A stretch of DNA of 63,103 bases, from positions 1-63,103 of IMG/VR virus record IMGVR_UViG_3300048833_000065. One strand, given 5' to 3'. How positions within the stretch are numbered: position 1 is the first letter of the stretch; each line of letters opens with the position of its first letter. Shown piece after piece: positions 1 to 63,103 of this stretch. The DNA comes from a virus. Its lineage: Duplodnaviria > Caudoviricetes. A model generated the notes under the pieces. It made no database searches. It was not told the origin of the DNA and was given only the letters and a program-made list of their open reading frames with translations. Both the position numbers and the translations under genes were made by a program.

Positions 1-127
1 GCTTCACCGCCGCTATGGTCGCATCAGCGACATGCAGGCTTCGTGGTGCCGGGATATCATCGAAGAAAGAAGGCGGGCCTAGCGCCCGCCTATTCGATCT
101 CCATCAATCTCACGCCAGCGGCGCGGG
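1..127. repeat. Terminal direct repeat copy 1 (assembly circularisation overlap)
   Basis: Bases 1-127 are identical to 62977-63103; 127 is a common assembler k-mer size. Confidence 0.95.
71..91. terminator. Hairpin between convergent operons
   Basis: AGGCGGGC-CTAGC-GCCCGCCT at the junction of the + early operon and the - replication operon; T-rich tail on the - strand. Confidence 0.6.
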
Positions 128-422
128 CGCGGTTCACCATGTCGGCTGTTCCGCGCCCGCCTGGAAATGCCACGACGAGGTCGGGCTTCTCCTTGTCGAG
201 CATCAACTGATTGCGCTTCGGGCCTGCCGCCTTGCCGTGGCGCGTCCAATCGGCGGGATAGATCGACCGACGAACACCACGCACCAGCGCCCAATCGTTC
301 GCGCAGCGGTCAGCGCCACTCGCGCCGCCGTGAACGACGTGCTTCGGCTTCAATTCATCAAGCACAGCGAAGACGCGCTTGTGGTCGAGATAGCTGCGAC
401 CGCCGCAAACAAGAACCTTCAT
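90..422 (-). CDS. YspA-like SLOG family (DUF2493) protein
   Basis: MKVLVCGGR, HGGASGAD, AAGPKRNQLM and VAFPGGRGTADMV motifs; ATG overlaps the upstream stop. Confidence 0.85.
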   Translation of the reverse strand: MKVLVCGGRSYLDHKRVFAVLDELKPKHVVHGGASGADRCANDWALVRGVRRSIYPADWTRHGKAAGPKRNQLMLDKEKPDLVVAFPGGRGTADMVNRARAAGVRLMEIE

Positions 423-619
423 GCGACCTCCTTCGGCATCTTCCATGAGAGCGTGGCGGTCGTGCAGTAGTAGCCACGCCGCCTGTAGCACGCGATTTCC
501 TCGGGCGACGGCCAACCGAAGGCAATCTCCCAAGCGTGCGCCTCGTTGAAGGCGAGGCCAAGCCAGTGAACGCCGTGAGGACCGACGACCACATGAGGCT
601 GCTGCGGCTTGTCTTTCAT
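419..619 (-). CDS. Hypothetical protein
   Basis: ATGA-coupled small ORF starting MKDKPQQ. Confidence 0.6.
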   Translation of the reverse strand: MKDKPQQPHVVVGPHGVHWLGLAFNEAHAWEIAFGWPSPEEIACYRRRGYYCTTATLSWKMPKEVA

Positions 620-807
620 GGCTTCTGCTCCATCGCGGCGAGCGCCGCCATCGCAAGAGCCTCGCAGCCGGGATCGTCGCAATCCGGTGCCGGGAATTTC
701 TCGCCCTTGATGATCGAAGTGATCATCCAGCACGCGGGTTCGCCCATGAACGCGCACCGCTCGCGGCAGATGGCGCGGGCCACCTTGTCGATCTTCTCCT
801 TGTCCAT
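616..807 (-). CDS. Hypothetical Cys-rich protein
   Basis: TGATG-coupled ORF starting MDKEKIDKVARAIC. Confidence 0.6.
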   Translation of the reverse strand: MDKEKIDKVARAICRERCAFMGEPACWMITSIIKGEKFPAPDCDDPGCEALAMAALAAMEQKP

Positions 808-1058
808 CACCGCCTCCGCTTCTTGCGCTTCTTCTTCGTCGGCTTCTTCGTCGCCTTCTTCGTCGCCGCCTTCACGATCTTCGGCTGCGCCAGGCTGACG
901 ACGTTCTGCTCCTGCACCACCTTGAAGGGATTGCCGCTGATGACGTTGACGACCTCGGCGCACGGCGTCTTGCTGACGACGGTCGCCTGATCCGTCGTGG
1001 TGACAGGCGAGATGCAAGCCGCGCCTGTGTAGAGGATAACGCCCATGAGATAGGTCAT
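807..1058 (-). CDS. Hypothetical protein with hydrophobic N-terminus and Lys/Arg-rich tail
   Basis: MTYLMGVILY...KKPTKKKRKKRRR; coupled start and stop. Confidence 0.6.
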   Translation of the reverse strand: MTYLMGVILYTGAACISPVTTTDQATVVSKTPCAEVVNVISGNPFKVVQEQNVVSLAQPKIVKAATKKATKKPTKKKRKKRRR

Positions 1059-1441
1059 GCCGTTTTCCTTTCTGCACCAACCATGATTGGATCGGGAAGC
1101 GGGATCTCCCGACCATCGTTTGGCCTCCATAGATGGAGACAATACGGATGCACGTTGATGTGCTGCGCGGGCGGAACGTGAAGCTGCATCGCGGCTTCAT
1201 CGTCCTTGAAAAATAACCGCTTCACCTTTTCCATTTCCTCCCAATTGGGACAGCGGTTCTTGCGCGAGACAGAGACGTGATCCCATCCCATGCCGCTCGA
1301 CGCGATGACGCACATCGGTGCGCCGTCGATGTGCGAGGGAACTGTGAAGACCCCGCATGTTTCGTCGCCAATGCCGCCCATGTAGCTGACGACATGGGGC
1401 GACCTGTCGCGGTAGATGTCGAGCATCAACAGGTTCCTCAT
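1055..1441 (-). CDS. Conserved phage protein (DUF7694-like)
   Basis: WDHVSVS...CPNWEEM...NVHPYCLHLWRP motif; GGAGG RBS. Confidence 0.75.
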   Translation of the reverse strand: MRNLLMLDIYRDRSPHVVSYMGGIGDETCGVFTVPSHIDGAPMCVIASSGMGWDHVSVSRKNRCPNWEEMEKVKRLFFKDDEAAMQLHVPPAQHINVHPYCLHLWRPNDGREIPLPDPIMVGAERKTA

Positions 1442-1442
1442 G

Positions 1443-1679
1443 TCAGCACCCTCCGCAATCGCCGCTCTCGCTGGCATACTCACCGCTGGTGCGGGGCTTC
1501 TCCTTCACCTTGGCGATGATGGCTTCAATCACTGCTAAATCCTGTTTCGCCTCCTCCGACGTCAAAGATAACCCGCATGTTTGTACGAGGACGTACTTCA
1601 CCGCCAGATTTAGCGCATCCAGCATTTCCTTGCGCTCGGCGCGGAGGCGGGTGATCTCGGTTTCATCATCGCTGCTCAT
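1443..1679 (-). CDS. Hypothetical protein
   Basis: Coupled ORF with EMLDAL...AIIAK small-phage-protein motif. Confidence 0.6.
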   Translation of the reverse strand: MSSDDETEITRLRAERKEMLDALNLAVKYVLVQTCGLSLTSEEAKQDLAVIEAIIAKVKEKPRTSGEYASESGDCGGC

Positions 1680-2098
1680 GACTTCACCTCCTTGTCGAAC
1701 TCGGCCTCAAGCTGCTTTGCCGCGATGAGAAGCCCTTGCTTGTGCTGGCGGTCGCGGCACCTGTAGTACTCGATCTGCGCGGCCCGCATCCTGATTGCGA
1801 GGTCAAGAAGGTCGGCCCCGCGTTTGACCGAAGCGGCATGATGTTCTGTGCCGTTGCGAGGATCGGGAACGGGATCGAAGAAGACGTTGAAGACCTTGCT
1901 GAACGCAAACTCGGCCATCAGGCCATCCTCGTCGGCAGCAAGTGGGTCTTGCGGACCCATGCGACGGTCGAGGACGCCGACGCGGCGCGCCATGACGGCG
2001 CGCAGCCCGCCCATCGTCTTGCAGAACCATAGTTCGGCGTCGGTCAACGTGAGTGACCGCTCCGCGCTCTGCGTGGCGATGGACGGCTCGGCGTTCAT
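1676..2098 (-). CDS. Hypothetical protein, possibly chimeric
   Basis: In-operon ORF whose two halves resemble different small phage proteins. Confidence 0.6.
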   Translation of the reverse strand: MNAEPSIATQSAERSLTLTDAELWFCKTMGGLRAVMARRVGVLDRRMGPQDPLAADEDGLMAEFAFSKVFNVFFDPVPDPRNGTEHHAASVKRGADLLDLAIRMRAAQIEYYRCRDRQHKQGLLIAAKQLEAEFDKEVKS

Positions 2099-2101
2099 CG
2101 A

Positions 2102-2560
2102 TCACTCGCTCATGATCTGCGCGGCGTGCTTTTGATTTGCACGATCATCGCAGCACCGCTGGCAAACCTTCGTGCCACCGACGTCGTTCTTCTTCGTCCA
2201 GTCGCGCCCAGGCACGTCGAGCGGCTCGCTGCAATCCGCGCAGCGACCGAGAAGACCTCCCTGCTGATGCCAGCGCTCCGCAAGGCGATCCGATCCAAAG
2301 CATGCGGCGGGCGCGCCGTTGTAAAAGAGCTTCACCCACCGGACAAGAGCGGTCTGGTTCTCTTCGTCACCATGACGAACAGCTTGGAAGAGGTCGCTTC
2401 TGGCGACGGCATAGAGGAAGTCTCCCGGCCTGATCCCCCACAAGACCCAACGGCAGAACGCGCCGCGCATGTAGTCAGGGACGCGATAGAGAAGGGCGTC
2501 GGTGCGGTCGTGCCAATAAAGCGGATATGCCGCAATGGCGGTTTCATCATCGATATGCAT
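2102..2560 (-). CDS. Hypothetical protein with C-terminal CxxC...CxxC
   Basis: GIRPGDFLYAV...APAACFGS phage motif; CADC and CQRC. Confidence 0.7.
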   Translation of the reverse strand: MHIDDETAIAAYPLYWHDRTDALLYRVPDYMRGAFCRWVLWGIRPGDFLYAVARSDLFQAVRHGDEENQTALVRWVKLFYNGAPAACFGSDRLAERWHQQGGLLGRCADCSEPLDVPGRDWTKKNDVGGTKVCQRCCDDRANQKHAAQIMSE

Positions 2561-2994
2561 CAGACCAGAACTCCCTTGATGGCTGCGATCTTCGACGCGA
2601 GGCGCGCGGGGTTCGCTTCATGCTTCTGGCGGGCGTGAACCATCGAGGAATGGTCACGGTTGAAATAGCGCGCTGCGCACGCGCCACTGATATGAGGAAC
2701 GACCTCGCGGATAGCGAGGTATGCCGCCGTCCGCCATGCAACTACCTCCGCGATGCGGCTTTTGCTGATCAAAACCTCGGCGCTGATTTGCGACGCCACC
2801 TCTGCCGCGTTGACGACGGCTTTTGCGCTCGGTTTCCCATGCGGCGCGAGCTTGATCTTGGTGCCGGGAAGAAGAACCCACTTCGGTTGGTATTCGTCCG
2901 CCCTGAGAAGAAAGCTTTTCTTCACGTAGACGCTCGGCAAGGGAATGGACTTTAGGCGACGCCCCTCGCGGATAATCTCTGTACTCATCGTCAT
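2560..2994 (-). CDS. DnaA C-terminal-like HTH DNA-binding protein
   Basis: LISKSR...AAYL...FNRDHSSMVHA resembles the DnaA domain IV RDHTTV motif. Confidence 0.8.
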   Translation of the reverse strand: MTMSTEIIREGRRLKSIPLPSVYVKKSFLLRADEYQPKWVLLPGTKIKLAPHGKPSAKAVVNAAEVASQISAEVLISKSRIAEVVAWRTAAYLAIREVVPHISGACAARYFNRDHSSMVHARQKHEANPARLASKIAAIKGVLV

Positions 2995-3013
2995 GGTCTT
3001 TGCTCCGTGGTGT

Positions 3014-3292
3014 TTAGTTGATCGTGTGCTTGGTGGTCTTCTCGCCTACAGTCTGGATCAGTCCACTTTCCAATCCTCCATTCATGACCAGTTGAAAGAG
3101 AAACCCGTAAAGCTCGCGGCGCTCGGCGGGAGGCGTGATCGCGAGAATGTCCATCGCGACCTCGACCATGCTTCCGAAGATATGAACGCCGCCCGCGTGC
3201 GTGATCTTGTTTGCCTCCTTCGCCCCGTTCTCTTTCGCCCACTTCTGAACGAGAGCGAGCAATTGACAGTGGAGGCATTCTTTGTCGCTCAT
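3014..3292 (-). CDS. Hypothetical protein
   Basis: ATGA-coupled ORF starting MSDKECLHC. Confidence 0.6.
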   Translation of the reverse strand: MSDKECLHCQLLALVQKWAKENGAKEANKITHAGGVHIFGSMVEVAMDILAITPPAERRELYGFLFQLVMNGGLESGLIQTVGEKTTKHTIN

Positions 3293-3957
3293 GGCATCAC
3301 CTGATCCCGCATGAGGCCAAGGGCGATGGTGAGCAAAGCCCGATCCCTCACCCGATAGCTCGTCGCCTTGCTCCACCGCTTCCGCTTGATCGCCTCGCTG
3401 AACTTCCTGCCGCGCGTGACCTTGCAGCGGAGCCAGAGGGCGAGGACGCGGCGCTGCGCTTCGTGCTGGTCGCCGCCGAGATAGGTTGCCGCCCATGAGA
3501 TCGCGGCGGTCATCTCGGAGACCTCGCGGGCCGTCGCCGTGTAGCGGCGCGGCTCCTTGTCCTTGCCGATCTCGTCTGTCTCGACCTGTCCCAGGAGGTC
3601 GCCCCAATCGCGAAGGATCGAAGGCCAGCCCACGGCGCGGTCGGACGGACGGACGGGACCACCGATCCGGTTGCAGAGCCTGACGGCGGCGACGAGCCGC
3701 TTGGCGACCATGTCGACGGTCCAGACGTGATCGGGAGGGAGATCGCGAACCGCTGCCGCGATCTGGTCGAGCAGGGAGACGGTGACGCCTTCCATATCGC
3801 TGACGACGGTCTTGGCTGCGCCCTTCCTTGTCACGCCCGCCCCCCTTTTGTGACGAGGGAGGGCGCTTTGCGTGACATGATCGACTTCCAGAGTGACAAT
3901 TCCGAAACCAAGCGTGATAATTTCCAGCGTTTCCGTGACATTTGTCGCCCGCCTCAT
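3289..3957 (-). CDS. DUF6362-like putative late transcription regulator
   Basis: WTVDMVAKRL, GWPSILRDW, C-terminal HTH-like WSKATSYRVRDRALLTIA; follows the replication gene. Confidence 0.55.
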   Translation of the reverse strand: MRRATNVTETLEIITLGFGIVTLEVDHVTQSALPRHKRGAGVTRKGAAKTVVSDMEGVTVSLLDQIAAAVRDLPPDHVWTVDMVAKRLVAAVRLCNRIGGPVRPSDRAVGWPSILRDWGDLLGQVETDEIGKDKEPRRYTATAREVSEMTAAISWAATYLGGDQHEAQRRVLALWLRCKVTRGRKFSEAIKRKRWSKATSYRVRDRALLTIALGLMRDQVMP

Positions 3958-6116
3958 CCGGGGAAGTCCGAGAGATCGATCTGCTTGCCGAAGGGAACCA
4001 CGTTCGATCCCTCCGCATCCGCCTGCGGCTCGACAGGCGAAGCATCGCCGGGGCGGCGGAAGCCGCGCACCCTCTTCCCGGTCAGCCAGATGAAAGGCGA
4101 CACCCGCCCGATGATCTGCCGGGACATGAGCCACTCCCCATGCCGCTTCATCGCCTGCCGGATCTTCGCCGCCTTCTTCTCCGGGTCCGTCTCGCCGTCA
4201 GCTTCAAAGGTCATGGCCTCGAAAGCCGCGCGAACCTTCTCGCCGCGCACCACCTTGAGGGACGCGGGAAGCTCAAGCGACGGCGGCGGTGTCTCGCCAT
4301 GATCTTCGATGGCCTTGTAGATCGCCCGGAGGAAGCTCTCGCACTGCGGGGAGAGCTTGATGGAGGGATCGACGGTCGCGAGATCGACCTCGGCCATGCG
4401 GCCCCGGTTCGGCGGCACAATCACGCAGGAGGAAATCTCGTCACCCTCGGTGTCCTTGCCGAGAAGAACCTTCTTGAGGACGAACTTGATCGACTTGCCG
4501 TCCTCGCCATCCTTCTGCTTCGTCACCGTCGCCTCGCGGACCAGACGCTCGTCAAGATCGGAGTTGCCTTCGAGCTTCCTGATCGTGATCACGTTGTCGA
4601 GGTTCGCGAAGATGCTCGTATGACCGCGCGGCTTCGCGCCGCCCGCGTTCATGTGATGGACGATCATCACATGGCAGCGGCATTCCTCCGCGATGCGGGC
4701 GCAGCGCGCGAGGACCACACTCATGTCCTCCGATGTGTTTTCGTTCGCTCCAGGCGTCGCGGCAGAGAGCGTGTCGATGACGACGAGTTCCAGCGGCACC
4801 GTGAAGGTCTTCGACCAGTGCCTGATCTCTTCCATGAGAAGGTTGGTCTGGTCCTCGTTGCCGTAGAGATCGACGGGCGATGGCAGGAGGACGAAGGGAA
4901 GGTCGGCGTCGCGGGCGATGCCGTGGAACTGCCGATATGCGCGAAGCCTTTTCTTGATGCCGCGCCCGCCCTCGCCCGCCTGATAGATGACGCCGCCCTT
5001 CATCGTGCGAAGCCCGAAGAAGTCCACGCCGCGCGCGATGGAGAGCGCAATGTCGAGCGTGAAGAAACTCTTTCCGGCTTGGCTCTCGCCCGCGCACATC
5101 GACCGCTCGCCGCGAGTGAGCAGGCCCTTGATCAGCCATTCATGCTCCGGTCCCGGATCATCAAGGTTCGCCCAAGGCAGAGCGTTGAAGTGCGAGCGCC
5201 ATGCGCTCTCGGGCGTCCAGACCTTCGCGCGGGCCTCGACCAGATCGTAGAGCGAGGCGGGATCGTTGCCAGCGTCGATCCAATCGGTGACGTCGCCCTT
5301 CTCCGGAAGGCCGGGAATGTCGAGGACGCGAACGCGGCGCGCGACGGTCGCGAGCTTGGAGCCGACGAGGTCACGATGCTTCCGCCCAGGCTCGTCGTTG
5401 TCGGGAAGAATGACGACGTCCGCGCCCTTGAACCACTCGCAGAGTTCATCGGGCCACTTGCCAGCGCCCATCGCGTTGCACGTCGCCGGAATGCCTTTGG
5501 CGGCAAGGTTCTCTGCGTCCTTCTCGCCCTCGACCACGAAGACCAGAACGTCCTGCGCCGTGGCCTCAATCAACTCGGTCAGCCGATATGGCACCTGTTC
5601 GACGCCCTTGACCGACCAGACCCACTCCTTGCTTCCCTCCGCGAACGGACGGCGCTGGCGGAAGGTCTTCTTCCGCACGCCGCCTTCCTCATACTCATAA
5701 CGGCAGACTTGGAAGCGGAGCGTCCCGGCCTCGTCGGTGTAGTCGTATGTCTTCGCGAGGACCGCGTTCTGCGGCACGCCGGGAGGCAGGCCATCCTGCT
5801 TGCCCTTTGCCGGGGTTTCTGTCGGTCGAGGACGGCTCTCCTGCTTCGTCGGCTCCGGACGCTCGTCTACAGCAAAGCCAGCCTCGGCAAGCCACCGCAC
5901 GGCCTCGCGGCCCTTGCAGCCCGTCTCGCGGGCGACGAGGTCGAGGACGCCACCGCCCTCGTTCACCTCGTTGTCGAACCACGCGCCCTTGTCGACGCGG
6001 ACAGACTTGCTGCCCTGCTTCCCCCACCGGAGTTCCTGCCGCGTCGAGAGATGCTTGTTCGGTTCGCCCCACAGCATCTTGGCGACCTCGGGCATCAGTG
6101 GCGTGAAGTCAGTCAC
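3954..6116 (-). CDS. Primase (TOPRIM)-helicase (RepA/AAA_25) fusion
   Basis: VEGEKDA and PDNDEPG TOPRIM motifs; GESQAGKS Walker A; VVIDT Walker B; IVHH; RGHTS. Confidence 0.9.
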   Translation of the reverse strand: MTDFTPLMPEVAKMLWGEPNKHLSTRQELRWGKQGSKSVRVDKGAWFDNEVNEGGGVLDLVARETGCKGREAVRWLAEAGFAVDERPEPTKQESRPRPTETPAKGKQDGLPPGVPQNAVLAKTYDYTDEAGTLRFQVCRYEYEEGGVRKKTFRQRRPFAEGSKEWVWSVKGVEQVPYRLTELIEATAQDVLVFVVEGEKDAENLAAKGIPATCNAMGAGKWPDELCEWFKGADVVILPDNDEPGRKHRDLVGSKLATVARRVRVLDIPGLPEKGDVTDWIDAGNDPASLYDLVEARAKVWTPESAWRSHFNALPWANLDDPGPEHEWLIKGLLTRGERSMCAGESQAGKSFFTLDIALSIARGVDFFGLRTMKGGVIYQAGEGGRGIKKRLRAYRQFHGIARDADLPFVLLPSPVDLYGNEDQTNLLMEEIRHWSKTFTVPLELVVIDTLSAATPGANENTSEDMSVVLARCARIAEECRCHVMIVHHMNAGGAKPRGHTSIFANLDNVITIRKLEGNSDLDERLVREATVTKQKDGEDGKSIKFVLKKVLLGKDTEGDEISSCVIVPPNRGRMAEVDLATVDPSIKLSPQCESFLRAIYKAIEDHGETPPPSLELPASLKVVRGEKVRAAFEAMTFEADGETDPEKKAAKIRQAMKRHGEWLMSRQIIGRVSPFIWLTGKRVRGFRRPGDASPVEPQADAEGSNVVPFGKQIDLSDFPG

Positions 6117-6888
6117 TGCGCTGGCCCTCCAGAAATGCGCGCACGTCGCGCCCGATGAGTTCCGGGATCAGAGGAACGAGGCTGTTGCCTAGTGCTTCAA
6201 TTCGGTCCACCCGGTTGGAAATCCCATGAGCCACTCGACCCACGTCGGGTTCAGATGCCCACCACCGGGCGGGGTCTGCTCCACCAGATAGACGCGGCGC
6301 GCGAGTTGATCCGCGCGATCCCTCATCGTGCCGTCCTTGTTCCGGCTCTCCAGCTTCATTCCAGGCGTGTCCTTCCAATCCCGCGCAGTCGGAGTAGGCC
6401 ACGATCCAGATGCGGTCCCGCTCATGCGGTGCGCCAACGTAGGAAGCCGGAATGCAATGCCATTCCGCATCATACCGGAGCGAGGCCAAGGCCCCGAGAA
6501 CGTCGCCCATTCCTCTATGAGTGAGCGCTGCGACGTTTTCCACAATGACGAAGCGCGGTCGAAGCTCGCCAACGAGGCGTGCGAATTCTCTCCAGAGGCC
6601 CGACTGCTCACCAGAAAGACCCGCGCCCTCACCGATGAGGCTGATGTCCTGACACGGGAAGCCGCCGCAGATGGCGTCGATAGCAATTCCATCTGACCGG
6701 AGCCGCTGCGCCGTGACCTCTTCGACCCGATCATAGATGGGAACCTCCGTCCAATGCTTCCGCAAGACCCGCTGACAAAACCTGCTCTGCTCCACGAACG
6801 CGCGCGCCTCGAATGCTCCGGATGCCTCAAGGCCAAGCGAGAACCCGCCGATGCCTGAGAACAGGTCGAGCAATCCGAGTGGCTTCAT
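6109..6888 (-). CDS. DNA (cytosine-5) methyltransferase, alpha polypeptide
   Basis: LFSGIGG (I), GFPCQ (IV), ENV (VI), HERDRIW (VIII), ALGNS (X); motif IX absent. Confidence 0.9.
   Translation of the reverse strand: MKPLGLLDLFSGIGGFSLGLEASGAFEARAFVEQSRFCQRVLRKHWTEVPIYDRVEEVTAQRLRSDGIAIDAICGGFPCQDISLIGEGAGLSGEQSGLWREFARLVGELRPRFVIVENVAALTHRGMGDVLGALASLRYDAEWHCIPASYVGAPHERDRIWIVAYSDCAGLEGHAWNEAGEPEQGRHDEGSRGSTRAPRLSGGADPARWWASEPDVGRVAHGISNRVDRIEALGNSLVPLIPELIGRDVRAFLEGQRSD
6189..6836 (-). CDS. Overlapping-frame beta polypeptide of the C5 methyltransferase (start uncertain)
   Basis: WPTPTARDWK...LNPTWVEWLMGFPTGWT supplies the TRD-like segment and motif IX missing from the main frame. Confidence 0.7.
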   Translation of the reverse strand: MALRHPEHSRRARSWSRAGFVSGSCGSIGRRFPSMIGSKRSRRSGSGQMELLSTPSAAASRVRTSASSVRARVFLVSSRASGENSHASLASFDRASSLWKTSQRSLIEEWATFSGPWPRSGMMRNGIAFRLPTLAHRMSGTASGSWPTPTARDWKDTPGMKLESRNKDGTMRDRADQLARRVYLVEQTPPGGGHLNPTWVEWLMGFPTGWTELKH

Positions 6889-7169
6889 CCGCGCCTCCTC
6901 GCTGCTCCGCGCTTGCGCGCGATCATCGCTTTGAATTCTTCCATGTTCGGCTCGACCATCGTCGCCAGAAAGTGCGCGTTGGCGCGGAAGACCTCGGCGC
7001 GACGGACGCGCTCGGGAAGCGGCTCTTCGCCAAGCTTCGCGCGCGCCGCCTCGGTGTTTTCGATCCGCTCCGCTTCGTCGTTGCAGAGGAAGATCATCTC
7101 AAGGAGCGTCGGCTTCTCGCCCGGTTTGAGAAGCGGATATGTCGGAGCCTCGCTCACTTGTTCGGCCAC
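6885..7169 (-). CDS. Hypothetical protein
   Basis: In-operon ORF with overlapping stop/start. Confidence 0.6.
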   Translation of the reverse strand: MAEQVSEAPTYPLLKPGEKPTLLEMIFLCNDEAERIENTEAARAKLGEEPLPERVRRAEVFRANAHFLATMVEPNMEEFKAMIARKRGAARRRG

Positions 7170-7390
7170 CGCACCTTGACGTCCTCGCCCGCGTACTGGT
7201 CCGCGATGGTCCAGAGTTCCGCAGCCGCCGCGTGAGGGCCGACCATCATCTTGAGCATGAAGCTCGAAGCGGAAAGGAGGCCGCGCGTCATGATCAGAGC
7301 GACGCGGTCGCCGTGCGATTTGCGAAGGCCGCAGATCGCTTCGACGTTCGCCTTGATGACAAGCTCCTGCATGGCCTCGCGCTCGCTCAT
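7154..7390 (-). CDS. Hypothetical protein
   Basis: ATGA-coupled ORF starting MSEREAMQEL. Confidence 0.55.
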   Translation of the reverse strand: MSEREAMQELVIKANVEAICGLRKSHGDRVALIMTRGLLSASSFMLKMMVGPHAAAAELWTIADQYAGEDVKVRWPNK

Positions 7391-7617
7391 TTCACCCTCG
7401 TCAGATTGCGGAAGGCGCGGATCACCGCCGTCGCGATGTGGGGTTCGATGGGCTTCCCCGCGATCTTCGACGCAGCTTCGGCAATGGCCTTCGTTGTCTT
7501 GCTCGTCATGCGGAGCGGGATTTGCGTGATGGTCGCTTCCGGATCGGCGCTCGCCTCCGCGCGGGAAACGAACTTCCCCGACTTGGCGCTCCTGCTGATC
7601 TTCCTGAGTGCGGTCAT
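7387..7617 (-). CDS. Small protein with RSAKSGKFV motif
   Basis: RSAxxGxFV motif seen in small phage proteins; coupled ORF. Confidence 0.6.
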   Translation of the reverse strand: MTALRKISRSAKSGKFVSRAEASADPEATITQIPLRMTSKTTKAIAEAASKIAGKPIEPHIATAVIRAFRNLTRVK

Positions 7618-8162
7618 GCCCTTGCTCCTTTCTCGAAAAGCGGCGTGCGGAGATGCGCGATCTTCGGGTTCCGCACGGCGGCGACATAATCAAAGCCCGC
7701 AAGCGCATCGGCTGCGTTGTCATCCTTCGGCTCGTATCCAAGCTGGCGGCAGCGCGCGATGACGGCGCGCTTTCCATCTGCGCCAGGCAGATTGCGACGA
7801 CCGATGAAGTGCTGCCGAATGTCATCGACGCGCGCTTCAAGGACCGAGTGAATGCCCATCCTGTTGCAGACCGCTTCTGTGATGGCGGGAAGGCCCATCA
7901 GCCGCCGCGCGGTGTCCACCGTGGTTTTGCCGCGAAGGAGCGATGGCGGAAGCGGTGCTTCGAAGGCCACGACGCGCGGAGAGTGGACCGCGATCATGTC
8001 GTGCAGCCACTTGAGGAAGTTGCCAAAGACCTCGCTGCTTGGCGCGCCTGACGGCGCGAGGCGCTGCGATCCGGAGATCGGCTTGCCGCCGATGGGACCG
8101 ACTGCCCATCCAGTGACGGTTGCGAGGTCAAGAAACAAAAGCGTCTCGACGCGGTCAGTCAT
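7614..8162 (-). CDS. RuvC-like Holliday junction resolvase
   Basis: LFLDLATVTGWA, VAFEAP and DDNAADALA acidic catalytic pattern. Confidence 0.8.
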   Translation of the reverse strand: MTDRVETLLFLDLATVTGWAVGPIGGKPISGSQRLAPSGAPSSEVFGNFLKWLHDMIAVHSPRVVAFEAPLPPSLLRGKTTVDTARRLMGLPAITEAVCNRMGIHSVLEARVDDIRQHFIGRRNLPGADGKRAVIARCRQLGYEPKDDNAADALAGFDYVAAVRNPKIAHLRTPLFEKGARA

Positions 8163-9286
8163 TTCCGGTTCCTTGCCTTCGGCTGCTCACTTGCCTCGAC
8201 ATGAAGCGGCGTGAACCCCTTGCGCGGCTCTCCCCTTGCAAACGCCTCACCAAACGGTGCGACGGATGCGCGACGGACAATCTCATAGAAGGCGTCGGGC
8301 TTCGCGCTATGCTCTCCGACTGCGGCCTCGAAATGAGACGGGATGGAGCGGTCGGTGATCGCAAGGTCGCCCTTGACCGCAAGGATGCAATGCTCCGTCG
8401 TATTGCGGAGCCACGCCCCGGCACCGAGAGAAGGCTTCACCCATGTCAGGATGCCCTTGTGCTTGAAGCCCCAATGAGCGACAAGCTCGCAAGCGAGCGG
8501 CATGTGCCAGTTCGTCGTCCAGAGCCACAGGTGACAATTCTCGTCGGCCCAATCCGGAACCGTGATCGCGCGAAGTTCCGGCGCGCGCATGGTCGCATAC
8601 TTTGGCGATCCATGATGCGCCGTTCCGCCTTCGTAGTGCCACGGCGGATCAACGATCAGCGCACGGAACTTCCCCTTCACGACGCGGACGCTCTCGACGC
8701 GCTTGCGGTCCTTCCGCTTCACAAGCTCGCCATAGGCTCCATCGACGGAGCGCGAGCGGTCCATCCGCTCGACCAGATCGCCGTAGACCTCCGGTTCCTC
8801 GCGCGCGGCCTCGACCACCTTGCGCGCCTTGTCATAGGTCATCTTCGACATGCCGACGCGAGCGGCGAGAACATCGCGGGTCTTGCCCGTAGAACCCTGT
8901 GCTAAATTGGCACCGGGTTCCTCGACCTTGACGCCCGCCTTCATCCGCTTCTTCGCCTCGGCCTCGACCTTCTCGCGGATCGCCTCGGCAATGGCGACCG
9001 CCTCGCTCGGCGTGAACTGCTTGCGGACCATGTTCTCGTCATGCTCCGCAGAGAGCATGTGATCGACGTCGATCAGGCGCGCAGGGATCGCCTTACGATC
9101 CATCAGCTTGAACGCTTCAAGGCGGCGCTGGCCGTAGACGAGGCGATATCCTCCCTTCACCTGAGAGACGCCGATGGGCTGCAAGAGGCCCACCGACTTG
9201 ATGCTCTCGACCAACGCGTCTAGGTCGCCAAGGTCTTTCCGGAACCGCTTGCCGACCGTGATGTCGCGGATGACGACCTCCATCAC
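8159..9286 (-). CDS. ParB N-terminal domain plus MT-A70 family adenine methyltransferase fusion
   Basis: GLLQPI...YGQRRLEA (ParB/Srx), HTH, then IVDPPW, LWLWTTN, RNTTEH, HSAKP, EAFAR. Confidence 0.88.
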   Translation of the reverse strand: MMEVVIRDITVGKRFRKDLGDLDALVESIKSVGLLQPIGVSQVKGGYRLVYGQRRLEAFKLMDRKAIPARLIDVDHMLSAEHDENMVRKQFTPSEAVAIAEAIREKVEAEAKKRMKAGVKVEEPGANLAQGSTGKTRDVLAARVGMSKMTYDKARKVVEAAREEPEVYGDLVERMDRSRSVDGAYGELVKRKDRKRVESVRVVKGKFRALIVDPPWHYEGGTAHHGSPKYATMRAPELRAITVPDWADENCHLWLWTTNWHMPLACELVAHWGFKHKGILTWVKPSLGAGAWLRNTTEHCILAVKGDLAITDRSIPSHFEAAVGEHSAKPDAFYEIVRRASVAPFGEAFARGEPRKGFTPLHVEASEQPKARNRK

Positions 9287-11124
9287 GCGACCTCCACGCT
9301 TCCGATCATCGCCGCACGGAATGACTTACGCGCTTCCGCGACCTCACTTTCGAAGTGACGCGAGAGGCGCGCAGTCGCAAGAACCGCCGTCAAGACAATC
9401 GCGCCAAAGCCCATCTTGATCGTCAGTTCATCGCTGACGCCAAGGCTCCGCATCGACAGCGCCGCCGCAATGTGGGTTCCGACCGTCGCATAGACGACGT
9501 TCTTTGCGTGGCGCTTCGCGATATCGTGAGCGACCGAGACAGGGACATTCGGCGGTGCCTTCTCAGCAATCGCGTCAACCACACTCAGGAAAAGCGTGTG
9601 TTCCTCGTTGAAGAAGGCGACGTTGTTGTGCTGCTCGAAATAAGCCGCCATGCCGCCGACACCCAAGTCTTCGAAGACGCTCGCGCTCACCCACTCATCT
9701 CGCGGAGCATCGATAGGAACGCGCCGCTTCGACGCTGGCTTATCGCCTTCATCCTGCAAGGAGCCGCGATTGCGCGTGGACGACTGGTCGTCGTTTGCAT
9801 CGGTGCGGACGTTCTGTGTATGACCGCCGTCGTCACCAAGATCAGAGCCGCTGCGGTCGCGAGCCAGCCCTTCAATCTCGTTCCGGAACTCACGCATGAG
9901 CTTGCGGAGATAGTCCCGAATGCTGGCGCTGTACTTATCATGCTGCGGCTCAAGGGCCTTTTCAATATCAGCAACCCACTGCGGTATATTGGTCCGGACA
10001 ACATCGCAGAAATCCTCCACATCAATCAGCGTGCCGTCGCGATAGTGCAGCGCGATCCGATTGATGTCGTTGAAGGCGACGTTGTCATCAAGCTCGACCA
10101 CAATCGAAACCTGAGTGAAGGAACGAACAAGGCCCCACTTCACGGCAAGGGGCGGCCACGCTTTCGAACCAAGCGTGACCCGTCCGACGTTCCTCGAAAG
10201 ACCCGCGTGGAGGCTGTGGATTTCATTGCGCCAGACGATGCCGCCAAAGGGCGTCTGACCGCCAGTCTGGCAGGGATCAAAGCGGCGGCTATAGCCGCCC
10301 GCGTCATACTTCGTTTTGATGAAGTGGATCGTGCCGTGTTCGAAGTCGATTGCGGAATAGTTGTCGGCGTGCTGCAAAAGGCTCCGCATACCAACGAGAG
10401 ACGTCCAGCTTCCCCATCCCTTGCTGCCCTTCGAACGCGTGATGCTGTGAGCAATCTTAAGGTCGACACCGTCATCAAGATCAAAAAAGCGAAACCCGAT
10501 GGCCTGCACAAGCCAGAGAGACGAAGGAAGGGCTGCGTCGAGGAATGGCCTTTGCGTCGTGTCCTGACCGACCTCATTTCCAAGCAGCGTGACTTCGGTC
10601 CAATCTGTTTCGAGATTGATGAAATCATAAAGACCGCCAGACGCATATTCACTCGTCACGTCGCGCACGAAGCTCGTTCCAGGCACCGGATTATCAACCA
10701 AGATACGACCGACCGTCTCCGCGTCGAGATCGGCGGCGAGCGTGACCTCAAGGACACGCCCTTCGACGCAAGAGCGATAGCGCATCCCTATTGCGTTGGA
10801 GAGGATCGAAGCAATCTTTGCGCCGCGCCCGAAGTTACTGTCGACCGCGTTCCGCTTGTCGATTGCCGCGTTGATATCCGAGAATTGCAAGAGCGAGCGT
10901 AGCGTCATGCCGCCACGGTTCCAGATCGACAGTTTCTGAACGCCGCCGATGGTCGTGCCATAAATGCGAATGAGGCGCTGGCCCTTCTGCTTGTCGCGGC
11001 AACCTTCGATGCCGTTCCGGACAAGCTCGCGGATCATCATTTCGCGCGCGCCCATCTTGCACTGACGCCACGCTTCTCCGGTGGGGTTATTGATCGTGAT
11101 CGGATCAAGGTAAATGCTGGTCAA
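9283..11124 (-). CDS. GHKL (MORC/Hsp90/MutL-fold) ATPase domain protein
   Basis: IRELVRNGIEG (N box), WNRGGMT (G1-like), SNFGRGAKIAS (G2), WTEVTL; TTG start with RBS. Confidence 0.7.
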   Translation of the reverse strand: MTSIYLDPITINNPTGEAWRQCKMGAREMMIRELVRNGIEGCRDKQKGQRLIRIYGTTIGGVQKLSIWNRGGMTLRSLLQFSDINAAIDKRNAVDSNFGRGAKIASILSNAIGMRYRSCVEGRVLEVTLAADLDAETVGRILVDNPVPGTSFVRDVTSEYASGGLYDFINLETDWTEVTLLGNEVGQDTTQRPFLDAALPSSLWLVQAIGFRFFDLDDGVDLKIAHSITRSKGSKGWGSWTSLVGMRSLLQHADNYSAIDFEHGTIHFIKTKYDAGGYSRRFDPCQTGGQTPFGGIVWRNEIHSLHAGLSRNVGRVTLGSKAWPPLAVKWGLVRSFTQVSIVVELDDNVAFNDINRIALHYRDGTLIDVEDFCDVVRTNIPQWVADIEKALEPQHDKYSASIRDYLRKLMREFRNEIEGLARDRSGSDLGDDGGHTQNVRTDANDDQSSTRNRGSLQDEGDKPASKRRVPIDAPRDEWVSASVFEDLGVGGMAAYFEQHNNVAFFNEEHTLFLSVVDAIAEKAPPNVPVSVAHDIAKRHAKNVVYATVGTHIAAALSMRSLGVSDELTIKMGFGAIVLTAVLATARLSRHFESEVAEARKSFRAAMIGSVEVA

Positions 11125-11167
11125 CCTACTGCTCCGTGGTAAAGCGCGGAACCGCCGCGCGCGGTCT

Positions 11168-11428
11168 TCACGCTCCCGGTTCGGAGAGCGTCAAATGAAG
11201 AGGCTGGATCATCGCCAGCCCGCCAATCGTGAGGATCACCTTGCTGCGCCCGACGATGACGCGGTTGCCGTTCTGGACGCGCGTTTCGAGACGCGTGAGA
11301 AGAAGGGCCTGATCCCGAATGAGAAGGTCGAAGATTTGCTCGACCGTCTCGCACTCGGTTTCGGCGGGCCACCACACATGCGCGGTGCCGTCCCGCGTCT
11401 TGACCGTCGTGGTGGCCGAGATCAGCAT
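11168..11428 (-). CDS. Hypothetical protein
   Basis: TGATG-coupled ORF. Confidence 0.6.
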   Translation of the reverse strand: MLISATTTVKTRDGTAHVWWPAETECETVEQIFDLLIRDQALLLTRLETRVQNGNRVIVGRSKVILTIGGLAMIQPLHLTLSEPGA

Positions 11429-11814
11429 CAGTTCACCAGCGCGTTGATCGTGGGATCGGTCGGCGACGGCTGGCGCGGCGCGCCCTTGATGGTTTCGAGA
11501 ATGATCTCCAACGTCCGCACCGTGTCATCGAAGAGGTCGGTCTGATCGAAGAGGCCCGCCTTGTGGGCGTAGTCGAGAAGGCAGCGCATCACCGTCTGCT
11601 GCCGCGCGGTTTCGAGGTTCTTGAGGCGCATGGTCATCGAAAGCGCGGTGCGATCCAGACCGTAGTTTTCGATCTGGTTCTTCACATAGGCACCGTGCTG
11701 GCCGACATACTCGCTCGCGGTCTGCTTGAGGCGCACGGCCTCCTTGATGACGCGATTGAGGTCTTGCTTCGCGACTGTCTTCTTCTGCGCTTCTTCCTTC
11801 ACGGTCTTTGCCAT
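11428..11814 (-). CDS. GapR-like (DUF2312-like) nucleoid-associated protein
   Basis: YGLDRTALSMTMRLKNLETARQQTVMRCLLDYAHKAGL resembles the GapR GFD...RLRK...LY..ALG pattern; GGAG RBS. Confidence 0.55.
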   Translation of the reverse strand: MAKTVKEEAQKKTVAKQDLNRVIKEAVRLKQTASEYVGQHGAYVKNQIENYGLDRTALSMTMRLKNLETARQQTVMRCLLDYAHKAGLFDQTDLFDDTVRTLEIILETIKGAPRQPSPTDPTINALVN

Positions 11815-11818
11815 CCGA

Positions 11819-12118
11819 TTAGCTCCAGGCTGTTGAACGAGAGTTGAGGGTCTGCTCGCGAGCCTTCGCGATCTGGCGCGTGTTCGGGCGCGGGACGCTT
11901 TCCGGCCACGGAAGATCATCGGGCCAGTTCTCGGCAAAGCGGCTGACGCTCCGGTCGTAGAAGCGGACGGAGAAGGTTCCGCCGTCGTGGATGCGGGCGA
12001 AGAGCTTGCTGTCACCGAGAAAGCGGCGGGCGACCGTGGAGACGCCCAAGCCCGCGTGGCGGGCGAAGAGCGTGGTCACCTTGATGAGGTTGTCGCGGAG
12101 GAGAGGCTCGTAAAGCAT
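11819..12118 (-). CDS. Cro-like HTH protein
   Basis: Small HTH (STVARRFLGDSKLF) divergent from the repressor. Confidence 0.7.
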   Translation of the reverse strand: MLYEPLLRDNLIKVTTLFARHAGLGVSTVARRFLGDSKLFARIHDGGTFSVRFYDRSVSRFAENWPDDLPWPESVPRPNTRQIAKAREQTLNSRSTAWS

Positions 12119-12272
12119 GGGCCGAGATATAATCGGATGCTTCCGATTTTGGCAAGGCCACTTCCGACCGATCTTAAACCACTAAAGGTCTTGGAACCTT
12201 CCGACGCCGTCGCCACTTGTCGGATCGTCCCGACAAGAATTGTGCTAACAGTCGGTTGGGAACCGACAGCTA
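12119..12272. promoter_or_regulatory. Lysis-lysogeny switch with several operators
   Basis: TCGGA-N4-TCCGA-type sites at 12133-12146, 12191-12204 and 12220-12233, variant at 12251-12267; - strand TTGCCA...TATATC promoter just before the cro ATG. Confidence 0.75.
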
Positions 12273-12911
12273 ATGGGAAACATCAATATGGCTCTGTCCG
12301 TAGGAGAGCGCGTACAGGCGCGCATGAGCGATCTACACACGAACTCGACAGAGGTGGCCCGCAGGGCTGGCCTCGAAAGGACTTTCGTCCATGACCTCAT
12401 TTCTGGACGCAAGAAGACCGTCACCGCCGAAGCCCTGATCGCGCTCGCCAAGGCGCTCCAGTGCCTGCCGGAAGAACTCGTCGGAAAGATGGGCGAAATC
12501 CAGCGCAACGCGGTGGAAGGGATAGAGATCGTCGGGATCATCGAACCGGAGGTCTGGCGCGGATCAGCGCCGCGCAATCTCGGAACGATCACGACTTCTA
12601 ACGACGGAAACCCACACGTAAAGGCGTTCGTGGTGCGCGGCGATGAGGCCGCGCCCATAGGGATCAGGGACGGAAGCGCTCTCGTCGTAGACATGTCCGG
12701 TGCGGTTCGCCCAGGAGACATCGCAGTTGTCGAAAGGACGAGAGACAATCTCAGGGAGCTATCACTGTGGCGGGTCGCGAACGGTGATGGGCCGACGATC
12801 CTGTCGTCACTCGACGGCAACCCTGAGAAGATCATCGAAGCGGGCGACGCGGTAAAGGTGATCGGGCGCGTGCAGAGGGCGGTCCTGACGTTCATGTCCT
12901 CGCTGCTCTAG
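12273..12911 (+). CDS. CI-like XRE repressor with S24-like C-terminal domain
   Basis: HTH STEVARRAGLERTFVHDLISGRK; C-terminal VVRGD...IRDG...GDIAVV...VIGRV. Confidence 0.8.
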   Translation: MGNINMALSVGERVQARMSDLHTNSTEVARRAGLERTFVHDLISGRKKTVTAEALIALAKALQCLPEELVGKMGEIQRNAVEGIEIVGIIEPEVWRGSAPRNLGTITTSNDGNPHVKAFVVRGDEAAPIGIRDGSALVVDMSGAVRPGDIAVVERTRDNLRELSLWRVANGDGPTILSSLDGNPEKIIEAGDAVKVIGRVQRAVLTFMSSLL

Positions 12912-12948
12912 TCTGGGGAAAACCACCCCAATCTTAAACCACTAGCTA

Positions 12949-12979
12949 TTGACAGCCGCTCGCGACGCACCCGTATAAT
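12949..12979 (+). promoter_or_regulatory. Sigma70-type promoter
   Basis: TTGACA (12949-12954), 19-bp spacer, TATAAT (12974-12979). Confidence 0.6.
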
Positions 12980-12985
12980 CGCGCG

Positions 12986-13150
12986 ATAGCGCGCGCGCGG
13001 CGACAACCTCTGAAGGTTACAACACACCACAAGCCGCAGCGGTGCAGGCGCGGCCTACAGGCCCGCGCCCTGACGAGACAACAACCTATCCCCGAGTTGA
13101 GATGCTTATAGATTGAGGAATACACGCGCGCGCGCGAGAACGCGCGCTTT
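12986..13150 (+). ncRNA. Candidate small RNA
   Basis: Follows the consensus promoter; no ORF; internal hairpins; ends in GCGCGCG-AGAA-CGCGCGC-TTT. Confidence 0.4.
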
Positions 13151-13235
13151 CCGTCTCACGGTCGGATGATGGCTCATATCTGATCCTGCGTCTTTCCGGC
13201 GCACTGTTTCCCGCGTCTCCTTCCAACTAAAAATC

Positions 13236-13287
13236 TCGGTCTTATCCGATCAAGGCTCTTGCGGAACCGGAAATATCCGATTACCTT
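13236..13287 (+). promoter_or_regulatory. Promoter with two operator-like sites
   Basis: TTGCGG-N17-TACCTT with CCGGA-AATA-TCCGA in the spacer (13267-13280) and TCGGT-CTTA-TCCGA (13236-13249). Confidence 0.6.
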
Positions 13288-13342
13288 CCGCGCATCGCCC
13301 AGGCATGAGCCAGGCGGGAAAACCAGCCACGGAGACTACCGA

Positions 13343-14554
13343 ATGATGAACATCGTTTCCCCCATCGCCACGGAGGCCAGCGCGCCTGTCGGGGCGCGCG
13401 CCGTCGATACAGGACGCGGCCAAGCCAACATGATCGCGTCGCGGCAGTGGATCAGCCGCCCTGCCGATCAGAAGTTCCTCTCCCTCACCGCCCTGCGTGA
13501 CAGCGTCCTCGCCCGCCGCGAGAAGAGCCGCGAGCAGCGCGTCAACAACAAGGGTATCGAATTTTTCTCCAATCCCGAGCCGAAGAGCATGGCCGATACC
13601 CATGACCTCTGGATCGGCCTCAACGACGGCAGCGAGATCACGCCGTCCCATTGGTCCTTCGGCCAGCTTTGCTCGCTCGCCAAGGCCCCGGCCTCATACC
13701 TCCGCACGCTCCCGGCGCAGATCGGAAGCGACGCGCTGACCTTCGGCCTTCGGCAGGCGCGGGACGTCGAAGAGGTCAAGCTCTACCATGACAACGAGAC
13801 GCTCTTCGCCGCCACAGGCCCCGACTACGGGCGCATCTTCGATCAGGAGGTGGTCGAGGCGGTCATGCAGATCGCGGGCGACGGGACGGGCGACACGCGC
13901 TGGAAGGTTCCCGGTCGCCTCGATTGGCGCACGATGCAGTATGACCCCGAACACCCGATCACCATCGACACCACGACGCTGTACGCGAGCGACCGCGATG
14001 TCTGGATCATGCTCACCGACGACCGGAACCCGATTGAGATCGGCAAGCTCCGCAACGGCGAACCCGATTACCTCAATCGCGGTTTCATCATCACGAACAG
14101 CGAGGTCGGCAAGAGCGCGCTCAAGATCTTCGCCTTCTACTTCCGCGCCATCTGCTGCAACCACATCCTTTGGGGGGTCGAGAACTTCCAAGAGATCAGC
14201 CTTCGCCACAGCAAGGCGGCACCCTCGCGCTTCATCGAAGAGGCCCGCCCCGCGCTGGCCTCCTTCGCAGAGGGATCGGTGACGCGGCTGGTCGAGGGCG
14301 TCGAGCGCGCCAAGGCGATCAAGCTCGCCAGCGATCAGGACGAGGCGCTGACCTTCCTCACCGAGCGCAAGTTCAGCCGCGCGAAGGCGCTGGCGATCCT
14401 TGAGACGGGCGAGAAGGAAGAAGGCGAGCCACCGCGCACGGTCTGGCAGATGGCTCAAGCCATCACCGCAGACGCGCGGGCGATCCAGAACACCGATGAG
14501 CGGGTGGAACAGGAACTGGTCGCCAAGACCATCCTCGACAAGGCAGCGGCGTGA
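13343..14554 (+). CDS. DUF932 domain protein
   Basis: QWISRPADQKFLSL, WSFGQLC, SDRDVW, RGFIITNSEVG, ICCNHILWG; RBS GGAG. Confidence 0.75.
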   Translation: MMNIVSPIATEASAPVGARAVDTGRGQANMIASRQWISRPADQKFLSLTALRDSVLARREKSREQRVNNKGIEFFSNPEPKSMADTHDLWIGLNDGSEITPSHWSFGQLCSLAKAPASYLRTLPAQIGSDALTFGLRQARDVEEVKLYHDNETLFAATGPDYGRIFDQEVVEAVMQIAGDGTGDTRWKVPGRLDWRTMQYDPEHPITIDTTTLYASDRDVWIMLTDDRNPIEIGKLRNGEPDYLNRGFIITNSEVGKSALKIFAFYFRAICCNHILWGVENFQEISLRHSKAAPSRFIEEARPALASFAEGSVTRLVEGVERAKAIKLASDQDEALTFLTERKFSRAKALAILETGEKEEGEPPRTVWQMAQAITADARAIQNTDERVEQELVAKTILDKAAA

Positions 14555-14560
14555 AGGGGG

Positions 14561-14587
14561 CGGGGCGGGCCTAACAAGCCCGCCCCG
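14561..14587 (+). terminator. GC-rich stem-loop after DUF932
   Basis: CGGGGCGGGC-N7-GCCCGCCCCG; no U-tract. Confidence 0.4.
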
Positions 14588-14597
14588 TAGATCGCCA

Positions 14598-14906
14598 ATG
14601 AGCAGGGCATTGATCTTGAAAATCGAACGCGCAACGAAAACGCAATGCGACGAGGTTCGCCCCGTCATCGTCGCCCTTATGGCGCAAGACCTTCTCGACC
14701 ACGGCGTCGATCTGACGAACGACGACGCGGTGATTTTGAATTTGCTTTCCAACCGCCATTCCTCGCGCTGCATCGCGGCGTGCATGGATGAGGCGGTCAA
14801 GGTCGCAACAATCCTTCAAGGGTTCATCCATGAGCAAGATCACGGCGGAAAGTCTCGGCATCAAGAAGACGCTGCAAGTGCGGTCGATCACTGTCGCCTG
14901 TCCTAA
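14598..14906 (+). CDS. Hypothetical protein
   Basis: ORF starting MSRALILK in the + operon. Confidence 0.5.
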   Translation: MSRALILKIERATKTQCDEVRPVIVALMAQDLLDHGVDLTNDDAVILNLLSNRHSSRCIAACMDEAVKVATILQGFIHEQDHGGKSRHQEDAASAVDHCRLS

Positions 14907-15012
14907 AGGCGGCTACAAGAACACGCGGATCGTGAAGCGCAAGGTCAGCCTTGCGAGCGTTCCCGGCGTTGACGATCCCGAGCCGTCGCCGCGCGACTTG
15001 CGGCGGAAGTAA
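14830..15012 (+). CDS. Hypothetical basic protein
   Basis: ORF starting MSKITAESLG. Confidence 0.45.
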   Translation: MSKITAESLGIKKTLQVRSITVACPKGGYKNTRIVKRKVSLASVPGVDDPEPSPRDLRRK

Positions 15013-15150
15013 CGACGAACGCGCGCGCCGCTTCTCCGTGGGGCGCGCAAAGCGGCGGCGAGGGTGGTTCCTTGTCGTCCAACGGGCCGCGCGGAAGTGG
15101 ACACCGCGCGGCCCACCCATCAACTTGGCGCTTCTTTGAGAGGGTCGGCA

Positions 15151-16005
15151 ATGACTTCACTGGATGAAAGCAAGATCAGGGCGCGCGTGTTCGATGTTGT
15201 CAGGCGCATCATCGATATTCCACCCGCATCCGGGAGCAATCTCAAAAATCTCCGCAAGGACTTTCTTCGACCGCCTCCGATGAAGGAGTTCCAAGGAATT
15301 GATCCAGTTCTTCTGTACAAGGATCAACGCCAGTGGTTTTTTCATCCAAGGGAATGCACCCCGAAAATCCTGTGGCCTGTTGATGTTTGCGTAATTCAGC
15401 CGAGCGGTGGAGACGATATTGGGCTTCTTGTTCAAAGGTGGCGCAGCATCCAGCCTAGGGAGGTCAGGGGATACGCGAAGCTAGTAAGCCCCTATATGAT
15501 GCGTCGAGATGTTGGCGCGGAGAGCGCGGGGCAGTTCGTCACAGTGTCAAGTCTTCATTCCTACATCGGTGGAAGATGGCCCTTTGCCGATGCCCAACCG
15601 ACGAGCGACAATTTGCTTGACGCTGGCGGGCTTGCCATCGCCGTCGCCCTGCGACAGCGTTACGAGTGGGCGGTCAATATCGGCTTCGAAGATTTGCCTA
15701 GCGTGCGTATCGCGACCGATCCAACAGGAATGAAGGAGCTATTTCGCCTTCGCGATGTTGCTGACGGGCGCGACAGGCGCGACGCACTGATGACTTGGGT
15801 ATCCGATCATTGGCGCAAGGATCGCGTTGACCCGGACGTCGAAAGGTATGTTCGCAAGCACATGAGGGGAGCAGCTAAATTCGATTGGCGCGGTATGGTT
15901 TGTGAAATCAAGCCTTCTCAATTTGATCTAGAGCAGAGGGACGCTTTCCTGCAAGAGCGCGAAGCGATGCGAAAAGCAGGATCGGACAAGAGGGTCTCCG
16001 CGTGA
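15151..16005 (+). CDS. Hypothetical protein
   Basis: 284-aa ORF with C-terminal HWRK...VRKHMRG motif. Confidence 0.65.
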   Translation: MTSLDESKIRARVFDVVRRIIDIPPASGSNLKNLRKDFLRPPPMKEFQGIDPVLLYKDQRQWFFHPRECTPKILWPVDVCVIQPSGGDDIGLLVQRWRSIQPREVRGYAKLVSPYMMRRDVGAESAGQFVTVSSLHSYIGGRWPFADAQPTSDNLLDAGGLAIAVALRQRYEWAVNIGFEDLPSVRIATDPTGMKELFRLRDVADGRDRRDALMTWVSDHWRKDRVDPDVERYVRKHMRGAAKFDWRGMVCEIKPSQFDLEQRDAFLQEREAMRKAGSDKRVSA

Positions 16006-16400
16006 TCCGCGCGCCAACATCGAAGGATGAAGCCTTTGCATGGTGGAGCCTCGCGCTTCGCGGCAAGGCGGTCATCGTCAGCGACGAGCCTCAGTGCGGG
16101 TTCTTCAAGCGGAAGCTCGTCAAGGACGGCCCTTTCGTTCCGGCGCGCATCTGGCTGGATCAGGACGTCGATCCCGAGACGGGCGAGCTTTGCGACGACG
16201 AGCGGCTGCAATGCGAGGTCAACGGCAGCTATGCCGATCCGTTCGACGCGTGGGGCTGGCTCTGCGGCAATCCCATCACCGAGCAGGAGTTCAGATACAT
16301 GGAAGCGATGCGCGAACACGCGCTGCGCCATGAGCCGGATCACCCGATGAGCGATCCGCGCAAGCCGATCAACAATCTTCAAACGCCGATTTTATTCTAG
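16002..16400 (+). CDS. Conserved phage hypothetical protein
   Basis: PQCGFFKRKLVKDGPFVPARIW motif; GTGA coupling. Confidence 0.7.
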   Translation: MIRAPTSKDEAFAWWSLALRGKAVIVSDEPQCGFFKRKLVKDGPFVPARIWLDQDVDPETGELCDDERLQCEVNGSYADPFDAWGWLCGNPITEQEFRYMEAMREHALRHEPDHPMSDPRKPINNLQTPILF

Positions 16401-16412
16401 GAGGACCAGCCA

Positions 16413-17198
16413 ATGGATGACGTGCTTTCAATGCAGGGCCACAACAGGCCACCGCCCGATCTTCTGACGGGCGAGGAGCTTCGCGCGAAGCTGGTCGAGG
16501 AGCATGCCGCCCTCGCCGCTCGCCGCGATGAACTGCTCGCCGCAGGCAACCGCGTCCCGGAGATCGACAGCGAGGACGTGGCCCGCAAGGTTTCGGACTT
16601 CATCGGGCAGATCGCAGCGGCTGCGAAGGCCGCTGACGGCGCGCGCGTCGCGGAGAAGGAGCCATATCTCAGCGGCGGGCGGGTCGTGGACGGGTTCTTC
16701 AAAGGGCTTACCGATCCCCTCGAAACGCTGAAGAAGAACGTCGAGAGGAAGCTGCGCGATTATCTCCGCGAGAAGGAAGCGGCAGAGCGAGCGCAGCGCG
16801 AGAAGGAAGCGCGCGAGGCTCGCGAGCGCGAACTGGAGGCCCGCCGCAAGGCAGAGGAAGCCGCCCAGGCTGCGCGAGATCAGGCGTCGCTCGATGCCGC
16901 CATTGCACAGGAGAAGGCGGCAGAGGTTGCCGCCGCCGACGCGGAAAAAGCGCAGCAGGCGGCAGAAGTGAAGCCCGCAGAGTTGAGCCGCACGCGCGGC
17001 GAGTTCGGCGCGGTGGCGAGCCTCCGCACTTACTGGACCTTCAAAGACCTCGACCGCAACGCCCTCGACCTTGAGGCGCTGCGCCATCACCTCCCGACCG
17101 AAGGTCTGGCGCAGGCCGTCCGGTCCTTCATCAAGGCGGGCGGGCGTGAGTTGAGGGGCGTTGAAATTTACGAAGATAGCCAAGCAGTCGTTCGATAG
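16413..17198 (+). CDS. Coiled-coil protein of the recombination module
   Basis: GHNRPP N-terminus, long E/A/R coiled coil, RELRGVEIYE C-terminus; strong AGGAGG RBS. Confidence 0.7.
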   Translation: MDDVLSMQGHNRPPPDLLTGEELRAKLVEEHAALAARRDELLAAGNRVPEIDSEDVARKVSDFIGQIAAAAKAADGARVAEKEPYLSGGRVVDGFFKGLTDPLETLKKNVERKLRDYLREKEAAERAQREKEAREARERELEARRKAEEAAQAARDQASLDAAIAQEKAAEVAAADAEKAQQAAEVKPAELSRTRGEFGAVASLRTYWTFKDLDRNALDLEALRHHLPTEGLAQAVRSFIKAGGRELRGVEIYEDSQAVVR

Positions 17199-17210
17199 GA
17201 GAAAACGAAC

Positions 17211-18263
17211 ATGAACCAGCCAGCAGATACGAAGACGCCGACGCTCTACGAGCAGCTTGAGGAAAGGACGGCGCAGTTCCAAGCGGCGCTTCCCGCTCAC
17301 ATTCCGGTGGAGCGCTTCTCGCGCATCCTTTTGACGGCGGTGCAGAACAGCCCTGCGCTCGCCTTCGCGGATCGCCGCTCGTTCTTCAACAGCGCCATGA
17401 AGTGCGCGCAGGATGGCCTGCTGCCCGATGGGCGCGAGGCCGCGCTCGTCATCTACAAGACGAAGAAGAAGGAAGGGAACCGCGAGTTCTGGATCGACGC
17501 GGTCCAGTACATGCCGATGGTCGGCGGACTTCGGAAGAAGGTCCGCAACAGCGGCGAGATCGCAACGTGGGACGTCAAGGCGGTCTATGAGAAGGACGAG
17601 TTCCTTTACGAGGAAGGCATCGATATCGTTCTGAAGCATAAGCCGTTCATCGACGGGCCTGCTGGCAAGTTGAAGGCAGTCTATTCCGTCGCGAAGCTGA
17701 AGAGCGGCGAGGTCAGCATCGACGTGATGCCGCTCTGGCAGGTCGAGCGCATCCGCAACCTGTCGAAGGCGAAGGACAGCGGCCCTTGGAAGGACCACTA
17801 CGACGAGATGGCGAAGAAGACCGTCGCGCGCCGTCACAGCAAGACGCTGCCCATGTCCACGGACCTCGATGACCTGATCAGGCGCGACGACGACCTCTAT
17901 GACATGAAGGGCGCGAGCGATGCGGAGAAGCTTCCGCAGGCGCGCCGCCCGCAGCTTTCCGATTTCTCGGAACTGCCGTCGAGCGGGATCACCGAGAAGC
18001 CCGCAGAGGAAGCGAGCGAGAACGTCGATCCGGAAAGCGGCGAGATCACGGAGGCCGACACCGCCCAGGCGGCGGAAGATGAGAAGCCCGCTGACGAAGG
18101 CGGTGCCGCAACGCTCGCCTATGGGCGCGGGCGCGTGTCTCGCCAGAAAGGCGCGAGCTTCCGCGCGGTGCCGGGAGAGTATCGCGACCAGCCGCAGGCG
18201 ACCGAAGATTGGCGCAAGGGCTGGCAGGACGAGGACCGCGCCATCCACGAAGGCAACGCTTAA
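17211..18263 (+). CDS. recT: RecT family single-strand annealing protein
   Basis: ALPAHIPVERFSR, CAQDGLLPDGREA, PWKDHYDEMAKKTVARR. Confidence 0.9.
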   Translation: MNQPADTKTPTLYEQLEERTAQFQAALPAHIPVERFSRILLTAVQNSPALAFADRRSFFNSAMKCAQDGLLPDGREAALVIYKTKKKEGNREFWIDAVQYMPMVGGLRKKVRNSGEIATWDVKAVYEKDEFLYEEGIDIVLKHKPFIDGPAGKLKAVYSVAKLKSGEVSIDVMPLWQVERIRNLSKAKDSGPWKDHYDEMAKKTVARRHSKTLPMSTDLDDLIRRDDDLYDMKGASDAEKLPQARRPQLSDFSELPSSGITEKPAEEASENVDPESGEITEADTAQAAEDEKPADEGGAATLAYGRGRVSRQKGASFRAVPGEYRDQPQATEDWRKGWQDEDRAIHEGNA

Positions 18264-18290
18264 ACACCACCAGCAACGAAGGAGAAAGAC

Positions 18291-18497
18291 ATGACGACCA
18301 TTGCAGAAGCCGCAGCCGCCTATGAGAGCGCGAAGCTCGCCCTCGCGGATGCGAAGGAGCAGCTTGCCGCTGCCGAAGCGCATGAGAAGTCGTGCGCCAT
18401 GAAGGAGCGCGAGGCTTACAGGGCATTCAACGAAGCCGTTGATGCGATGAAGCCGAAGCGCGGGTCGCGTCCGAAGAAGGGCGAGGGCAATGGCTGA
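18291..18497 (+). CDS. Hypothetical protein
   Basis: AAGGAG RBS; coiled-coil ORF. Confidence 0.6.
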   Translation: MTTIAEAAAAYESAKLALADAKEQLAAAEAHEKSCAMKEREAYRAFNEAVDAMKPKRGSRPKKGEGNG

Positions 18498-18672
18498 CGG
18501 CGGATACGCCGTCGCCCTTGTGGCTCTGATCGTGGGCGTCGCTCTGGCGACGCTCGCAATCGCCCGCCTGATCTACGAGCTTCGCACGCAAGGCGAGGAC
18601 CACGACGAGACGCTCTTTGGCGATCTGCCGAAGGTTCCGGAATTCATGCACAGAAGGAGAGACGACGAATGA
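18490..18672 (+). CDS. Small membrane protein
   Basis: N-terminal hydrophobic helix. Confidence 0.55.
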   Translation: MADGGYAVALVALIVGVALATLAIARLIYELRTQGEDHDETLFGDLPKVPEFMHRRRDDE

Positions 18673-19055
18673 CCATCAAGGCAAGGAAGGCGGCAGCGGT
18701 CATGCTGTCCGAGTTGGAAGCGGAGAGCGACGCGATCCGTGAAAGCATCAGCGACGAGCTTCAATTCAGCACGTCGATGATCCTCACACTCACGGAGAGC
18801 CGCGAGGAAGAGCTTCGCGCACTGGACGCGGAGATTGATAAGCGGAAGGCGCGGGTCCGGAAGACCTATGCCGAGTTGATCCGCAACGAGGAGCGCCGGA
18901 TCGCGCTCTACAAGGCGCAGCTTAAGAAGCTGGACGGTCCCGACGCTGTCGATCCGGACTTTGCGGAAGTCGAAGGCGCGGACATTCCTGTCACCAAGAC
19001 CGAGCCGTCTCTGATCGGTCACAACTCCAACGGGGCGGAAGACAAGGCTGCTTGA
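18669..19055 (+). CDS. Hypothetical coiled-coil protein
   Basis: ATGA-coupled ORF. Confidence 0.6.
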   Translation: MTIKARKAAAVMLSELEAESDAIRESISDELQFSTSMILTLTESREEELRALDAEIDKRKARVRKTYAELIRNEERRIALYKAQLKKLDGPDAVDPDFAEVEGADIPVTKTEPSLIGHNSNGAEDKAA

Positions 19056-19140
19056 AAAGCAAAGGGCCGCGATCCCGAAGGACGCGGCCCGACCCCACCC
19101 GACAAGTTTCTTACCACGGAGACTTTCTAGCGAGGATGCG

Positions 19141-19470
19141 ATGCAGGATATGGCACGAACAATATCGGAAAACAAGACCGCCAGGATCAAGAGGCTCTCA
19201 GACGAGGGACTTTCCAACAGGGAAATTGCCGAAATCGTCGGGTCCACTCTCAACTCGGTTTCAGTGACCCTCAACTATGTGCGGAACGGATACGGACGGA
19301 AGAACCGGAAGGCGATGATGGTTCGGATGGACCCGATTATGCGTGATGCCCTGATGCTGGAGGCGAAGAGGCGCAATATGCGCGAGCAGGACTTGGCTCG
19401 TGTCGTTCTCGAAACCGTCGTTCGCGACAAGCTGTTTGGCGCGGTGTTTGACGATGGCCCTGACACCTGA
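19141..19470 (+). CDS. HTH DNA-binding protein
   Basis: GLSNREIAEIVGSTLNSVSV HTH plus ribbon-helix-helix-like tail. Confidence 0.65.
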   Translation: MQDMARTISENKTARIKRLSDEGLSNREIAEIVGSTLNSVSVTLNYVRNGYGRKNRKAMMVRMDPIMRDALMLEAKRRNMREQDLARVVLETVVRDKLFGAVFDDGPDT

Positions 19471-19582
19471 GATCAGGGAAATCCTGCGCGCCATCGCCCG
19501 CGCAGCCATCGAAGAAAAGCTCGCGTCGAAGGGCGAGGGATCGGATAGGTCCGAGTTGCCCGCCAAGGCGGCTGCGCGCTAG
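19454..19582 (+). CDS. Small protein upstream of the integrase (possible recombination directionality factor)
   Basis: MALTPEIREILRAIARAA; position only. Confidence 0.35.
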   Translation: MALTPEIREILRAIARAAIEEKLASKGEGSDRSELPAKAAAR

Positions 19583-19611
19583 TCTGCCGTCACCACGGAG
19601 GACCAGCCACA

Positions 19612-21297
19612 ATGACCAGAGCCGCCATCTACGGTCGCTTTTCCACAGACTTGCAGCGGGATCGATCCGTCGAGGACCAGTTCGCGCTCTGCGATGGCTT
19701 CGCGAAGCGCGAAGGGCTTTCCATCGTTCGGTCCTATAGCGACAAGGCGAAGTCCGGAGCGTCCATCTTCGGGCGCGACGGGCTTCTCAATCTCATGGAA
19801 GACGCGCGGGCCGGATTGTTCGACGCGGTGGTGGTCGAGGCGCTCGACCGCATCTCACGCGATCAGGAAGACCTCGCCGGGATATACAAGCGGCTCTCCT
19901 TCGCGGGCGTGAAGCTGATCGCCGTCCACGATGGGCAGGCCGACGCGGTTCAGATCGGCGTGCGCGGCCTTCTCGGCTCGCTCTTCCTTGCCGACCTCGC
20001 CCACAAGGTCAGGCGCGGCCTGCAAGGCGTCATTCGCGACGGGCGGCACGCTGGCGGCAAGGCATACGGCTATCACCCGGTGCCGGGGAAGCCGGGAGAG
20101 CTTTCCATCGATCAAGCGGAGGCCGCTGTCGTGCGCCGCATCTTCACCGAGTATGTCGAAGGAGCGTCGCCCAGGGCCATCGCCAGAAAGCTGAACGACG
20201 AGGGAATACTCCCGCCGCGAGGCACGGTCTGGAACGCCAGCACGATCAACGGCAACGGCAAGCGCGGGACAGGCATCCTCCAGAACCCGCTCTACGCGGG
20301 CGAGATCATCTGGAACCGCGTCCGCATGGTGCGCGACCCGGCGAGCGGCAAGCGGCTCAGTCGCGTGAACCCGGAGAGCGAGTGGCACCGGGCGAAGGCT
20401 CCGCATCTTCGCATCATTGATGACGCGCTTTTCCACGCCGCTCGAGAGCGAAAGATCGACAACTCCCACGACCGCGATCCGTCGAAGCCGATGGTCAAGA
20501 AGCCTCACCTCCTGTCGGGCCTTCTCCGCTGCGGCGTCTGCGGCTCCGGGATGAGCCTGAGTGGAACGGACGACGGTCGCCGCCGCGTGCGATGCAGCCG
20601 CTCAAAGGAGAGCGGATCGTGCAGCAACCGGACGCGGTTCTATCTCGACGTCGTGGAGCAGACGGTGATCGATAACCTCGCGAGCATCTTTCGCGAGCCG
20701 GAAGTGCTGGATGAGTATCTCCGCATCTATCGTGAGGAATGGCGCGCGCGGACGCAGGCGGCGGTCAGGAACCGCGACGCGATCTCTCGCGGGCTTGCGG
20801 ACGTCAAGGGACAGATCGACAGGATGGTGAAGCTCTACGCGAAAGGCGTCATCGATGAGGCAAGGGCCGAGCGCGAGCTTCTGGAACTGCGCGGGCGCGA
20901 GATCGATTTGTCCACGGAGCTTTCGAGAGCCTCAAGCGATGTTCCGGTCATCGAATTGCACGCCGATGCGGTGGCCGAGTTTCGCGCGACCGTCGATAGC
21001 CTCGCGCTGCGCCTGCCGCAGATCGCGAAGAGCGAGGCCGCTCTCGCAGCCAACTTCCGGAAGCTGATCGACGCCGTCGTCGTCCATCCGGGTCGCCCCG
21101 CTCAGATCGAAGTCGTGGGCAAGCTCGCGGCCCTGATCGGGAAGGCGAGCCGGGGCGGTGAGGCCCCGGCTCTATCGATGGTAGCGGGAGACCGTTCTAG
21201 CCGGAAGAGCCGGGAAGTGCGCGGATTGCTCATATTTGGGCCGTGGGAGGCTATCCAGGCGGCGGGTGTTCCCCGAAAACTGGCCGCAAGCCTTTGA
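19612..21297 (+). CDS. Large serine recombinase (integrase)
   Basis: AAIYGRFSTDLQ catalytic Ser, LDRISR, recombinase domain, LLSGLLRCGVCG Zn ribbon. Confidence 0.93.
   Translation: MTRAAIYGRFSTDLQRDRSVEDQFALCDGFAKREGLSIVRSYSDKAKSGASIFGRDGLLNLMEDARAGLFDAVVVEALDRISRDQEDLAGIYKRLSFAGVKLIAVHDGQADAVQIGVRGLLGSLFLADLAHKVRRGLQGVIRDGRHAGGKAYGYHPVPGKPGELSIDQAEAAVVRRIFTEYVEGASPRAIARKLNDEGILPPRGTVWNASTINGNGKRGTGILQNPLYAGEIIWNRVRMVRDPASGKRLSRVNPESEWHRAKAPHLRIIDDALFHAARERKIDNSHDRDPSKPMVKKPHLLSGLLRCGVCGSGMSLSGTDDGRRRVRCSRSKESGSCSNRTRFYLDVVEQTVIDNLASIFREPEVLDEYLRIYREEWRARTQAAVRNRDAISRGLADVKGQIDRMVKLYAKGVIDEARAERELLELRGREIDLSTELSRASSDVPVIELHADAVAEFRATVDSLALRLPQIAKSEAALAANFRKLIDAVVVHPGRPAQIEVVGKLAALIGKASRGGEAPALSMVAGDRSSRKSREVRGLLIFGPWEAIQAAGVPRKLAASL
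21147..21189 (-). other. Putative attP core (tRNA 3'-end-like) followed by a hairpin
   Basis: - strand TCCCGCTACCA then GAGCCGGGGC-N6-GCCCCGGCTC. Confidence 0.55.
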
Positions 21298-21317
21298 AAT
21301 GTGGGCAGGATAAATAG

Positions 21318-21331
21318 TCGGAAACTTCCGA
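21318..21331. promoter_or_regulatory. Operator TCGGA-AACT-TCCGA upstream of the amidoligase operon
   Basis: Matches the cI/cro region palindrome; lies just upstream of TTGATC...TATGTG. Confidence 0.65.
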
Positions 21332-21415
21332 TCTTTTCCGTTGATCGTTCTGAACGACGAGCTATGTGTGCTTTACCGCCTCGACCGGGCGGCAACGCAA
21401 ACCACGGAGACTTAG

Positions 21416-22408
21416 ATGACCAGCCTTCCCCTCACCTTCGGCGCAGAGCTTGAATGCTTCCTCCCGATTGGCATGACGCACCGCGCCGCTGCCGCACGGA
21501 TCGCCGCCGAGACCGGGATCGAATGCCACGCCGAAGGATATAACCACTACACTCGCCCGACTTGGAAGATCGTGACGGACGGCTCGCTGGGCAACTACCA
21601 GCGCGGCGCGGAGATCGTCAGCCCGATCCTTTCGGGCGAGGAAGGGATCGAAGCCCTCGCCAAGGTCTGCCGCGCGCTCACCGACATGGGCGCGAAGGTC
21701 AACAAGAACTGCGGCTTTCACGTCCACATCGGAATGCGCGGCGAGAGCCTCGACACTTGGAAGAACGTCATCCGCGCATACGCGGCCTTCGAAACGCAGA
21801 TCGACAACCTGATGCCGACGAGCCGCCGCGCCAATAACAACTGCTACTGCCGCAGCATCGCGCGGATCGATCACGCGGCCCTTGAGCGGGCGACTGACCT
21901 TTCCGGCGTAGACCGCGCGGTTGACCTTCGCGGCGCATACGACCGCCGCTATGCCAAGGTGAACCTCCAGAGCTACTACCGCCACGGCACCATCGAGTTC
22001 CGCCAGCACAGCGGCACGGTAGACGCCGACAAGGCGACCAACTGGGTCCGCTTCCTCCTCGCGATGGTAGAGGCCGCGCGCAAGGGCAAAAAGCCCGCAA
22101 CGACGGCGGCGGCAACCAGCGCCACGGTGACGGCGCGCCCCGGCAGCAAGACGGCTCTGGCCGGGTCGATGCTGACGAGGCCGAACGGCTGCACGCGGCA
22201 GGAGATACTCGCCGCGACAGGCTGGCCCACGGTTTCGGTCCAACAGGTCGCCCGCTCCTGCGGGCTGGCGATCAGCCAGCGCCGCGAAGGCCGGAACGTC
22301 CGCTACTTCGCGCAGGGCGACATGACCGCCTCGCTCGACGGCCTCTTCGCCCTGATCGAAGCGAACGACAACATCGCCCGCTTCTATACGGGCCACGCGC
22401 AGGGTTAA
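21416..22408 (+). CDS. Putative amidoligase (COOH-NH2 ligase) with inserted DUF3489-like HTH
   Basis: TFGAELE, WKIVTDGSL, EIVSP, CGFHVH, TIEFRQHSGT; RPGSK...TRPNGCTRQEILAATGW. Confidence 0.85.
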   Translation: MTSLPLTFGAELECFLPIGMTHRAAAARIAAETGIECHAEGYNHYTRPTWKIVTDGSLGNYQRGAEIVSPILSGEEGIEALAKVCRALTDMGAKVNKNCGFHVHIGMRGESLDTWKNVIRAYAAFETQIDNLMPTSRRANNNCYCRSIARIDHAALERATDLSGVDRAVDLRGAYDRRYAKVNLQSYYRHGTIEFRQHSGTVDADKATNWVRFLLAMVEAARKGKKPATTAAATSATVTARPGSKTALAGSMLTRPNGCTRQEILAATGWPTVSVQQVARSCGLAISQRREGRNVRYFAQGDMTASLDGLFALIEANDNIARFYTGHAQG

Positions 22409-22505
22409 CACCGCGCGCGGCGCTCGCGGCTGACCGACCCTTATCAACACGCCAGAGAGCGCCGGGGCTTGACTGCCCCGGCCTCTATCCGAGAGAAAGG
22501 ATGGA

Positions 22506-22745
22506 ATGCGAATGTTCCTGACCAACGACGGCAAGGAGTTTGTGGCGCGCGATGAGGCTCACCTCGTCGCGTTGCTGCGCGCAGACAGTTTCACTCCATC
22601 TCCCACGCTCGCCGCTTTCATGCGTGACGTTGCCGAGCGCGCTCGTCTTCAAGACAGGCGCATCACGCTCCGCACCGATACGACGGAACACTTCGTCTCC
22701 GACATGATCGCGGCTGGTCTTCTCTCGGAGCGGCCCGTCAACTGA
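22506..22745 (+). CDS. Hypothetical protein in the amidoligase cassette
   Basis: AAGGA RBS; FMRDVAER...FVSDMIAAGLL. Confidence 0.65.
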   Translation: MRMFLTNDGKEFVARDEAHLVALLRADSFTPSPTLAAFMRDVAERARLQDRRITLRTDTTEHFVSDMIAAGLLSERPVN

Positions 22746-22819
22746 ACGGGCCAAATTCGACTTGCAGACGAGAAGATGCTGGCCCATGTCAGCGCCACCA
22801 CGGAGAAAGGAAACTTGCC

Positions 22820-23056
22820 ATGAACACAGAACAGACCCTAGAGGCCAACGCCTCAAGCCTCACCGCTTGGCGGGAGGCGATGGGCTTCTCGCAGCGCGAA
22901 GCCGCAGTGGCCCTTGGCTGCTCACGCAACGCGCTCGCGGGATGGGAGAGCGGCGAAGCCCGCACGCCGAAATACATCGCGCTGGCCTGCGCTGCGCTCG
23001 CCTTGAACATCAAGGTAGAGGGCGGCGCTGACGCCGACGAAGACGAAGACCTCTGA
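22820..23056 (+). CDS. XRE HTH protein
   Basis: WREAMGFSQREAAVALGCSRNALAGWESG...PKYIALACAAL. Confidence 0.85.
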   Translation: MNTEQTLEANASSLTAWREAMGFSQREAAVALGCSRNALAGWESGEARTPKYIALACAALALNIKVEGGADADEDEDL

Positions 23057-23079
23057 CCACCGACCACGGAGACCCGCAC

Positions 23080-23634
23080 ATGACCGACAAGCTCTATCTC
23101 GCATATGGTTCTAACCTCTGCATCGAGCAGATGAAAATCCGCTGCCCTGCCGCCGAGCCGCTTGGCACGACCACGATCTTCAACAACCGCCTCGTCTTCC
23201 GGGGCGTCGCTGACATTGAGAAGGCCGATGGCTTCAAGGTTCCGGTCGGCGTCTGGCGCATCACCAAGGAGTGCGAGCGCGCCCTCGACGTCTATGAGGG
23301 CATCAAGAGCGGCCTCTATGTGAAGCGGAACTGCCGCCTGCGCGACGGCGCGGTCGCGATGTTCTACAAGATGAAGTCGACCGATATCCTGCCGCCGAGC
23401 GATTACTACCTCGACGTGATCAGGGAGGGATATGGCGACTTCGGCCTCGACCTCGCGGCCCTCAAGGAGGCGGTAAAGCATTCGAAGCAGCACCGCCGCG
23501 CCTCACGCGGCCTTCTGGAGCGGCAGGAGCGCCGCGACAGACGATGGCGCGAGCGGAAGCGCCGGGAGGAAGAGGAAGCCTTTCTCGCCGCCAACGACCT
23601 CCCCTATTGGACCGACCCCGCGCTCTACGCTTGA
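23080..23634 (+). CDS. Gamma-glutamylcyclotransferase (GGCT/AIG2-like)
   Basis: YLAYGSNL, RCPAA, LDVYEG, PPSDYY. Confidence 0.88.
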   Translation: MTDKLYLAYGSNLCIEQMKIRCPAAEPLGTTTIFNNRLVFRGVADIEKADGFKVPVGVWRITKECERALDVYEGIKSGLYVKRNCRLRDGAVAMFYKMKSTDILPPSDYYLDVIREGYGDFGLDLAALKEAVKHSKQHRRASRGLLERQERRDRRWRERKRREEEEAFLAANDLPYWTDPALYA

Positions 23635-23692
23635 CCGCAGAAGCTTGGCTCTGTATCGATCAGGGCCTCTAGGGATTAGACGTCAAACGACA

Positions 23693-23733
23693 AAGAGGCC
23701 CGCCACCGATGCTACTCGGTGCGCGGGCCTCTT
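23693..23733. terminator. Long hairpin between convergent genes
   Basis: AAGAGGCCCGC-CACCGA-N6-TCGGTG-C-GCGGGCCTCTT. Confidence 0.6.
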
Positions 23734-23772
23734 GCGCTCGACCTGCGGTTCCAGCCGCTGCCGCAGGGAGGT

Positions 23773-24249
23773 CTATGGCACTTCCAAACGAAACACAGCG
23801 TCAGGAATTGCGAAATCCTCATGAACGTAATCATGGCAATAGCGCGTCACATGAGAACGGTATTTATGCGGCCCGCTTGTGAGTGGCGGACGCCCCGGAT
23901 CAGATTGCTTTGGTATGGCCACTGAAATGGGTATTTCAACAATCTCCTCACTCGGCTTGGTGTACCCACCCGCAACGGTCGGCATTCTGATAGGCACTGT
24001 TCCGTCCGGCGCAACGATGAAACTGCGAACATCAGAAGGGCATTGCCTGTTGACGCGCGCCTTGTACACCATCTTGAGTGTTCCACCCGGATGAACAGTT
24101 GGCGTCGTCACGCCAACGCCATACCATTCAATCGGGTTGACAGTCCTTCCCCAAAACCGCTGACCACTCTCAATCGCTGGAAGGATCGTGGTCACAAAAA
24201 TCAGGGCGAGCATTGCCGGGATCAAGTGCTTGATAAGGAACTCTTTCAT
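23773..24249 (-). CDS. Membrane-anchored or exported protein
   Basis: N-terminal TM followed by a beta-rich domain with two Cys. Confidence 0.65.
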   Translation of the reverse strand: MKEFLIKHLIPAMLALIFVTTILPAIESGQRFWGRTVNPIEWYGVGVTTPTVHPGGTLKMVYKARVNRQCPSDVRSFIVAPDGTVPIRMPTVAGGYTKPSEEIVEIPISVAIPKQSDPGRPPLTSGPHKYRSHVTRYCHDYVHEDFAIPDAVFRLEVP

Positions 24250-24479
24250 TGGCGTGAAATCCCCTTGACCCATGCTTCAATCGCGCCGCTCGCTGCGAAG
24301 TAGGCAGTTGCTATAACCGCCGTCCACATGATGAACCTCTTGATGATCTCACCAAGCTTGCCGAGGCTTTCCATTGCCTCCCAAAACTTGACCATCCTTT
24401 CGATTGTTTCGAAGTCGCCATGATCGTACATCTCCTTGATCTTCTTAACTCCGGGGTGGTCTTTGTGATCCTCAGTCAT
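24246..24479 (-). CDS. Small single-TM protein (possibly lysis related)
   Basis: MTEDHKD...FIMWTAVIATAYFAASG. Confidence 0.6.
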   Translation of the reverse strand: MTEDHKDHPGVKKIKEMYDHGDFETIERMVKFWEAMESLGKLGEIIKRFIMWTAVIATAYFAASGAIEAWVKGISRQ

Positions 24480-24480
24480 T

Positions 24481-26892
24481 TCATATTCCCAAGTTAAGAG
24501 CATTGGCGGCGAAGGCACGACGGCGCGTGCTTGCGCGAGCCAAGACGATTGACCCGGCGCTGAGATGCGCAGATGCACCGCGCAGCGCGAAGGCTTCCGC
24601 CGTAAGGGACGACACCGCCGCCGCTGCCGCCGTCCGCATCCGCTCGCGCATGGCTTGGGCCGCAAGATCGGCGGTCGATGCAATGGCGGCATCTGCGGTC
24701 TTGAACTTCGACGCGGCAACGGTGACGGACGACGAGGCGGCGACCGAAGCGCCGCGATCCCTTGTGCGCCTCGCGCTCGCGGCGACCGTTGCATGAGCCT
24801 CAAGGCGAGCCGCGCCGATCTTGTCGTTTCCGCTCGCCGCGATGAGCGTGACAGTGGTGACGAGGCTTGCGCTTCTGGTTCGATTAGCGCCCGCCTGGGC
24901 GGCAAGAGAAGAAGAGATCGAAAGCGACGCCGAAGCGAACCGCTCGCGCCTTGCATCGGAGGAAAGGGCCGCGCTCGCTGCAAGCGATGCCGACACCTTG
25001 CGTTCGGCGGATGCCTCGCCGCTCGCGCTCGACGTTGCAACGAGAGAAGCCGCCACTTCCTTGACGCGGATCGCGGGCGAGGCAAGAGACGCCGACGCGG
25101 AGAGAACGGCGCGCCCGTCCTTGATGCCTTGAGCCGTGGCGGCAGTCGAAGCGGAGGCTGCAAGCGAGGCGGTGCGCTCGCGCGTCCTTGTTGCCGCCGC
25201 CGCTATGACGACTTGCGAATAGAGAGCGGCGCTCCGCTCGCGCAATGCGAAAGGCTCTTCTGCTTCCGCAACGATTTCCGCAAAGGCATTAAGCGAGGCA
25301 TGAGCAAGGCGGATCGGGTTCGGCGTCGCGGCAAGCGACGAAGCGGCAACAAGGCTTGCCCCGCGCTCATGCACGGTGCCGCTTTCGATCTCGGCGCTGG
25401 CAACGATGGCCGAGGATGCTGCAAGGCTTGCAGTGTTTCCGCGCGTGACCGAGTAGGAACAGGCGAGCGAGGACGATGCAGAGAGCGCCGCCGTGCGATC
25501 ACGAATGCGTGCGGCAGAGGCCGCGACCGCGCCCGTTGCGGAGAGCGATGCGGTGCGAGGCCGGGACGCGCCAGCGAGCGCGGAGAGCGCCGCAGAGACG
25601 GCGAGAGCTGCCTGACGCCCGCGAAGCCTTGTGGCGCTCGCAGCAACCGATCCGCTGGCGGCGATGGATGCCGTGGCACCGCGCGTGACGATCCATGATG
25701 CGGAAACGAGCGAGGTCGCAGAGAGCAGGACTGAGCGGAAGCGAAGACCGCCGCCAACGGTGAGCGATGAGCCAGCGCCAGCAAGGATCGCGGAGCGGGA
25801 GCGGATCGCACCGCGTGCCGAAGTCAGCGTTGCGGATGCCGCGAGGACCGCACCGCGATTGCCGATGCGCTGCGCGGTCGCGCTGATCGTTGCGCTTGCT
25901 GCGAGGACTGCCGTCCTGTTTCGCGTGCGCGTTGCCGATGCGCTGACCGCACCCGTTGCGGTGAGTGCCGCCGATGCCTCGCGCGTTTCCGGTCGCGGGA
26001 GTGTCCCGCGCCACGGCACATGAGGCCACGCGATGTTCGTCCAGACGGAAGGCCGGAAGGCATTCGCGTCGATGGCCGACGACGCCGGGAGAGAAGCCGA
26101 CCGCTCCTGCGGAGGCACGCCGGAAACAAAGGTTCCGGTCGCCTCAAGTGTTGCGCTCGCGGAGAGCGTTGCGGAGCGAACGCGCGCCACGCTTGGCTCG
26201 GCTGCAATGGTCGCAGCGCCAGAAATCGCGGCGGAAGCGTTCCGCACGACCGCCGCCTGTTCGAAGACGATCCACGCCAGCGCGCCGTCTTCGCCGTTGG
26301 AACCGCCTGTGCAAGTGACGGCGGTCGCGGTGAGCGCGGTGGCGCGCGTTGCCGTCGTATGGCGGAAGGTGCCAGCGTCAACGTCGAGGTCTTCGGTCGC
26401 GTTGGCCCATGTCTTCGCGTTGGTGTCGGTCGCGCCAGCGGCGACCGCGATGAACACGCCGCCTTCGGGAATGTCGATGTTCCCGGTCGTGAGGCGATCC
26501 GTGGCGTCCATGTCGGTCGAGCCGTCAACGCCGCTCGACAGGAACACTCCTTCGAGGACGCGATAGACCGAGATGTGGTTCGCCGTGGCGGCGGGCGACG
26601 CGCCGAATGTGACCTTGAAGGTCGCTGTCGTTCCGGTCGGAACATCGAGGTAGAAGATGCGCGCATAGACCGCGCCGAAATTGCCCGTCTCCGTGATGGC
26701 GTTCATCGTCGTGTCGCCATCGCCGAAGTCGATGGTCGCGGAGTTGGGCGAGGCGCTGGCAAGTTCCGCGCCGACGACAAGGACAACTGTGCGGTAAGGA
26801 TCAGCCGCGCCGATGGAGACGCCGCTATAGGTGGCGACGTTGCTTGAGGCTGCTACGCCAGCGGGGTTTGCTGTCCTTGTGACCGATGCCAT
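24481..26892 (-). CDS. Virion fibre-like protein with Ala/Ser-rich repeats
   Basis: N-terminal beta domain, then many R.A.L.A...A.A repeats of about 20 aa. Confidence 0.7.
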   Translation of the reverse strand: MASVTRTANPAGVAASSNVATYSGVSIGAADPYRTVVLVVGAELASASPNSATIDFGDGDTTMNAITETGNFGAVYARIFYLDVPTGTTATFKVTFGASPAATANHISVYRVLEGVFLSSGVDGSTDMDATDRLTTGNIDIPEGGVFIAVAAGATDTNAKTWANATEDLDVDAGTFRHTTATRATALTATAVTCTGGSNGEDGALAWIVFEQAAVVRNASAAISGAATIAAEPSVARVRSATLSASATLEATGTFVSGVPPQERSASLPASSAIDANAFRPSVWTNIAWPHVPWRGTLPRPETREASAALTATGAVSASATRTRNRTAVLAASATISATAQRIGNRGAVLAASATLTSARGAIRSRSAILAGAGSSLTVGGGLRFRSVLLSATSLVSASWIVTRGATASIAASGSVAASATRLRGRQAALAVSAALSALAGASRPRTASLSATGAVAASAARIRDRTAALSASSSLACSYSVTRGNTASLAASSAIVASAEIESGTVHERGASLVAASSLAATPNPIRLAHASLNAFAEIVAEAEEPFALRERSAALYSQVVIAAAATRTRERTASLAASASTAATAQGIKDGRAVLSASASLASPAIRVKEVAASLVATSSASGEASAERKVSASLAASAALSSDARRERFASASLSISSSLAAQAGANRTRSASLVTTVTLIAASGNDKIGAARLEAHATVAASARRTRDRGASVAASSSVTVAASKFKTADAAIASTADLAAQAMRERMRTAAAAAVSSLTAEAFALRGASAHLSAGSIVLARASTRRRAFAANALNLGI

Positions 26893-26926
26893 CTGTCAGT
26901 GCGCCCCTATGGCGTAAGGTGAAAGG

Positions 26927-26952
26927 AAAAGGCCCGCGCGTGGACGCGGGCC
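26927..26952 (-). terminator. Terminator-like hairpin after the HNH gene
   Basis: - strand GGCCCGCG-loop-CGCGGGCC followed by TTTT. Confidence 0.5.
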
Positions 26953-26958
26953 ACGTCA

Positions 26959-27756
26959 TCAATCGATGGATGCTGGACGAATGTTGCGCGATCCGCACGC
27001 CGCGCACTCATAGGCGATGTGCTTGCCGTGTTTTCCGAAGCGGAGTTGCAGATTGCTCACTTTGTTATTCTCTTTGTTGCCATCGATATGATGGACGGTT
27101 TCATGTTGAAGCAGCGGGCGACCGAGTTCGTGCGCCATGACAAGGCGGTGTTCTTGAACGTAGCCCACGCTATTCATCATTGCCGCGCCGATGGCATCTC
27201 CAGATTGAGGCATGACCATCACATAGCCACCAGCCTTTGTCTTGCCACCCTTCCACATTCCGTGTTGTTCTCGACGCGGCATCCTGCTGTCTGACGACAC
27301 TCCAAGCCTGCGAAGCGTGCGACCGATAATTGGCTGGCTCACCCCTAACTCGTCGGCAATAGCCTGTTGAGACTTGCCCGCTTCTCGCAGAGCAATGATC
27401 TTTGCGCAGTCGCTATTGTCGAAGCGGTGCAATCCGCCCGGTCGCAGTTCGCGCCCCGCAGCCTTGAGAGCAGCCGCCGCAGTTGCAACAGTGCAGTCAA
27501 GCCTTGCGGCTATCTCTGTTGCCGTGCTTCCGTTGTCGAAGAGCCTAAGAGCAAGCTCAAGGTTTTTTCCAGAAACCTTTCGCTTAAACTCCTGACCCCT
27601 CTCCCTGCCACGAGACTTTACGTCGTTGCGCCTGAGAATGTCATAGATGAGGCCATTACTATAACCTATCTCGCGGGCGATGGTGTTAGCTCCAATGCCC
27701 GCGAGATACATCTTGATGACCTTTTTTTCTACTGTCCGGTTAACCTTGTTTGGCAT
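26959..27756 (-). CDS. HNH homing endonuclease with repeated N-terminal HTHs
   Basis: EHRLVM...VHHIDGNKENNKVSNL; AGGAGG RBS. Confidence 0.88.
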   Translation of the reverse strand: MPNKVNRTVEKKVIKMYLAGIGANTIAREIGYSNGLIYDILRRNDVKSRGRERGQEFKRKVSGKNLELALRLFDNGSTATEIAARLDCTVATAAAALKAAGRELRPGGLHRFDNSDCAKIIALREAGKSQQAIADELGVSQPIIGRTLRRLGVSSDSRMPRREQHGMWKGGKTKAGGYVMVMPQSGDAIGAAMMNSVGYVQEHRLVMAHELGRPLLQHETVHHIDGNKENNKVSNLQLRFGKHGKHIAYECAACGSRNIRPASID

Positions 27757-27842
27757 GAAACCAACCTCCTGTGATTTGGCTGGAAGCATACCAATGCGAT
27801 TAGGCGGTTTGCAATAGTATAAAAAACGCGTCTGCTATAGCC

Positions 27843-28232
27843 TTAATCCACCGAGATATCGAGACTTCCAGCCGCGAGCTTGAGGCTGTCGTTCACGTTG
27901 ATCGTGACCGGAGACGAGAGCGCACCCTTCGCGAGGCAGTTGCCAGCCGATACGGTATCCCACACAGAGACGTGCGTGACGTTGCCCCAATTCGATCCGG
28001 TGTTCGGGCCGAAGGTCACGTCGCTGTCGTTGTCGACCAGACCGTTCGTGTCTTCGGTGAAGGTCGCGGCTTGCCGCGCGTAGCCGTTGCCGGAAAGCTC
28101 TGCGGTCGCACCCGTCTCGCCGGGATCGGCGGTGTGCAGCGCGACGAACCACGTTGTCGGGCGCGTGACGGATGCGTTCGTCATCAGCCACTTGATGACT
28201 TGGCTTTCGGCGTAGTTGGACAATGCAGTCAT
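27843..28232 (-). CDS. Virion structural protein (fibre base)
   Basis: VALHTADPGETG..ELSGNGYARQ...WGNVTH family motif. Confidence 0.75.
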   Translation of the reverse strand: MTALSNYAESQVIKWLMTNASVTRPTTWFVALHTADPGETGATAELSGNGYARQAATFTEDTNGLVDNDSDVTFGPNTGSNWGNVTHVSVWDTVSAGNCLAKGALSSPVTINVNDSLKLAAGSLDISVD

Positions 28233-28247
28233 TTCGCTTGCTCCTTG

Positions 28248-28727
28248 TTAGCGATAATCGAAGCCGACCGGATCGCCATAGATGGTCGCGCCAGCGTCGG
28301 AGGTGGAAAGAATGATGCGGTCGCGCGCACCAGCGCCTCGCGTGATTTCCGGCGCGCTGCCGGACTGCCAGATTGCTCCGTTCGGCCACGCGAGAATGCC
28401 GAAGTCGCCACTATTCAAAATTTCGAGAGTGAGCCGCGCGATGCGATTGACGGCGGGCCACCCGGTGACGGTGAAGGAAGTCACGTCGCCAGCGATAGTG
28501 AGGCGCACATGCTTTCCGAGCGCGTAGTCGATCACGACCTCGCCGCTGGCGCTGATATCTTGGATCGGCTCAAGCCACGGATCGGGACCAGGCGCGCCGA
28601 CAGGGCCGGGCGATGAGACGAGTGCCACCGTTGCCGATGGCGAGACGAGCGAGAGCGTGACGGGCGCGCTCGACTTGACCGCGACCTGAATGGGAACGGT
28701 CCTTGAGACGACTGCGATCTCGCTCAT
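28248..28727 (-). CDS. Putative structural protein
   Basis: GPVGAPGP collagen-like stretch; WP...W..G.AP fibre-tip-like motif. Confidence 0.55.
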   Translation of the reverse strand: MSEIAVVSRTVPIQVAVKSSAPVTLSLVSPSATVALVSSPGPVGAPGPDPWLEPIQDISASGEVVIDYALGKHVRLTIAGDVTSFTVTGWPAVNRIARLTLEILNSGDFGILAWPNGAIWQSGSAPEITRGAGARDRIILSTSDAGATIYGDPVGFDYR

Positions 28728-29071
28728 CAGGGAAGCCCGCGCGTGACCGGAAGGACGACGGGAACGGTGAGGATGAAACCAAGATAGGCATCGGGATCAA
28801 CGTCGGTGCGAACGAAATCCATCACGACCGTTCCCGGTGTCCAATCCGCCGATGCGCTGCCGGGAATGGAAATGTCGATATGGCTGTCATCGACGCGAAC
28901 GATTTCAGCCGCCGTCGTGAGCGTGATCAGGATCGCTCCGTCACCCACCTTGCGGCGCACATGGCCTGTGATCGTGACGCCAGCCGGAAAGGCGGCGGTG
29001 TCCGCTTCGATGCGGAGCGACCAGTTATATCCCGCCACGATGGCGGGACCGGATTGAACGTCGGTGGTCAT
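28727..29071 (-). CDS. Putative structural protein
   Basis: Beta-rich, ends VTRG, coupled ORF. Confidence 0.55.
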   Translation of the reverse strand: MTTDVQSGPAIVAGYNWSLRIEADTAAFPAGVTITGHVRRKVGDGAILITLTTAAEIVRVDDSHIDISIPGSASADWTPGTVVMDFVRTDVDPDAYLGFILTVPVVLPVTRGLP

Positions 29072-29487
29072 TTCGGTGCGCTGCTCCCTCGAAAGACAAA
29101 CGCGCCACCGCCGAGGCAGAGCGCGAGAATTGCATAGGCCCAATCGACCGTGGCTCCTGCGGAAGGCCACGCCTGTCCGGTGATGAGAAGGAACGCGCTC
29201 GCGCCCCATTGGTAGAAAACAAGGACCGCAAGTTGAGTTATAATCACAGCCACATATGCTCGCTGCAATATTGGAGAAGACCTGACGGAGAGCTGGAACT
29301 CAGTATATTGTTTTGCCGCAACATCAGCCCACGCCTTCTCCGTCTCCTTCACTGTATCCTGTACAGCAATCTCGACGCGAGACTTGAACTCTGCCTCCGA
29401 AATTTCTTTCTTGAGATAAAGTTCAAAGATGCCAGACACCTTATCAAGTACTTTGCCAGTGAGAAGGTTCAGGATCGTTCCGATCAT
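29068..29487 (-). CDS. Holin-like membrane protein
   Basis: Two C-terminal TM segments; in the lysis cassette. Confidence 0.6.
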   Translation of the reverse strand: MIGTILNLLTGKVLDKVSGIFELYLKKEISEAEFKSRVEIAVQDTVKETEKAWADVAAKQYTEFQLSVRSSPILQRAYVAVIITQLAVLVFYQWGASAFLLITGQAWPSAGATVDWAYAILALCLGGGAFVFRGSSAPK

Positions 29488-30131
29488 GCTTTTGCCCTCC
29501 GCGCCAGAGATAAGCGAGCCGCCTCAGAAATCCGCTCCCGTTTCTCCGGGTCCATATTCTTCGCCGCCTTACTCATTTGTGCGCGCCATTCTTCTGATCG
29601 CCTCTTGCCCTTGTGAGTGGCGACTAGCGACGCGATGTGATCTGGTGACAGCTTCCTTCCTTTGTTCTTATTTCCCGCTGCGGCTTTTTGTTCGGGCGTC
29701 CTGTTTAATGCGACCGCACGAAGCTTCGCCTTGGTCGCCTCAGACATTGGAGGACGTTTTTTGCCGAGGCGGCTTGCGCTCATCTTGCGCCGCGTTTCTT
29801 CGGGAAGCCTTTTCCCAATACGAGATGCACTGATCTTGGATCGAACCTCTGGCGTGTGATCGACCCTCCCGGCAATCTGCGAAAGGTTGTAGCGCGGCCT
29901 CAGCGCATCAATGGCAATCTGCTCATACAGGATCAGGTCTTCCTCGCGGCACAAAAGAAGGACGCGACCGCTGAGATCGCCGTGCTTGTTGAAAGCACTT
30001 TGTAGCTTCGGATTTATGTGAGTGCCTTTTCGGAGGAATAGCCTGTGTTCATACAAGCGCCTGTCAATCCTCTTGCTTGAGCCGATGTAGGCACCGTTTG
30101 GGCTTTCGAGAATGTAGACGCCACAATTCAC
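29484..30131 (-). CDS. GIY-YIG endonuclease with NUMOD3 repeats
   Basis: CGVY...YIGSS...R...H; repeated HTPEVRSKIS, PEETRRKMS, SEATKAKL. Confidence 0.9.
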   Translation of the reverse strand: MNCGVYILESPNGAYIGSSKRIDRRLYEHRLFLRKGTHINPKLQSAFNKHGDLSGRVLLLCREEDLILYEQIAIDALRPRYNLSQIAGRVDHTPEVRSKISASRIGKRLPEETRRKMSASRLGKKRPPMSEATKAKLRAVALNRTPEQKAAAGNKNKGRKLSPDHIASLVATHKGKRRSEEWRAQMSKAAKNMDPEKRERISEAARLSLARRAKA

Positions 30132-30340
30132 GCTTTCGGCTCCATGGGCTTGTTCGCTGGCGACCAGTAAACGACAAAGCCGTTGATGAAGCCCGCGACC
30201 GCGCTCACGATCATGATTTCTATCTCGCTGTTGATGTCGAAACCGAAGGACTGCTCCGCGAGCTTGATGAGAGCGGTGGTGATCGCGCCAGCAAGGCCAG
30301 CCGCGAACATCTTGCTCCGCTGCTTGATGTAGTCGTTCAT
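30128..30340 (-). CDS. Putative holin (2 TM)
   Basis: Two hydrophobic segments; directly after the endolysin. Confidence 0.55.
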   Translation of the reverse strand: MNDYIKQRSKMFAAGLAGAITTALIKLAEQSFGFDINSEIEIMIVSAVAGFINGFVVYWSPANKPMEPKA

Positions 30341-31119
30341 CACTGACCTCCCGAGAAAACCCACGCGAAGACCGCGCCCAGGGCGGCGGCGATTGCGCCG
30401 ATGATCCACTGCGCCGCGCTCACGCGCGGCTTCGTCTCCGGAACGGGCGGCGGTGCGGGAGCAGGCGACGGAGGAAGTGGAGTGCTGTCAGAAGGCCGCG
30501 TGATGGGCTTGACGATTGCAGACACTTCCTTGACCTCACCCGTTCCCTCCTTCGTGAGCGCGGCGTTGAGCGCCGCTTCGAACTTCTCGGCATATCCCGC
30601 GATGAGTTGCGCGCGGTCGAGGCCGTTCACGACGCGGCGCATCTGCGAATAGCTTTCGAACTGGCCCATCTTCATTCCGGTGAACCACCCATTCGTCATG
30701 CCGTGGACCATGATGCGCGCGGCGATCTCCGGGTTCAGTGCGAGATCAGGTTCCGCGAGAAGGTCGCGACCGATGAGCTTCGACGCCTTTGCATAGTTGG
30801 CGCGCCCGGTGATCTGGACGTAACCCCTGCCCGAAAACTTGCGACCGTCTCCCGGCTGCGTGTTGCCGAGATCGGAGCGGTTTTCGTATCGCGTCTGCGC
30901 GGCGGTCGGTCCCCAAATTTCCCGGCGCGGCGTCATGTGAAGTGCGGAGGACGTCGGTCCCGTTTCATGCCACGCGGTCGCGAGGACATAGGCGCGATGG
31001 CGGATCGGCAGTCCTTCGGTCGCGGAGACAAGCCTTTCGATCCCGTCCACTTGGCTCTGCGTGAGCGGGCCGAAGCCCGCGCGCAGGGCATCAAACATCA
31101 CCTTCCGGTTGATATTCAT
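30340..31119 (-). CDS. Endolysin, GH19 chitinase-like family
   Basis: LATAWHET, GRGYVQITGRANY, RRVVNGLDRA; Pro-rich linker and C-terminal TM. Confidence 0.88.
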   Translation of the reverse strand: MNINRKVMFDALRAGFGPLTQSQVDGIERLVSATEGLPIRHRAYVLATAWHETGPTSSALHMTPRREIWGPTAAQTRYENRSDLGNTQPGDGRKFSGRGYVQITGRANYAKASKLIGRDLLAEPDLALNPEIAARIMVHGMTNGWFTGMKMGQFESYSQMRRVVNGLDRAQLIAGYAEKFEAALNAALTKEGTGEVKEVSAIVKPITRPSDSTPLPPSPAPAPPPVPETKPRVSAAQWIIGAIAAALGAVFAWVFSGGQ

Positions 31120-31259
31120 TTCCGTTTCTCCATTTGCGGCTAGACGGGCCAGAAACGGCCCACAGGCGGCTTTCCCCGGCTGGCTCCTATGGCAGGGCCT
31201 CCCGCCACGACTTGCCGGAAATTGACCGCTCAGTTTTTGAATTTGCGGGGGTCCGGAGG

Positions 31260-32261
31260 CTATTCCGCCCCGCCACCCTCCGACCCGGCAGATTTGAGTT
31301 CCAGTTTCGTCGTGAAGCCGGATCGGGAATATTCGTGGTCCACGCTTTCGATCCGATAGGCTCCGTCGATCCCGGCTCGCGTGCCGCTGACGATGCAGAG
31401 GCCATCCGGGATCGCCCCGGTGTCGCCTTCAATCGTCACCGAGCCTTCGGCAACGTCGCGCTCGCTCGTCGCCTTGTCGCTTCCGGCGCGGTCCTTCGAT
31501 TGCTGCTCGTCCGGTTCGGAGTAGCGGGCGACGCTCTCGGCGTCGGCAGTCGTCTGAACCTCGACCTCCTGCTCCTTCCACTTCGCTTCCTTCCGGTCGT
31601 ACCAGCGCGCCCGCGTCTTCTTGAACGCGGGCCGGCCGAGCGCGGGCGTGATATCCCACGAATGAAGGTTGTCGCCCCAAGCCGCGCGGACGAAGGAAGT
31701 GTAGGAACCCATCCGCTTGCTCATCGTCGCGGTGGTTCCCTGCACACGGAAGTTCCCGCCGATCTCCCGCGCCAGGCGCTCGCCAAGATGGATGAAGCTC
31801 TCATCGCGCATCTCGACATACTCGCGCTTGATCTCGGCAAGGTCCGGATCGACCTCGACGCTCGTCACGCCCGCCTTCTTCCCGGCTTCGGTCAGAACGT
31901 CCTTGATGGTCTTCTTGTCGAAGTGCCGCTGCTGCGGCTCCTTCGCCTTGCCCTTCGTGTCGATCCCCTTCGCGCTCACCGTGATGGTGCGGCCCGAACG
32001 CGAGCCGCTGCTCCTGACCTCGTCCACCGTCCCGGTGAAGACCAGACGCACGCCGCCGCCTTCCCATCCGAGCATGATGACGACGGGAACGCCGTCCTGC
32101 GGAAGCGCGAGCCGCCCGTCCGTGTCGTCAAGCTCTATCGTCGCGGTGTCCGAATGCGTGCCGACCTTGTCGGAGACGCGAAGCGAGATCAGGTGCGGGT
32201 TCAGCTTGCTCGTCACATCGGCACCGCCGATCATCACCATGTAGACCGCGCGCTTCGTCAT
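31260..32261 (-). CDS. Baseplate hub / late control D protein (P2 gpD-like)
   Basis: LISLRVSD...DTATIELDD, ESFIHLGERLA, YRIESVDHEYS. Confidence 0.85.
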   Translation of the reverse strand: MTKRAVYMVMIGGADVTSKLNPHLISLRVSDKVGTHSDTATIELDDTDGRLALPQDGVPVVIMLGWEGGGVRLVFTGTVDEVRSSGSRSGRTITVSAKGIDTKGKAKEPQQRHFDKKTIKDVLTEAGKKAGVTSVEVDPDLAEIKREYVEMRDESFIHLGERLAREIGGNFRVQGTTATMSKRMGSYTSFVRAAWGDNLHSWDITPALGRPAFKKTRARWYDRKEAKWKEQEVEVQTTADAESVARYSEPDEQQSKDRAGSDKATSERDVAEGSVTIEGDTGAIPDGLCIVSGTRAGIDGAYRIESVDHEYSRSGFTTKLELKSAGSEGGGAE

Positions 32262-32264
32262 GCG

Positions 32265-32486
32265 TCACCAGAGCTTGATCGGTTCCAGAATTTCTGTCGG
32301 CCTTGGCAGAGGTATTGGCAAAAGAAACTCCGTGCCGACCGGAAGGACGCTCCCGAGATCGGCAAGGTCTTGGTTTATGTCGAGCGTCAGTTCGACCAGC
32401 CCCGGCATCGGACGATGAAAGCGACGCCAGACGATGAGGGAGAGCGTCAGTTGTTCGCCTTGGATCGTGATCCTTTCATAGACCAT
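32265..32486 (-). CDS. Tail protein X (P2 gpX-like)
   Basis: N.DLA..G.VLPVGT...P...IKLW. Confidence 0.85.
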   Translation of the reverse strand: MVYERITIQGEQLTLSLIVWRRFHRPMPGLVELTLDINQDLADLGSVLPVGTEFLLPIPLPRPTEILEPIKLW

Positions 32487-32491
32487 GACGC

Positions 32492-32965
32492 CTATCTCCG
32501 AAGGATGCTGTTGACGGCGGTGGCAACGAAGCCGGACGCAGCGCCACCAAGGCTTCCCGCCATGATTGAAAAGAAGGAGCCGTCAGACGGCTTTCCGGTT
32601 TTGCGGACTTGGATATCAACATCGATGATTTGACCGACGCCCTTTGCATCGAGGTAGGTTGATTTCTCGCTCACGCTTTCGATGGCAACCCACCCCATTG
32701 CCTTGCCGTCGCCGCGCACGAGGTATTGCGGCTTGCCGCTCGCCCTTGCCTGAAAGAGCTTCTGCAAGTCGTCCATGCCACCGAACTTCGCAGGGAACAG
32801 GCGCGCTTGGATCGTCCATGTCTCCGCGCCGTCGCCCACCCATTCAAGCGGCGGGCGCGTGCCGACGACAGGCTTCTCCGCGAACGGCGTCTCATGGTTG
32901 TGCGTGTAGCCCGTCGCGTTGAATGGATAGATTTCGAAGGCCACAGGGCCAAGCTTCATCAACAT
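32492..32965 (-). CDS. Tail protein (P2 gpU-like)
   Basis: MLMKLGPVAF, P.EWVG.G.E, RGDG...GW. Confidence 0.85.
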   Translation of the reverse strand: MLMKLGPVAFEIYPFNATGYTHNHETPFAEKPVVGTRPPLEWVGDGAETWTIQARLFPAKFGGMDDLQKLFQARASGKPQYLVRGDGKAMGWVAIESVSEKSTYLDAKGVGQIIDVDIQVRKTGKPSDGSFFSIMAGSLGGAASGFVATAVNSILRR

Positions 32966-35202
32966 CAGGCGAACCTCATTCCTGCATCGGCGTACACGCC
33001 ACGGAAGGCTTGCCGCACCTCGTCGCGCAGGACGCGACGAATGCTCTCGACCGTCGAGGCGTCGGCGTTGCCGTTGATCGATATGTTGAACGTCGGCGCG
33101 ATGGTCGTCCCGCCGCCGCCGAGCGCCTTGTTCGGAATGATCGTGCCGCTTGTCGCGGGCTTGAATATTTCGGGACCACGCTCACCGACGAGGTAAGGCT
33201 TGCTCGTCACAGGCCCACCCTTCGCCTGTCCCTTGAGCGGTGCCGCCGCTGGCGCGGCTTCACCACCGCCGCCACCGAACCATCCCTTGACGCCCGAGAT
33301 CGCATTGGTGATCGGCGCGGTGAGTTCAGCCGCCTTGTTCTTCACCCATGCGATAAGCTGGTCGAACAGCGCGACCATGCCGTCCCACAACGCCTGCACA
33401 ATCGCCATGCCTGCGTTCTTCCACTGCTCCGCAAGCCCGGTGATGACTGCAAGCCCTTCCTCCATCGAGGTGCGGATGCTGTCCGCGATGCCGCGCATCT
33501 TCTGCGGGATCGCATTGGTGAGCGCGACGAACTTCTCATCGATGGTCGTGAACCAGTTTACGATGCCGCCCAGGGCCTCGCCAGCCGTCCTGCCCCACGC
33601 GCGCCAGCCCTCTTCTGTCTGATTGATCGGGCCGAGAATTTCAGTGACCCATCCCCACAGCGTCGAGATGCCTGAGATGATGGTGTCCAGAACCGCCGAC
33701 GCCTCTGGTCCGAGCGCGCTGCGGAACGCCGATCCGAACTCATCAAACATCGCAGCGATGCCTGACCAGTTGTTGTAAATCCAGATGCCAGCCAGCGCGA
33801 TTGCGATCACGACCGCGCCGATGCCCGTCGCCGCGATTGCGCCAGCGAGCGAAGTGAAGGAGGTCGCCACTGTCGCAACGCCTTTCGCAAGCGTCAGCAA
33901 TCCGCCATAGCCGAACGCCGCCGCATACTTGAGCGCAATCGACGCGACGTTGAACGCGAGGATGCCAGCCGTCAGGCCGACGATGGCGGCGACCAGCTTC
34001 GGGTTTTCTTCCGCCCACTTCGCGAAGGCTTCAACGACGGGCGTGATCTTCTGCATGATCGATGTGAGCGCCGGAAGGAGCGCGTTGCCGATGGAGAGCG
34101 CAAGATTGTCGAGCGTGATCTGGAACGCCTTCATCCTCTCGGCGTTCGTCTCCATCTTATTCATGAAGTCTTCCATGACCACGCCAGCGGCCTTGCTCGC
34201 TTCTTCGCGGAGCTTCACATAGTCGTCGAAGAAAGCCATTAGCGGGCGCATCGCCTCAAGGACTTGCTTGTCCGAGAACAAGTCCTCCATGATCGCACCC
34301 TTCTTCATCGCCGCGCGCGTCTGCTCGACCATCACATCGAAGGGCGACTTTCCTTCCGCTATCCCCCTTTCAAGCGCCTTGCGGATATCGATGCCATAGT
34401 CCTCGAACTTCTTCACCGTCAGCGGTGCGCGCGCCTTCTGCAAGAGGTTGGCGACAGCGTTCGCCGCCTGAGAAGTGTCTCCTGTTGAACGCTTCACGAT
34501 TTGCAACGCCGCGCCGAGATCAGCAACAGCGCCGACACCCTCCTGACCGAAGGTCGCGAAGGCCGCGCCGAGGTCAGGGAAGTATTGCGCCATGTCCTTC
34601 AATTCGAAGCCGCCCATCTTGCCAGCTTGAGCGAGCTTGTCGAAGGCAAGCTCTAGCTGCTCGACCGGAACCTTGAGGTTCATGATCGACGCGTTGGCGA
34701 GCTTGGAGAGATCGTCAATCGACGCGCCTGTCGCCGTCGCGGCCTTGCCGATGGTTGCAATGGACTTTGCCGCCGTGTCGAAGTCCATGCCAGCGCCGAT
34801 GAGAATGTCGGCAGACTTGAGCATGTCGGTCGTGAACTGGTTCGTCTCCTTGCCAGCCGCAACCGCCACCTTGCCGAATGCCGCAAGCTGCTCCTTCGAT
34901 GCACCCGACTTGTTTCCGAGTTCGACAAGCTGGCTCTCGAATTCGCGAGCGGCATCGATGGGCCTCTTGAGCGACCGGGCGAAGGCATAGGTGATCGCCA
35001 TCGCATCGACCATTTGCATCCGATAGGTCGCAAGGCGCTGGTTGTTGCGCGCCTGGGCGGCATTGAGCCTGTCCATGACAGTGACGCCGCTTGCGCCCTT
35101 TGCCGCCTTGCCGATGCCAGCGATGGCGCGTCCAATAGCCTTGGCTGGACCCGTCACCTGATCGATGAGACGAACTATGAGCGAAGAAACTTGTTCAGCC
35201 AT
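32965..35202 (-). CDS. Tail tape measure protein
   Basis: Long Ala-rich helical ORF; AGKMGGFELKDMAQYFP; LVGERGPE. Confidence 0.92.
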   Translation of the reverse strand: MAEQVSSLIVRLIDQVTGPAKAIGRAIAGIGKAAKGASGVTVMDRLNAAQARNNQRLATYRMQMVDAMAITYAFARSLKRPIDAAREFESQLVELGNKSGASKEQLAAFGKVAVAAGKETNQFTTDMLKSADILIGAGMDFDTAAKSIATIGKAATATGASIDDLSKLANASIMNLKVPVEQLELAFDKLAQAGKMGGFELKDMAQYFPDLGAAFATFGQEGVGAVADLGAALQIVKRSTGDTSQAANAVANLLQKARAPLTVKKFEDYGIDIRKALERGIAEGKSPFDVMVEQTRAAMKKGAIMEDLFSDKQVLEAMRPLMAFFDDYVKLREEASKAAGVVMEDFMNKMETNAERMKAFQITLDNLALSIGNALLPALTSIMQKITPVVEAFAKWAEENPKLVAAIVGLTAGILAFNVASIALKYAAAFGYGGLLTLAKGVATVATSFTSLAGAIAATGIGAVVIAIALAGIWIYNNWSGIAAMFDEFGSAFRSALGPEASAVLDTIISGISTLWGWVTEILGPINQTEEGWRAWGRTAGEALGGIVNWFTTIDEKFVALTNAIPQKMRGIADSIRTSMEEGLAVITGLAEQWKNAGMAIVQALWDGMVALFDQLIAWVKNKAAELTAPITNAISGVKGWFGGGGGEAAPAAAPLKGQAKGGPVTSKPYLVGERGPEIFKPATSGTIIPNKALGGGGTTIAPTFNISINGNADASTVESIRRVLRDEVRQAFRGVYADAGMRFA

Positions 35203-35363
35203 CAGGTAAGGCCCCTTGCCTTTGCGATGCGTGCCGCCTCGCGATGCCAATCCGCGAGGTCGCGCACTTCCATTTCAAGAAGGTCGGTGACGGGCGTATG
35301 CAGAACATGCGCCACGTCCGCCACCATTGTCATGATCCCGCCTAGGCGGGCTTGGGCAAAAAA
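35202..35363 (-). CDS. gpE'-like extension produced by -1 frameshift
   Basis: TTTTTTG at 35363-35357; -1 frame open to a TGA overlapping the tape-measure ATG (MVADVAHVLHTP...LADWHREA). Confidence 0.75.
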   Translation of the reverse strand, partial: FFAQARLGGIMTMVADVAHVLHTPVTDLLEMEVRDLADWHREAARIAKARGLT

Positions 35364-35596
35364 CTTCCCATCGCCTCCGAGATGGTGGCGAAGTCTCGCG
35401 CATCCATTTCTTCAATGACCTCGACAGGAAGCTCCGTCACCGCCGCGAGAAGGGCGATGCCAGCCATCATTTCATCGCCGTCACGGCGCGCGACTTCCGC
35501 CGACTTGAGGTGCTTCACCTTGACGGTGCCGATCACGACGGACTTGATGAGCTTTCCATCCGTTCCGGTGATCGGCGTTTGCAGTTCATGCTTCAT
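35342..35596 (-). CDS. Tail assembly chaperone (gpE-like)
   Basis: IEEMDARDF motif; lies between tube and tape measure. Confidence 0.85.
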   Translation of the reverse strand: MKHELQTPITGTDGKLIKSVVIGTVKVKHLKSAEVARRDGDEMMAGIALLAAVTELPVEVIEEMDARDFATISEAMGSFLPKPA

Positions 35597-35625
35597 TGAA
35601 AACCCCCTTCGTTGTCAGGAAAAAA

Positions 35626-36165
35626 TCAAGCGCCAGTGGACGGAATGCGGAGAAGGCGGTTCTCGTCCGCGTTCTCGTCTTCGCCATCGACCTCCCAAGT
35701 GTTCTCAAAGAAGTCCCACTTGATCTTCGGCTTGCCGTCGAACCAGACCTCATAGTGGGTGACTTCGTTGAGGGCATACTCGTGGCCCATCATCTCGCCG
35801 CGCGTGAAGGCGTCGGCTTCGATCTTGCCGAGACGCGCTTCGATGATCGCCTTCGTCTCCAAGGCGCGGCCCGTCCGCTTGTCGCGCACCACGCCATAAG
35901 CGGTGTAGACGTTCTTGTAGCGCGAGCCGAGGCCGAACTGTCCGAGCAGGGCAGGATCAAAACCAGCGAGCTTGAACGTGGGTTCGAGCTTCTGGATGCC
36001 GACCTCGACCTCGATGGCGACGCGAGCGCCACCGCCGTGGTGATCCGCATAGATCGCTTGCAGCGGAGGCAGCTTGAGTTCCGAGATCGTCAGATGCTTC
36101 GACGCTGTCGGATCGTGGTCGCCGCAGAAGAGGTTGACGGCTTCCATAACATAGATGGTGTTCAT
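35626..36165 (-). CDS. Major tail tube protein (P2 FII-like)
   Basis: ELKLPPL...GGG...KLEPTF; follows the sheath. Confidence 0.88.
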   Translation of the reverse strand: MNTIYVMEAVNLFCGDHDPTASKHLTISELKLPPLQAIYADHHGGGARVAIEVEVGIQKLEPTFKLAGFDPALLGQFGLGSRYKNVYTAYGVVRDKRTGRALETKAIIEARLGKIEADAFTRGEMMGHEYALNEVTHYEVWFDGKPKIKWDFFENTWEVDGEDENADENRLLRIPSTGA

Positions 36166-36195
36166 GGTGTTCTATCTCCTAGCCACCGAGTTGGA

Positions 36196-37686
36196 TTAGC
36201 CCGTCACCGCGTCAAGCTGCGAGAGCAGATCGTCCAGAAGCGCATCAAGCGCAGGACGATAGCGCGCAGACTGAATGCCGAGGTAGCGGAGGACGGGCGG
36301 CTCTTCGGCGGCGAAGTTCACCGTGAACTTGCCGAGGCGAAGCTGCTCCGGAGAGTTCTGGTCGCGGGTGAAGCCCACCTTGTAACCGAGAATGTCGCCG
36401 TCAGCCTTGAGGTCACGCATGGCGAAGGCCATCGTGTTGCGGATCGCTTCAATCGTCTGGCCCGTAATGTTGAAGCGGCCCAGGTAGAAGCGAAGCGTCC
36501 GCAGGAACATCAGATGGATGTAATCGCGACCGCGCACGACGTTGTAGAACTGCCAGAGACTATCCTCCGAGCAGGTGTCGGTGCCGACGAAGACGAAGCC
36601 GCCCGAGGCAATCGCCGTCTCGACGCCCATCTCGCCGCGAATGATGATGCCACCGTTCGCTGCAAGGATCGACTGCCCTTCGGTCGCGCCGTCAACGAGA
36701 GAGAAGTTGATCGAACGCGAAGGACCGACAATGCCCTGCACAGGCTGATTGGCCCACGAATGGAACGGGCGACCCTGATATTCGTGGTCGCGGCGCACCG
36801 CGATGCCAAGGACACGCGGCGACGCGGGCTTGACGACGGCAGGAGTTCCGACCTTCACGGCGGTCTCGACCGGGATCAGGCGCTCGCTCTGCATCGTCTC
36901 GCGCCAGTTGATGAACTCCTGCAAGGTCGTCGCAGGGCCATCGACCACGGCAACAGCGAGCAGCTTGTTCAGCACGGAGGGAAGCTCCGCGCACACCGGG
37001 TTGGCGAGGTCGGCAATGGTTGCCGTCGCCGCCGCCGAGGTGCCGCCGCCGCCAGAGAACGAAACGGTCGGAGCCGTCTCGTAACCGCTGCCGGGATTGG
37101 TGATCGTGATCGCGACCACCGCGTCGTCGTCAACGCCTTCCTCCGTTCCGAGGACAGCAACCGCCGTCGCGCCAGAACCGCCGCCGCCCGAGAAGGAGAC
37201 GGTCGGCGCGGACGTGTAGCCGCTGCCGCCGTTGGTGACGGCAATGGTCGTGATCCCCGTATCGCGCTGGTGCGTGAAGCCGGGAGCCGCGATCAGGCGC
37301 GGGATCACGCCGAGAAGCGGGCCAGCCTCCATGAAGGCGTGAACGCCCGTCTTGTTCGTGGAGTTGCCGACGATGTTCGTGATCGTCGCGTCGGCGTCTA
37401 CGCCTTCGGTCACGCGGACGACGACAACCTTCGCGGCGACTTGGAACTCGCCAAGCTGATCGTTGATGCCTTCGATGGCGTCAGGAAGCGTCCCGGTGGT
37501 GCCGAGAGCCGCCGCCATCGTCGCGTCGTCGCTGTACATGAAGACGGGCGTGTTGAGCGGGAAGATGGAAGCGTTCGCGGCGGGCGCGGTGCCGATGAGG
37601 CCCACGACCGACATATCGCTCCAAACTGCGGGGCGCGGCTCGTTGTCGATCCGCTGAATGCTAATGCCAAATGTCGGTTCAGACAT
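36196..37686 (-). CDS. Tail sheath protein (P2 FI-like)
   Basis: VVGLIGTAP, PRLIAAPGF, PFHSWAN, NSPEQLRLG. Confidence 0.92.
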   Translation of the reverse strand: MSEPTFGISIQRIDNEPRPAVWSDMSVVGLIGTAPAANASIFPLNTPVFMYSDDATMAAALGTTGTLPDAIEGINDQLGEFQVAAKVVVVRVTEGVDADATITNIVGNSTNKTGVHAFMEAGPLLGVIPRLIAAPGFTHQRDTGITTIAVTNGGSGYTSAPTVSFSGGGGSGATAVAVLGTEEGVDDDAVVAITITNPGSGYETAPTVSFSGGGGTSAAATATIADLANPVCAELPSVLNKLLAVAVVDGPATTLQEFINWRETMQSERLIPVETAVKVGTPAVVKPASPRVLGIAVRRDHEYQGRPFHSWANQPVQGIVGPSRSINFSLVDGATEGQSILAANGGIIIRGEMGVETAIASGGFVFVGTDTCSEDSLWQFYNVVRGRDYIHLMFLRTLRFYLGRFNITGQTIEAIRNTMAFAMRDLKADGDILGYKVGFTRDQNSPEQLRLGKFTVNFAAEEPPVLRYLGIQSARYRPALDALLDDLLSQLDAVTG

Positions 37687-37757
37687 TGCTCGTTTCTCCT
37701 TTGCAGACGCGCTCCCGCGCGCTGCGGTTCAAGTGACTTTCAATTCAAAACCAGAAA

Positions 37758-38129
37758 TTACTTGCGGCGCACGATGCGCCACACCGAGACGGCCCAATAG
37801 GTGAGCGTCGCGGTAAAGATCGAAGCGCCCAGGACGCGCAACGCTTCATAGAGGATCGCGTCGGACATGACGCGCGAGAAACCATGCCAGCGGCAAAGAT
37901 AGTCGTGCAGCACGAATGCAGCGGCGAACTGCGGATCGTGCGGCGGAACGATGGGCCACAGGAAGCGCGGCACCGTCGCAAGGTCCGTATCGGTTCCGGC
38001 AGGGACCGTGATGGTGAGACCCGATCCCTTCGTGCCGATCTCATAGGAGAAGGCGCGAGAGGTGATCCATGTGCGCTGGTCGTGATCGACGCGAGGCGAG
38101 AGAAAGAGCGGCGCGGTGAACGAAGACAT
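37758..38129 (-). CDS. DUF1353 protein
   Basis: VPAGTDTDLATVP...AAAFVLHDYL. Confidence 0.85.
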   Translation of the reverse strand: MSSFTAPLFLSPRVDHDQRTWITSRAFSYEIGTKGSGLTITVPAGTDTDLATVPRFLWPIVPPHDPQFAAAFVLHDYLCRWHGFSRVMSDAILYEALRVLGASIFTATLTYWAVSVWRIVRRK

Positions 38130-38665
38130 TAGGCGGGCCATCCGGCGTTGATATCGATGGCGTCCAGTTCCTCCTTCGTCGTCGTCGCCTCAATGGCGGT
38201 CTTCAATTCCGCCTCGCGGTCGAAGCACGCTTGCACATGGGCGCGCACTGCCATTGCCACGTTGACGATTTGCGCCGCGTCGAGCGTGACGAATTGCCCG
38301 TTGCCCGTCTTCCACTTCATCGTGCCTTGCGGGTCCATCTGCGCGCCGACGACTGCGCCGATGTACTTGGTCTGGCTCACCGCGTCGGTCGCGAGCGGCA
38401 TTCCGGCGAAGGTGGTGCCGCTGGTTTCCTTCTGCCAGCGCAACTCGGCCAGCTTCTCTAGCTTGCGTTCCTTGAACTGCTCAAACGTCGGAAGCGCCGT
38501 GCGGATCACCCACTTGTCGTTCTCTATGCCTTCAAAAGCAGTCTCGCCGTACTCGCGGAGAACGTCGAGCCACATGAAATTCTTGTGCGGAATGTCGGCG
38601 GGCTTCTCCGCGTAGTTGCGAATTTCCTTGAAAGCCCCGTCGATCAAAAGAGCATATTCGGTCAT
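38129..38665 (-). CDS. DUF4376 protein (fibre assembly-like)
   Basis: RWQKETSG, WKT.NG.FV.LDA, HVQACFDRE. Confidence 0.8.
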   Translation of the reverse strand: MTEYALLIDGAFKEIRNYAEKPADIPHKNFMWLDVLREYGETAFEGIENDKWVIRTALPTFEQFKERKLEKLAELRWQKETSGTTFAGMPLATDAVSQTKYIGAVVGAQMDPQGTMKWKTGNGQFVTLDAAQIVNVAMAVRAHVQACFDREAELKTAIEATTTKEELDAIDINAGWPA

Positions 38666-38680
38666 GGCGTTTTCCTATCC

Positions 38681-40006
38681 TTAGAAGCCAAGCGTCCAAG
38701 CAGCATGGTCCCAAGTGGCTGACATACTGTTCCACGGTGGTCCATCCGGCGATGGACCGCCGCTCGTGTAATACATCCAAATATAACTGTCGGGGTTTGA
38801 ACTCCCGCAGTTCTCGACGGCGACCTCCCACCATTGTTTTTCCCACGGCTCGTCGGCTGTGGTGGACGATGTGACGCGACCGCCAGCAACCGCGATCCCC
38901 AAATTCATCGGCATCGTCGCGGATGGCCAATAAATATTTCCAGTATCGACTGTCGGGCCAGCGACATTCGGTGGTGTTGAAAAGCCTCCAGTGAACCGTG
39001 CGGAGCAATGCCGCATCGTGGTTGCAGACGCACTTGCCGTCACCGTGATCGTCGCGCCTTCCGTTCCGTCTGCAATGCGCCAGCCGACCGTTGCAGAGCC
39101 GTACTCGCCAGCGTTGGCGTCTCCTGCCTCATTCCATCCTGCGGGCCATGTGTAGGAGCGGTTATCGCGGCACCCAATCGCCGCAACGAGAAGGTCGCCA
39201 ACCTGAATGCCAGACGGAAGACTTACGACCGCCGATGCTGTGTTTGACGACTGCGATGTTGCGGTGCCAGTTAGGACAGCCGTGTTAAACGAGTTGATGA
39301 AGTTGGCAGGACGAAGCGCGAGCGAGTAAGCAATACGACTGTTGCCGCTCAAGTTGGTGAACTGAGCAGGATCGAATGATCCCTCCTTCCAATCAAGCAA
39401 GTGCGCCATTGCCACGGAGGCACTGTATGTGTCCGATGATGACGCATGGATGAGGCCGTCCATGTTGGAAATAGTGACACCGCTTGTGGTTCCTTCGACC
39501 GCGCCACAGGCAACGATGGCGGAACCGGGTGTGATCGGCGTGATCGCCAGAGCATTCGCGTTGCCAGAGGTCGATAGAGAAGATCGCGTAGGTTTGACGT
39601 CAAACGGAGCGTTTCGGTCAACCCCACGGAACACCTTGAGCGCCATTGCTTGAGCGTTGGTGGCGAGGCCGGAAGCCTCTACAGTTATCTGCGTGAGTGC
39701 ATCAACGAACCCATATTGCAGCATCGCTGTAATATCCGGCGAAGAAGAAGTCGCAGCATCAACGTATGCGAGTTTTAGTTCTGGCGAATAAACATCTGAT
39801 GAACCTTCGTCGCCCGCGCCGCCATAAAAGACAATGAAGTCATCGGGGAGGGCGACGGTATCAATTCCTCCGGTCAGTCCGCTCAAGGACATGGTTGTGA
39901 CGCCGCTCGTTGCGCCCGCGCGCGTCGCAGTCCTTCCGCCGACATACTCGACCTTGCCGCTGAAACCTCCAGCGCCGAAGCCGATCAACTGATTGAGCCT
40001 GAGCAT
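38681..40006 (-). CDS. Putative receptor-binding / fibre protein
   Basis: S/T/G-rich beta protein between the fibre and the chaperone. Confidence 0.6.
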   Translation of the reverse strand: MLRLNQLIGFGAGGFSGKVEYVGGRTATRAGATSGVTTMSLSGLTGGIDTVALPDDFIVFYGGAGDEGSSDVYSPELKLAYVDAATSSSPDITAMLQYGFVDALTQITVEASGLATNAQAMALKVFRGVDRNAPFDVKPTRSSLSTSGNANALAITPITPGSAIVACGAVEGTTSGVTISNMDGLIHASSSDTYSASVAMAHLLDWKEGSFDPAQFTNLSGNSRIAYSLALRPANFINSFNTAVLTGTATSQSSNTASAVVSLPSGIQVGDLLVAAIGCRDNRSYTWPAGWNEAGDANAGEYGSATVGWRIADGTEGATITVTASASATTMRHCSARFTGGFSTPPNVAGPTVDTGNIYWPSATMPMNLGIAVAGGRVTSSTTADEPWEKQWWEVAVENCGSSNPDSYIWMYYTSGGPSPDGPPWNSMSATWDHAAWTLGF

Positions 40007-40009
40007 GGA

Positions 40010-41062
40010 TCAATCGTCCTTCGCGGCGTTGGTGGTGAAGGTGATCGTCACGCCGAGAAGATGAGCATCAACTGCCATCGTGTCGGAGCCGTCGGCAGGA
40101 TCGCGGTAGAACTCGAAATAAACCACGTCGCCTTCGGCCATCGTGTTGCCGATGGTAATGGTGGAGGTGAATGCGGTCTTGTACTGGTTGCCCGTCGTGC
40201 CGCCTGTGTCCGCGACCTCCTGCTCCGTTCCCCATGCGCCGTCAAGCGCCTCGTTGTCGCCCACGGCGCGAGCGCGAGCGCCCCATGTCACGCCGAAGTT
40301 TACCGTGGTCGCCGGATGCTTCCAAATGAACTCGACCTCGACGCCGACGCTCTCATTCATGCCCTTCGGCATTCTGACGCGAGCCTGAACCGCTTCGCTC
40401 GTCGCGGCATCGAACGCCCAATAGCCCGCCATCACATCGTTGGTGGCAAGCTCATCCTTGGCATAGGACGCGCCATTGGTGGCGCGAGCAGTCATCGCCT
40501 CAGCCGGAATGCTGATTGTCTGCTTACCGACGATGGCGGTCAGTGCCGCCTTCTCATCAAGAGCCGTCTGCAAGCCTGTCACGTTGGCGATGGTGTGCGT
40601 ATGCGATGCCGCCGCGTAGGAGCCAGCCGCTTGCTTGCCATCCAAGGCGGTCTGCAATCCGGTCACGTCGGAGATTGCGTGCGAGTGCGAGCCAAGGCGA
40701 GCGCCCGCAATCGTTCCGGTCGCCACCATTGAGCCGTCGAAGACAACGGGAACCCACTCAGTAGAAACATAGCGAAGGAACATGCCACTCGTTGGAGAGG
40801 CAGCATTGACGTCGGTCAGGCTGTTAAGCGTGAAGGTCGCGCTGGATGAGAGCTTGCCGTCAAGTGCCGCTTGCAGACCAGACACGTCTCCGATGACGTG
40901 ACCGTGGCCCGCCGCCGCCTTGCCGCTCATACTTGTGAACAGCGAGGCCACATCAACGTCGATGGCCTCAAGCGCCGCTATGATGCGGAGCGCATCCTCA
41001 TCCAGAAAGTTGTCGGGATGAGGAAGCTGATAGCTCCGGTTCGTCGTGATGTTCGTTGGCAT
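40010..41062 (-). CDS. Tail fibre protein
   Basis: Three H.H.I..V.GLQ.ALD.K repeats. Confidence 0.75.
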   Translation of the reverse strand: MPTNITTNRSYQLPHPDNFLDEDALRIIAALEAIDVDVASLFTSMSGKAAAGHGHVIGDVSGLQAALDGKLSSSATFTLNSLTDVNAASPTSGMFLRYVSTEWVPVVFDGSMVATGTIAGARLGSHSHAISDVTGLQTALDGKQAAGSYAAASHTHTIANVTGLQTALDEKAALTAIVGKQTISIPAEAMTARATNGASYAKDELATNDVMAGYWAFDAATSEAVQARVRMPKGMNESVGVEVEFIWKHPATTVNFGVTWGARARAVGDNEALDGAWGTEQEVADTGGTTGNQYKTAFTSTITIGNTMAEGDVVYFEFYRDPADGSDTMAVDAHLLGVTITFTTNAAKDD

Positions 41063-41075
41063 CGGTTATCTCTCC

Positions 41076-44000
41076 TTAGATCGAGACGGCGCGGAGGTCT
41101 TGAATGGAAGGACGCGCGGCTGGCGATCCGGTAAGCGTGATCTTCATGCGGCCCTGCACTGCGGTGAGCGGATCGACGCGGTACTCGCGCTCAATCCATC
41201 CGAAGTCCAAGACCTCGCTCGCCTCAAGGTCCGCGCTCGTCCAATCATCGTCTGCCTTGTCGAAGGCAACGGCCACCGTCGAACCTGACGGAAGCCAGAG
41301 CTTGAGGAAGGCAGAGAGCCGGATTGCCGTTCCCATCTTGAAGGCGCGCGAGACATAGGTCGCGCTTGTCGCGATCTCACCCGCCACGAAGATCAAGCCG
41401 GGATAGAGAACAGGCGAGAGCTTTTCCGTTCCGGTGAACTTGGCGCGAAGCGTCACCGTCTCGGTGACAAACTCATCCATCTCCCAATTCTGATTGGGAT
41501 GAAGAAGTTTCTTTGATGTATCCGCGCGCTCAATCTCGAACAGGAGCGTCGTATCCTCTGACGGCAGCAAGGTCGCCGCGCGCACAAGAAGATCGGATGC
41601 GGTGTTGAGGTTGAACGTGCCGAAGCTGATCGTCTTCGTCGTCGGAGAGAACTTGCACGCCACAAGCTGGAAGGTCAGGTCTTCCTTCTGGTGCGCCGTC
41701 CACGCTGTTGCGGTCGAGGACGAGAGCAGCATGCCGACAAGATAGGGCTGCGCGCCAACATACTCCTGCGCCACAGGATCGAAGCCACCGATCTCGGCGG
41801 TCGCGAGCGCGTGATCGTCATCATCCGTGCGGACGATGAAGGCATATTCGATGCCGCTCTTTACATAGACGGGAGACGTGAAGCGAACCTCTACCCATTC
41901 GCCAACCACTGCGGTCGTTATGTCGGTGAAGTCCTGCGCGATGCTCTCGCCTGTCGGGAAGCCATGCTCCGTCTTCACAAGCTCGACAAGAATGCCCTTC
42001 GACTTGTCACCGAAGGCGGCGAACTTGAGATTGATGCCAGCAAGGAAACGATCTTCCGGCAATGTGAAGGACTGCGCGACGGGGTCTTTGACAGGAACGC
42101 CCCTTGGATTGTTGACGATGATATTCGGCAAGCCGCTGCCGCCGCCACTAGGACGCGGCGCGGCGGTGACTGTCGTGGTGCGCGTGATGATGCGCGTCAG
42201 CGTCGTGGTGCGCATGATGTTCTCAAGGTCATAGTACCCTTGCGAAACAAAGAGGGCTTGCGCCCAGGAGCCGCCCATGCCTTCGGCATAGACCATGACA
42301 CGGCCTGTCGGCATGTTCGCCGGGACCGTAAAGCTGCCAGCGATCTGCCCACTGCCGTTTGCCGTCTGCGTTCCGGGCGGCTTAACGTCGATGCCGCCGA
42401 AGTCCAGCGTCTTCAATTCCTCACCAACGGCGAAGCCTTCGATGGTGAACAGGATTTCGATCTGCCGCATGAGCGGCGAAAGCTGAACGCTCTCGCCCAC
42501 GAAATCCTCTTCGACCGAAACCTGTTCGCGGACGGACGTCGTGGTCGTGGTGCCGGGATTGCTGCCTGTCACCTGACGATTGACGGTCTGTGTCACCTGC
42601 TGAGTGACAAAGCTTTCCGCAATCGACGTCTCAGGCTGGTCAACCCAAAAGTCTACTGGCGGCTCAATCTTGAGAGACGCGGGAAGAAGCTCGTAGGAGT
42701 TATATGGATTGATCTTGATCTGCCCGGTAATAAGCGGCTGCGAGACGACGACTTCCTCCGTGAAGTCAAGAAGAGCGGGAGCCGCGAGCGTCGGATAGAA
42801 GAACGTCGGATCAATCGGCAACTGCATGGAGCCTTGGAAGACCGCCGCGTTCTGCGTCTCGCCCGCGTCGCGATAGTAATCATGGATGAGCGGGTCAACG
42901 AACACGCCCTTCTTTGCGACAGGCTCGCGGTTGTCGATATCGTTCCGCAACCGCTCAAGACCGAGAAGGTCGAGCATGTCGATCATGCGCCGATACATGC
43001 GGTCGATCTTCGTGAAGTGATAGGAGCGGACGCCGATGTTCTTGACGGTCGGCTTGCCCATCCAATTGTTCTCGATCACCGCAAGCGGCAGGAGCGTGAC
43101 CGGAGCAATGGGCGGCTGCGGAGCAACCCGCATCGACGTGCCTTTGACATAGGCCGGGAGGCCAAGCTCGTTGAGGCACAGGATATCGACGCGCGGCATC
43201 TTCCAATCGTAGCCGAGAAGCACGGTCGTTCCGGTCACACCGCCCGAGAGCGTGACCGTCGTCGCCGTCTGCGAGACGGGAGTCACCGCGTCGAGATAGC
43301 GATAGGTCACGTCATAGGACGAGCCGCTGCTCGGTTCGATGCCACCCGGCGACCAGTTCACCGTGTCGTTGACGAGCGTGTAATCGTCTCCCGGCGTGTA
43401 AGTCGTGCCGCCCTGCACCACTTCAATGATCGACGTGACAGACGAGTTCGGAAGTGCGTCGGCGCTGTTCGTCGTTCCCTTGGTGATCGTCTGCGTCACT
43501 TCCTTGGTGACGATGGCGACGTTGAGCGTCGCAATGGGCGGATGGCGAACCGAGATCACCGCATTGCCAGAGCCGCCGTTCTCGAAGGTGTGCGCCTCGG
43601 CGGCGATCACCTCAATGTCCCAATCTTCTTCCTCGCGATGAATGATCGCGGCGTCGCGGCTGCGCTTGAAGCCATAGATATTTGCCACACCCGCTTCGAT
43701 GGAGAAGACCTGATCGGTTCCGACCTTGCCCATTGCCGTGACGCGGCAACCTTCCACGATGTAGGAGCCGTGAGCGTCGCGGTCATAAGTGGCGAGCGCC
43801 GCGTTGACGCCTGTCAGTTGCGGCGGCGGGGTCTGGTCGACCACCACGCCGTCCTTGAGCAGATAGACGGCGATCAGGTCGCCGTCTTCCTCATCGCCAT
43901 CCCATCCCCATTCAATCGCCTCGCTCTCGCGCGCGGCACCCGGCTCGCCTTCCGCTTCCGTACCAGGGTGAAGGCCGACGAGCGTCGGGTCTTCGATCTC

Positions 44001-44363
44001 GGTGACAATCGTGCTGTTCAGCCGAATGCCGACAGTGACGTTGCCCTCCATCGGCACGCTGTTGATGGTTTTGCCAGCGACCACGCGCACGTCGCCGCGC
44101 GCATAGATGGTTCCCGGCGCGAGGATCACGGTCCCGGTCAGGGGATCGACAAGAATGTCCGCGCCGCTGATCCGGTCGCCATCCTTCGCCACAAGATCGG
44201 AGTTCCGCTTGCCGCGTGCTTCGATGATCGACTGCGCCTCATTGAGTTCCGCGCCCTGTGCGAGCTTGTCCTCGCGAAAGATGACGCGCGCCCAATCGGG
44301 ATTATCGGGCGACCGATCATAGGCGGCAGCAACACCAGACGGATGATTGAAGGGAGCGGGCAT
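41076..44363 (-). CDS. Large baseplate/tail protein (DUF4815-like)
   Basis: QGAELNEAQ, KKGVFVDP, DPVAQSF, WTAHQKEDLTF. Confidence 0.75.
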   Translation of the reverse strand: MPAPFNHPSGVAAAYDRSPDNPDWARVIFREDKLAQGAELNEAQSIIEARGKRNSDLVAKDGDRISGADILVDPLTGTVILAPGTIYARGDVRVVAGKTINSVPMEGNVTVGIRLNSTIVTEIEDPTLVGLHPGTEAEGEPGAARESEAIEWGWDGDEEDGDLIAVYLLKDGVVVDQTPPPQLTGVNAALATYDRDAHGSYIVEGCRVTAMGKVGTDQVFSIEAGVANIYGFKRSRDAAIIHREEEDWDIEVIAAEAHTFENGGSGNAVISVRHPPIATLNVAIVTKEVTQTITKGTTNSADALPNSSVTSIIEVVQGGTTYTPGDDYTLVNDTVNWSPGGIEPSSGSSYDVTYRYLDAVTPVSQTATTVTLSGGVTGTTVLLGYDWKMPRVDILCLNELGLPAYVKGTSMRVAPQPPIAPVTLLPLAVIENNWMGKPTVKNIGVRSYHFTKIDRMYRRMIDMLDLLGLERLRNDIDNREPVAKKGVFVDPLIHDYYRDAGETQNAAVFQGSMQLPIDPTFFYPTLAAPALLDFTEEVVVSQPLITGQIKINPYNSYELLPASLKIEPPVDFWVDQPETSIAESFVTQQVTQTVNRQVTGSNPGTTTTTSVREQVSVEEDFVGESVQLSPLMRQIEILFTIEGFAVGEELKTLDFGGIDVKPPGTQTANGSGQIAGSFTVPANMPTGRVMVYAEGMGGSWAQALFVSQGYYDLENIMRTTTLTRIITRTTTVTAAPRPSGGGSGLPNIIVNNPRGVPVKDPVAQSFTLPEDRFLAGINLKFAAFGDKSKGILVELVKTEHGFPTGESIAQDFTDITTAVVGEWVEVRFTSPVYVKSGIEYAFIVRTDDDDHALATAEIGGFDPVAQEYVGAQPYLVGMLLSSSTATAWTAHQKEDLTFQLVACKFSPTTKTISFGTFNLNTASDLLVRAATLLPSEDTTLLFEIERADTSKKLLHPNQNWEMDEFVTETVTLRAKFTGTEKLSPVLYPGLIFVAGEIATSATYVSRAFKMGTAIRLSAFLKLWLPSGSTVAVAFDKADDDWTSADLEASEVLDFGWIEREYRVDPLTAVQGRMKITLTGSPAARPSIQDLRAVSI

Positions 44364-44373
44364 TCAAAACCTC

Positions 44374-45489
44374 CTAAGCGATACGGAGCAGCGCGCGGCA
44401 ACGCTCGCGCACAGTCCGTCCAAATTCGATAGCGTCAGTCTTCTCGACGGCAACGGTGCCGCCCGTGAGTTCATCCGGCTCGGCCCACAAGAGGCCGGGG
44501 CGCGTGGTGTCGACCAGCGTTGCGCCCAATCTGATCTGCCACTTTGCGGCGGTCGATCCGAAGCCATCGCCAAAGTCCGTCATCGCCTCAAAGTAAAGGC
44601 CCGTTGCATCGGCGGTCGCTGGCTCGCGCATCGCGCTTCCGACGCGATAAGGTGCGCCCTGACCGGACGGCTTGACAGGTCGCCAGACGCGGGCGCGCCG
44701 ATGGCCTATCACGTTGTCGTCGGCATCAAGGAAAGTCGCCCACGCCGACATTGCAGCAAGGTCATCGATGATAAGAACGCGGCGTTCCTGTTCGCCAAGC
44801 TCGCGCCATGTGACGTGAGGCCAAACGACATTCTCCCATGTGTAAGGCCGCTCGTTCGTCACTTCACCGATCCAAACGCCGAGAGCAGTCAGTTCTGCCT
44901 CGGTCATCGTGTGGTCGAGTTCATAGATGCGACCGAAGGACCACTTCGCACCACCCGCGCGGATGCGAGCGCCGGAGTAGGACGACCAGAGCGAACCGCT
45001 CCACTTCTTCCATCCATACTCGGTCGCTCGCACGTCATAGGTCCGATATCCACGCCAGAAGTGCGAGCGGATCGGGACCGAAAGCTGAGTGATGCCTTCG
45101 ATCTGAAAGAGGTCCGGTTCTTCGTCGTCGCGGACACGGTCAAGCTCAAGCTGGAACAGGTGCCAGCGGGTGCGGCGGATCGGTGCTTCCTCTATCGTTC
45201 CGGCGTAGCCGACCCAATCAAGGCCGCGCGCAATCGCATCTGGTGTGCCGCGCACACGCTGCCAATCGATGCCCTCATCGATCAACTCATAAAGGTTCGG
45301 AACGTAGGGGGTGAGTTCGCCCAGGCCATACTCATAGACGAGAAACGGAAGCCACGGCGGCGGTGTGCCGATGAGCTTGATGCCTCTTATCTGCGTGACC
45401 GGAACATCAAGCCTGACGGCTGGATTGGACGCGAGAGAGAATGCCTTCTCAAGCTCCGTCGCGTTCTGCGGAAGCAGATGCTCAGTCAT
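44374..45489 (-). CDS. Tail protein I (P2 gpI-like)
   Basis: LLPQNATELE, LPFLVYEYGL, RVRGTP. Confidence 0.82.
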   Translation of the reverse strand: MTEHLLPQNATELEKAFSLASNPAVRLDVPVTQIRGIKLIGTPPPWLPFLVYEYGLGELTPYVPNLYELIDEGIDWQRVRGTPDAIARGLDWVGYAGTIEEAPIRRTRWHLFQLELDRVRDDEEPDLFQIEGITQLSVPIRSHFWRGYRTYDVRATEYGWKKWSGSLWSSYSGARIRAGGAKWSFGRIYELDHTMTEAELTALGVWIGEVTNERPYTWENVVWPHVTWRELGEQERRVLIIDDLAAMSAWATFLDADDNVIGHRRARVWRPVKPSGQGAPYRVGSAMREPATADATGLYFEAMTDFGDGFGSTAAKWQIRLGATLVDTTRPGLLWAEPDELTGGTVAVEKTDAIEFGRTVRERCRALLRIA

Positions 45490-46346
45490 CAGTAGTTCCG
45501 CCCCGCGACCGTGAGCGTGACCGTGCCGATGGCGATGGCCTCACTCGGCGCGGCGATGACGTCGGCGCTCGGCGTCGAGATGGCGACCTTATAGACGCCA
45601 GCGCGCATGAGCCTTGCGGTAAGCCACGAAAGCGTCATGTCGAAACCAAGGCCGCGCTCCGCAAGCCATTCGGCGCGGAGAGCCGCCTCGATATCCGAAA
45701 GGATGCTCGCGGACGCATTCGGCAAGAGCGTGAGTGTCGCCGTGATGTTCTGGACCTTCTGCACCGCAGCCGTGACGAGGATCGTATCGTTGACCATGCG
45801 GACGTCGGCGGCGGTCAGGTGTTCCTCGACTTCCTGCAACATGGCTGGATCAGGCACGCCGTTATTGTCGGTCGCGAAGATGGCGCAACGAACGAGCGGC
45901 GAGGTTCCCTCGCGCCAGACCACGGCGTCGGCCACGCGCACGTTCGCTGACATGGCAACGAAGCGATAGCGAGGCTCCGTGCCGCCTGTTGAGCGCCCAC
46001 GGATGGCGAGGATCGTGCGCGCGCGAAGCCTTGCGTCGTCTTCGCCGGGAAGGCGCGTGACGTCGTAGAACGCCGCAAGGTGGTCGAGATCGGCGTTGAT
46101 GGCAAAGGCGAGAAGGTTCGCGCGGGCTGCATCATTGACGCGGGCGCGGAGCATCATCTCGCGATAGGCGAAGACCTCGATCAGCTTGCGCGCTGGCTCG
46201 CTCTCAAGATCAACCACGCCGACGATGGCCGGGAAGCGCGCGACAAGATCGTCGCGCATGAGCGTGACAAGCGCCTCGTAATCGACCGTTTCGATCACGT
46301 CGGGCTTTGCGAGGACCGAAAGGTCAATGGCGGTGTCGTGGCTCAT
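45489..46346 (-). CDS. Baseplate J protein
   Basis: IDLS.L..P.VIE, LESEP, RVNDAARA, LDHLAA. Confidence 0.9.
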   Translation of the reverse strand: MSHDTAIDLSVLAKPDVIETVDYEALVTLMRDDLVARFPAIVGVVDLESEPARKLIEVFAYREMMLRARVNDAARANLLAFAINADLDHLAAFYDVTRLPGEDDARLRARTILAIRGRSTGGTEPRYRFVAMSANVRVADAVVWREGTSPLVRCAIFATDNNGVPDPAMLQEVEEHLTAADVRMVNDTILVTAAVQKVQNITATLTLLPNASASILSDIEAALRAEWLAERGLGFDMTLSWLTARLMRAGVYKVAISTPSADVIAAPSEAIAIGTVTLTVAGRNY

Positions 46347-46759
46347 TCACTCCGCTCCAATTGCGTCATGCCGTTGCGGCCCGATGTTCCGAAGACGCGC
46401 CGCGCGCCTTCGACGGTGAAGTCTCCGAAGGCCGCGCGCGGGCGATACTCGCCGTCCATGTAGAAATGAAACTGACCGTCGCGCGTCACTTTGAGCGCGA
46501 TGATCTGTGTGACACGGAAGCGCGGCTCCCATTGCTCTATCGGCGCGAGAAGCTCTTGGAAGTAGCTTGTCACCTCGCGCGGCGTGATGTTGCGACCGAG
46601 AAGGTTGCTCACGTTGGAGCCGTACCACTCGCGCATGATCCGCTCACCGAAGCGCGTCGTGAAAATGTCCTCCAAGGATTGAAGGACATGCTCCCAATCG
46701 GTGATCGTTCCGCCCGAGTAGCGATCAAGGCCAATGGACGGACTGACAAGCTGCATCAT
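46343..46759 (-). CDS. Baseplate wedge gpW/gp25
   Basis: QSLEDIFTTRFGERIMREWYGS, QWEPRF. Confidence 0.9.
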   Translation of the reverse strand: MMQLVSPSIGLDRYSGGTITDWEHVLQSLEDIFTTRFGERIMREWYGSNVSNLLGRNITPREVTSYFQELLAPIEQWEPRFRVTQIIALKVTRDGQFHFYMDGEYRPRAAFGDFTVEGARRVFGTSGRNGMTQLERSE

Positions 46760-46762
46760 GAA

Positions 46763-46933
46763 TTACTGCGCCAGGCTCTTGAGCCAGTCCGCCGCCATAA
46801 CGAGAAGGCCAGCGAGCAGCGCGGCGAGCGCGCCGATGCCCTTCCACCAATCCATGCCGTTCTGCGTCCACGACTTCCAGACGATGTAGATCACGCCGAC
46901 GATGATCAGCAGTCCCGCAAGATAGGAAAGCAT
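46763..46933 (-). CDS. Small two-TM membrane protein
   Basis: GGAGG RBS; MLSYLAGLLIIVGVIYIVW...ALAALLAGLLVM. Confidence 0.65.
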   Translation of the reverse strand: MLSYLAGLLIIVGVIYIVWKSWTQNGMDWWKGIGALAALLAGLLVMAADWLKSLAQ

Positions 46934-46947
46934 TTCTTCCTCCATTT

Positions 46948-47523
46948 CTATTCGACCGGGACGCCTGTCTGCCCGTTGCCGGGTTCGACGTCCTTGTGCT
47001 TGTGATCCTTGCCGATGTTCTTGTCCTCGTGTTCGATCCGACCGCCTTCGGTCTTGATCCCGCTGCCGCTGATCGTATGCGTGACGCCACCGATGGTGAT
47101 CTTCACATGAGCGCCTGTGATTTCGAGAGTGCAGCCGCCGACAACAACCCGGCAAAGGTCGTCCTTGATGGTGGCGCGGACATTGCCATAGGTCAGCACA
47201 TTCTCGTCGCCGTTGCTGCTCGGGCTTGGGTTCTGGTTCGACCAGTGCATCGGCAAGGCGACGGCTTGCGCCCAATCACCAGTGGGCGCGATGGTTGACA
47301 TTTGCTGGCCCTTGGTCGGCGGTGTGTGGACCTTCAACGCTCCCGCGATCTGCGCGTAGGGAACCCAAGGCGAAAGGAAAGGACCGTCCTCGCCCTCCCC
47401 GAACTTGAGGCGAACGATCTGCTTTGCCGGATCGACTTCCTCGACCGTGCCGTGGCGCATGACGCCAGAGAAGCGGCGCTCAAGATCAGCGACGCGGGAC
47501 GCGAGTTCGACCAGTTCCCGCAT
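46948..47523 (-). CDS. Baseplate spike gpV
   Basis: GTVEEVD, SPWVPY, PPTKGQQ, C-terminal HKH metal-binding tip. Confidence 0.88.
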   Translation of the reverse strand: MRELVELASRVADLERRFSGVMRHGTVEEVDPAKQIVRLKFGEGEDGPFLSPWVPYAQIAGALKVHTPPTKGQQMSTIAPTGDWAQAVALPMHWSNQNPSPSSNGDENVLTYGNVRATIKDDLCRVVVGGCTLEITGAHVKITIGGVTHTISGSGIKTEGGRIEHEDKNIGKDHKHKDVEPGNGQTGVPVE

Positions 47524-47526
47524 CGC

Positions 47527-48345
47527 CTATTCCTTTACTGCGTCGGCGTCGAGGTCGGAGCTTCCGGTCAGGCTTGCGCCGCGACCGCGCACCGTCTCGG
47601 TGAACGAAAGCGTGCCGTCGATCTCGGCGCGCTCCATGAGCGGTGCCTCACCCTGCTCTGTTGGGTCAACCGGAGCGATGCCGATGGCGTCGGCTTCGTC
47701 GCGCGTGATGCCGATGGCCTCCGCTTGCCGCTTCCACTCAGGCTTCGCCGGGTTCTCGATCACGGCGCGGAGAAAGGCCGCGTATTCTGCGAGGTCCGGA
47801 TCGCTCGCCATCGCCGCCAGGAGCCGCCCATAAGGGAGCGTCGCGTCGATGGCTTCTCCCGGCATCGGAGCCGCGATGGGATCGATCTTGTATGTGATCT
47901 GCCGCGCAGCAAAGCGGACGCCGCGCTCCGCGCTCGCGCCGCGCCGGGACGCCTTGCTGTGAATGCGAGGCACCAGCGCCATGAAGACTTTCGACCACTC
48001 GCTTCCCTCGTCAAGGAGAGCGCGTTCAATCTGGTGTTCGATTATGTCAAGCGTCCACTCTAGGCCGAAGTCCGTCTCCGGGATCGTGAACGATCCATCC
48101 TTCACTTCCGTCGCCACCGCGATCTCAAATACAAGATCAAGCTGGCGGCTTCCTTGCCAGATTTCGCGACCGATCCCGTCAATCTGGTCGTCGTCGGTCA
48201 GGACCGTGATCAGCGGAAGCCTCACATCGGAAATAGCGACGTCAATCGGTTCGATGGCACTGTCGCTCACGCGGGCGGCTGCGAGCGTCCTGTTGAGGAT
48301 GGCGCGGGCGGCGGCGACGCGGACAGCGGTCCTTGCAATACTCAT
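47527..48345 (-). CDS. Putative tail completion/terminator protein
   Basis: Position between the head connector and baseplate genes. Confidence 0.55.
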   Translation of the reverse strand: MSIARTAVRVAAARAILNRTLAAARVSDSAIEPIDVAISDVRLPLITVLTDDDQIDGIGREIWQGSRQLDLVFEIAVATEVKDGSFTIPETDFGLEWTLDIIEHQIERALLDEGSEWSKVFMALVPRIHSKASRRGASAERGVRFAARQITYKIDPIAAPMPGEAIDATLPYGRLLAAMASDPDLAEYAAFLRAVIENPAKPEWKRQAEAIGITRDEADAIGIAPVDPTEQGEAPLMERAEIDGTLSFTETVRGRGASLTGSSDLDADAVKE

Positions 48346-48749
48346 CCTTCGCCCTCGCGAACGAGAAGCGCGCGCACGTCGCCCATGTCGGTCGTCATGA
48401 CGGAGACAACACTGTAGGCGGTTCCGCGCGCAGGGAATTCGATCCTGTCGCCCTTGGAGAGCTTGAAGCCAAGCTCATCGGCTTGAAGCTTGCTCATCCA
48501 CATTTCGGCCTCGCTCAAGTTGAGCCGCGTGCCGCCGACAAGCTCGGAGCCGCGACGCGCACCGGAGAGCCATTCGAGGCCGGGGCTGTCGGAAAGGACG
48601 ACCAGCGCCTTGACGGGCTGGCGGTTTTCGTCGGTCCCCGGCGCGGCGTATGTGCCACCACGCCGGGGAAAGATGCTCGCGGCTTCGCCATAGGCGGTAA
48701 GGACCATCGCGGAAAGCTCTGCGTCCAGATCGTCAAATGGCGAAGCCAT
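48342..48749 (-). CDS. Head-tail joining protein (gpFII-like)
   Basis: Position; KGDRI...Y.V...D..G motif. Confidence 0.6.
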   Translation of the reverse strand: MASPFDDLDAELSAMVLTAYGEAASIFPRRGGTYAAPGTDENRQPVKALVVLSDSPGLEWLSGARRGSELVGGTRLNLSEAEMWMSKLQADELGFKLSKGDRIEFPARGTAYSVVSVMTTDMGDVRALLVREGEG

Positions 48750-48752
48750 GTC

Positions 48753-48935
48753 TTAGCGCCTCATATCTTCCAAGGTTTCGGCAAAGGCGCGCGCATGCAA
48801 TTCCATCTTGCGCGCAATCACCGCTTGAACCTCGTCAGGCGTCATGCCGCGAAAGAGGTCGGCAAGCTGAGAGACCTCATCGACCTTCAACTCGCAGTCC
48901 TTCAACTCTCGCGGCACCGGGAACCTGATCTTCAT
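48753..48935 (-). CDS. Hypothetical protein
   Basis: TGATG-coupled after the capsid gene. Confidence 0.5.
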   Translation of the reverse strand: MKIRFPVPRELKDCELKVDEVSQLADLFRGMTPDEVQAVIARKMELHARAFAETLEDMRR

Positions 48936-49960
48936 CAGGTGCGGCGACCGGGCATCAGCACGCGCGGGCGCGTGCAGTAGTGCAGAGCGTTCATCTGGAA
49001 CTCAAGCTGCACGCCCTTGTCGTTCGGCATCCGCCACTGCTTCGCGTAGAGACGCTGGCCGGGACGGTTGACGGTTTCGATGTAGTCGGCGGGAGCGTAG
49101 AGGGTCCGGAACAGACCCGGCACGCCGACCGGGAAGATATGGCACTTGTCGTCGGCCACTGAAACGGAGCCGCCGCCGCGATATTCTTCCCACACGATGC
49201 CGCCGAACTCGAAGCCGCCATAGGTCTTGCCCGTGGTCGAGATGTATCCGGCGCGGAGTTCAGCCGCCGCCGAGTGGTTCAGATACGTCTCGCGGACTTC
49301 CTTGTGGGCATAGAAATCATCAGCAAAGTTCTTGCCCATGATCGCCATCACACCACGGAACGGAAGCCCGCCCAGGGTGTCGGCCATCGCGCGCATCACG
49401 GTCGCGCACTTCTTGCGAAGCGCGCCAGCGGCGGGCGAGGCGTTGTCGAGGTCGAAGTCGATCTCGGTGGGAAGGCTCTCACCGAACTCGGTCGCGTAGT
49501 TGTAGATCGGCGTCGTGCCGTCGCTGTCGTAGAGGATGCCGCTCTTGATGACGGAGAGGCGATGGAATTCCTCGGTCAGCGCGAAGTCCTGCGAGTGCGT
49601 CGCGGCCTTCATGGCGATCTTGCCCTGCAAGGTTTCCACCGCGTCTTCCGACGCAAAGGCGCGCACTTGCATGACCTCGTCGGCCATCATGGCGTCGTTC
49701 CGCTGGAAGTGCGGGACGGACAGCTTCCGCATCGAACGCTTGCCGAAGTCGCGCGTATCGCCCGGTCCACCGCGAGGCGAAGACGCGATCAGCAGAAGGC
49801 TTTCCGCGCTCTGCTTCTCGATTGCGACATCGAGGGTGTCGATGCTCTCGACCTGAAAAAGGCCGAGTTCTCCGATGCGCCCAGGCACATAGGAGACTTC
49901 CCGCATGGCTTCTGTCATGCGGGTGACGCTAAAGGCGTCCTGATTGAAGATATCAAGCAT
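48935..49960 (-). CDS. Major capsid protein (lambda gpE family)
   Basis: DIFNQDAFS, PGRIGELGLF, YAPADYIETVN, CTRP.VL. Confidence 0.92.
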   Translation of the reverse strand: MLDIFNQDAFSVTRMTEAMREVSYVPGRIGELGLFQVESIDTLDVAIEKQSAESLLLIASSPRGGPGDTRDFGKRSMRKLSVPHFQRNDAMMADEVMQVRAFASEDAVETLQGKIAMKAATHSQDFALTEEFHRLSVIKSGILYDSDGTTPIYNYATEFGESLPTEIDFDLDNASPAAGALRKKCATVMRAMADTLGGLPFRGVMAIMGKNFADDFYAHKEVRETYLNHSAAAELRAGYISTTGKTYGGFEFGGIVWEEYRGGGSVSVADDKCHIFPVGVPGLFRTLYAPADYIETVNRPGQRLYAKQWRMPNDKGVQLEFQMNALHYCTRPRVLMPGRRT

Positions 49961-49985
49961 GGATGCTTACTCCTTTTGCGCCTGA

Positions 49986-50378
49986 TTAGTTGCGGACAAT
50001 GATGCCGACAGCGGCAAGCTGAACGGCCTTCGCCGTCTTCTCGCCAGCCTGATCGACGCTCGCATGATAGGACAGCATATTGCCGTTCCACTGCGCGTCG
50101 CGCGCAATGACGGCAATCTTCTGGTCCGCGCTCGTCGCATCGCAGCCGTAGAGAGCGATGGCGACGGCGGTCTGGTTGCCGACGTCGGGGTCTTCGGCGG
50201 CGGCGGGAGACAGGCAATACTTTCCAGCGTTCGCGCCGCTGGTGTACTTGCCGAGAACGGCACCCGGCGCGATGACGCCAGAGCCAGCGACGATGGTCAC
50301 GGCCTCGCGCGAACGACCGAATTCGGCCTCGGACATAAGTCCTTCGTTCGCGTGACGGCCCTCAGTGAAAACTGTCAT
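49986..50378 (-). CDS. Head decoration protein (gpD-like)
   Basis: MSEA...RSRE, GAVLGK, LAAVGIIVR. Confidence 0.88.
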   Translation of the reverse strand: MTVFTEGRHANEGLMSEAEFGRSREAVTIVAGSGVIAPGAVLGKYTSGANAGKYCLSPAAAEDPDVGNQTAVAIALYGCDATSADQKIAVIARDAQWNGNMLSYHASVDQAGEKTAKAVQLAAVGIIVRN

Positions 50379-50408
50379 CTCGATTTCTCCTTTTGAGATG
50401 AATGGGGT

Positions 50409-51695
50409 TTAGTTCTTCACGCCGATGGCGCGGTTCGCGTTGGCGACCGCCTTCGACCATCCGGCGCGAGCGACGTCGGTGCGATCCACCTTCGGCGCGT
50501 GATCGAAGCCGTTGAATTCGGAGGCGCGCTCCGAGATCGCGGGAGCCGCAGCCTTCGCCGCAACCTCGACCTTGGGCGAGACGGCGAGAACCTTCTTCGC
50601 CTGCTCCGCAGTCAGGTCGGTGTCGAGAGCGATTGCGGTCGCCTGTGCCTCGCGGCCCTGCGCCTCGTCGCAGCGAAGGATCGCCACGATGCGCGTGCGC
50701 TCGGCGGTCGCCCCTTCGGCGCGGAGAGCGTTGCGCTCGGCGTCCGACATTCCCGCTGTTACGGCGGCGGGTGCGCCATTCTCACTATTCATCGTGAGGT
50801 TTCTCCTTGTTGAGTTGCGCCCCGCGCGCGGGGTCGATTGAAGTTCATTCAAAAGATCAGAGAAGGAGGAAAGACGATCCGCCAATCCAAGGTGGATCGC
50901 TTCCTCGCCCATGTAGACGCGCGCCTGAGTGTTGCGCGCGGCATCCTGTGAAAACCGCTCGCCGCGCCCAAGGGCGACGGCCTCGGTGAACTTGTCGTAG
51001 AAGGCAAAGACCTTGCTCTGCAATTCAGCCCGCGCGTTCTCAGTCAGCGGCCCGTAGGGATTGCCGTCTGCCTTGTGAGCGCCCGCGAAGATGAGCGTCG
51101 GCCTGACGCCATCCTTCTCCATCTTCGCGCTCTGGTCCGTGTGGATCATGATGACGCCGATGGAGCCGACCATCGACGTGGGCGAGACGACGATCTCGCT
51201 CGCTGCGCTCGCGATGCCGTAGGCAGCGGAAGCGGCCACGTCATTGACCAGCGCAACGACGTGCTTCGTCTGGCGAACCTCGCGGATCGCAGAGGCGAGG
51301 CTGAACATGCCCGTCGCCTCGCCGCCAGGGCTGTCGATGTCGAGCAGGATCGTGTGAACGTCGCGGGCTTCCGCCATGTCGCGAAGCTGCGCCTCAAGGC
51401 CCTCGTAGGAGGTCATGCCGCTGCGCGCGCCGATCCAAGCGCCGCGATTGACGAGCGAGCCGATGACCGGGATGTGGCCCACGCCGTTCTTGATCTGCGC
51501 CAGCGGCATGCTCTCGGGCCGCGTCATCGTCGCAATCCGGTTCGCGTGCGGCGTGGTCATGTCCACGTCGAGGGCGGCTTCGATGTTGCCGAGACGACCG
51601 CTCAAGACGTCAAGAACGATCTGCGCCTTCTCGGGCGCGAGCATGAGCGGGCGATTGAACAGCCGCTCCGCGACGTGCATCAGGTTATCCATCAC
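50409..51695 (-). CDS. S49 prohead protease with scaffold C-terminus
   Basis: LDIDSPGGE, AASAAY, VGSIGV; internal MNSENG may be a Nu3-like scaffold start. Confidence 0.9.
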   Translation of the reverse strand: MMDNLMHVAERLFNRPLMLAPEKAQIVLDVLSGRLGNIEAALDVDMTTPHANRIATMTRPESMPLAQIKNGVGHIPVIGSLVNRGAWIGARSGMTSYEGLEAQLRDMAEARDVHTILLDIDSPGGEATGMFSLASAIREVRQTKHVVALVNDVAASAAYGIASAASEIVVSPTSMVGSIGVIMIHTDQSAKMEKDGVRPTLIFAGAHKADGNPYGPLTENARAELQSKVFAFYDKFTEAVALGRGERFSQDAARNTQARVYMGEEAIHLGLADRLSSFSDLLNELQSTPRAGRNSTRRNLTMNSENGAPAAVTAGMSDAERNALRAEGATAERTRIVAILRCDEAQGREAQATAIALDTDLTAEQAKKVLAVSPKVEVAAKAAAPAISERASEFNGFDHAPKVDRTDVARAGWSKAVANANRAIGVKN

Positions 51696-51946
51696 ATTCC
51701 TCCTGCGCGGAGGCCATGACGCGATGGCCTCCCGGTGGTGGCGAGCTTGCAGGCGCTGTCGAGCCTTGAGATTTCAGCCTTGAGGGCATCGATGCTGACA
51801 AACTCCTTCCGGACGCGGCGAGCCGAACCGTTGCCTGCCGTGAACTCGATCTCCTGCGCGCGACCATCGAGCATCGCGCGGTGAAGCACGGCCCGAAGCG
51901 CGGTCGCAGCCGCGCACGGATCGTTCTCGTCAATCGTCGTCGTCAT
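51692..51946 (-). CDS. Head-tail adaptor (lambda gpW-like)
   Basis: Short helix-hairpin-helix ORF with IDALKAEISRL. Confidence 0.6.
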   Translation of the reverse strand: MTTTIDENDPCAAATALRAVLHRAMLDGRAQEIEFTAGNGSARRVRKEFVSIDALKAEISRLDSACKLATTGRPSRHGLRAGGM

Positions 51947-53540
51947 TCCTCGGTGCCTCTCTGTCCTCGGCTTGGCGCTGCGCCATATCAAGCTGCGCCT
52001 GCTGCATTTCCTGCTCGCGTTCGATCTCGTCCTTGAGGCCATAGGTCTTCCGCATCTCGGCCTCGCGCGCGCGCTGGACATAGACGTCCTCAATGTCCAC
52101 GCCGAGATCGTTGGCGATCATCTCGTCGGTCATCACGCCCATGTCGCGATAGGTCTTGTGCGCCTGCGCGGCCTTGTTCTCGTCGGCCTGCCCCTTCGGC
52201 GCTCCACGCCAGATGGCGCGGCAAGCGGCGGTGCGGTTCGCATGAAAGCCGTTGATGCCACCCGGAAACTCGATGCGGCCCGTCTCGATCTCTTCCTCAA
52301 GCCACGCCTCATAGGCGGCTTGGCAGAACGGCGCGATGATGAAGGAACGCCGATAGAGCGTGATCGCGAAGATCTCGCCCGTCGCCATGCGGACGGACGA
52401 ATAGGTTGCTCCCTCGTAGTCGCCCGTCGCGCTCTCATAGGTGAGGCCAAGGCAGCGGGAAATCTCGCGGAGAAGGTGGAGCGAGAAGTCCTTGTAGTCG
52501 CTCGACGGATGCTGCGCCGAGTGGAACTCCATCTTCTGGCCGGGGAACAGGTGCGCGATGCGCCCGTTGATGCCGACGTTGATCGTGGCGCTGTCGTACC
52601 ATCCGCTCTGCGCTTCGAACCAGCCGTCCCACGCCGACTGACCGCCCATGTTCAGACGGGCCAGTTCCTGCGGCGTGATGAGGCCCTGCAAGACTTCCTC
52701 GGTCGGCTCGTCCGACGTGATCGTCGCGGCGAAGACCGACTGCACGATGGCGGCGGTGAGCGTCGCATCGGCAAGCTGGTCGAACTGGCGCGCGACGCGG
52801 AGCGCGGGAACGAGCGGCGTGATGCCGCGAACCTGTCCCGGCAGACCGTCGAAGCAATGCACGACGCGCGGACGCCAGAGGCGATCATAGGCCGGGACGT
52901 TCCATTCGACCTCGCCCAGGAGAGCATCCTTCTTGCGAGCGACATAGCCGACCGGGAAGCCGTCGACGTCCATCTTCACGCCCTGCTGAATGCGGGCGGT
53001 GGTGTCGTCCTTCATGGAGACGCGGTGCGATCCGATGAGGCGAACCTTGGTGCCGTATGCCCTCCGCTTCCTCCAAGGAAGCTCCGCGAAGGCTTCGCCC
53101 GTCGCGAAATAGCTCCGGAGGATCGCGGCCTGCATCTGGCCGAAGGTCCGACGCCCTTCGATATCGCACTCGACGCGGTCGTTGGCCCACAGACCGAAGC
53201 GCTGCTCGACGGTGCGCGCCCACTCGCGCGCGACCTCGTCGGTCATGCCGATCTGCTCGCTCTCGGGCGCGGCCTTGAGGCGAAGCCCGGTGCCGACCGT
53301 GTTCGCAACCGCCTGATCGATTGCGCCTGCCACCCATCCGGAGTTCTGGATCGTGTCGATTGCGCGCGCGGCAGCATCCGTCCAGGCGTTGCCGACGTCG
53401 TCCTTCACGTCGCAAAGCGCGGGCCTCCATCCGGCCATGACCACGCCGCGACCACCGCGCATGAACTCGGCGCTTGGCTTCGGCATCATCGGTGCGGTCG
53501 AAGGCGCGAGGAAGTCGCGCAGTCGTTCCATCAAGGTCAT
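51930..53540 (-). CDS. Portal protein (lambda family)
   Basis: NTVGTGLRL, PGQVRGI, YE..TGDY...YSS.R. Confidence 0.92.
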   Translation of the reverse strand: MTLMERLRDFLAPSTAPMMPKPSAEFMRGGRGVVMAGWRPALCDVKDDVGNAWTDAAARAIDTIQNSGWVAGAIDQAVANTVGTGLRLKAAPESEQIGMTDEVAREWARTVEQRFGLWANDRVECDIEGRRTFGQMQAAILRSYFATGEAFAELPWRKRRAYGTKVRLIGSHRVSMKDDTTARIQQGVKMDVDGFPVGYVARKKDALLGEVEWNVPAYDRLWRPRVVHCFDGLPGQVRGITPLVPALRVARQFDQLADATLTAAIVQSVFAATITSDEPTEEVLQGLITPQELARLNMGGQSAWDGWFEAQSGWYDSATINVGINGRIAHLFPGQKMEFHSAQHPSSDYKDFSLHLLREISRCLGLTYESATGDYEGATYSSVRMATGEIFAITLYRRSFIIAPFCQAAYEAWLEEEIETGRIEFPGGINGFHANRTAACRAIWRGAPKGQADENKAAQAHKTYRDMGVMTDEMIANDLGVDIEDVYVQRAREAEMRKTYGLKDEIEREQEMQQAQLDMAQRQAEDREAPRNDDDD

Positions 53541-53544
53541 GTCG

Positions 53545-55581
53545 TTACCTGTTCAGCGAGTTGGACAAGCCCGCGAAGCGCGAGCGAAGTGTTGGTGCGG
53601 GTGCCGCCGCTGCCGGGGGCGCAACGAGCGGCGACACCCTATCCGGATCGGACGCGGGATCACTGGGTGGTTCACCCCTCGTCAGGCCCTCCGGAATTCT
53701 CTGGACGTTGAGCGTATAGGCAGCAGCCGCGCACAACGCCTCGCAGTCGAGGAAGTGGTTCGACCGCGAGCGGCGAACCCATTCCGGCTTGCCCGTCTCC
53801 CGGTTCACGGTGCGAACCTCCGAGACGATCTGGCGGCAATAGTCCTCGTCAATGTCGTTCGGCACATAGAATGCGCCGGGAAGCTCCATCGGCGTCCGAA
53901 GGCGCGACATGATCAGCGACTTGAAGAAGTCGGACGAGAGCCACGCGAGGTTGATCGAATAGAGCGCCTTCTTGCCGTCAGGCTTCACTTCGATCTTCGA
54001 AATGCGATAGGGCGGCGACTGCACGTCCTTGCCCTTCGTCGGCACGACGAGCCATGAGAAGCGCCGCGCCAGTTCATAGACCTTGTGTTCGTCGCCGCTG
54101 TCCGGCTTGTTCGGACGGAAGCCGCTGTCGATGAAGACCTTCTCGATCTGCATCCCGGCGACGGGCGTCAGCATCAGGTCGGTCAGATCGGACCAGACCT
54201 GATCGTCGTCCGTGTGTCCGTAAAGCTGGCCCCAATCGATGAGCCACGATGAGCCGCGCGCTCCGAAGCCACGGATCGTGTAGAGCAGCGAGAGCTTCTG
54301 GACGTCCACGCCCATGACGAGGCGAAGCACGCCGTTCGGCAACTCGCCGCGTCGATACGGCAAGCGGCGCTCCATGATCTCCTGCCACTCATGGACGGAG
54401 CCGCTGGACGAGAGCGTATAAAGCTCTCCGAAGTTCGCGTTGATCGCGGTCTGCACTTGCGACTGATCGCCAGAGATATAGGCGGTCAGATACTTGCTCG
54501 CGCGCTCACCCCATGAGACGAAGGGCGACGCGAGGCCGGAAACCCAAATCGAGAACGTATCGCTCTCGGGCGGATCGCCCTGCACGATCCCGTCCTTCGT
54601 GACCTTCTGTCCCGGCGCGACGTAGACGCCGCGCGCGTTCATCTGCTTCTTGTGTTCGTGGTCGGTCAGGACGCCGCCGCAATGAGGGCAAGCAATATAG
54701 CTCTCGCGCTTCGCCTGCGATGGCGTCGAGTTCTTCGGCCACTTCAACATCGTGAAGCGCGGGATGAAATACTCGTCGCAGTGCAGGCATGGCCACGCCC
54801 AATGATAGCGCGTGCCTTGCTGCCAGAGTTTCCAGATCGGTGAAGCCACGTCGTCAGGCTCGCTGACCTTCCAGAACTCGAGGCCGCTTTCCTGATCGAA
54901 TTCCGTTTCCACCATTCCCTGCGAAGGCGTCGATGTGATTGCTGTCACGAAGTCTGCATAGGTGATGCCGCGCGCTTCGATCAGGCCCAAGGCGTCGCCC
55001 TGACCTTTGATGTTCGCGGCCATCTCGTCATACTCGTCCACCAGCGCGAGCGCGGCGGGATCGGATTTCAGTGCGGCAGACGATCCGGCGTGCGCCAGGC
55101 GAACGCGAACGCCCGCCACATGCTTCAACGTCTTCTTCATCCGCCGTCCACGGATCACCTTGTCGCGAAGGCTATCGGCCTCATCGAACAGCGCCATCAG
55201 GCGCGGCTCAAACTGGTCCGTGAGGAAGTCCTTCGTCGGGCCTGCGTACAGGATCGGCGCGGGGCGCTGGTCGAGGCGCGCTCCGATCACGTCGAGGATG
55301 CTGTCCGTCTTGCCCGACTGCGCCGCCGTCACCGCGACGACGCGCTTGTAGAGGCCCGAATGAACCGCCCTCGCCCACGGCACCATGTACGGTGTCAGAA
55401 AGGGATCGCGCGGGCCGGGAATGCCAGCCGTCTCGGGATAGATACGATTTCGAGCCGCCCACTCGTCAGGCGTAATCCTCGGCGCTGGCCTCAGAAGCGC
55501 CGCTCTCAGTTTCGAGAGCTTGGCTCGTTTTCTCGGCGCGGTCGGCCAGGCGCGTGAGAATTCCGTCGCACTCTTTGTCAA
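53545..55581 (-). CDS. Terminase large subunit (gpA family; exact start uncertain)
   Basis: AAQSGKT Walker A, LVDEYD, STP, GVDVQ, NHFLDC. Confidence 0.93.
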   Translation of the reverse strand: MTKSATEFSRAWPTAPRKRAKLSKLRAALLRPAPRITPDEWAARNRIYPETAGIPGPRDPFLTPYMVPWARAVHSGLYKRVVAVTAAQSGKTDSILDVIGARLDQRPAPILYAGPTKDFLTDQFEPRLMALFDEADSLRDKVIRGRRMKKTLKHVAGVRVRLAHAGSSAALKSDPAALALVDEYDEMAANIKGQGDALGLIEARGITYADFVTAITSTPSQGMVETEFDQESGLEFWKVSEPDDVASPIWKLWQQGTRYHWAWPCLHCDEYFIPRFTMLKWPKNSTPSQAKRESYIACPHCGGVLTDHEHKKQMNARGVYVAPGQKVTKDGIVQGDPPESDTFSIWVSGLASPFVSWGERASKYLTAYISGDQSQVQTAINANFGELYTLSSSGSVHEWQEIMERRLPYRRGELPNGVLRLVMGVDVQKLSLLYTIRGFGARGSSWLIDWGQLYGHTDDDQVWSDLTDLMLTPVAGMQIEKVFIDSGFRPNKPDSGDEHKVYELARRFSWLVVPTKGKDVQSPPYRISKIEVKPDGKKALYSINLAWLSSDFFKSLIMSRLRTPMELPGAFYVPNDIDEDYCRQIVSEVRTVNRETGKPEWVRRSRSNHFLDCEALCAAAAYTLNVQRIPEGLTRGEPPSDPASDPDRVSPLVAPPAAAAPAPTLRSRFAGLSNSLNR

Positions 55582-55981
55582 TCTTCCGCCTCAACTCCAT
55601 GTCGCGCGTGACCCTTGCACCCATGCCGACGATCTCCGCGCGCGTTTCAGTCACGAAGGCGGCGATCTCGGCCTTCGCGTCATCGATGGGAATGAGATCG
55701 CGCTCGCGCTCGGCAATGCGAAGTTCGATCTCGCGCGCCCTTGCATCGCGGACGCGGCTGTCAGCCTGCACCTTCGAAGTGCGGCGTTCGTCATCCTTGA
55801 GGAACCGGATGTAACCCTGCACCGCGCCCACGATGGGATAGGTGTCCTTCGCGGGCTTCGGGATGTATCCGGCCTTCACAAGCTGCTGGATGCGCTGCTT
55901 CGTGAGCATGAGCAGACGACAGGTCTGCTCAAGGTTCAGCGTGCCGCCAGCGGTCTGCTTCTCACTCGGCGGCTGCGCCAT
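55466..55981 (-). CDS. Terminase small subunit (Nu1-like)
   Basis: wHTH LTKQRIQQLVKAGYIP; coiled coil; directly upstream of TerL. Confidence 0.85.
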   Translation of the reverse strand: MAQPPSEKQTAGGTLNLEQTCRLLMLTKQRIQQLVKAGYIPKPAKDTYPIVGAVQGYIRFLKDDERRTSKVQADSRVRDARAREIELRIAERERDLIPIDDAKAEIAAFVTETRAEIVGMGARVTRDMELRRKIDKECDGILTRLADRAEKTSQALETESGASEASAEDYA

Positions 55982-57341
55982 TCACCAACTCTTCGCGCTT
56001 CGCCTTCACGAACTCGTTATAGCTCTCCGCGCCATCGGTCGCGGGATCGTACCGCTCGTCGGCCACCTTCGCGAAGGTCTGCCCGGTGGCCTCCAGCTTC
56101 GCCTTGCGCCCGGTGAACTCCTGCCAGCGCTTCACCGCCACGTCGACATAGAGCGGGTTCAGTTCCACCGCGAGGCAGCGCCGCTTCGTCTGCTCTGCCG
56201 CGATGATCGTCGTGCCGCTGCCGCTGAACGGCTCGTAGACCGCGTCACCGACCGCCGAGTTGTTCTCAATCGGCTTCCGCATGCACTCGACAGGCTTCTG
56301 CGTGCCGTGTCCAACGCCGCCGTCCTCGCGAGCCTTGATGCTCCAGAGCGTGGACTGCGAGCGGTCGCCATGCCAGTGCGCCTTTGCGCCCTTCCGGACG
56401 GCGTACCAGCACGGCTCATGGTGCCAGTGATAGTTTCCCCGGCTCAGTGCGAAGCGATCCTTCGCCCAGATGATCTGCGAGCGAAGGTCGAAGCCGCAGG
56501 CGACGATGCTCTCCGCGACGACGCTCGCGAACAGACCAGCGTGCCAGACGTAGATCACGTCGCCGGGAAAGAGCGCCCAGGCTTCGCGCCAATCGGCGCG
56601 GTTGTCGTTCAAGACCTCGCCCATCTTGGCCTTGTTCTTGTTCACGCCAGCCTCGGCGCGCCACTTCGGATCGTACTCCACGCCATAGGGCGGATCGGTC
56701 ACCATCAGGTGCGGCTTCTCATCGCCAAGCAGAGCCTTGACCGTCTCGGCGCTGGTGCAGTCGCCGCAGATGATCCGGTGGTCGCCCATGATCCAGACGT
56801 CGCCGGGGCGGCTTACCGCGCGCGCCGCGACCTCGGGAGCCGCATCCTCGTCGGTGTCGCCCTGCTCGGGTCCGAAGATATCGGCAAGCTCTCCGTCGAG
56901 GAACCCGGTGAGCTTGACGTCGAAGTCCTCTTCGCGAAGGAACAGAAGCTCGGCCTTGAGCATCTCGTCGTCCCACTCGCTGTTCTCGGTCAGCTTGTTG
57001 TCCGCGATCCGATAGGCGCGCTTCTGCGCTTCCGTCCAGCCGCGCGCCACCATCACCGGGACATAGCCGGGAGGAAGGTAGTCGCCGTCCATGCCCTTTA
57101 TCGGATCGTTCGTCTTCGCGGTTTCCTTCGCCGCCATCACGCGACCGTGGCCCGCGATGATCTCTCCGTCCTCGTCAACCAGGATCGGCATCGTGAAACC
57201 GAACTGACGCATCGACGCGGCGATCTGCTCGACCTGTTCCCGCGAGTGCTTCCGGCTATTCCGCGCGGACGGCACAAGATCGTCCGTCGCCCAAAGTTCA
57301 AACTGGCCCGCCGCTGGACGGGCCTTTGCCTTCTTCGCCAT
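55962..57341 (-). CDS. ParB-like N-terminal domain plus DNA N6/N4 methyltransferase
   Basis: RNSRKHS...FGFTMPIL...IIAGHGR; TDPPY; HGTQKP; EPFSGSGTT. Confidence 0.92.
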   Translation of the reverse strand: MAKKAKARPAAGQFELWATDDLVPSARNSRKHSREQVEQIAASMRQFGFTMPILVDEDGEIIAGHGRVMAAKETAKTNDPIKGMDGDYLPPGYVPVMVARGWTEAQKRAYRIADNKLTENSEWDDEMLKAELLFLREEDFDVKLTGFLDGELADIFGPEQGDTDEDAAPEVAARAVSRPGDVWIMGDHRIICGDCTSAETVKALLGDEKPHLMVTDPPYGVEYDPKWRAEAGVNKNKAKMGEVLNDNRADWREAWALFPGDVIYVWHAGLFASVVAESIVACGFDLRSQIIWAKDRFALSRGNYHWHHEPCWYAVRKGAKAHWHGDRSQSTLWSIKAREDGGVGHGTQKPVECMRKPIENNSAVGDAVYEPFSGSGTTIIAAEQTKRRCLAVELNPLYVDVAVKRWQEFTGRKAKLEATGQTFAKVADERYDPATDGAESYNEFVKAKREELVNGAAAE

Positions 57342-57418
57342 TCATCGCCCCTCAACTTCCACCCCGGCGTGCAATTAAAGCCGGATCGAAAAAAAACAAT
57401 AAAGTCTCAAGGATCGCG

Positions 57419-57460
57419 AAGCGGCGGCCCCGCAGTGCGCCCGGTCGGCAGAAGGTACCT
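57419..57460 (-). other. Predicted cos site (cosQ-like plus 12-nt cohesive end)
   Basis: - strand AGGTACC-N23-GGGCCGCCGCTT-CGCG versus lambda GGGTCCT-N23-GGGCGGCGACCT-CGCG. Confidence 0.7.
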
Positions 57461-57468
57461 AGCCGAGA

Positions 57469-57622
57469 GGGGGGGGGGCGGGGGGTCGCCCCGGCCTCGC
57501 CCCTCTGCCCTGCCTTGCCCTTGCCCTGCCCTCGTCGTGGCTCGTCGTTGGCCTTGGCCTTGGTGCTGGCCCTGCCCTGCCTCTGGCTGGTGCTGGCCCT
57601 GCCTGCCCTGTTGTGGGGCTGG
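57469..57622. repeat. Low-complexity strand-skewed tract next to cos
   Basis: Poly-G run, then TGCCC/TGGCC repeats; TGGTGCTGGCCCTGCC occurs twice. Confidence 0.7.
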
Positions 57623-58168
57623 CTACTTCATCCCGCCCGACATGATGACGCCGAGTAGACGCTGTGCTTCGGTTGCGATCTGGCCGACGCCCTGCTGCCA
57701 CGTTGCGAGGGATTGGTCCTGCATCAGTTCGCGGTGGATGGATGGACCGTACATCTTCTCGATGGGCAGTCGTTTCTTGCTCGTTCGGATGAAGACGTTT
57801 CCGCTCAGGGATTTGACGACGAATGCGTGAGGGAAGTGCTGCGTCTTTCCCCACACGAATGCGCTGGTGCCTGTTGCTCCCTGCTTCGGCTTGAAGTGGG
57901 AGAGACCGAAATACTCACGTCTTCCATCGACGCGGGTTTCGAGTTTCGAGCGGGACGAGTTCCAGAACTTCGTGTTCTTGTGGACGATGCCCTTGGGAAG
58001 CGAGGTCTGCTCGACCAGGGCCTTTTTGATCTGCGTGAAGTTCTTCCTGCCGACCGAGTTCATGGCCATTGAGAAGACGCGCTTGGCAAGACCTGATCCG
58101 ACGCGGTTCACGGTTGCTTCGAACTTGATGCGTGTGTCGTCTGCTTCTTCGATGACGACGCGAGGCAT
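57623..58168 (-). CDS. Tail completion protein (lambda gpZ-like)
   Basis: AMN...K, HAFV, VFIRT.K.RLPIEK.YGPSI. Confidence 0.75.
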   Translation of the reverse strand: MPRVVIEEADDTRIKFEATVNRVGSGLAKRVFSMAMNSVGRKNFTQIKKALVEQTSLPKGIVHKNTKFWNSSRSKLETRVDGRREYFGLSHFKPKQGATGTSAFVWGKTQHFPHAFVVKSLSGNVFIRTSKKRLPIEKMYGPSIHRELMQDQSLATWQQGVGQIATEAQRLLGVIMSGGMK

Positions 58169-58683
58169 AGAGGAAGCCTTTTTCCCTTTGAACGACGCGG
58201 AAGGAATTTGAGAGAGGATCGATCTGATCAGCGCGCGCGCTTTAGGCGCGCGTTCAAGGTCAGTGCTTGTGGTTAGGAAAGAACCGCTCTGCAATCGGAC
58301 AGAGCCGATGCAGAGCGATGAAGTCTAAATGGGAGGAAACGTCTCGATCCAAGTTCGGAGTGCGCGCGCTATGCGAGACCCCGACGCGTGAATAGGTGGC
58401 CTGTTTTGTCTCAGGCGTCAATCCCCCCACCCGGCGCGTGAGACGGATTTTAGACCGATAGGAACGCCGGGAATGGGCCTTCCAAAAGGACTTAGTCGGT
58501 GTTGGTGCGTCAGTCGGACGCAGGGCCTCTCGGAGAGCCATTTTGGCCTTGACAGATTTTCGTCCCTTAAGCCCGCCCAGGGCTTCTCCAGGGTCGATGT
58601 CACGCAAAGGACGAGAAATGTCACGCCCGTCTTTTCGGGGTTTTCGCGCAAAGGACGAGAACGGGCGCGTCCGATCTTCGGAC

Positions 58684-58713
58684 TTGCCCTGTCGGAGATT
58701 TCCGACCTATATA
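58684..58713 (+). promoter_or_regulatory. Early promoter with operator in the spacer
   Basis: TTGCCC-N18-TATATA enclosing TCGGA-GATT-TCCGA (58692-58705). Confidence 0.7.
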
Positions 58714-58766
58714 TGCGGCACGCGCATAAAACATGCGCTGAACGGCATAACCACGGAGACACCACC

Positions 58767-59396
58767 ATGAACGCAAACGTCGAGGCGCTTCGCGCCAACA
58801 TCACCAAGCTCCCGGAGAGCGACCAGACCTTCGCGGCCTCGCTCCTCACCCAACTCGACCGCAAGAAGAGCCTCTCCGAAAAGCAATGGGCATGGGTCGC
58901 CAAGCTGGCCCGCCGCGCCGCTGACGCCGACAAGCCGAAGGAGCAGATCGGAAGCCTCGCCGCCATCATGGCCCTCTTCCAGCGCGCCGCTTCGGGCCTC
59001 AAGAGGCCGCAGATCATCCTCGCCCTCCGCGACGCCGGGATCTCGATCCGGCTCACCATAGCGGGCGACAGGGCGCGCTTCCCCGGCTCCATCAACATCG
59101 TGGAACGCGGCGGTGAGAAGACCTTCTTCGGGCGCGTCAAGCTGGACGGCACGCTCGACCTTCGCGAGGACGCCGCCCCGGCCTCCCTCCCTGCCCTCCT
59201 GCGGGCCTTCGCCGCCGACCCGGCAGGGATCGCCGCCGACTACGGACACGCCACCGGATGCTGCTGCTTCTGCGCCAAGGAGCTTACTGACGCCCGCTCG
59301 GTCGCGGTCGGCTACGGACCCGTCTGCGCCGAGAAGTGGTCGCTGCCTTGGGGCGAGGCCAGCGCCCCGGATTTCACGCTCAAGGCAGCGGCCTAG
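58767..59396 (+). CDS. DUF6011 Zn-finger domain protein
   Basis: LSEKQW; CCFCAKELTDARSVAVGYGPVCA. Confidence 0.8.
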   Translation: MNANVEALRANITKLPESDQTFAASLLTQLDRKKSLSEKQWAWVAKLARRAADADKPKEQIGSLAAIMALFQRAASGLKRPQIILALRDAGISIRLTIAGDRARFPGSINIVERGGEKTFFGRVKLDGTLDLREDAAPASLPALLRAFAADPAGIAADYGHATGCCCFCAKELTDARSVAVGYGPVCAEKWSLPWGEASAPDFTLKAAA

Positions 59397-59469
59397 CGGG
59401 GAACTCTCCCGCCGCATCCTGCGGGGTGCGGCGTGGGGGCAATCCCGCCCGACTACCACGGAGACTATC

Positions 59470-59760
59470 ATGCTCACCATCTACGAACCGCCGCGCCAGT
59501 ACGCGGTCCAGCGCGAGACCGAAGACGGAGGCCGCGTCCGCGTCGGCCTATACGACAGCCAGACCGAAGCGATGCAGGCGGTCGCCCGCTCCATCGCACG
59601 CACCGGAGTTCCCGCCGAGAAGCACTCGATCTTCTGGGCCGCTTGGAGCGCGGTCCTCTTCGAAGAATGGAACGGCGAGGTCCAGCGCATGGTCGCGGAG
59701 AACGACCCGATCATGCACGACGAAGACGAGGTCAACGATATCGAAGGCTCGCAGCACTGA
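59470..59760 (+). CDS. Hypothetical early protein
   Basis: ACCACGGAG RBS. Confidence 0.65.
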   Translation: MLTIYEPPRQYAVQRETEDGGRVRVGLYDSQTEAMQAVARSIARTGVPAEKHSIFWAAWSAVLFEEWNGEVQRMVAENDPIMHDEDEVNDIEGSQH

Positions 59761-59843
59761 TGCGGATCACCGCCGATGACCTCGGCACACTTCTGGCGAT
59801 GGGCGCGCTTTGCGCCCTCGCCTACCTCATCCTCATGCTCTGA
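59760..59843 (+). CDS. 27-aa single-TM peptide
   Basis: TGATG-coupled; MRITADDLGTLLAMGALCALAYLILML. Confidence 0.45.
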   Translation: MRITADDLGTLLAMGALCALAYLILML

Positions 59844-59858
59844 CCACGGAGACAGCCA

Positions 59859-60122
59859 ATGACCTTTGAACAGTTCCAAGCCAGCAAGACGCGCGAGGCC
59901 AGCGCGGACTACGCCGAGAAGATCGGCATGCACGCGGAGTATATCGGAGCCTCGCACGTCCTCACCTATTTCGACGGCACGGCATACATCGAAGACGACG
60001 AGGGCGAGGGATACTACCTCATCCTCGGTCGCTCCGATTGGATCAGCAAAGACCTTCCTGCCCTTGAGAAGCGCCTCTTCGATTGGTGCGTGAGCGAAGG
60101 CTATTTCGAGGTGACGCAATGA
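59859..60122 (+). CDS. Hypothetical acidic early protein
   Basis: ACCACGGAG RBS. Confidence 0.65.
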   Translation: MTFEQFQASKTREASADYAEKIGMHAEYIGASHVLTYFDGTAYIEDDEGEGYYLILGRSDWISKDLPALEKRLFDWCVSEGYFEVTQ

Positions 60123-60754
60123 CCACGATCCCGCAGTACAAGCATGAGTTCCCCGACTTCGACTATGACGTCGCCGCCCTCATCGCGGAGCTTCCCGCAG
60201 GCTGGTCGGATCGCTCTTGGCACAACGATGCGATGCCGAAGGCCAGCGCCGATCCCGGTGGCTATGTTGAACTCTGGTTCGACTACGCCGACGCCGCGCT
60301 GTCCGAGTTTCCGGAAGGCCGCGAGTGCGAAACGATGAAGCGGTTCTGCCTTACCTCGCACATGAACGACGGCCAGCCGATCTTCGAAACCGACGATTGG
60401 CCGACGATGCGCGAGTGGATCAAGGCGAACGCCGACCTTATCAAGCAGCACGTCTTCGAAGCCGAAGCGAATGATATCGCCCACGGCTTCACGCGGCTGC
60501 TCAAGCAGCAACTCACCATCGCTCAATGGAAGGAGATGGTCGCGAAGAACAAGACCGATCCCCGTTACGCTTCCGGCGCGTGCGCCTCGCAGGACTATCT
60601 CGACGCAAACATGTCGATGGCCGAAGCCTTCAAGGACGTGACGGGCCGCGAGCCTGACGGCGACAACGAGGACGACGCCGCGCTCTGGAACAAGGCGTGG
60701 GAACTCGCTCGCAAGCGGTGGAACGACGAGGCAAGCGAAAGGGCAAAGAGATGA
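60119..60754 (+). CDS. Hypothetical acidic early protein
   Basis: DRSWHNDAMP and CASQDYLDANMSM phage motifs. Confidence 0.7.
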   Translation: MTTIPQYKHEFPDFDYDVAALIAELPAGWSDRSWHNDAMPKASADPGGYVELWFDYADAALSEFPEGRECETMKRFCLTSHMNDGQPIFETDDWPTMREWIKANADLIKQHVFEAEANDIAHGFTRLLKQQLTIAQWKEMVAKNKTDPRYASGACASQDYLDANMSMAEAFKDVTGREPDGDNEDDAALWNKAWELARKRWNDEASERAKR

Positions 60755-60939
60755 ACGAAGGTCGCGTCTTCAAAACGAGAGCCGAATTGCTCGGCGGTCA
60801 CTATCACGTTCGGGTCTATTCCGCGAAGCGGCCCGACTACACCTTCGCGTGCCTTGGGACGCTGGTGATGGATGAAGCCGACTACGTCGCCTTCTCGACC
60901 GCGCTCAAGGCGGAACATCTATCGGAGCAGAAATCATGA
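60751..60939 (+). CDS. Hypothetical protein
   Basis: ATGA-coupled. Confidence 0.55.
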   Translation: MNEGRVFKTRAELLGGHYHVRVYSAKRPDYTFACLGTLVMDEADYVAFSTALKAEHLSEQKS

Positions 60940-61196
60940 TCAGCAAGGAACTACAGGACGCTCTCGACGCGGCAGAAGACCAGTGCCTCAAGGCGGTGAG
61001 CCACGTCGACGCGCACAACTCAAACGAACGCGGAGCCGACGCCCGTCAATGGGTGCGAGAGGCGTTCGATGTACTGACCGAAGAAATCAAGCTGGAGCCG
61101 CACCGCAAGCTTCTGACCTATTGGCGCAAGGCGGTCGCGGACGGCAAGACGACGCTCGGCTTCGAAGAGTGGAAGAAGGAGAACCCCAATGGGTGA
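60936..61196 (+). CDS. Hypothetical protein
   Basis: W...VADG.TTLG..EW motif. Confidence 0.6.
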   Translation: MISKELQDALDAAEDQCLKAVSHVDAHNSNERGADARQWVREAFDVLTEEIKLEPHRKLLTYWRKAVADGKTTLGFEEWKKENPNG

Positions 61197-61539
61197 ATAC
61201 TCGTTCACCATCGCAGACGGCGTCTATGCCATCGCCTGCGGCAACCAGCAGATCGCATCCGCTTTCTCTCGGGACACCGCAGAGAAGATCACCGCTGCGC
61301 TGAACGCAATGGAAGAGGGACCGCGCACCTTCTCGCTTACCAACCGCCTCAAGGAGTGGCGGCTGCGTTGCGGCCTCACGCAGGCGCAGCTTGCCGACCT
61401 CGTTGGTGTGAACCAAGCCACCATCGGAAGGTATGAAGCCGCCAGGCTCGGGCTTGACCTCGAAATATTGGAGAAGATTTCGAACGCACTTCAAGTCGAT
61501 CCTTCCCTTTTAATCAGCAACCACGGAGCAAAGACATGA
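61189..61539 (+). CDS. XRE HTH protein
   Basis: NRLKEWR...GLTQAQLADLVGVNQATIGRYE. Confidence 0.85.
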   Translation: MGEYSFTIADGVYAIACGNQQIASAFSRDTAEKITAALNAMEEGPRTFSLTNRLKEWRLRCGLTQAQLADLVGVNQATIGRYEAARLGLDLEILEKISNALQVDPSLLISNHGAKT

Positions 61540-62009
61540 GAACGATAATGGTCGATCCCTTCAAGATGAGCATCACGGAGGCTGACCTTCCAGACCTCTC
61601 TTACAAGAGGATGAAGCAATTGATCGGCGCGGAGTATATCGACCGCACCGGGCTTGGCGGCATGGTCTATGCCTACATAGACGACACCGGATTGAAGAAG
61701 AGCGGCCAGCGCTTCTGGCACTTTGAAGGATCGCTCGTCCTCATGGCTGGCTTCGCCATCATCGTCGGCGTGGATGACTTTGGCGATCCAACAGAACTGC
61801 CGCCCTATGCAACGCTCGACTTCACGAAGCGGGTTGTCGCCTTCCTCGGTGACGCGCGCGGCGCAGAGCGGGCGATAGAGAAGGGTCTGATCCAGCGCCC
61901 ACGGACGAAAATCCACACGGTCAACGGCGGTGCGCTCAAGAGCGAGACGATCTGGCAGTGGGATCACCGCGAATGCCTCGACGCCGCGCAGGAAGGCGGT
62001 GCCGCATGA
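61536..62009 (+). CDS. Hypothetical protein (DUF3846-like)
   Basis: MKQLIG..YID...YIDDTG...G..IIVG.D..GD. Confidence 0.55.
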   Translation: MRTIMVDPFKMSITEADLPDLSYKRMKQLIGAEYIDRTGLGGMVYAYIDDTGLKKSGQRFWHFEGSLVLMAGFAIIVGVDDFGDPTELPPYATLDFTKRVVAFLGDARGAERAIEKGLIQRPRTKIHTVNGGALKSETIWQWDHRECLDAAQEGGAA

Positions 62010-62296
62010 TCAATGGAAAGCCTGTCACGGTTCAGCCGGATTACAAGTGGGGAAAGGCCCCGGCGCTCGGCGTCGGTGACGACGACGATGTCTATCTCGT
62101 CACCACCGGGCTTGGCGATGAGATGAACCAGAAGGTCGCGGAGCAGACGGCGCTCGCGCTCAACTGCCACGCCGAGATGCTGCAAGCGCTGAAAGACCTT
62201 CTCTTCAATGCTGTTCATGGGAACGGCTTGGAGGCGCACTGGAAGGCGCGGGATCGCGCCACCGCGATCATCGCCAAAGCGGAGGGGCGCGTATGA
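62006..62296 (+). CDS. Hypothetical protein
   Basis: EMLQALK...AIIAKAEG motif. Confidence 0.6.
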   Translation: MINGKPVTVQPDYKWGKAPALGVGDDDDVYLVTTGLGDEMNQKVAEQTALALNCHAEMLQALKDLLFNAVHGNGLEAHWKARDRATAIIAKAEGRV

Positions 62297-62481
62297 GCAT
62301 CACGATCTCAACAGACGTCTTTTGCGACGGCGAGGACTGCCTCAACTGGACCCAAGGCGTGACAGGAAGGCGAGCCGCTACATGGCGGGCGCGCGACGCT
62401 GCGAAGCAATCCGGATGGGTCCACAGAAAGGGCCGCGATCTCTGCCCTGCGTGCGCGAAGAAGGAGAAAGCCAATGGATGA
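62293..62481 (+). CDS. Small Zn-finger protein
   Basis: CDGEDC...GW...DLCPAC. Confidence 0.65.
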   Translation: MSITISTDVFCDGEDCLNWTQGVTGRRAATWRARDAAKQSGWVHRKGRDLCPACAKKEKANG

Positions 62482-63058
62482 ATTCAAGTGCGAGGTGCCA
62501 GACGGGAAGGCGGGCCAGTGGGCCGTCGAGACGTTTGAAGTCAGCGAACGCGCAGCGCAGACAGAGAACCTTCGGCACGCCCTGCAAGGCGCGTCGTGGG
62601 CCAGCATCCGCCCCGGAACCTACAAGCGGCTTCGTGCGCCAAGCGGCGAGGTGATGATGAGCAATACGCCGATGGAGCTTCGGACGAACTTGTGGATCAT
62701 CGGCAAGGCAAAGGGCCGCATCCTCATCAATGGCCTCGGCCTCGGCTGCGTCCTGACCGCGATCCTCAAGAAGAAGGACGTGACGGAGGTCTGGATCGTT
62801 GAGAAGGAGCAGGACGTGATCGATCTCGTCTGGCCGACCTTCGCCAGCGATCCGCGCTGCAAGCTGATCCACGCAGACGCGCTGGAGTATAAGCCTCCGA
62901 AAGGCGTTCGCTTCGACGTGGTCTGGCACGATATCTGGCTCACCATCTGCGAGGACAATCTTGAGCAGATGAAGACGCTTCACCGCCGCTATGGTCGCAT
63001 CAGCGACATGCAGGCTTCGTGGTGCCGGGATATCATCGAAGAAAGAAGGCGGGCCTAG
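62474..63058 (+). CDS. Class I SAM-dependent methyltransferase, spermidine-synthase-like
   Basis: LINGLGLG, VEKEQDVI, HADA, FDVVWHDIW. Confidence 0.75.
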   Translation: MDEFKCEVPDGKAGQWAVETFEVSERAAQTENLRHALQGASWASIRPGTYKRLRAPSGEVMMSNTPMELRTNLWIIGKAKGRILINGLGLGCVLTAILKKKDVTEVWIVEKEQDVIDLVWPTFASDPRCKLIHADALEYKPPKGVRFDVVWHDIWLTICEDNLEQMKTLHRRYGRISDMQASWCRDIIEERRRA

Positions 63059-63103
63059 CGCCCGCCTATTCGATCTCCATCAATCTCACGCCAGCGGCGC
63101 GGG
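62977..63103. repeat. Terminal direct repeat copy 2
   Basis: Identical to 1-127; contains the end of ORF 62474..63058. Confidence 0.95.

Follow-up and report, generated by a model that had tools for sequence, protein, structure and literature searches.

Twelve accessory or early genes of this phage, which fall into three transcription units, carry just before their start codons the sequence ACCACGGAG or, in one case, a variant of it with one mismatch. We propose that ACCACGGAG(A/AC) is a start-associated sequence, namely a composite translation-initiation element that would be read in the mRNA by a putative sequence-specific partner, and we regard this proposal as evenly poised between right and wrong. 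On our best reading, the motif adds a further member to the start-associated sequences already known in a few other phages.

Number and placement of the motif

The window, by which we mean the whole stretch of 63,103 nt that was analysed, contains 11 copies of ACCACGGAG, compared with 0.34 +/- 0.62 expected from 100 dinucleotide-preserving shuffles, none of which (0/100) attained 11 copies. A recount placed all 11 exact copies at the coordinates given in the initial annotation, although its estimate of about one copy by chance was too high, as the shuffles give about 0.3. All 11 copies are in the sense orientation relative to the local gene. The 3' end of the motif lies 6-19 nt from the start codon across all copies and 6-14 nt from it in 10 of the 11 exact ones, the copy at 19113 being the furthest, as had been described. 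The gene for a DUF932 protein has GCCACGGAG rather than ACCACGGAG, which was also recognized at the outset. The 12 sites are listed by coordinate, with the spacer between motif and start codon.

3003..3011 (-): ACCACGGAG, 8 nt before ATG 2994; 144-aa DnaA-domain-IV-like HTH protein, 2560-2994
11132..11140 (-): ACCACGGAG, 7 nt before TTG 11124; 613-aa protein, 9283-11124
13326..13334 (+): GCCACGGAG, one mismatch (GCC variant), 8 nt before ATG 13343; DUF932 protein, 13343-14554
19113..19121 (+): ACCACGGAG, 19 nt before ATG 19141; 109-aa ORF
19592..19600 (+): ACCACGGAG(G), 11 nt before ATG 19612; large serine recombinase/integrase, 19612-21297
21401..21409 (+): ACCACGGAG(AC), 6 nt before ATG 21416; Amidoligase_2 protein, 21416-22408
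22797..22805 (+): ACCACGGAG, 14 nt before ATG 22820; 78-aa XRE-type HTH protein
23063..23071 (+): ACCACGGAG(AC), 8 nt before ATG 23080; AIG2/GGACT-like protein, 23080-23634
58750..58758 (+): ACCACGGAG(AC), 8 nt before ATG 58767; 209-aa protein with a DUF6011 domain
59455..59463 (+): ACCACGGAG(AC), 6 nt before ATG 59470; 96-aa protein without a family match
59843..59851 (+): ACCACGGAG(AC), 7 nt before ATG 59859; 87-aa protein without a family match
61520..61528 (+): ACCACGGAG, 7 nt before ATG 61536; 157-aa protein without a family match

The motif is a discrete class without a cloud of near-variants. The best match at each of 87 gene starts, which are our own calls based on codon statistics and Shine-Dalgarno (SD) sequences rather than those of a standard gene caller, had no mismatch at 11 starts, one at 1, two at 5 and three to five at 70. 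The 40 nt upstream are unrelated among the copies, which therefore have no promoter in common, and nothing beyond 9-11 nt is repeated. The copies at 61520(+) and 3011(-) have the 16-mer ACCACGGAGCAAAGAC in common, as noted previously.

Within operons, the copy at 59843 overlaps a stop codon, its first A being the final base of the TGA that ends the upstream ORF, and the copy at 61520 sits in the 3' coding end of the preceding gene, XRE/MqsA-like and located at 61189-61539, which runs 4 nt into the ORF starting at 61536. The copy at 3003..3011 (-) begins 2 nt past the stop of the upstream gene, and the copy at 23063..23071 (+) lies 6 nt past the stop of the XRE gene. A GC hairpin with TTT is found directly upstream of the copy at 11132..11140 (-), and the gene at 58767 opens a rightward unit that is divergent from the structural operon. 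The phage itself is uncultured and temperate.

Genes that carry the motif

Several of the gene labels first proposed (serine integrase, Amidoligase_2, HTH_3/XRE, AIG2/GGACT-like for GGCT, and DUF932) were confirmed by Pfam. The label of the protein at 2560-2994 is weaker: its match to Bac_DnaA_C (29 bits) is below the Pfam cut-off of 31.5, and the DnaA C-terminal region of NCBIfam matches with an E-value of about 1e-3. The supposed GHKL ATPase at 9283-11124 has no match in Pfam, PHROGs, NCBIfam or PDB sequences; HATPase_c or HATPase_c_3 occurs in 20-23% of the members of its nearest Atlas clusters, and a GHKL-ATPase-like identity, suggested by a language model, is only a lead. The 109-aa ORF at ATG 19141 has a weak PHROG match annotated as 'DNA binding protein'.

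TerL, portal, major head, sheath, tape measure and endolysin were identified in the structural and lysis block. The claim that no copy precedes head, tail or lysis genes holds for this block: the motif is found at 0 of its 39 genes versus 12 of the 48 other genes (Fisher p=4.1e-4), and the 39 genes have purine-rich AAGGAG/TAGGAGG sites instead. In three alphaproteobacterial genomes chosen to represent the host lineage ACCACGGAG occurs at 1.5-6.8 copies per Mb versus 174 per Mb in the phage, and its density there is equal to or less than that of a reversed-pattern control, i.e. background.

Pairing, structure and the ribosome site

In an alphaproteobacterium used as a stand-in, which may differ from the host, the 16S tail ends in ...GGATCACCTCCTTT; GGAG is therefore the sole pairing part of the motif, forming a weak-to-moderate SD of 4 bp, and ACCAC is unneeded for SD pairing, as had been stated. 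Pairing of the motif elsewhere in the stand-in 16S was not found above chance, the best run (7, including G-U) being equalled by 365 of 500 shuffled motifs. In predicted folds ACCAC has an unpaired probability of 0.44-1.00 at all 12 sites. The A+C fraction of the 5-mer is 0.98 in motif genes versus 0.63 in 34 other GGAG-bearing starts, and that of the spacer is 0.76 versus 0.58. The A/C-rich flank may be an unstructured tract that enhances initiation or serves as a standby site, comparable to the enterobacterial C/A-rich enhancers upstream of the SD. The motif is also kept at 19113 and 22797 despite a second SD-like element nearer the start: a separate GAGG lies 5 nt before ATG 19141, where the motif copy at 19113 therefore does not serve as the operative SD, and AGGA lies 8 nt before ATG 22820. 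Judging from this retention, the motif appears to be more than an SD.

It is possible, though somewhat unlikely, that the motif is a purely cis-acting ribosome site, in which an unstructured A/C-rich tract and a short GGAG(A) SD work without a dedicated factor. A moderate initiation rate would then suit independently initiated accessory genes, and the identity of the copies would reflect a narrow optimum or homogenisation. The predicted unpaired state of ACCAC agrees with this account, as does the need for de novo initiation at 11 of the 12 motif genes, which lie 19 nt or more behind the preceding gene. C/A-rich enhancers lying upstream of the SD are well documented (PMC3879156), and protein scans of the phage found no candidate factor.

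The same architecture, an A/C-rich 5-mer followed by CGGAG(A), recurs upstream of ATGs in numerous unrelated phages with GC contents of 37-64%, whichever A/C-rich 5-mer is searched. ACCACGGAG was repeated before ATGs in 20 of 71 phage loci, and the control 9-mers of the same composition, CAACCGGAG and CCAACGGAG, were repeated in 17 of at least 120 and 13 of 78 loci, respectively. Because the controls are about as frequent, the A/C-rich tract with CGGAG(A) is a ribosome-site design widespread among phages rather than a code that they share. In 52 unselected phage loci, 8.1% of the GGAG sites ahead of ATGs have an A/C-only 5-mer, where uniform 5-mers would give 3.1%. A generic cis-acting design may thus explain part of the pattern. 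It does not readily account for the use of one out of 32 A/C-only 5-mers at 11 of 12 sites with no near-variants around it, for the lack of the motif at structural genes, whose products are needed in abundance, or for its retention at two sites with a better-placed SD-like element. Neither does duplication explain the identity of the copies, because their flanks are not homologous. Eleven letter-perfect copies, without conserved flanks or near-variants, suggest that the element is read by a single sequence-specific partner.

Occurrence in other phages

ACCACGGAG precedes genes in other phage lineages, including homologues of the amidoligase (in G1, L085/L071, L352, L429 and L430) and of the GGCT protein (in L085 and L430). 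It is present in 3 of 74 distinct amidoligase upstream regions versus 3 of the 2906 GGAG sites that precede ATGs in other phage loci, and the amidoligases that share it are 32-47% identical. Relatives of the phage appear mostly to lack the motif. Five whole amidoligase-bearing phage records, which include four TerL relatives (60-64% identity), have 2, 1 and, in three cases, 0 copies, and relatives of the ParB-methylase have one copy in 52 surrounding loci. Homologous genes in relatives have A/C-rich leaders but different 5-mers.

The sharing of ACCACGGAG by amidoligase and GGCT homologues could also be expected if the motif were the core of gene-boundary linkers that travel with accessory genes or aid their recombination. 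In line with such mobile regulatory cassettes, ACCACGGAG sits within longer repeated promoter or hairpin cassettes in G2, G3 and G5, the motif genes are accessory and often lie behind hairpins, and the phage encodes RecT and an exonuclease. Promoter/stem-loop cassettes (PeSLs) reportedly mediate modular shuffling in T4-type phages, and like them the longer cassettes are repeated regulatory sequences bounding small accessory ORFs. Unlike PeSLs, the repeat of this phage is only 9-11 nt long, without a promoter or stem-loop consensus; this is much too short for efficient homologous recombination, and there is no flanking homology in the phage. The motif genes do not differ from the other genes in GC3 (0.79 versus 0.77, p=0.34), and they are therefore not recent imports. 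In amidoligase loci, moreover, the motif is found at a single one of 42 GGCT homologues and at none of 18 small-protein homologues, and its retention across amidoligases as divergent as these would itself demand selection. We consider this explanation very unlikely.

Search for a reader of the motif

Scans of about 65 phage proteins with Pfam, PHROGs or NCBIfam gave no RNA-binding or translational-regulator family, and the window contains no Rfam families. No phage protein has a BLASTP match (E<=0.05) in more than two of five other ACCACGGAG-bearing records. No complementary regulatory RNA was found; a single 8-nt anti-motif (15034-15041) is within chance, and the stability of the hairpin there is not unusual. 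The interpretation in the initial annotation is partly supported: the motif is real, start-associated, on the sense strand and restricted to non-structural genes, and the post-transcriptional regulon is putative, no trans-acting reader having been found among the proteins scanned.

The reader might instead act on DNA. DnaA domain IV reads 9-bp asymmetric boxes as a monomer, and the 'stoperator' sites of cluster A mycobacteriophages are oriented strictly relative to transcription, as is the motif. ACCACGGAG could accordingly be a 9-bp asymmetric operator on double-stranded DNA at which a phage HTH protein blocks or activates transcription, the candidate binders being the DnaA_C-like HTH protein at 2560-2994, whose own gene has the motif, or an XRE protein; copies at the DnaA_C-like gene and at an XRE gene would permit autoregulation. 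We judge this to be unlikely. GGAG is at SD distance in 10 of 11 copies and is the sole SD for most, which a roadblock would not need, and no copy in the phage lies in a divergent promoter region away from a start. The DnaA_C family is absent from the five other ACCACGGAG-bearing records, and no relatives of the 2560-2994 protein were found in viral contigs.

Inactivation of early or accessory mRNAs by a sequence-specific endoribonuclease cutting at their SD, in the style of T4 RegB with ribosomal protein S1, is more doubtful still and we consider it highly improbable. GGAG in the SD of early and not late messages is the target class of RegB and its handle for post-transcriptional control by the phage (Durand et al. 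2006, PMC1702504), and an MqsA-like antitoxin-type HTH protein is encoded beside one motif gene. In the same source, however, the determinant for RegB/S1 is GGA with an A-rich stretch on its 3' side and the 5' context is dispensable, whereas the specific, conserved extension of the phage element is 5'. The late genes of the phage have GGAG too, and protein scans of the phage found no nuclease family.

Least probable of all is that a global RNA-binding regulator of the host, of the CsrA/RsmA type, clamps the SD; the initial annotation had brought up such regulators on account of the CA-N-GGA core that is indeed present in the motif. At the DUF932 gene two GCCACGGAG copies (13326 and 13367) lie 41 nt apart and could be bridged by a dimeric clamp. 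Against this, all but one of the 12 genes carry one site only, predicted folds mostly show GGAG base-paired instead of exposed in a loop, and no CsrA match was found in the phage or in any of the three alphaproteobacterial genomes, which as stand-ins may not represent the host lineage; a Caulobacter control genome was unmatched too.

Relation to known start-associated elements

The earlier comparison with the start-associated sequences (SAS) of mycobacteriophages fits feature by feature. The SAS of cluster K is a 13-bp sequence, GGGATAGGAGCCC, present in 11-19 copies per genome (Pope et al. 2011, PMC3203893). Like it, the motif (11+1 copies) is a short asymmetric repeat with an SD core that occurs in a single orientation a few nt before the starts of non-structural genes only, is conserved at positions beyond 16S pairing and is rare in bacterial genomes. 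Unlike it, the motif has an unrelated sequence of 9-11 nt, ACCACGGAG(AC), is extended solely on the 5', A/C-rich side of the SD, lacks the inverted repeats of the extended SAS and is not kept throughout the nearest relatives found; a proteobacterium rather than an actinobacterium is the probable host. According to a 2025 paper, SAS function still awaits experimental verification (PMC12699233).

An SAS-like repeat of 26 bp precedes the starts of 8 hypothetical genes, all in one genome arm, in the Felix O1-like Citrobacter phage Mordin (PMC4611695). As in our motif, GGAG stands behind an A/C-rich stretch; the Mordin repeat differs in being a longer cassette in a virulent myovirus, and it is noted only in a genome announcement. 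A functional parallel is offered by the C/A-rich (ACA) enhancers upstream of the SD that are silenced by the multi-target small RNA GcvB (Yang et al. 2014, PMC3879156). These too are A/C-rich elements of the mRNA immediately 5' of the SD, and there the common element defines a post-transcriptional regulon via one trans-acting RNA. They are degenerate and flexible in position, whereas the phage element is letter-perfect and ACCAC has no ACA triplet.

If the start-associated sequence is read by a partner as we propose, a phage-encoded protein or small RNA would be the most likely candidate and a host factor a less likely one. Such a partner would jointly raise or shut off the translation, or the stability, of the motif-bearing mRNAs, apart from the late genes.

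Organization of the phage genome

The 63,103-bp window spans an entire IMG/VR virus record. Its GC content is 62%, and it ends in an exact direct terminal repeat of 127 bp (window 1-127 is identical to 62977-63103). Genes were mapped without a standard gene caller, using a codon-statistics model together with inspection of Shine-Dalgarno (SD) sequences, which gave 87 genes.

Main gene units of the phage genome (coordinates, strand, content; PHROGs, source of the block annotations)
12118 to 90, minus strand: leftward unit encoding an AAA_25 helicase-type protein, a C5 methylase, a ParB_N-MT-A70 methylase and a DnaA-domain-IV-like protein
12273 to 23634, plus strand: rightward unit encoding an S24 CI-type repressor, DUF932, an exonuclease, RecT, a large serine integrase, Amidoligase_2, an XRE protein and an AIG2/GGACT-like protein
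58168 to 24246, minus strand: leftward block of 39 genes encoding the large terminase, portal, major head protein, tail sheath, tape measure and endolysin (PHROGs)
58767 to 63058, plus strand: rightward unit of small genes

This gene content identifies a temperate myovirus, which probably lies outside the actinobacteriophages. Three DNA methyltransferases are encoded, namely a C5 methylase (6109-6888), a ParB_N + MT-A70 fusion (8159-9283) and a ParB_N + N6_N4 DNA methylase (55962-57341, Pfam), with about 580 bp between the last of these and the gene for the large terminase. The region 14555-16001 (about 1.4 kb, from DUF932 to the gene at 16002) carries only weak ORFs (14830-15012; 15064-16005, without the usual GC3 peak; 15157-15435, on the opposite strand), and these have no Pfam, PHROG or NCBIfam match. 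Weak similarity to the MqsA antitoxin model is seen for two XRE-type HTH proteins (61189-61539 and 22820-23056), the first of which may have a zinc-ribbon part at its N terminus. A toxin partner was found for neither.

A short motif precedes a distinct class of non-structural genes

The 9-mer ACCACGGAG, composed of the 5-mer ACCAC and the SD core GGAG, occurs 11 times in the window against 0.34 +/- 0.62 expected, and none of 100 dinucleotide shuffles reaches that number. The initial annotation had placed these eleven copies at coordinates that all proved exact. The shorter 8-mer CCACGGAG is found 16 times (2.7 expected); its five additional copies comprise the variant GCCACGGAG before the DUF932 gene, a second GCCACGGAG within that gene, and three unrelated occurrences. 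The second GCCACGGAG (13367-13375) lies 41 nt 3' of the first, among the early codons, making the DUF932 gene the only one with two motif copies.

Each of the 11 exact copies points in the same direction as the gene downstream of it (nine on the plus and two on the minus strand). The motif ends in GGAG, which supplies the SD core, and its 3' end is 6-14 nt before the start codon in ten copies and 19 nt in the remaining one. When the best match between positions -30 and -4 was recorded for each of the 87 starts, 11 had no mismatch, one had a single mismatch, five had two and 70 had three to five; motif-bearing starts thus form a discrete class and not the tail of a distribution. The class is also functionally restricted: as the initial annotation had claimed, the motif is absent before head, tail and lysis genes (0 of the 39 genes in that block, versus 12 of the 48 others; Fisher p = 4.1e-4). 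Its gene labels were likewise confirmed with one exception, the 'GHKL ATPase', which is an Atlas lead only. Starts outside the class, where they have an SD sequence, use purine-rich AAGGAG/TAGGAGG types.

An intergenic gap of at least 19 nt precedes 11 of the 12 motif genes. The copy at 61520 sits within the 3' coding end of the gene before it, and the copy at 59843 overlaps a stop codon by one base. Two sites, 19113 and 22797, keep the motif although another SD-like element is present closer to the start. Across the 12 sites there is no conservation 5' of the motif; on the 3' side GGAG is followed by A in eight sites and by AC in seven. The conserved stretch is therefore 9-11 nt long, except for one pair of copies that, as originally noted, have 16 nt in common. 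These limits bear on the possibility that the motif is the footprint of a mobile cassette or linker. PeSL cassettes are reportedly built from a repeated promoter plus a stem-loop, tens of nucleotides in length, flanking accessory ORFs; here no repeat extends beyond 9-11 nt (16 nt in the one pair), and the motif genes show no foreign composition (GC3 0.79 versus 0.77 in other genes, p = 0.34), so that we consider a cassette footprint very unlikely. A second-codon preference for ACN (six of 12 motif genes versus 17 of 75 others, p = 0.07) was not used as evidence.

Motif frequency in bacterial genomes and in relatives of the phage

The nearest bacterial relatives of the ParB-N6/N4 methylase (57-58% identity) are found in a Rhodobacteraceae MAG, a Hyphomicrobiales MAG and Tianweitania sediminis. 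These genomes of 5.4, 3.1 and 4.7 Mb, taken as stand-ins for the host, contain 8, 16 and 32 copies of ACCACGGAG, respectively. The resulting density of 1.5-6.8 per Mb does not exceed that of a reversed-pattern control and compares with 174 per Mb in the phage. As judged from these three stand-ins, the motif would not be widespread in the lineages to which the host is likely to belong.

Conservation was examined in relatives of no more than 66% protein identity. Among 52 loci around ParB-methylase relatives, sampled with 10-kb flanks that cover the homologous region, a single copy was found. Five amidoligase-bearing records, four of them large-terminase (TerL) relatives at 60-64% identity, contain two copies in one record, one in another and none in three. 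The homologous genes of these relatives have A/C-rich leaders with different 5-mers.

In a freshwater metagenome (X2), contigs match parts of window 19861-23563 (the integrase, amidoligase and GGCT region) at about 89-93% identity, so that the sediment phage has a fairly close relative elsewhere; the matching parts (19.8-23.6 kb) cover the amidoligase upstream region. A metagenome scan with the amidoligase gave relatives of 46-49% identity only.

RNA structure and pairing with ribosomal RNA

Folds computed from -45 to +30 around the starts predict that ACCAC is largely accessible in the 12 motif sites (unpaired probability 0.44-1.00, versus 0.01-0.55 for GGAG). Motif regions are less structured than the other 75 starts (mean fold energy -15.0 versus -19.1 kcal/mol), and the spacer from GGAG to the start is richer in A+C (0.76 versus 0.58). 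The 16S end of an alphaproteobacterial stand-in (...CACCTCCTTT / ...GGATCACCTCCTTT), which may differ from that of the host, pairs with GGAG only, in agreement with the earlier statement that ACCAC is not needed for SD pairing. Extended pairing elsewhere in rRNA was rejected, as the best 11-mer complementarity anywhere in the stand-in 16S was equalled by 365 of 500 shuffled motifs. The motif matches no known RNA family of the Rfam type. A promoter role was also rejected, because copies lie within operons and do not have upstream sequence in common; a sigma-70-type scan of 11.0-24.5 kb returned one site against 2.2 expected.

Taken together, position, orientation, gene class, discreteness, the absence of rRNA pairing by ACCAC and its predicted single-strandedness lead us to infer a function at the RNA level in translation initiation. 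In such a scheme GGAG would serve as a 4-bp SD sequence, and ACCAC would provide an A/C-rich flank free of structure, comparable to the C/A-rich enhancers that have been described 5' of SD sequences in enterobacteria (PMC3879156). Enhancers of the ACA type stimulate translation through ACA triplets or a C/A-rich tract just 5' of the SD; the present motif has an A/C-only 5-mer (11 of 12 sites) and lacks the ACA triplet.

The search for a possible binding partner

The same 5-mer is used in 11 of the 12 sites out of 32 possible A/C-only 5-mers, with unrelated flanks and without near-variants, and virion genes avoid the motif, which a generic design does not explain; both observations argue for a sequence-specific partner. 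Pope et al. argued in the same way for the cluster K start-associated sequence (SAS; PMC3203893). We give about an even chance to an RNA-level element with a specific reader.

Candidates for such a reader were sought in the window. No RNA-binding family was found among the approximately 65 window proteins scanned, and no window protein is common to more than two of the five other ACCACGGAG-bearing records. The 8-nt anti-motif CTCCGTGG occurs at 15034-15041 on the plus strand, in a GC-rich hairpin of ordinary stability (z = -1.09), and is the only intergenic one. An antisense RNA from this site was rejected, as its occurrence is at chance level (non-family 8-mers, four versus 2.7 expected).

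The motif could instead be a DNA operator bound by an XRE protein or by the DnaA-domain-IV-like HTH protein (2560-2994), whose own gene lies behind a motif copy. No DnaA_C protein is present in the five other ACCACGGAG-bearing phages (G001-G005), and we regard an operator as quite unlikely. Relatives of this protein were found neither in the five related records nor among viral contigs. On these results, and given that no window protein recurs in more than two of the five other ACCACGGAG-bearing records, a reader encoded in common by these phages was rejected.

The initial annotation had also likened the motif to CsrA/RsmA sites. These present GGA in a hairpin loop, usually at two or more sites per target, whereas here GGAG is mostly paired in the predicted folds and 11 of the 12 genes have a single site. 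CsrA (PF02599) has no match in the phage or in the three stand-in genomes, which may not represent the host. A CsrA-type site is the least probable of the readings weighed here. Cleavage by a RegB-like nuclease is extremely improbable as well: the RegB/S1 site is GGA with an A-rich 3' consensus and a dispensable 5' context (PMC1702504), whereas the conserved extension here is the 5' ACCAC, and the 3' side starts with A, C or G and varies beyond that base.

The same 9-mer in other phages

An IMG/VR scan for two ACCACGGAG copies 242-272 nt apart yielded 71 loci, in several of which the 9-mer lies 5-10 nt 5' of the ATGs of small ORFs. G001 (43% GC, 93% complete) has seven copies on the forward strand and none on the reverse, with about 0.1 expected per strand; G002 has six, each preceded by a TATAAT-like repeat; G003, G004, G005, L068, L121 and others also carry the 9-mer before ATGs. 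The scan was repeated with the control 9-mers CAACCGGAG and CCAACGGAG, which have the same composition.

Loci with at least two copies before an ATG
ACCACGGAG: 20 of 71 loci
CAACCGGAG: 17 of at least 120 loci
CCAACGGAG: 13 of 78 loci

The control loci resemble those of ACCACGGAG: an A/C-rich 5-mer is followed by CGGAG and, in most cases, A, and the ATG lies 5-9 nt further on. The phages concerned range from 37-64% GC, and many of the sites are part of longer promoter or hairpin cassettes that are themselves repeated. A universal code across phages was rejected on these comparable counts, which indicate that an A/C-rich tract followed by CGGAG(A) is a widespread design of phage ribosome sites and that any given A/C-rich 9-mer turns up in several lineages. 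The same recurrence, together with the A/C-rich leaders and other 5-mers of the relatives' homologous genes, would fit a purely cis-acting design for the window as well; the use of one 5-mer out of 32 and its avoidance by virion genes speak against it, and we consider this reading possible, if on the whole unlikely.

In G001 and its kin (L085/L071) the motif precedes homologs of the amidoligase (32-39% identity) and of the GGCT protein (47-49%). In an unbiased sample of the best 80 amidoligase loci, three of 74 distinct upstream regions have the exact 9-mer before the amidoligase, and it precedes one of 42 GGCT homologs and none of 18 small-neighbor homologs. Among GGAG sites before ATGs, the 9-mer is present in 6 of 367 in amidoligase loci, versus 0 of 739 and 3 of 2167 in loci collected otherwise. 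The amidoligase-motif link is real but narrow, involving about two independent lineages; a Porphyromonas phage amidoligase locus has no exact copy in 40.5 kb. A more far-reaching proposal is that ACCACGGAG is a sequence-specific translational address, read by a dedicated trans-acting factor, either a phage protein of no known family or a small RNA, which would unite accessory and lysogeny-linked genes in one post-transcriptional regulon and would have been kept on amidoligase/GGCT genes in distant lineages (41-62% GC) through a common reader. We judge this proposal unlikely.

The amidoligase itself belongs to a recurrent phage module (window 21416-23634; loci L351-L430) consisting of the amidoligase, a 77-aa protein, sometimes an XRE protein, and an AIG2/GGCT-like protein; a GGCT homolog is present in 42 and the small protein in 18 of the best 80 loci. 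The module adjoins a large terminase 60-64% identical to that of the window in nine loci, and a DUF6011 protein like that at 58767-59396 lies near it in five. The window amidoligase has a DUF3489-like stretch at its C-terminal end.

Several repeats found in these scans are of other kinds. The 105-kb contig L081 (68% GC) was rejected as the same feature: its 12 copies, within 14.8 kb, are the reverse complement of ACCACGGAG and form one part of a different repeat of about 45 nt. Read on the gene strand, this repeat consists of a conserved box resembling ATTCTTGGTTAC, then 11-13 nt, then CTCCGTGGT 6 nt before the ATG; it has the look of a promoter that is specific to the phage and serves very short leaders. 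Copies in L066, L119, L122, L106 and L092 were rejected as tandem coding repeats of the Thr-Thr-Glu type. G005 (72 kb, 62% GC; loci L137-L138) carries 10 copies of a start-associated repeat of its own, GATAGGAGATAG (record positions 46046-72038), mostly behind TAGGAT/TAGTAT-like elements; the distance to the ATG is 2-5 nt for nine of them and 5 nt for the tenth, the variant GATAGGAGAAAG. The repeat shares its core, GATAGGAG, with the cluster K SAS consensus. G005 additionally carries ACCACGGAG three times, behind terminator-like hairpins. In seven ParB-methylase-bearing phage contigs (L023, L025, L027, L028, L031, L034, L035) the 9-mer GCTTCCGAC occurs 6-7 times per locus. Full-text literature matches listed for ACCACGGAG are primer or sequence mentions, none of them phage-related.

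Relation to start-associated sequences

SAS were described in 2011 (PMC3203893), and a paper of 2025 still treats their function as awaiting verification (PMC12699233). The likeness to mycobacteriophage SAS proposed in the initial annotation holds for five of seven defining features (copy number, SD before the start, orientation, gene class, and positions outside 16S pairing). For a sixth, rarity in the host genome, the figures come from the three stand-in genomes (1.5-6.8 copies per Mb), which may differ from the host. The seventh, cluster-wide conservation, is absent here, given one copy in 52 ParB-methylase loci and three of five amidoligase records without the motif. The motif does not match the cluster K consensus GGGATAGGAGCCC within two mismatches (PMC3203893). 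It does resemble the 26-bp SAS-like repeat of phage Mordin (PMC4611695). The motif is of the SAS kind, with a sequence of its own, and not a member of the cluster K family by descent.

The presence of SAS anatomy, with an unrelated and shorter sequence, in a temperate myovirus indicates that the phenomenon is broader than one phage cluster. Repeated sites of an A/C-rich 5-mer plus CGGAG(A) before small non-structural genes are common in uncultured phages, often within promoter or terminator cassettes, and are worth treating as a class when gene starts are predicted or regulatory motifs of phages are sought. With a specific reader, should there be one, the motif would be a compact means to translate accessory genes on a schedule apart from that of virion genes, and it could provide a portable handle for engineering. 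The motif is useful evidence that SAS-like elements are widespread.

Follow-up and report, generated by a model that had tools for sequence, protein, structure and literature searches.

The virus record analysed here over its whole length of 63,103 bp (the window, a complete record with terminal repeats and 59-65% G+C) contains, between two genes of its plus strand, a short non-coding gap in which one hairpin displays the exact reverse complement of a sequence that precedes the start codons of about a dozen genes of the same phage. The original prediction took this hairpin for an RNA that pairs with the ribosome-binding sites of those genes. The question is whether the match reflects such a pairing, or whether the hairpin is an ordinary intergenic structure or a recognition site of another kind.

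Hairpin H1, its non-coding gap and the start motif

The gap (15013-15150, + strand, 138 nt) separates a 60-aa ORF without a family match (14830-15012, +) from a 284-aa gene with no assigned function (15151-16005, +), which has an ordinary GAGAGGG ribosome-binding site and does not carry the motif. The start of the latter was placed at ATG 15151 and not at the in-frame GTG 15064, because the N-termini of the homologues begin a few residues before DESKIRA. Since the upstream stop codon ends at 15012 and the genes neighbouring the hairpin are all on the plus strand, the predicted location in a non-coding gap on the transcribed strand was correct. These genes are part of a plus-strand block of early or accessory genes consisting of a DUF932 gene (13343-14554), two small ORFs, the 284-aa gene, an exonuclease-like gene, RecT and a serine integrase gene (19612-21297). 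Antirepressor genes of the icd/ant type are absent from the neighbourhood of the hairpin, from DUF932 to RecT. No tRNA gene was found in the window, and no part of it matched an Rfam family at the gathering score. A scan of positions 12000-24000 found no promoter-like site anywhere in that range and listed no intrinsic terminator for the gap, and a stricter scan found no U-tailed terminator within 100 nt of the antisense copy.

The gap is predicted to fold into three hairpins, with a fold z-score of -3.28. The first, H1 (15021-15048, +), begins 8 nt after the stop codon of the 60-aa ORF and has a folding energy of -22.1 kcal/mol when folded alone; it consists of an outer stem GCGCGC/GCGCGC, a 1x1 internal loop, an inner stem CCGC/GUGG and a 6-nt loop. 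The expected stem is present as a perfect 7-bp inverted repeat (GCGCGCC, 15023-15029, and GGCGCGC, 15042-15048) with 12 nt between the arms. Between them lies TCTCCGTGG (15033-15041, +), which is indeed the exact antisense of the start motif CCACGGAGA and is its sole antisense copy in the genome. The 12-nt open loop that had been proposed did not hold, as only 6 nt are open in the fold: CCGC (15028-15031) pairs with GUGG (15038-15041) both in the minimum-energy fold and in the ensemble, where the unpaired probability of GUGG is 0.00-0.02, so that the loop exposes only UUCUCC (15032-15037, +; unpaired probability about 1.0 in the ensemble). This is the part complementary to the Shine-Dalgarno sequence; it resembles the anti-Shine-Dalgarno core of 16S rRNA and is the likely seed for pairing. 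Opening all nine bases is predicted to cost 5.8 kcal/mol against -16.6 kcal/mol for the 9-bp duplex, giving a net value of about -10.8 kcal/mol.

An alternative 8-bp stem was also part of the original prediction and exists as a perfect inverted repeat (15026-15057, +), with the arms CGCCGCTT (15026-15033) and AAGCGGCG (15050-15057). It competes with H1 and with the second hairpin, H2, and would place the antisense sequence, CTCCGTGG, in a 16-nt loop. H2 (15054-15079, +) has 11 bp including four G-U pairs, and for this reason forms in plus-strand RNA alone. The third hairpin, H3 (15084-15114, +), has a perfect 11-bp G+C stem and a 9-nt loop; it is followed by ACCCAUCAAC and not by a U tract, which all three hairpins of the gap lack, and it may be a 3'-end or processing hairpin. 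Note that G+C-rich hairpins without a U tract also lie behind other genes of the window, for example at 14556-14587 after the DUF932 gene. The minus-strand form of H1 is just as stable and has the sense motif in its loop, and no start codon follows the antisense copy on that strand. A 17-nt piece of H1 had no exact match among viral contigs.

The window contains eight sense copies of CCACGGAGA (+) and the one antisense copy (-, 15033-15041), against 0.80 copies expected for both strands together, and a total of nine was reached in none of 100 shuffles. About 0.02 antisense copies are expected by chance in the non-coding DNA of the window (about 0.4 per strand x 5.8% non-coding, by a crude mask). 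The core CACGGAG occurs 24 times (17 on the plus and 7 on the minus strand); ten copies clearly precede, by 6-11 nt, the start codon of an ORF with at least 87 codons and two more, looser ones, do so by 14-19 nt, in agreement with the predicted number of about a dozen target genes including the integrase. The motif of the window can be written (A)CCACGGAG(A). It stands on the plus strand before the DUF932 gene (motif at 13327-13335, in the same operon as H1 and 1.7 kb upstream of it), the serine integrase gene (19592-19600), an amidoligase gene (21401-21410; gene 21416-22408), a gamma-glutamyl cyclotransferase-like gene (23063-23072; gene 23080-23634), a DUF6011 gene (58750-58759; gene 58767-59396) and ORFs of 96 aa (59455-59464; ORF 59470-59760), 87 aa (59843-59852; ORF 59859-60122) and 157 aa (61520-61528; ORF 61536-62009), and on the minus strand before ORFs of 613 aa (11132-11140; ORF 9283-11124) and 144 aa (3003-3011; ORF 2560-2994). 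The looser plus-strand copies, 14-19 nt before the next start codons, are those at 19113-19122 and at 22797-22806, the latter 14 nt before the gene of a 78-aa HTH regulator (22820-23056) and with a 10-nt complement to the hairpin. DUF932, the serine integrase, the amidoligase, the cyclotransferase-like protein, DUF6011 and the HTH regulator have a family match, and the remaining motif genes have no known function. Because most copies of the motif read GGAGAC, the predicted duplex with H1 ends at 9 bp. When plain duplex energies of H1 were computed against all start regions, the G+C stems dominated the values. A literature search with the motif 8-mer returned primers only.

Recurrence of the motif and its antisense in other phages

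The closest proteins to those of the window (the 284-aa protein, DUF932 and the large terminase) are 59-66% identical and come from IMG/VR, metagenomes and named phages, in which the gene neighbours are different. These protein-level relatives of the window have neither the motif nor the hairpin; they are not enriched in the motif, with 23 copies of CCACGGAG in 1.2 Mb against 16 in the window alone. A search of genome contigs for relatives returned nothing, and the INPHARED phages gave distant matches only. Two short contigs with structural genes only (L218 and L222), whose terminase and portal are about 57-67% identical to those of the window, carry the motif. In five other contigs (L087, L089 and L002-L004) the homologue of the 284-aa gene is preceded by one G+C hairpin, whose loops are unrelated to that of H1.

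Outside these relatives, a scan for motif copies in IMG/VR with ATGA behind them gave at least 118 stretches, and many of those among the matches listed hold several start-associated copies. The phages concerned range from 39 to 68% G+C and have almost no proteins in common with the window. Counts of the motif over whole records are strongly one-sided with respect to strand (for example 1/9, 0/7, 1/6, 6/0, 0/11 and 7/26), against 0-3 for the reversed control pattern. Over 26 motif-bearing contigs (823 kb, window included), 101 of the 141 copies of CCACGGAG are start-associated, the spacing from motif to ATG is 6-7 nt in 71 of 104 cases, the flanks are poor in G, and the consensus is aACCACGGAGAc, some positions of which are partly biased by the scan pattern. 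From these sequence data we conclude that the start motif is a real start-associated signal.

Eight phage sequences unrelated to the window at the protein level (G006, G008, G010, G013, L334, L385, L490 and L457) have one antisense copy each, situated where a gene ends, within the loop of a hairpin or shortly before a terminator. In G006 the hairpin reads CCUCGGCC (stem), UUUUCUCCGUGG (loop) and GGCCGAGG (stem): an 8-9-bp stem, unlike that of the window in sequence, closes the same 12-nt loop position (TTTTCTCCGTGG vs GCTTCTCCGTGG). The closing stems at this position thus have 7 bp in the window and 9 bp in G006 and are unrelated in sequence. The element of G006 lies 20 nt past the stop codon of a ParB gene, and an 11-bp hairpin with GUUUUC follows directly 3'. 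A 152-codon ORF of G010 has the copy at its end, within an 18-nt loop, and a 14-bp hairpin with a U-rich tail comes next. In a 278-nt divergent intergenic region of G008, CUCC occupies a small loop and a U-tailed hairpin follows about 25 nt further 3', and this region precedes a gene with a CACGGAGAA start site. The copy of G013 stands 11 nt past a stop codon, just 5' of a TTGACA/TATATT promoter, and is predicted to pair in cis with a motif site 57 nt downstream. The 12-mer TTCTCCGTGGGG is common to the window, G006 and G013. An antisense copy in G007 was taken as chance, as it is inside a 642-codon ORF.

Reciprocal scans of IMG/VR with the 14-mers TTTCTCCGTGGGGC and CTTCTCCGTGGGGC gave at least 227 loci, corresponding to at least 182 distinct sites; among the matches listed, 22 sites were start sites on the other strand and were set aside, leaving 160. 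A closing stem of at least 5 bp at the position found in the window was present in 3 of the 227 matches listed, namely G006 and two identical copies of another sequence. Among the matches listed, the antisense copy is accompanied by at least two motif-type start sites on its own strand in L334, L360 (= G006), L419, L490 and L385/L351, and on the opposite strand in L470 only; this same-strand association (4-5 loci vs 1) is not significant alone. The copy of L419 is deep inside a 770-codon ORF. In L334, L385 and L490 the copy is at a gene end or in non-coding DNA, in a loop or directly 5' of a terminator, and has two to three motif-type start sites on its strand. Specifically, the copy of L334 occupies a 7-nt loop where a 293-codon ORF ends, and a hairpin and a U run come after it; that of L385 is outside coding sequence and immediately precedes a U-tailed hairpin; and that of L490 is in the loop of a branched structure behind three small genes with CACGGAG start sites. 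The start sites of L334 and L490 read ACACGGAGAA, the exact complement of UUCUCCGUG. Three further loci (L358, L369/L384 and L461) have the antisense just before a hairpin and no motif genes in the stretch examined. In L457, a promoter-like site (TTGACG-17-TAGACT) is followed by a first hairpin and then by a long U-tailed hairpin with a 6-nt UUCUCC loop, which with its flanks has 16 nt in common with H1, and a CACGGAGAA start site is found elsewhere in the locus; this locus looks like a free-standing small-RNA gene.

The statistical support for an excess of antisense copies is moderate. Permuted 8-mers occur about 1.0 time per orientation in the non-coding DNA of the 26 contigs, and the observed number is 3 with the automatic mask and 5 by eye, where the count by eye reclassified two of the five sites, those of G008 (masked by a 54-codon ORF) and G010 (overlapping the last codons of an ORF and automatically labelled a start site). 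Among 400 permuted 8-mers, 4.25% reach three non-coding copies and 0.5% reach five. A crude Fisher test on the reciprocal scan, from which sites less than 150 nt from the end of a locus were dropped, gave p = 0.035 (n = 153), with G006 and L334 misclassified as coding because of shadow ORFs. The automatic coding mask and the 'deep coding' test misclassify sites in high-GC DNA, and the resulting counts are rough. The reciprocal scans are in addition biased samples, since they were seeded with the window's own sequence and refer to the matches listed.

The distribution is uneven. Among the 12 motif-rich genomes that are at least 90% complete and have at least four copies of the motif, a non-coding antisense copy is present in four (the window, G006, G008 and G010) and absent from the other eight (G007, G009, G012, G014, G016, G018, G025 and G030); it is also absent from the partial G011, G019 and G022. 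A relaxed search allowing G-U pairs and 7-mers gave nothing convincing in 14 motif-bearing contigs, and none in ten element-less records (a set that does not include G016). The copies in the odd orientation in G016 (seven) and in G022-G024 were rejected as start sites or coding. As eight of the 12 near-complete genomes are without a copy, the motif evidently works without the antisense element; its primary function must be independent of it, presumably in the initiation of translation, and the hairpin would be a control superimposed on that function.

A comparable arrangement is present in the Cluster K mycobacteriophages. In these phages, 13-bp start-associated sequences (SAS) were described before 11-19 genes; they are asymmetric, contain a Shine-Dalgarno core, lie 3-9 nt before start codons and are nearly all in one orientation, and the K1 phages contain a single site with the reverse orientation, unlinked to a gene start (Pope et al. 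2011, PMC3203893). The text of that paper left the function open and allowed that a host- or phage-encoded RNA or protein may bind. According to the text of Freeman et al. (2024, PMC11373665) the role of SAS is not known, and the onset of late transcription appears to lie between genes 92 and 93. In the text of a 2025 survey of 188 Cluster K genomes (PMC12699233) the role is still called unknown, and the words 'antisense' and 'hairpin' occur 0 times. In the texts consulted, the reverse site is not interpreted as an RNA. Each of four Cluster K1 phages was found to have GGGATAGGAGCCC 14-17 times in the forward direction and exactly once in reverse. The reverse copy of Adephagia is in a 432-nt gap between genes 92 and 93, behind a U-tailed hairpin, and coincides precisely with the 10-nt loop (CCUCCUAUCC) of a long hairpin, for which the predicted opening cost is 0.0 and the duplex energy -14.6 kcal/mol. 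The loop CCUCCUAUCC is invariant in the four K1 phages, where covariation says little because the phages are 95% identical there.

Proposed mechanism and alternative explanations

We favour, with moderate confidence, the explanation that H1 would be an antisense RNA element pairing with the ribosome-binding sites that carry the motif. H1 would be transcribed together with the early plus-strand genes, behind the stop codon of the 60-aa ORF. Its UUCUCC loop would, like the anti-Shine-Dalgarno core of the ribosome, nucleate pairing with GGAGA of the motif sites, and the pairing would then spread into GUGG:CCAC to give 9 bp. The duplex may thereby block the access of ribosomes to about a dozen genes, those of DUF932, the serine integrase, the amidoligase, the cyclotransferase-like protein and DUF6011 and several of unknown function. 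H1 could act in trans, as a small RNA derived from the 3'-UTR or otherwise processed, or in cis, by folding back on the polycistronic RNA that contains it, of which DUF932, the first gene, has the motif. An antisense copy is at the 3' end of a transcription unit with upstream motif genes in five cases (the window, G006, G010, L334 and L490), so that folding back on the own mRNA is possible as well as action in trans. What the sequences show is the complementarity, the predicted fold, the position of H1 and the recurrence of its arrangement in other phages; that the RNA accumulates, pairs with the motif sites and represses translation is what we infer. The core of the original prediction, an RNA that pairs with ribosome-binding sites, gained from the recurrence in unrelated motif phages and from the Cluster K analogue, and it lost its 12-nt open loop and its proposed kinship with AbcR small RNAs (see below); our analysis of the element gave no support to the specific link to a lysis-lysogeny decision.

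The strongest alternative, which we consider rather unlikely but which is a serious rival as regards the window's own copy, is that these are ordinary intergenic hairpins (terminators, processing or mRNA-stabilising hairpins at a mosaic joint) of which the first has a loop that matches the motif by chance, and that the look-alikes are a product of searching with the window's sequence. Hairpins rich in G+C and without a U tract do occur behind other window genes (14556-14587), and the hairpins that precede the homologues of the 284-aa gene (L087, L089 and L002-L004) have unrelated loops. About one stray copy of an 8-mer is expected per strand and genome, the controls gave 0-3, the strand bias of the reciprocal scan is weak, and two thirds of the near-complete motif-rich genomes (8/12) are without the element. 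Against chance, only about 0.02 copies are expected in the non-coding DNA of the window, and two unrelated phages have comparable structures, G006 in which another perfect stem closes the same 12-nt loop position and L457 with the same UUCUCC loop. Moreover, a 12-mer is common to three of the sites, and the Cluster K phages keep, exactly in the loop of a hairpin, a reverse copy that matches their 13-mer at 12 of 13 positions and that chance cannot explain.

It is improbable, in our estimation, that the motif is instead the recognition site of a phage or host protein binding RNA or DNA, the inverted copy being one more such site with no RNA-RNA pairing. This explanation draws on the flank ACCAC before GGAG, which is unable to pair with the tail of 16S rRNA, so that some reader other than that tail would be needed; on the likeness of the core CACGGA to the binding core of CsrA/Rsm proteins; and on the absence of the antisense copy from many motif-rich phages. 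As RNA, however, the inverted copy is a different sequence, which an RNA-binding protein would not see, and a search of the phage for a CsrA homologue found none. A DNA-binding protein predicts conserved repeats with a variable spacer, whereas here the loop is conserved and the arms vary, and the U-tailed hairpins next to the antisense copies establish that it is the antisense strand that is transcribed.

That the minus strand is the functional one, its hairpin, which presents CCACGGAGAAGC (a GGA loop), serving as a decoy for the factor that recognises the motif sites, is very improbable, since in spite of the equal stability of H1 there and the sense motif in its loop, the neighbouring genes are all on the plus strand, the four G-U pairs of H2 would become A-C mismatches, and U tracts follow the hairpins on the antisense-motif strand in G006, G008, G010, L334, L385 and L457.

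Returning to the pairing of H1 with the motif sites, we consider only tentatively, and with more doubt than belief, that it represents a widespread and undescribed form of control, in which an extended Shine-Dalgarno motif marks a set of early or accessory genes and one hairpin RNA with an antisense loop, the phage's private imitation of the ribosomal anti-Shine-Dalgarno sequence, silences them all, in trans or by folding back, and which would have arisen at least twice (in the CCACGGAG phages, which belong to many hosts, and in Cluster K). If so, it would explain the SAS motifs of the Cluster K mycobacteriophages, a question since 2011, and one loop RNA set against a motif at a dozen start sites would be a compact post-transcriptional switch of a regulon. 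For engineering, the pair of motif and antisense could be put to use as a portable and orthogonal switch of translation.

Comparison with known systems

Like SAS, the motif of the window is asymmetric, has a Shine-Dalgarno core and stands, in one orientation, a few nucleotides ahead of the start codons of some of the genes, and as in the K1 phages there is a single copy in the opposite orientation, away from gene starts and in the loop of an intergenic hairpin. The motif is (A)CCACGGAG(A) and not the 13-bp GGGATAGGAGCCC, the hosts of Cluster K are actinobacteria, and the Cluster K hairpin is in the gap that separates genes 92 and 93, not inside an early operon. The window is thus an analogue of the SAS system and not a member of it.

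AbcR1/2 and other small RNAs of alphaproteobacteria have C/U-rich loops that pair with the ribosome-binding sites of many mRNAs; the AbcR RNAs are chromosomal, independently transcribed and Hfq-dependent and have two loops of the CUCCCA type. The kinship with AbcR that had been suggested for H1 finds no Rfam match of any kind, and unlike the AbcR and alpha-r15 RNAs the gap has a CUCC loop on H1 only, and the predicted targets are phage-encoded and have an extended common motif. The loose hits obtained with Rfam, RybB on the G008 element (E = 2.3) and a BjrC68-like match about 870 nt from the L385 element (E = 0.0057), are at the level of chance. For the cis variant there is a parallel in hok mRNA, whose 3' end base-pairs with the translation start region at its 5' end and so holds the start closed, just as a 3'-UTR loop would close the DUF932 start site of the same transcript; the likeness meant is one of mechanism, and hok is a toxin-antitoxin mRNA.

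Among the systems described in the texts consulted, the closest are c4 of phages P1/P7 (immI region) and sar of phage P22. The sar RNA is transcribed from the opposite strand of its single target, and unlike it H1 is encoded far from its proposed targets. The c4 RNA is cut from the same transcript as its target, and the C4 family model (presumably Rfam RF01695) had no match at the gathering score in the window and none at E values up to 5 in L001 (which covers 13450-16700). The published accounts describe sar as a small antisense RNA that hybridises to ant mRNA and hinders the initiation of translation, and c4 as an antisense RNA whose complementary sequences, probably in loops, bind around the ribosome-binding site and block translation (PMC12197685), with ant under the control of c4 (PMC8201110). 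Like c4, H1 has a 9-nt exact complement overlapping the ribosome-binding site, with its CUCC core unpaired. Unlike c4, it has no Rfam match and no antirepressor context. To our knowledge, the phage antisense RNAs that block ribosome-binding sites act on one gene or operon each, as c4 does on the icd-ant operon and immunity, whereas the motif complementary to H1 stands before about a dozen scattered genes.

The start motif in other phages

The extended Shine-Dalgarno-type motif (A/C)CCACGGAG(A), located 6-7 nt ahead of ATG, was not exclusive to the phage of the window. Among the matches listed, it was also found in unrelated IMG/VR phages with G+C contents of 39-68%, with many copies and almost all of them in the same orientation (whole records G006-G030, and the stretches of phage DNA L181, L179, L228, L243, L203, L177, L171, L256, L220 and L237). 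The highest count among these matches, 33 copies, was that of the 149-kb record G016.

Three AT-rich phages with the motif have the amidoligase and gamma-glutamyl cyclotransferase-like gene pair (window 21416-23634) in common with the window, with 32-48% identity (G012:16208, G018:8213 and G019:28985). The motif is ahead of the amidoligase gene in all four phages, and therefore it seems to move along with this cassette or to arise anew on it. We also observed repeated promoter-like cassettes upstream of the motif start sites of AT-rich phages (L179, L181, L238, L239, L247 and the G016 pieces L545-L549); one type is GTGTTGACA..TATAAT, and that of the G016 pieces is TGATAGTTTCAnAATAACGAAACA.

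Antisense copies of the motif

In G013 (L266 1510-1600), an antisense copy of the motif lies 11 nt past a stop codon and just 5' of a TTGACA/TATATT promoter. A motif start site follows 57 nt further downstream, and the antisense copy is predicted to pair with it. Such pairing could silence the translation of read-through transcripts, leaving the transcripts started from the promoter open.

The region L457 6770-6890, from a phage unrelated to that of the window at the protein level, looks like a free-standing small-RNA gene. A promoter-like sequence (TTGACG-17-TAGACT) is present there together with two hairpins and a U tail, and the second hairpin has the loop UUCUCC and 16 nt in common with the window hairpin at 15021-15048. 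In a further phage, the minus strand of L385 (2067-2134) weakly matched BjrC68, an sRNA of Bradyrhizobiaceae (27.1 bits, E 0.0057, under the gathering score); this stretch is about 870 nt away from the phage's antisense element.

Surroundings of the window hairpin

The 284-aa gene downstream of the hairpin (15151-16005) was missed by a GC3-based gene caller, whose picks in its place were opposite-strand ORFs of low GC3. A single G+C hairpin is also found upstream of the homologues of this gene in other phages. The gene may be a recently acquired module, in which case the gap at 15013-15150 would be a mosaic joint. At 15131-15143, pairing is predicted between its ordinary ribosome-binding site AGAGG and the CUUCU just 5' of it, and this small local hairpin could damp translation of the gene. 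On the upstream side, the G+C-rich hairpin GGGGCGGGGCGGGCC..GCCCGCCCC (14556-14587), which has no U tract, directly follows the stop codon of the DUF932 gene; hairpins of this type seem to end or punctuate genes in this phage.

The reverse site of Cluster K1 mycobacteriophages

In Cluster K1 mycobacteriophages, the sole reverse-orientation copy of the start-associated sequence (SAS) makes up the loop, 10 nt in size, of a long hairpin that lies in the intergenic gap between genes 92 and 93 (Adephagia JF704105 58,640-58,720, L540:540-620; also Anaya, Angelica and CrimD, L541-L544). The passages covered by the analysis (PMC3203893) mention this copy only as a reverse site, with no explanation.
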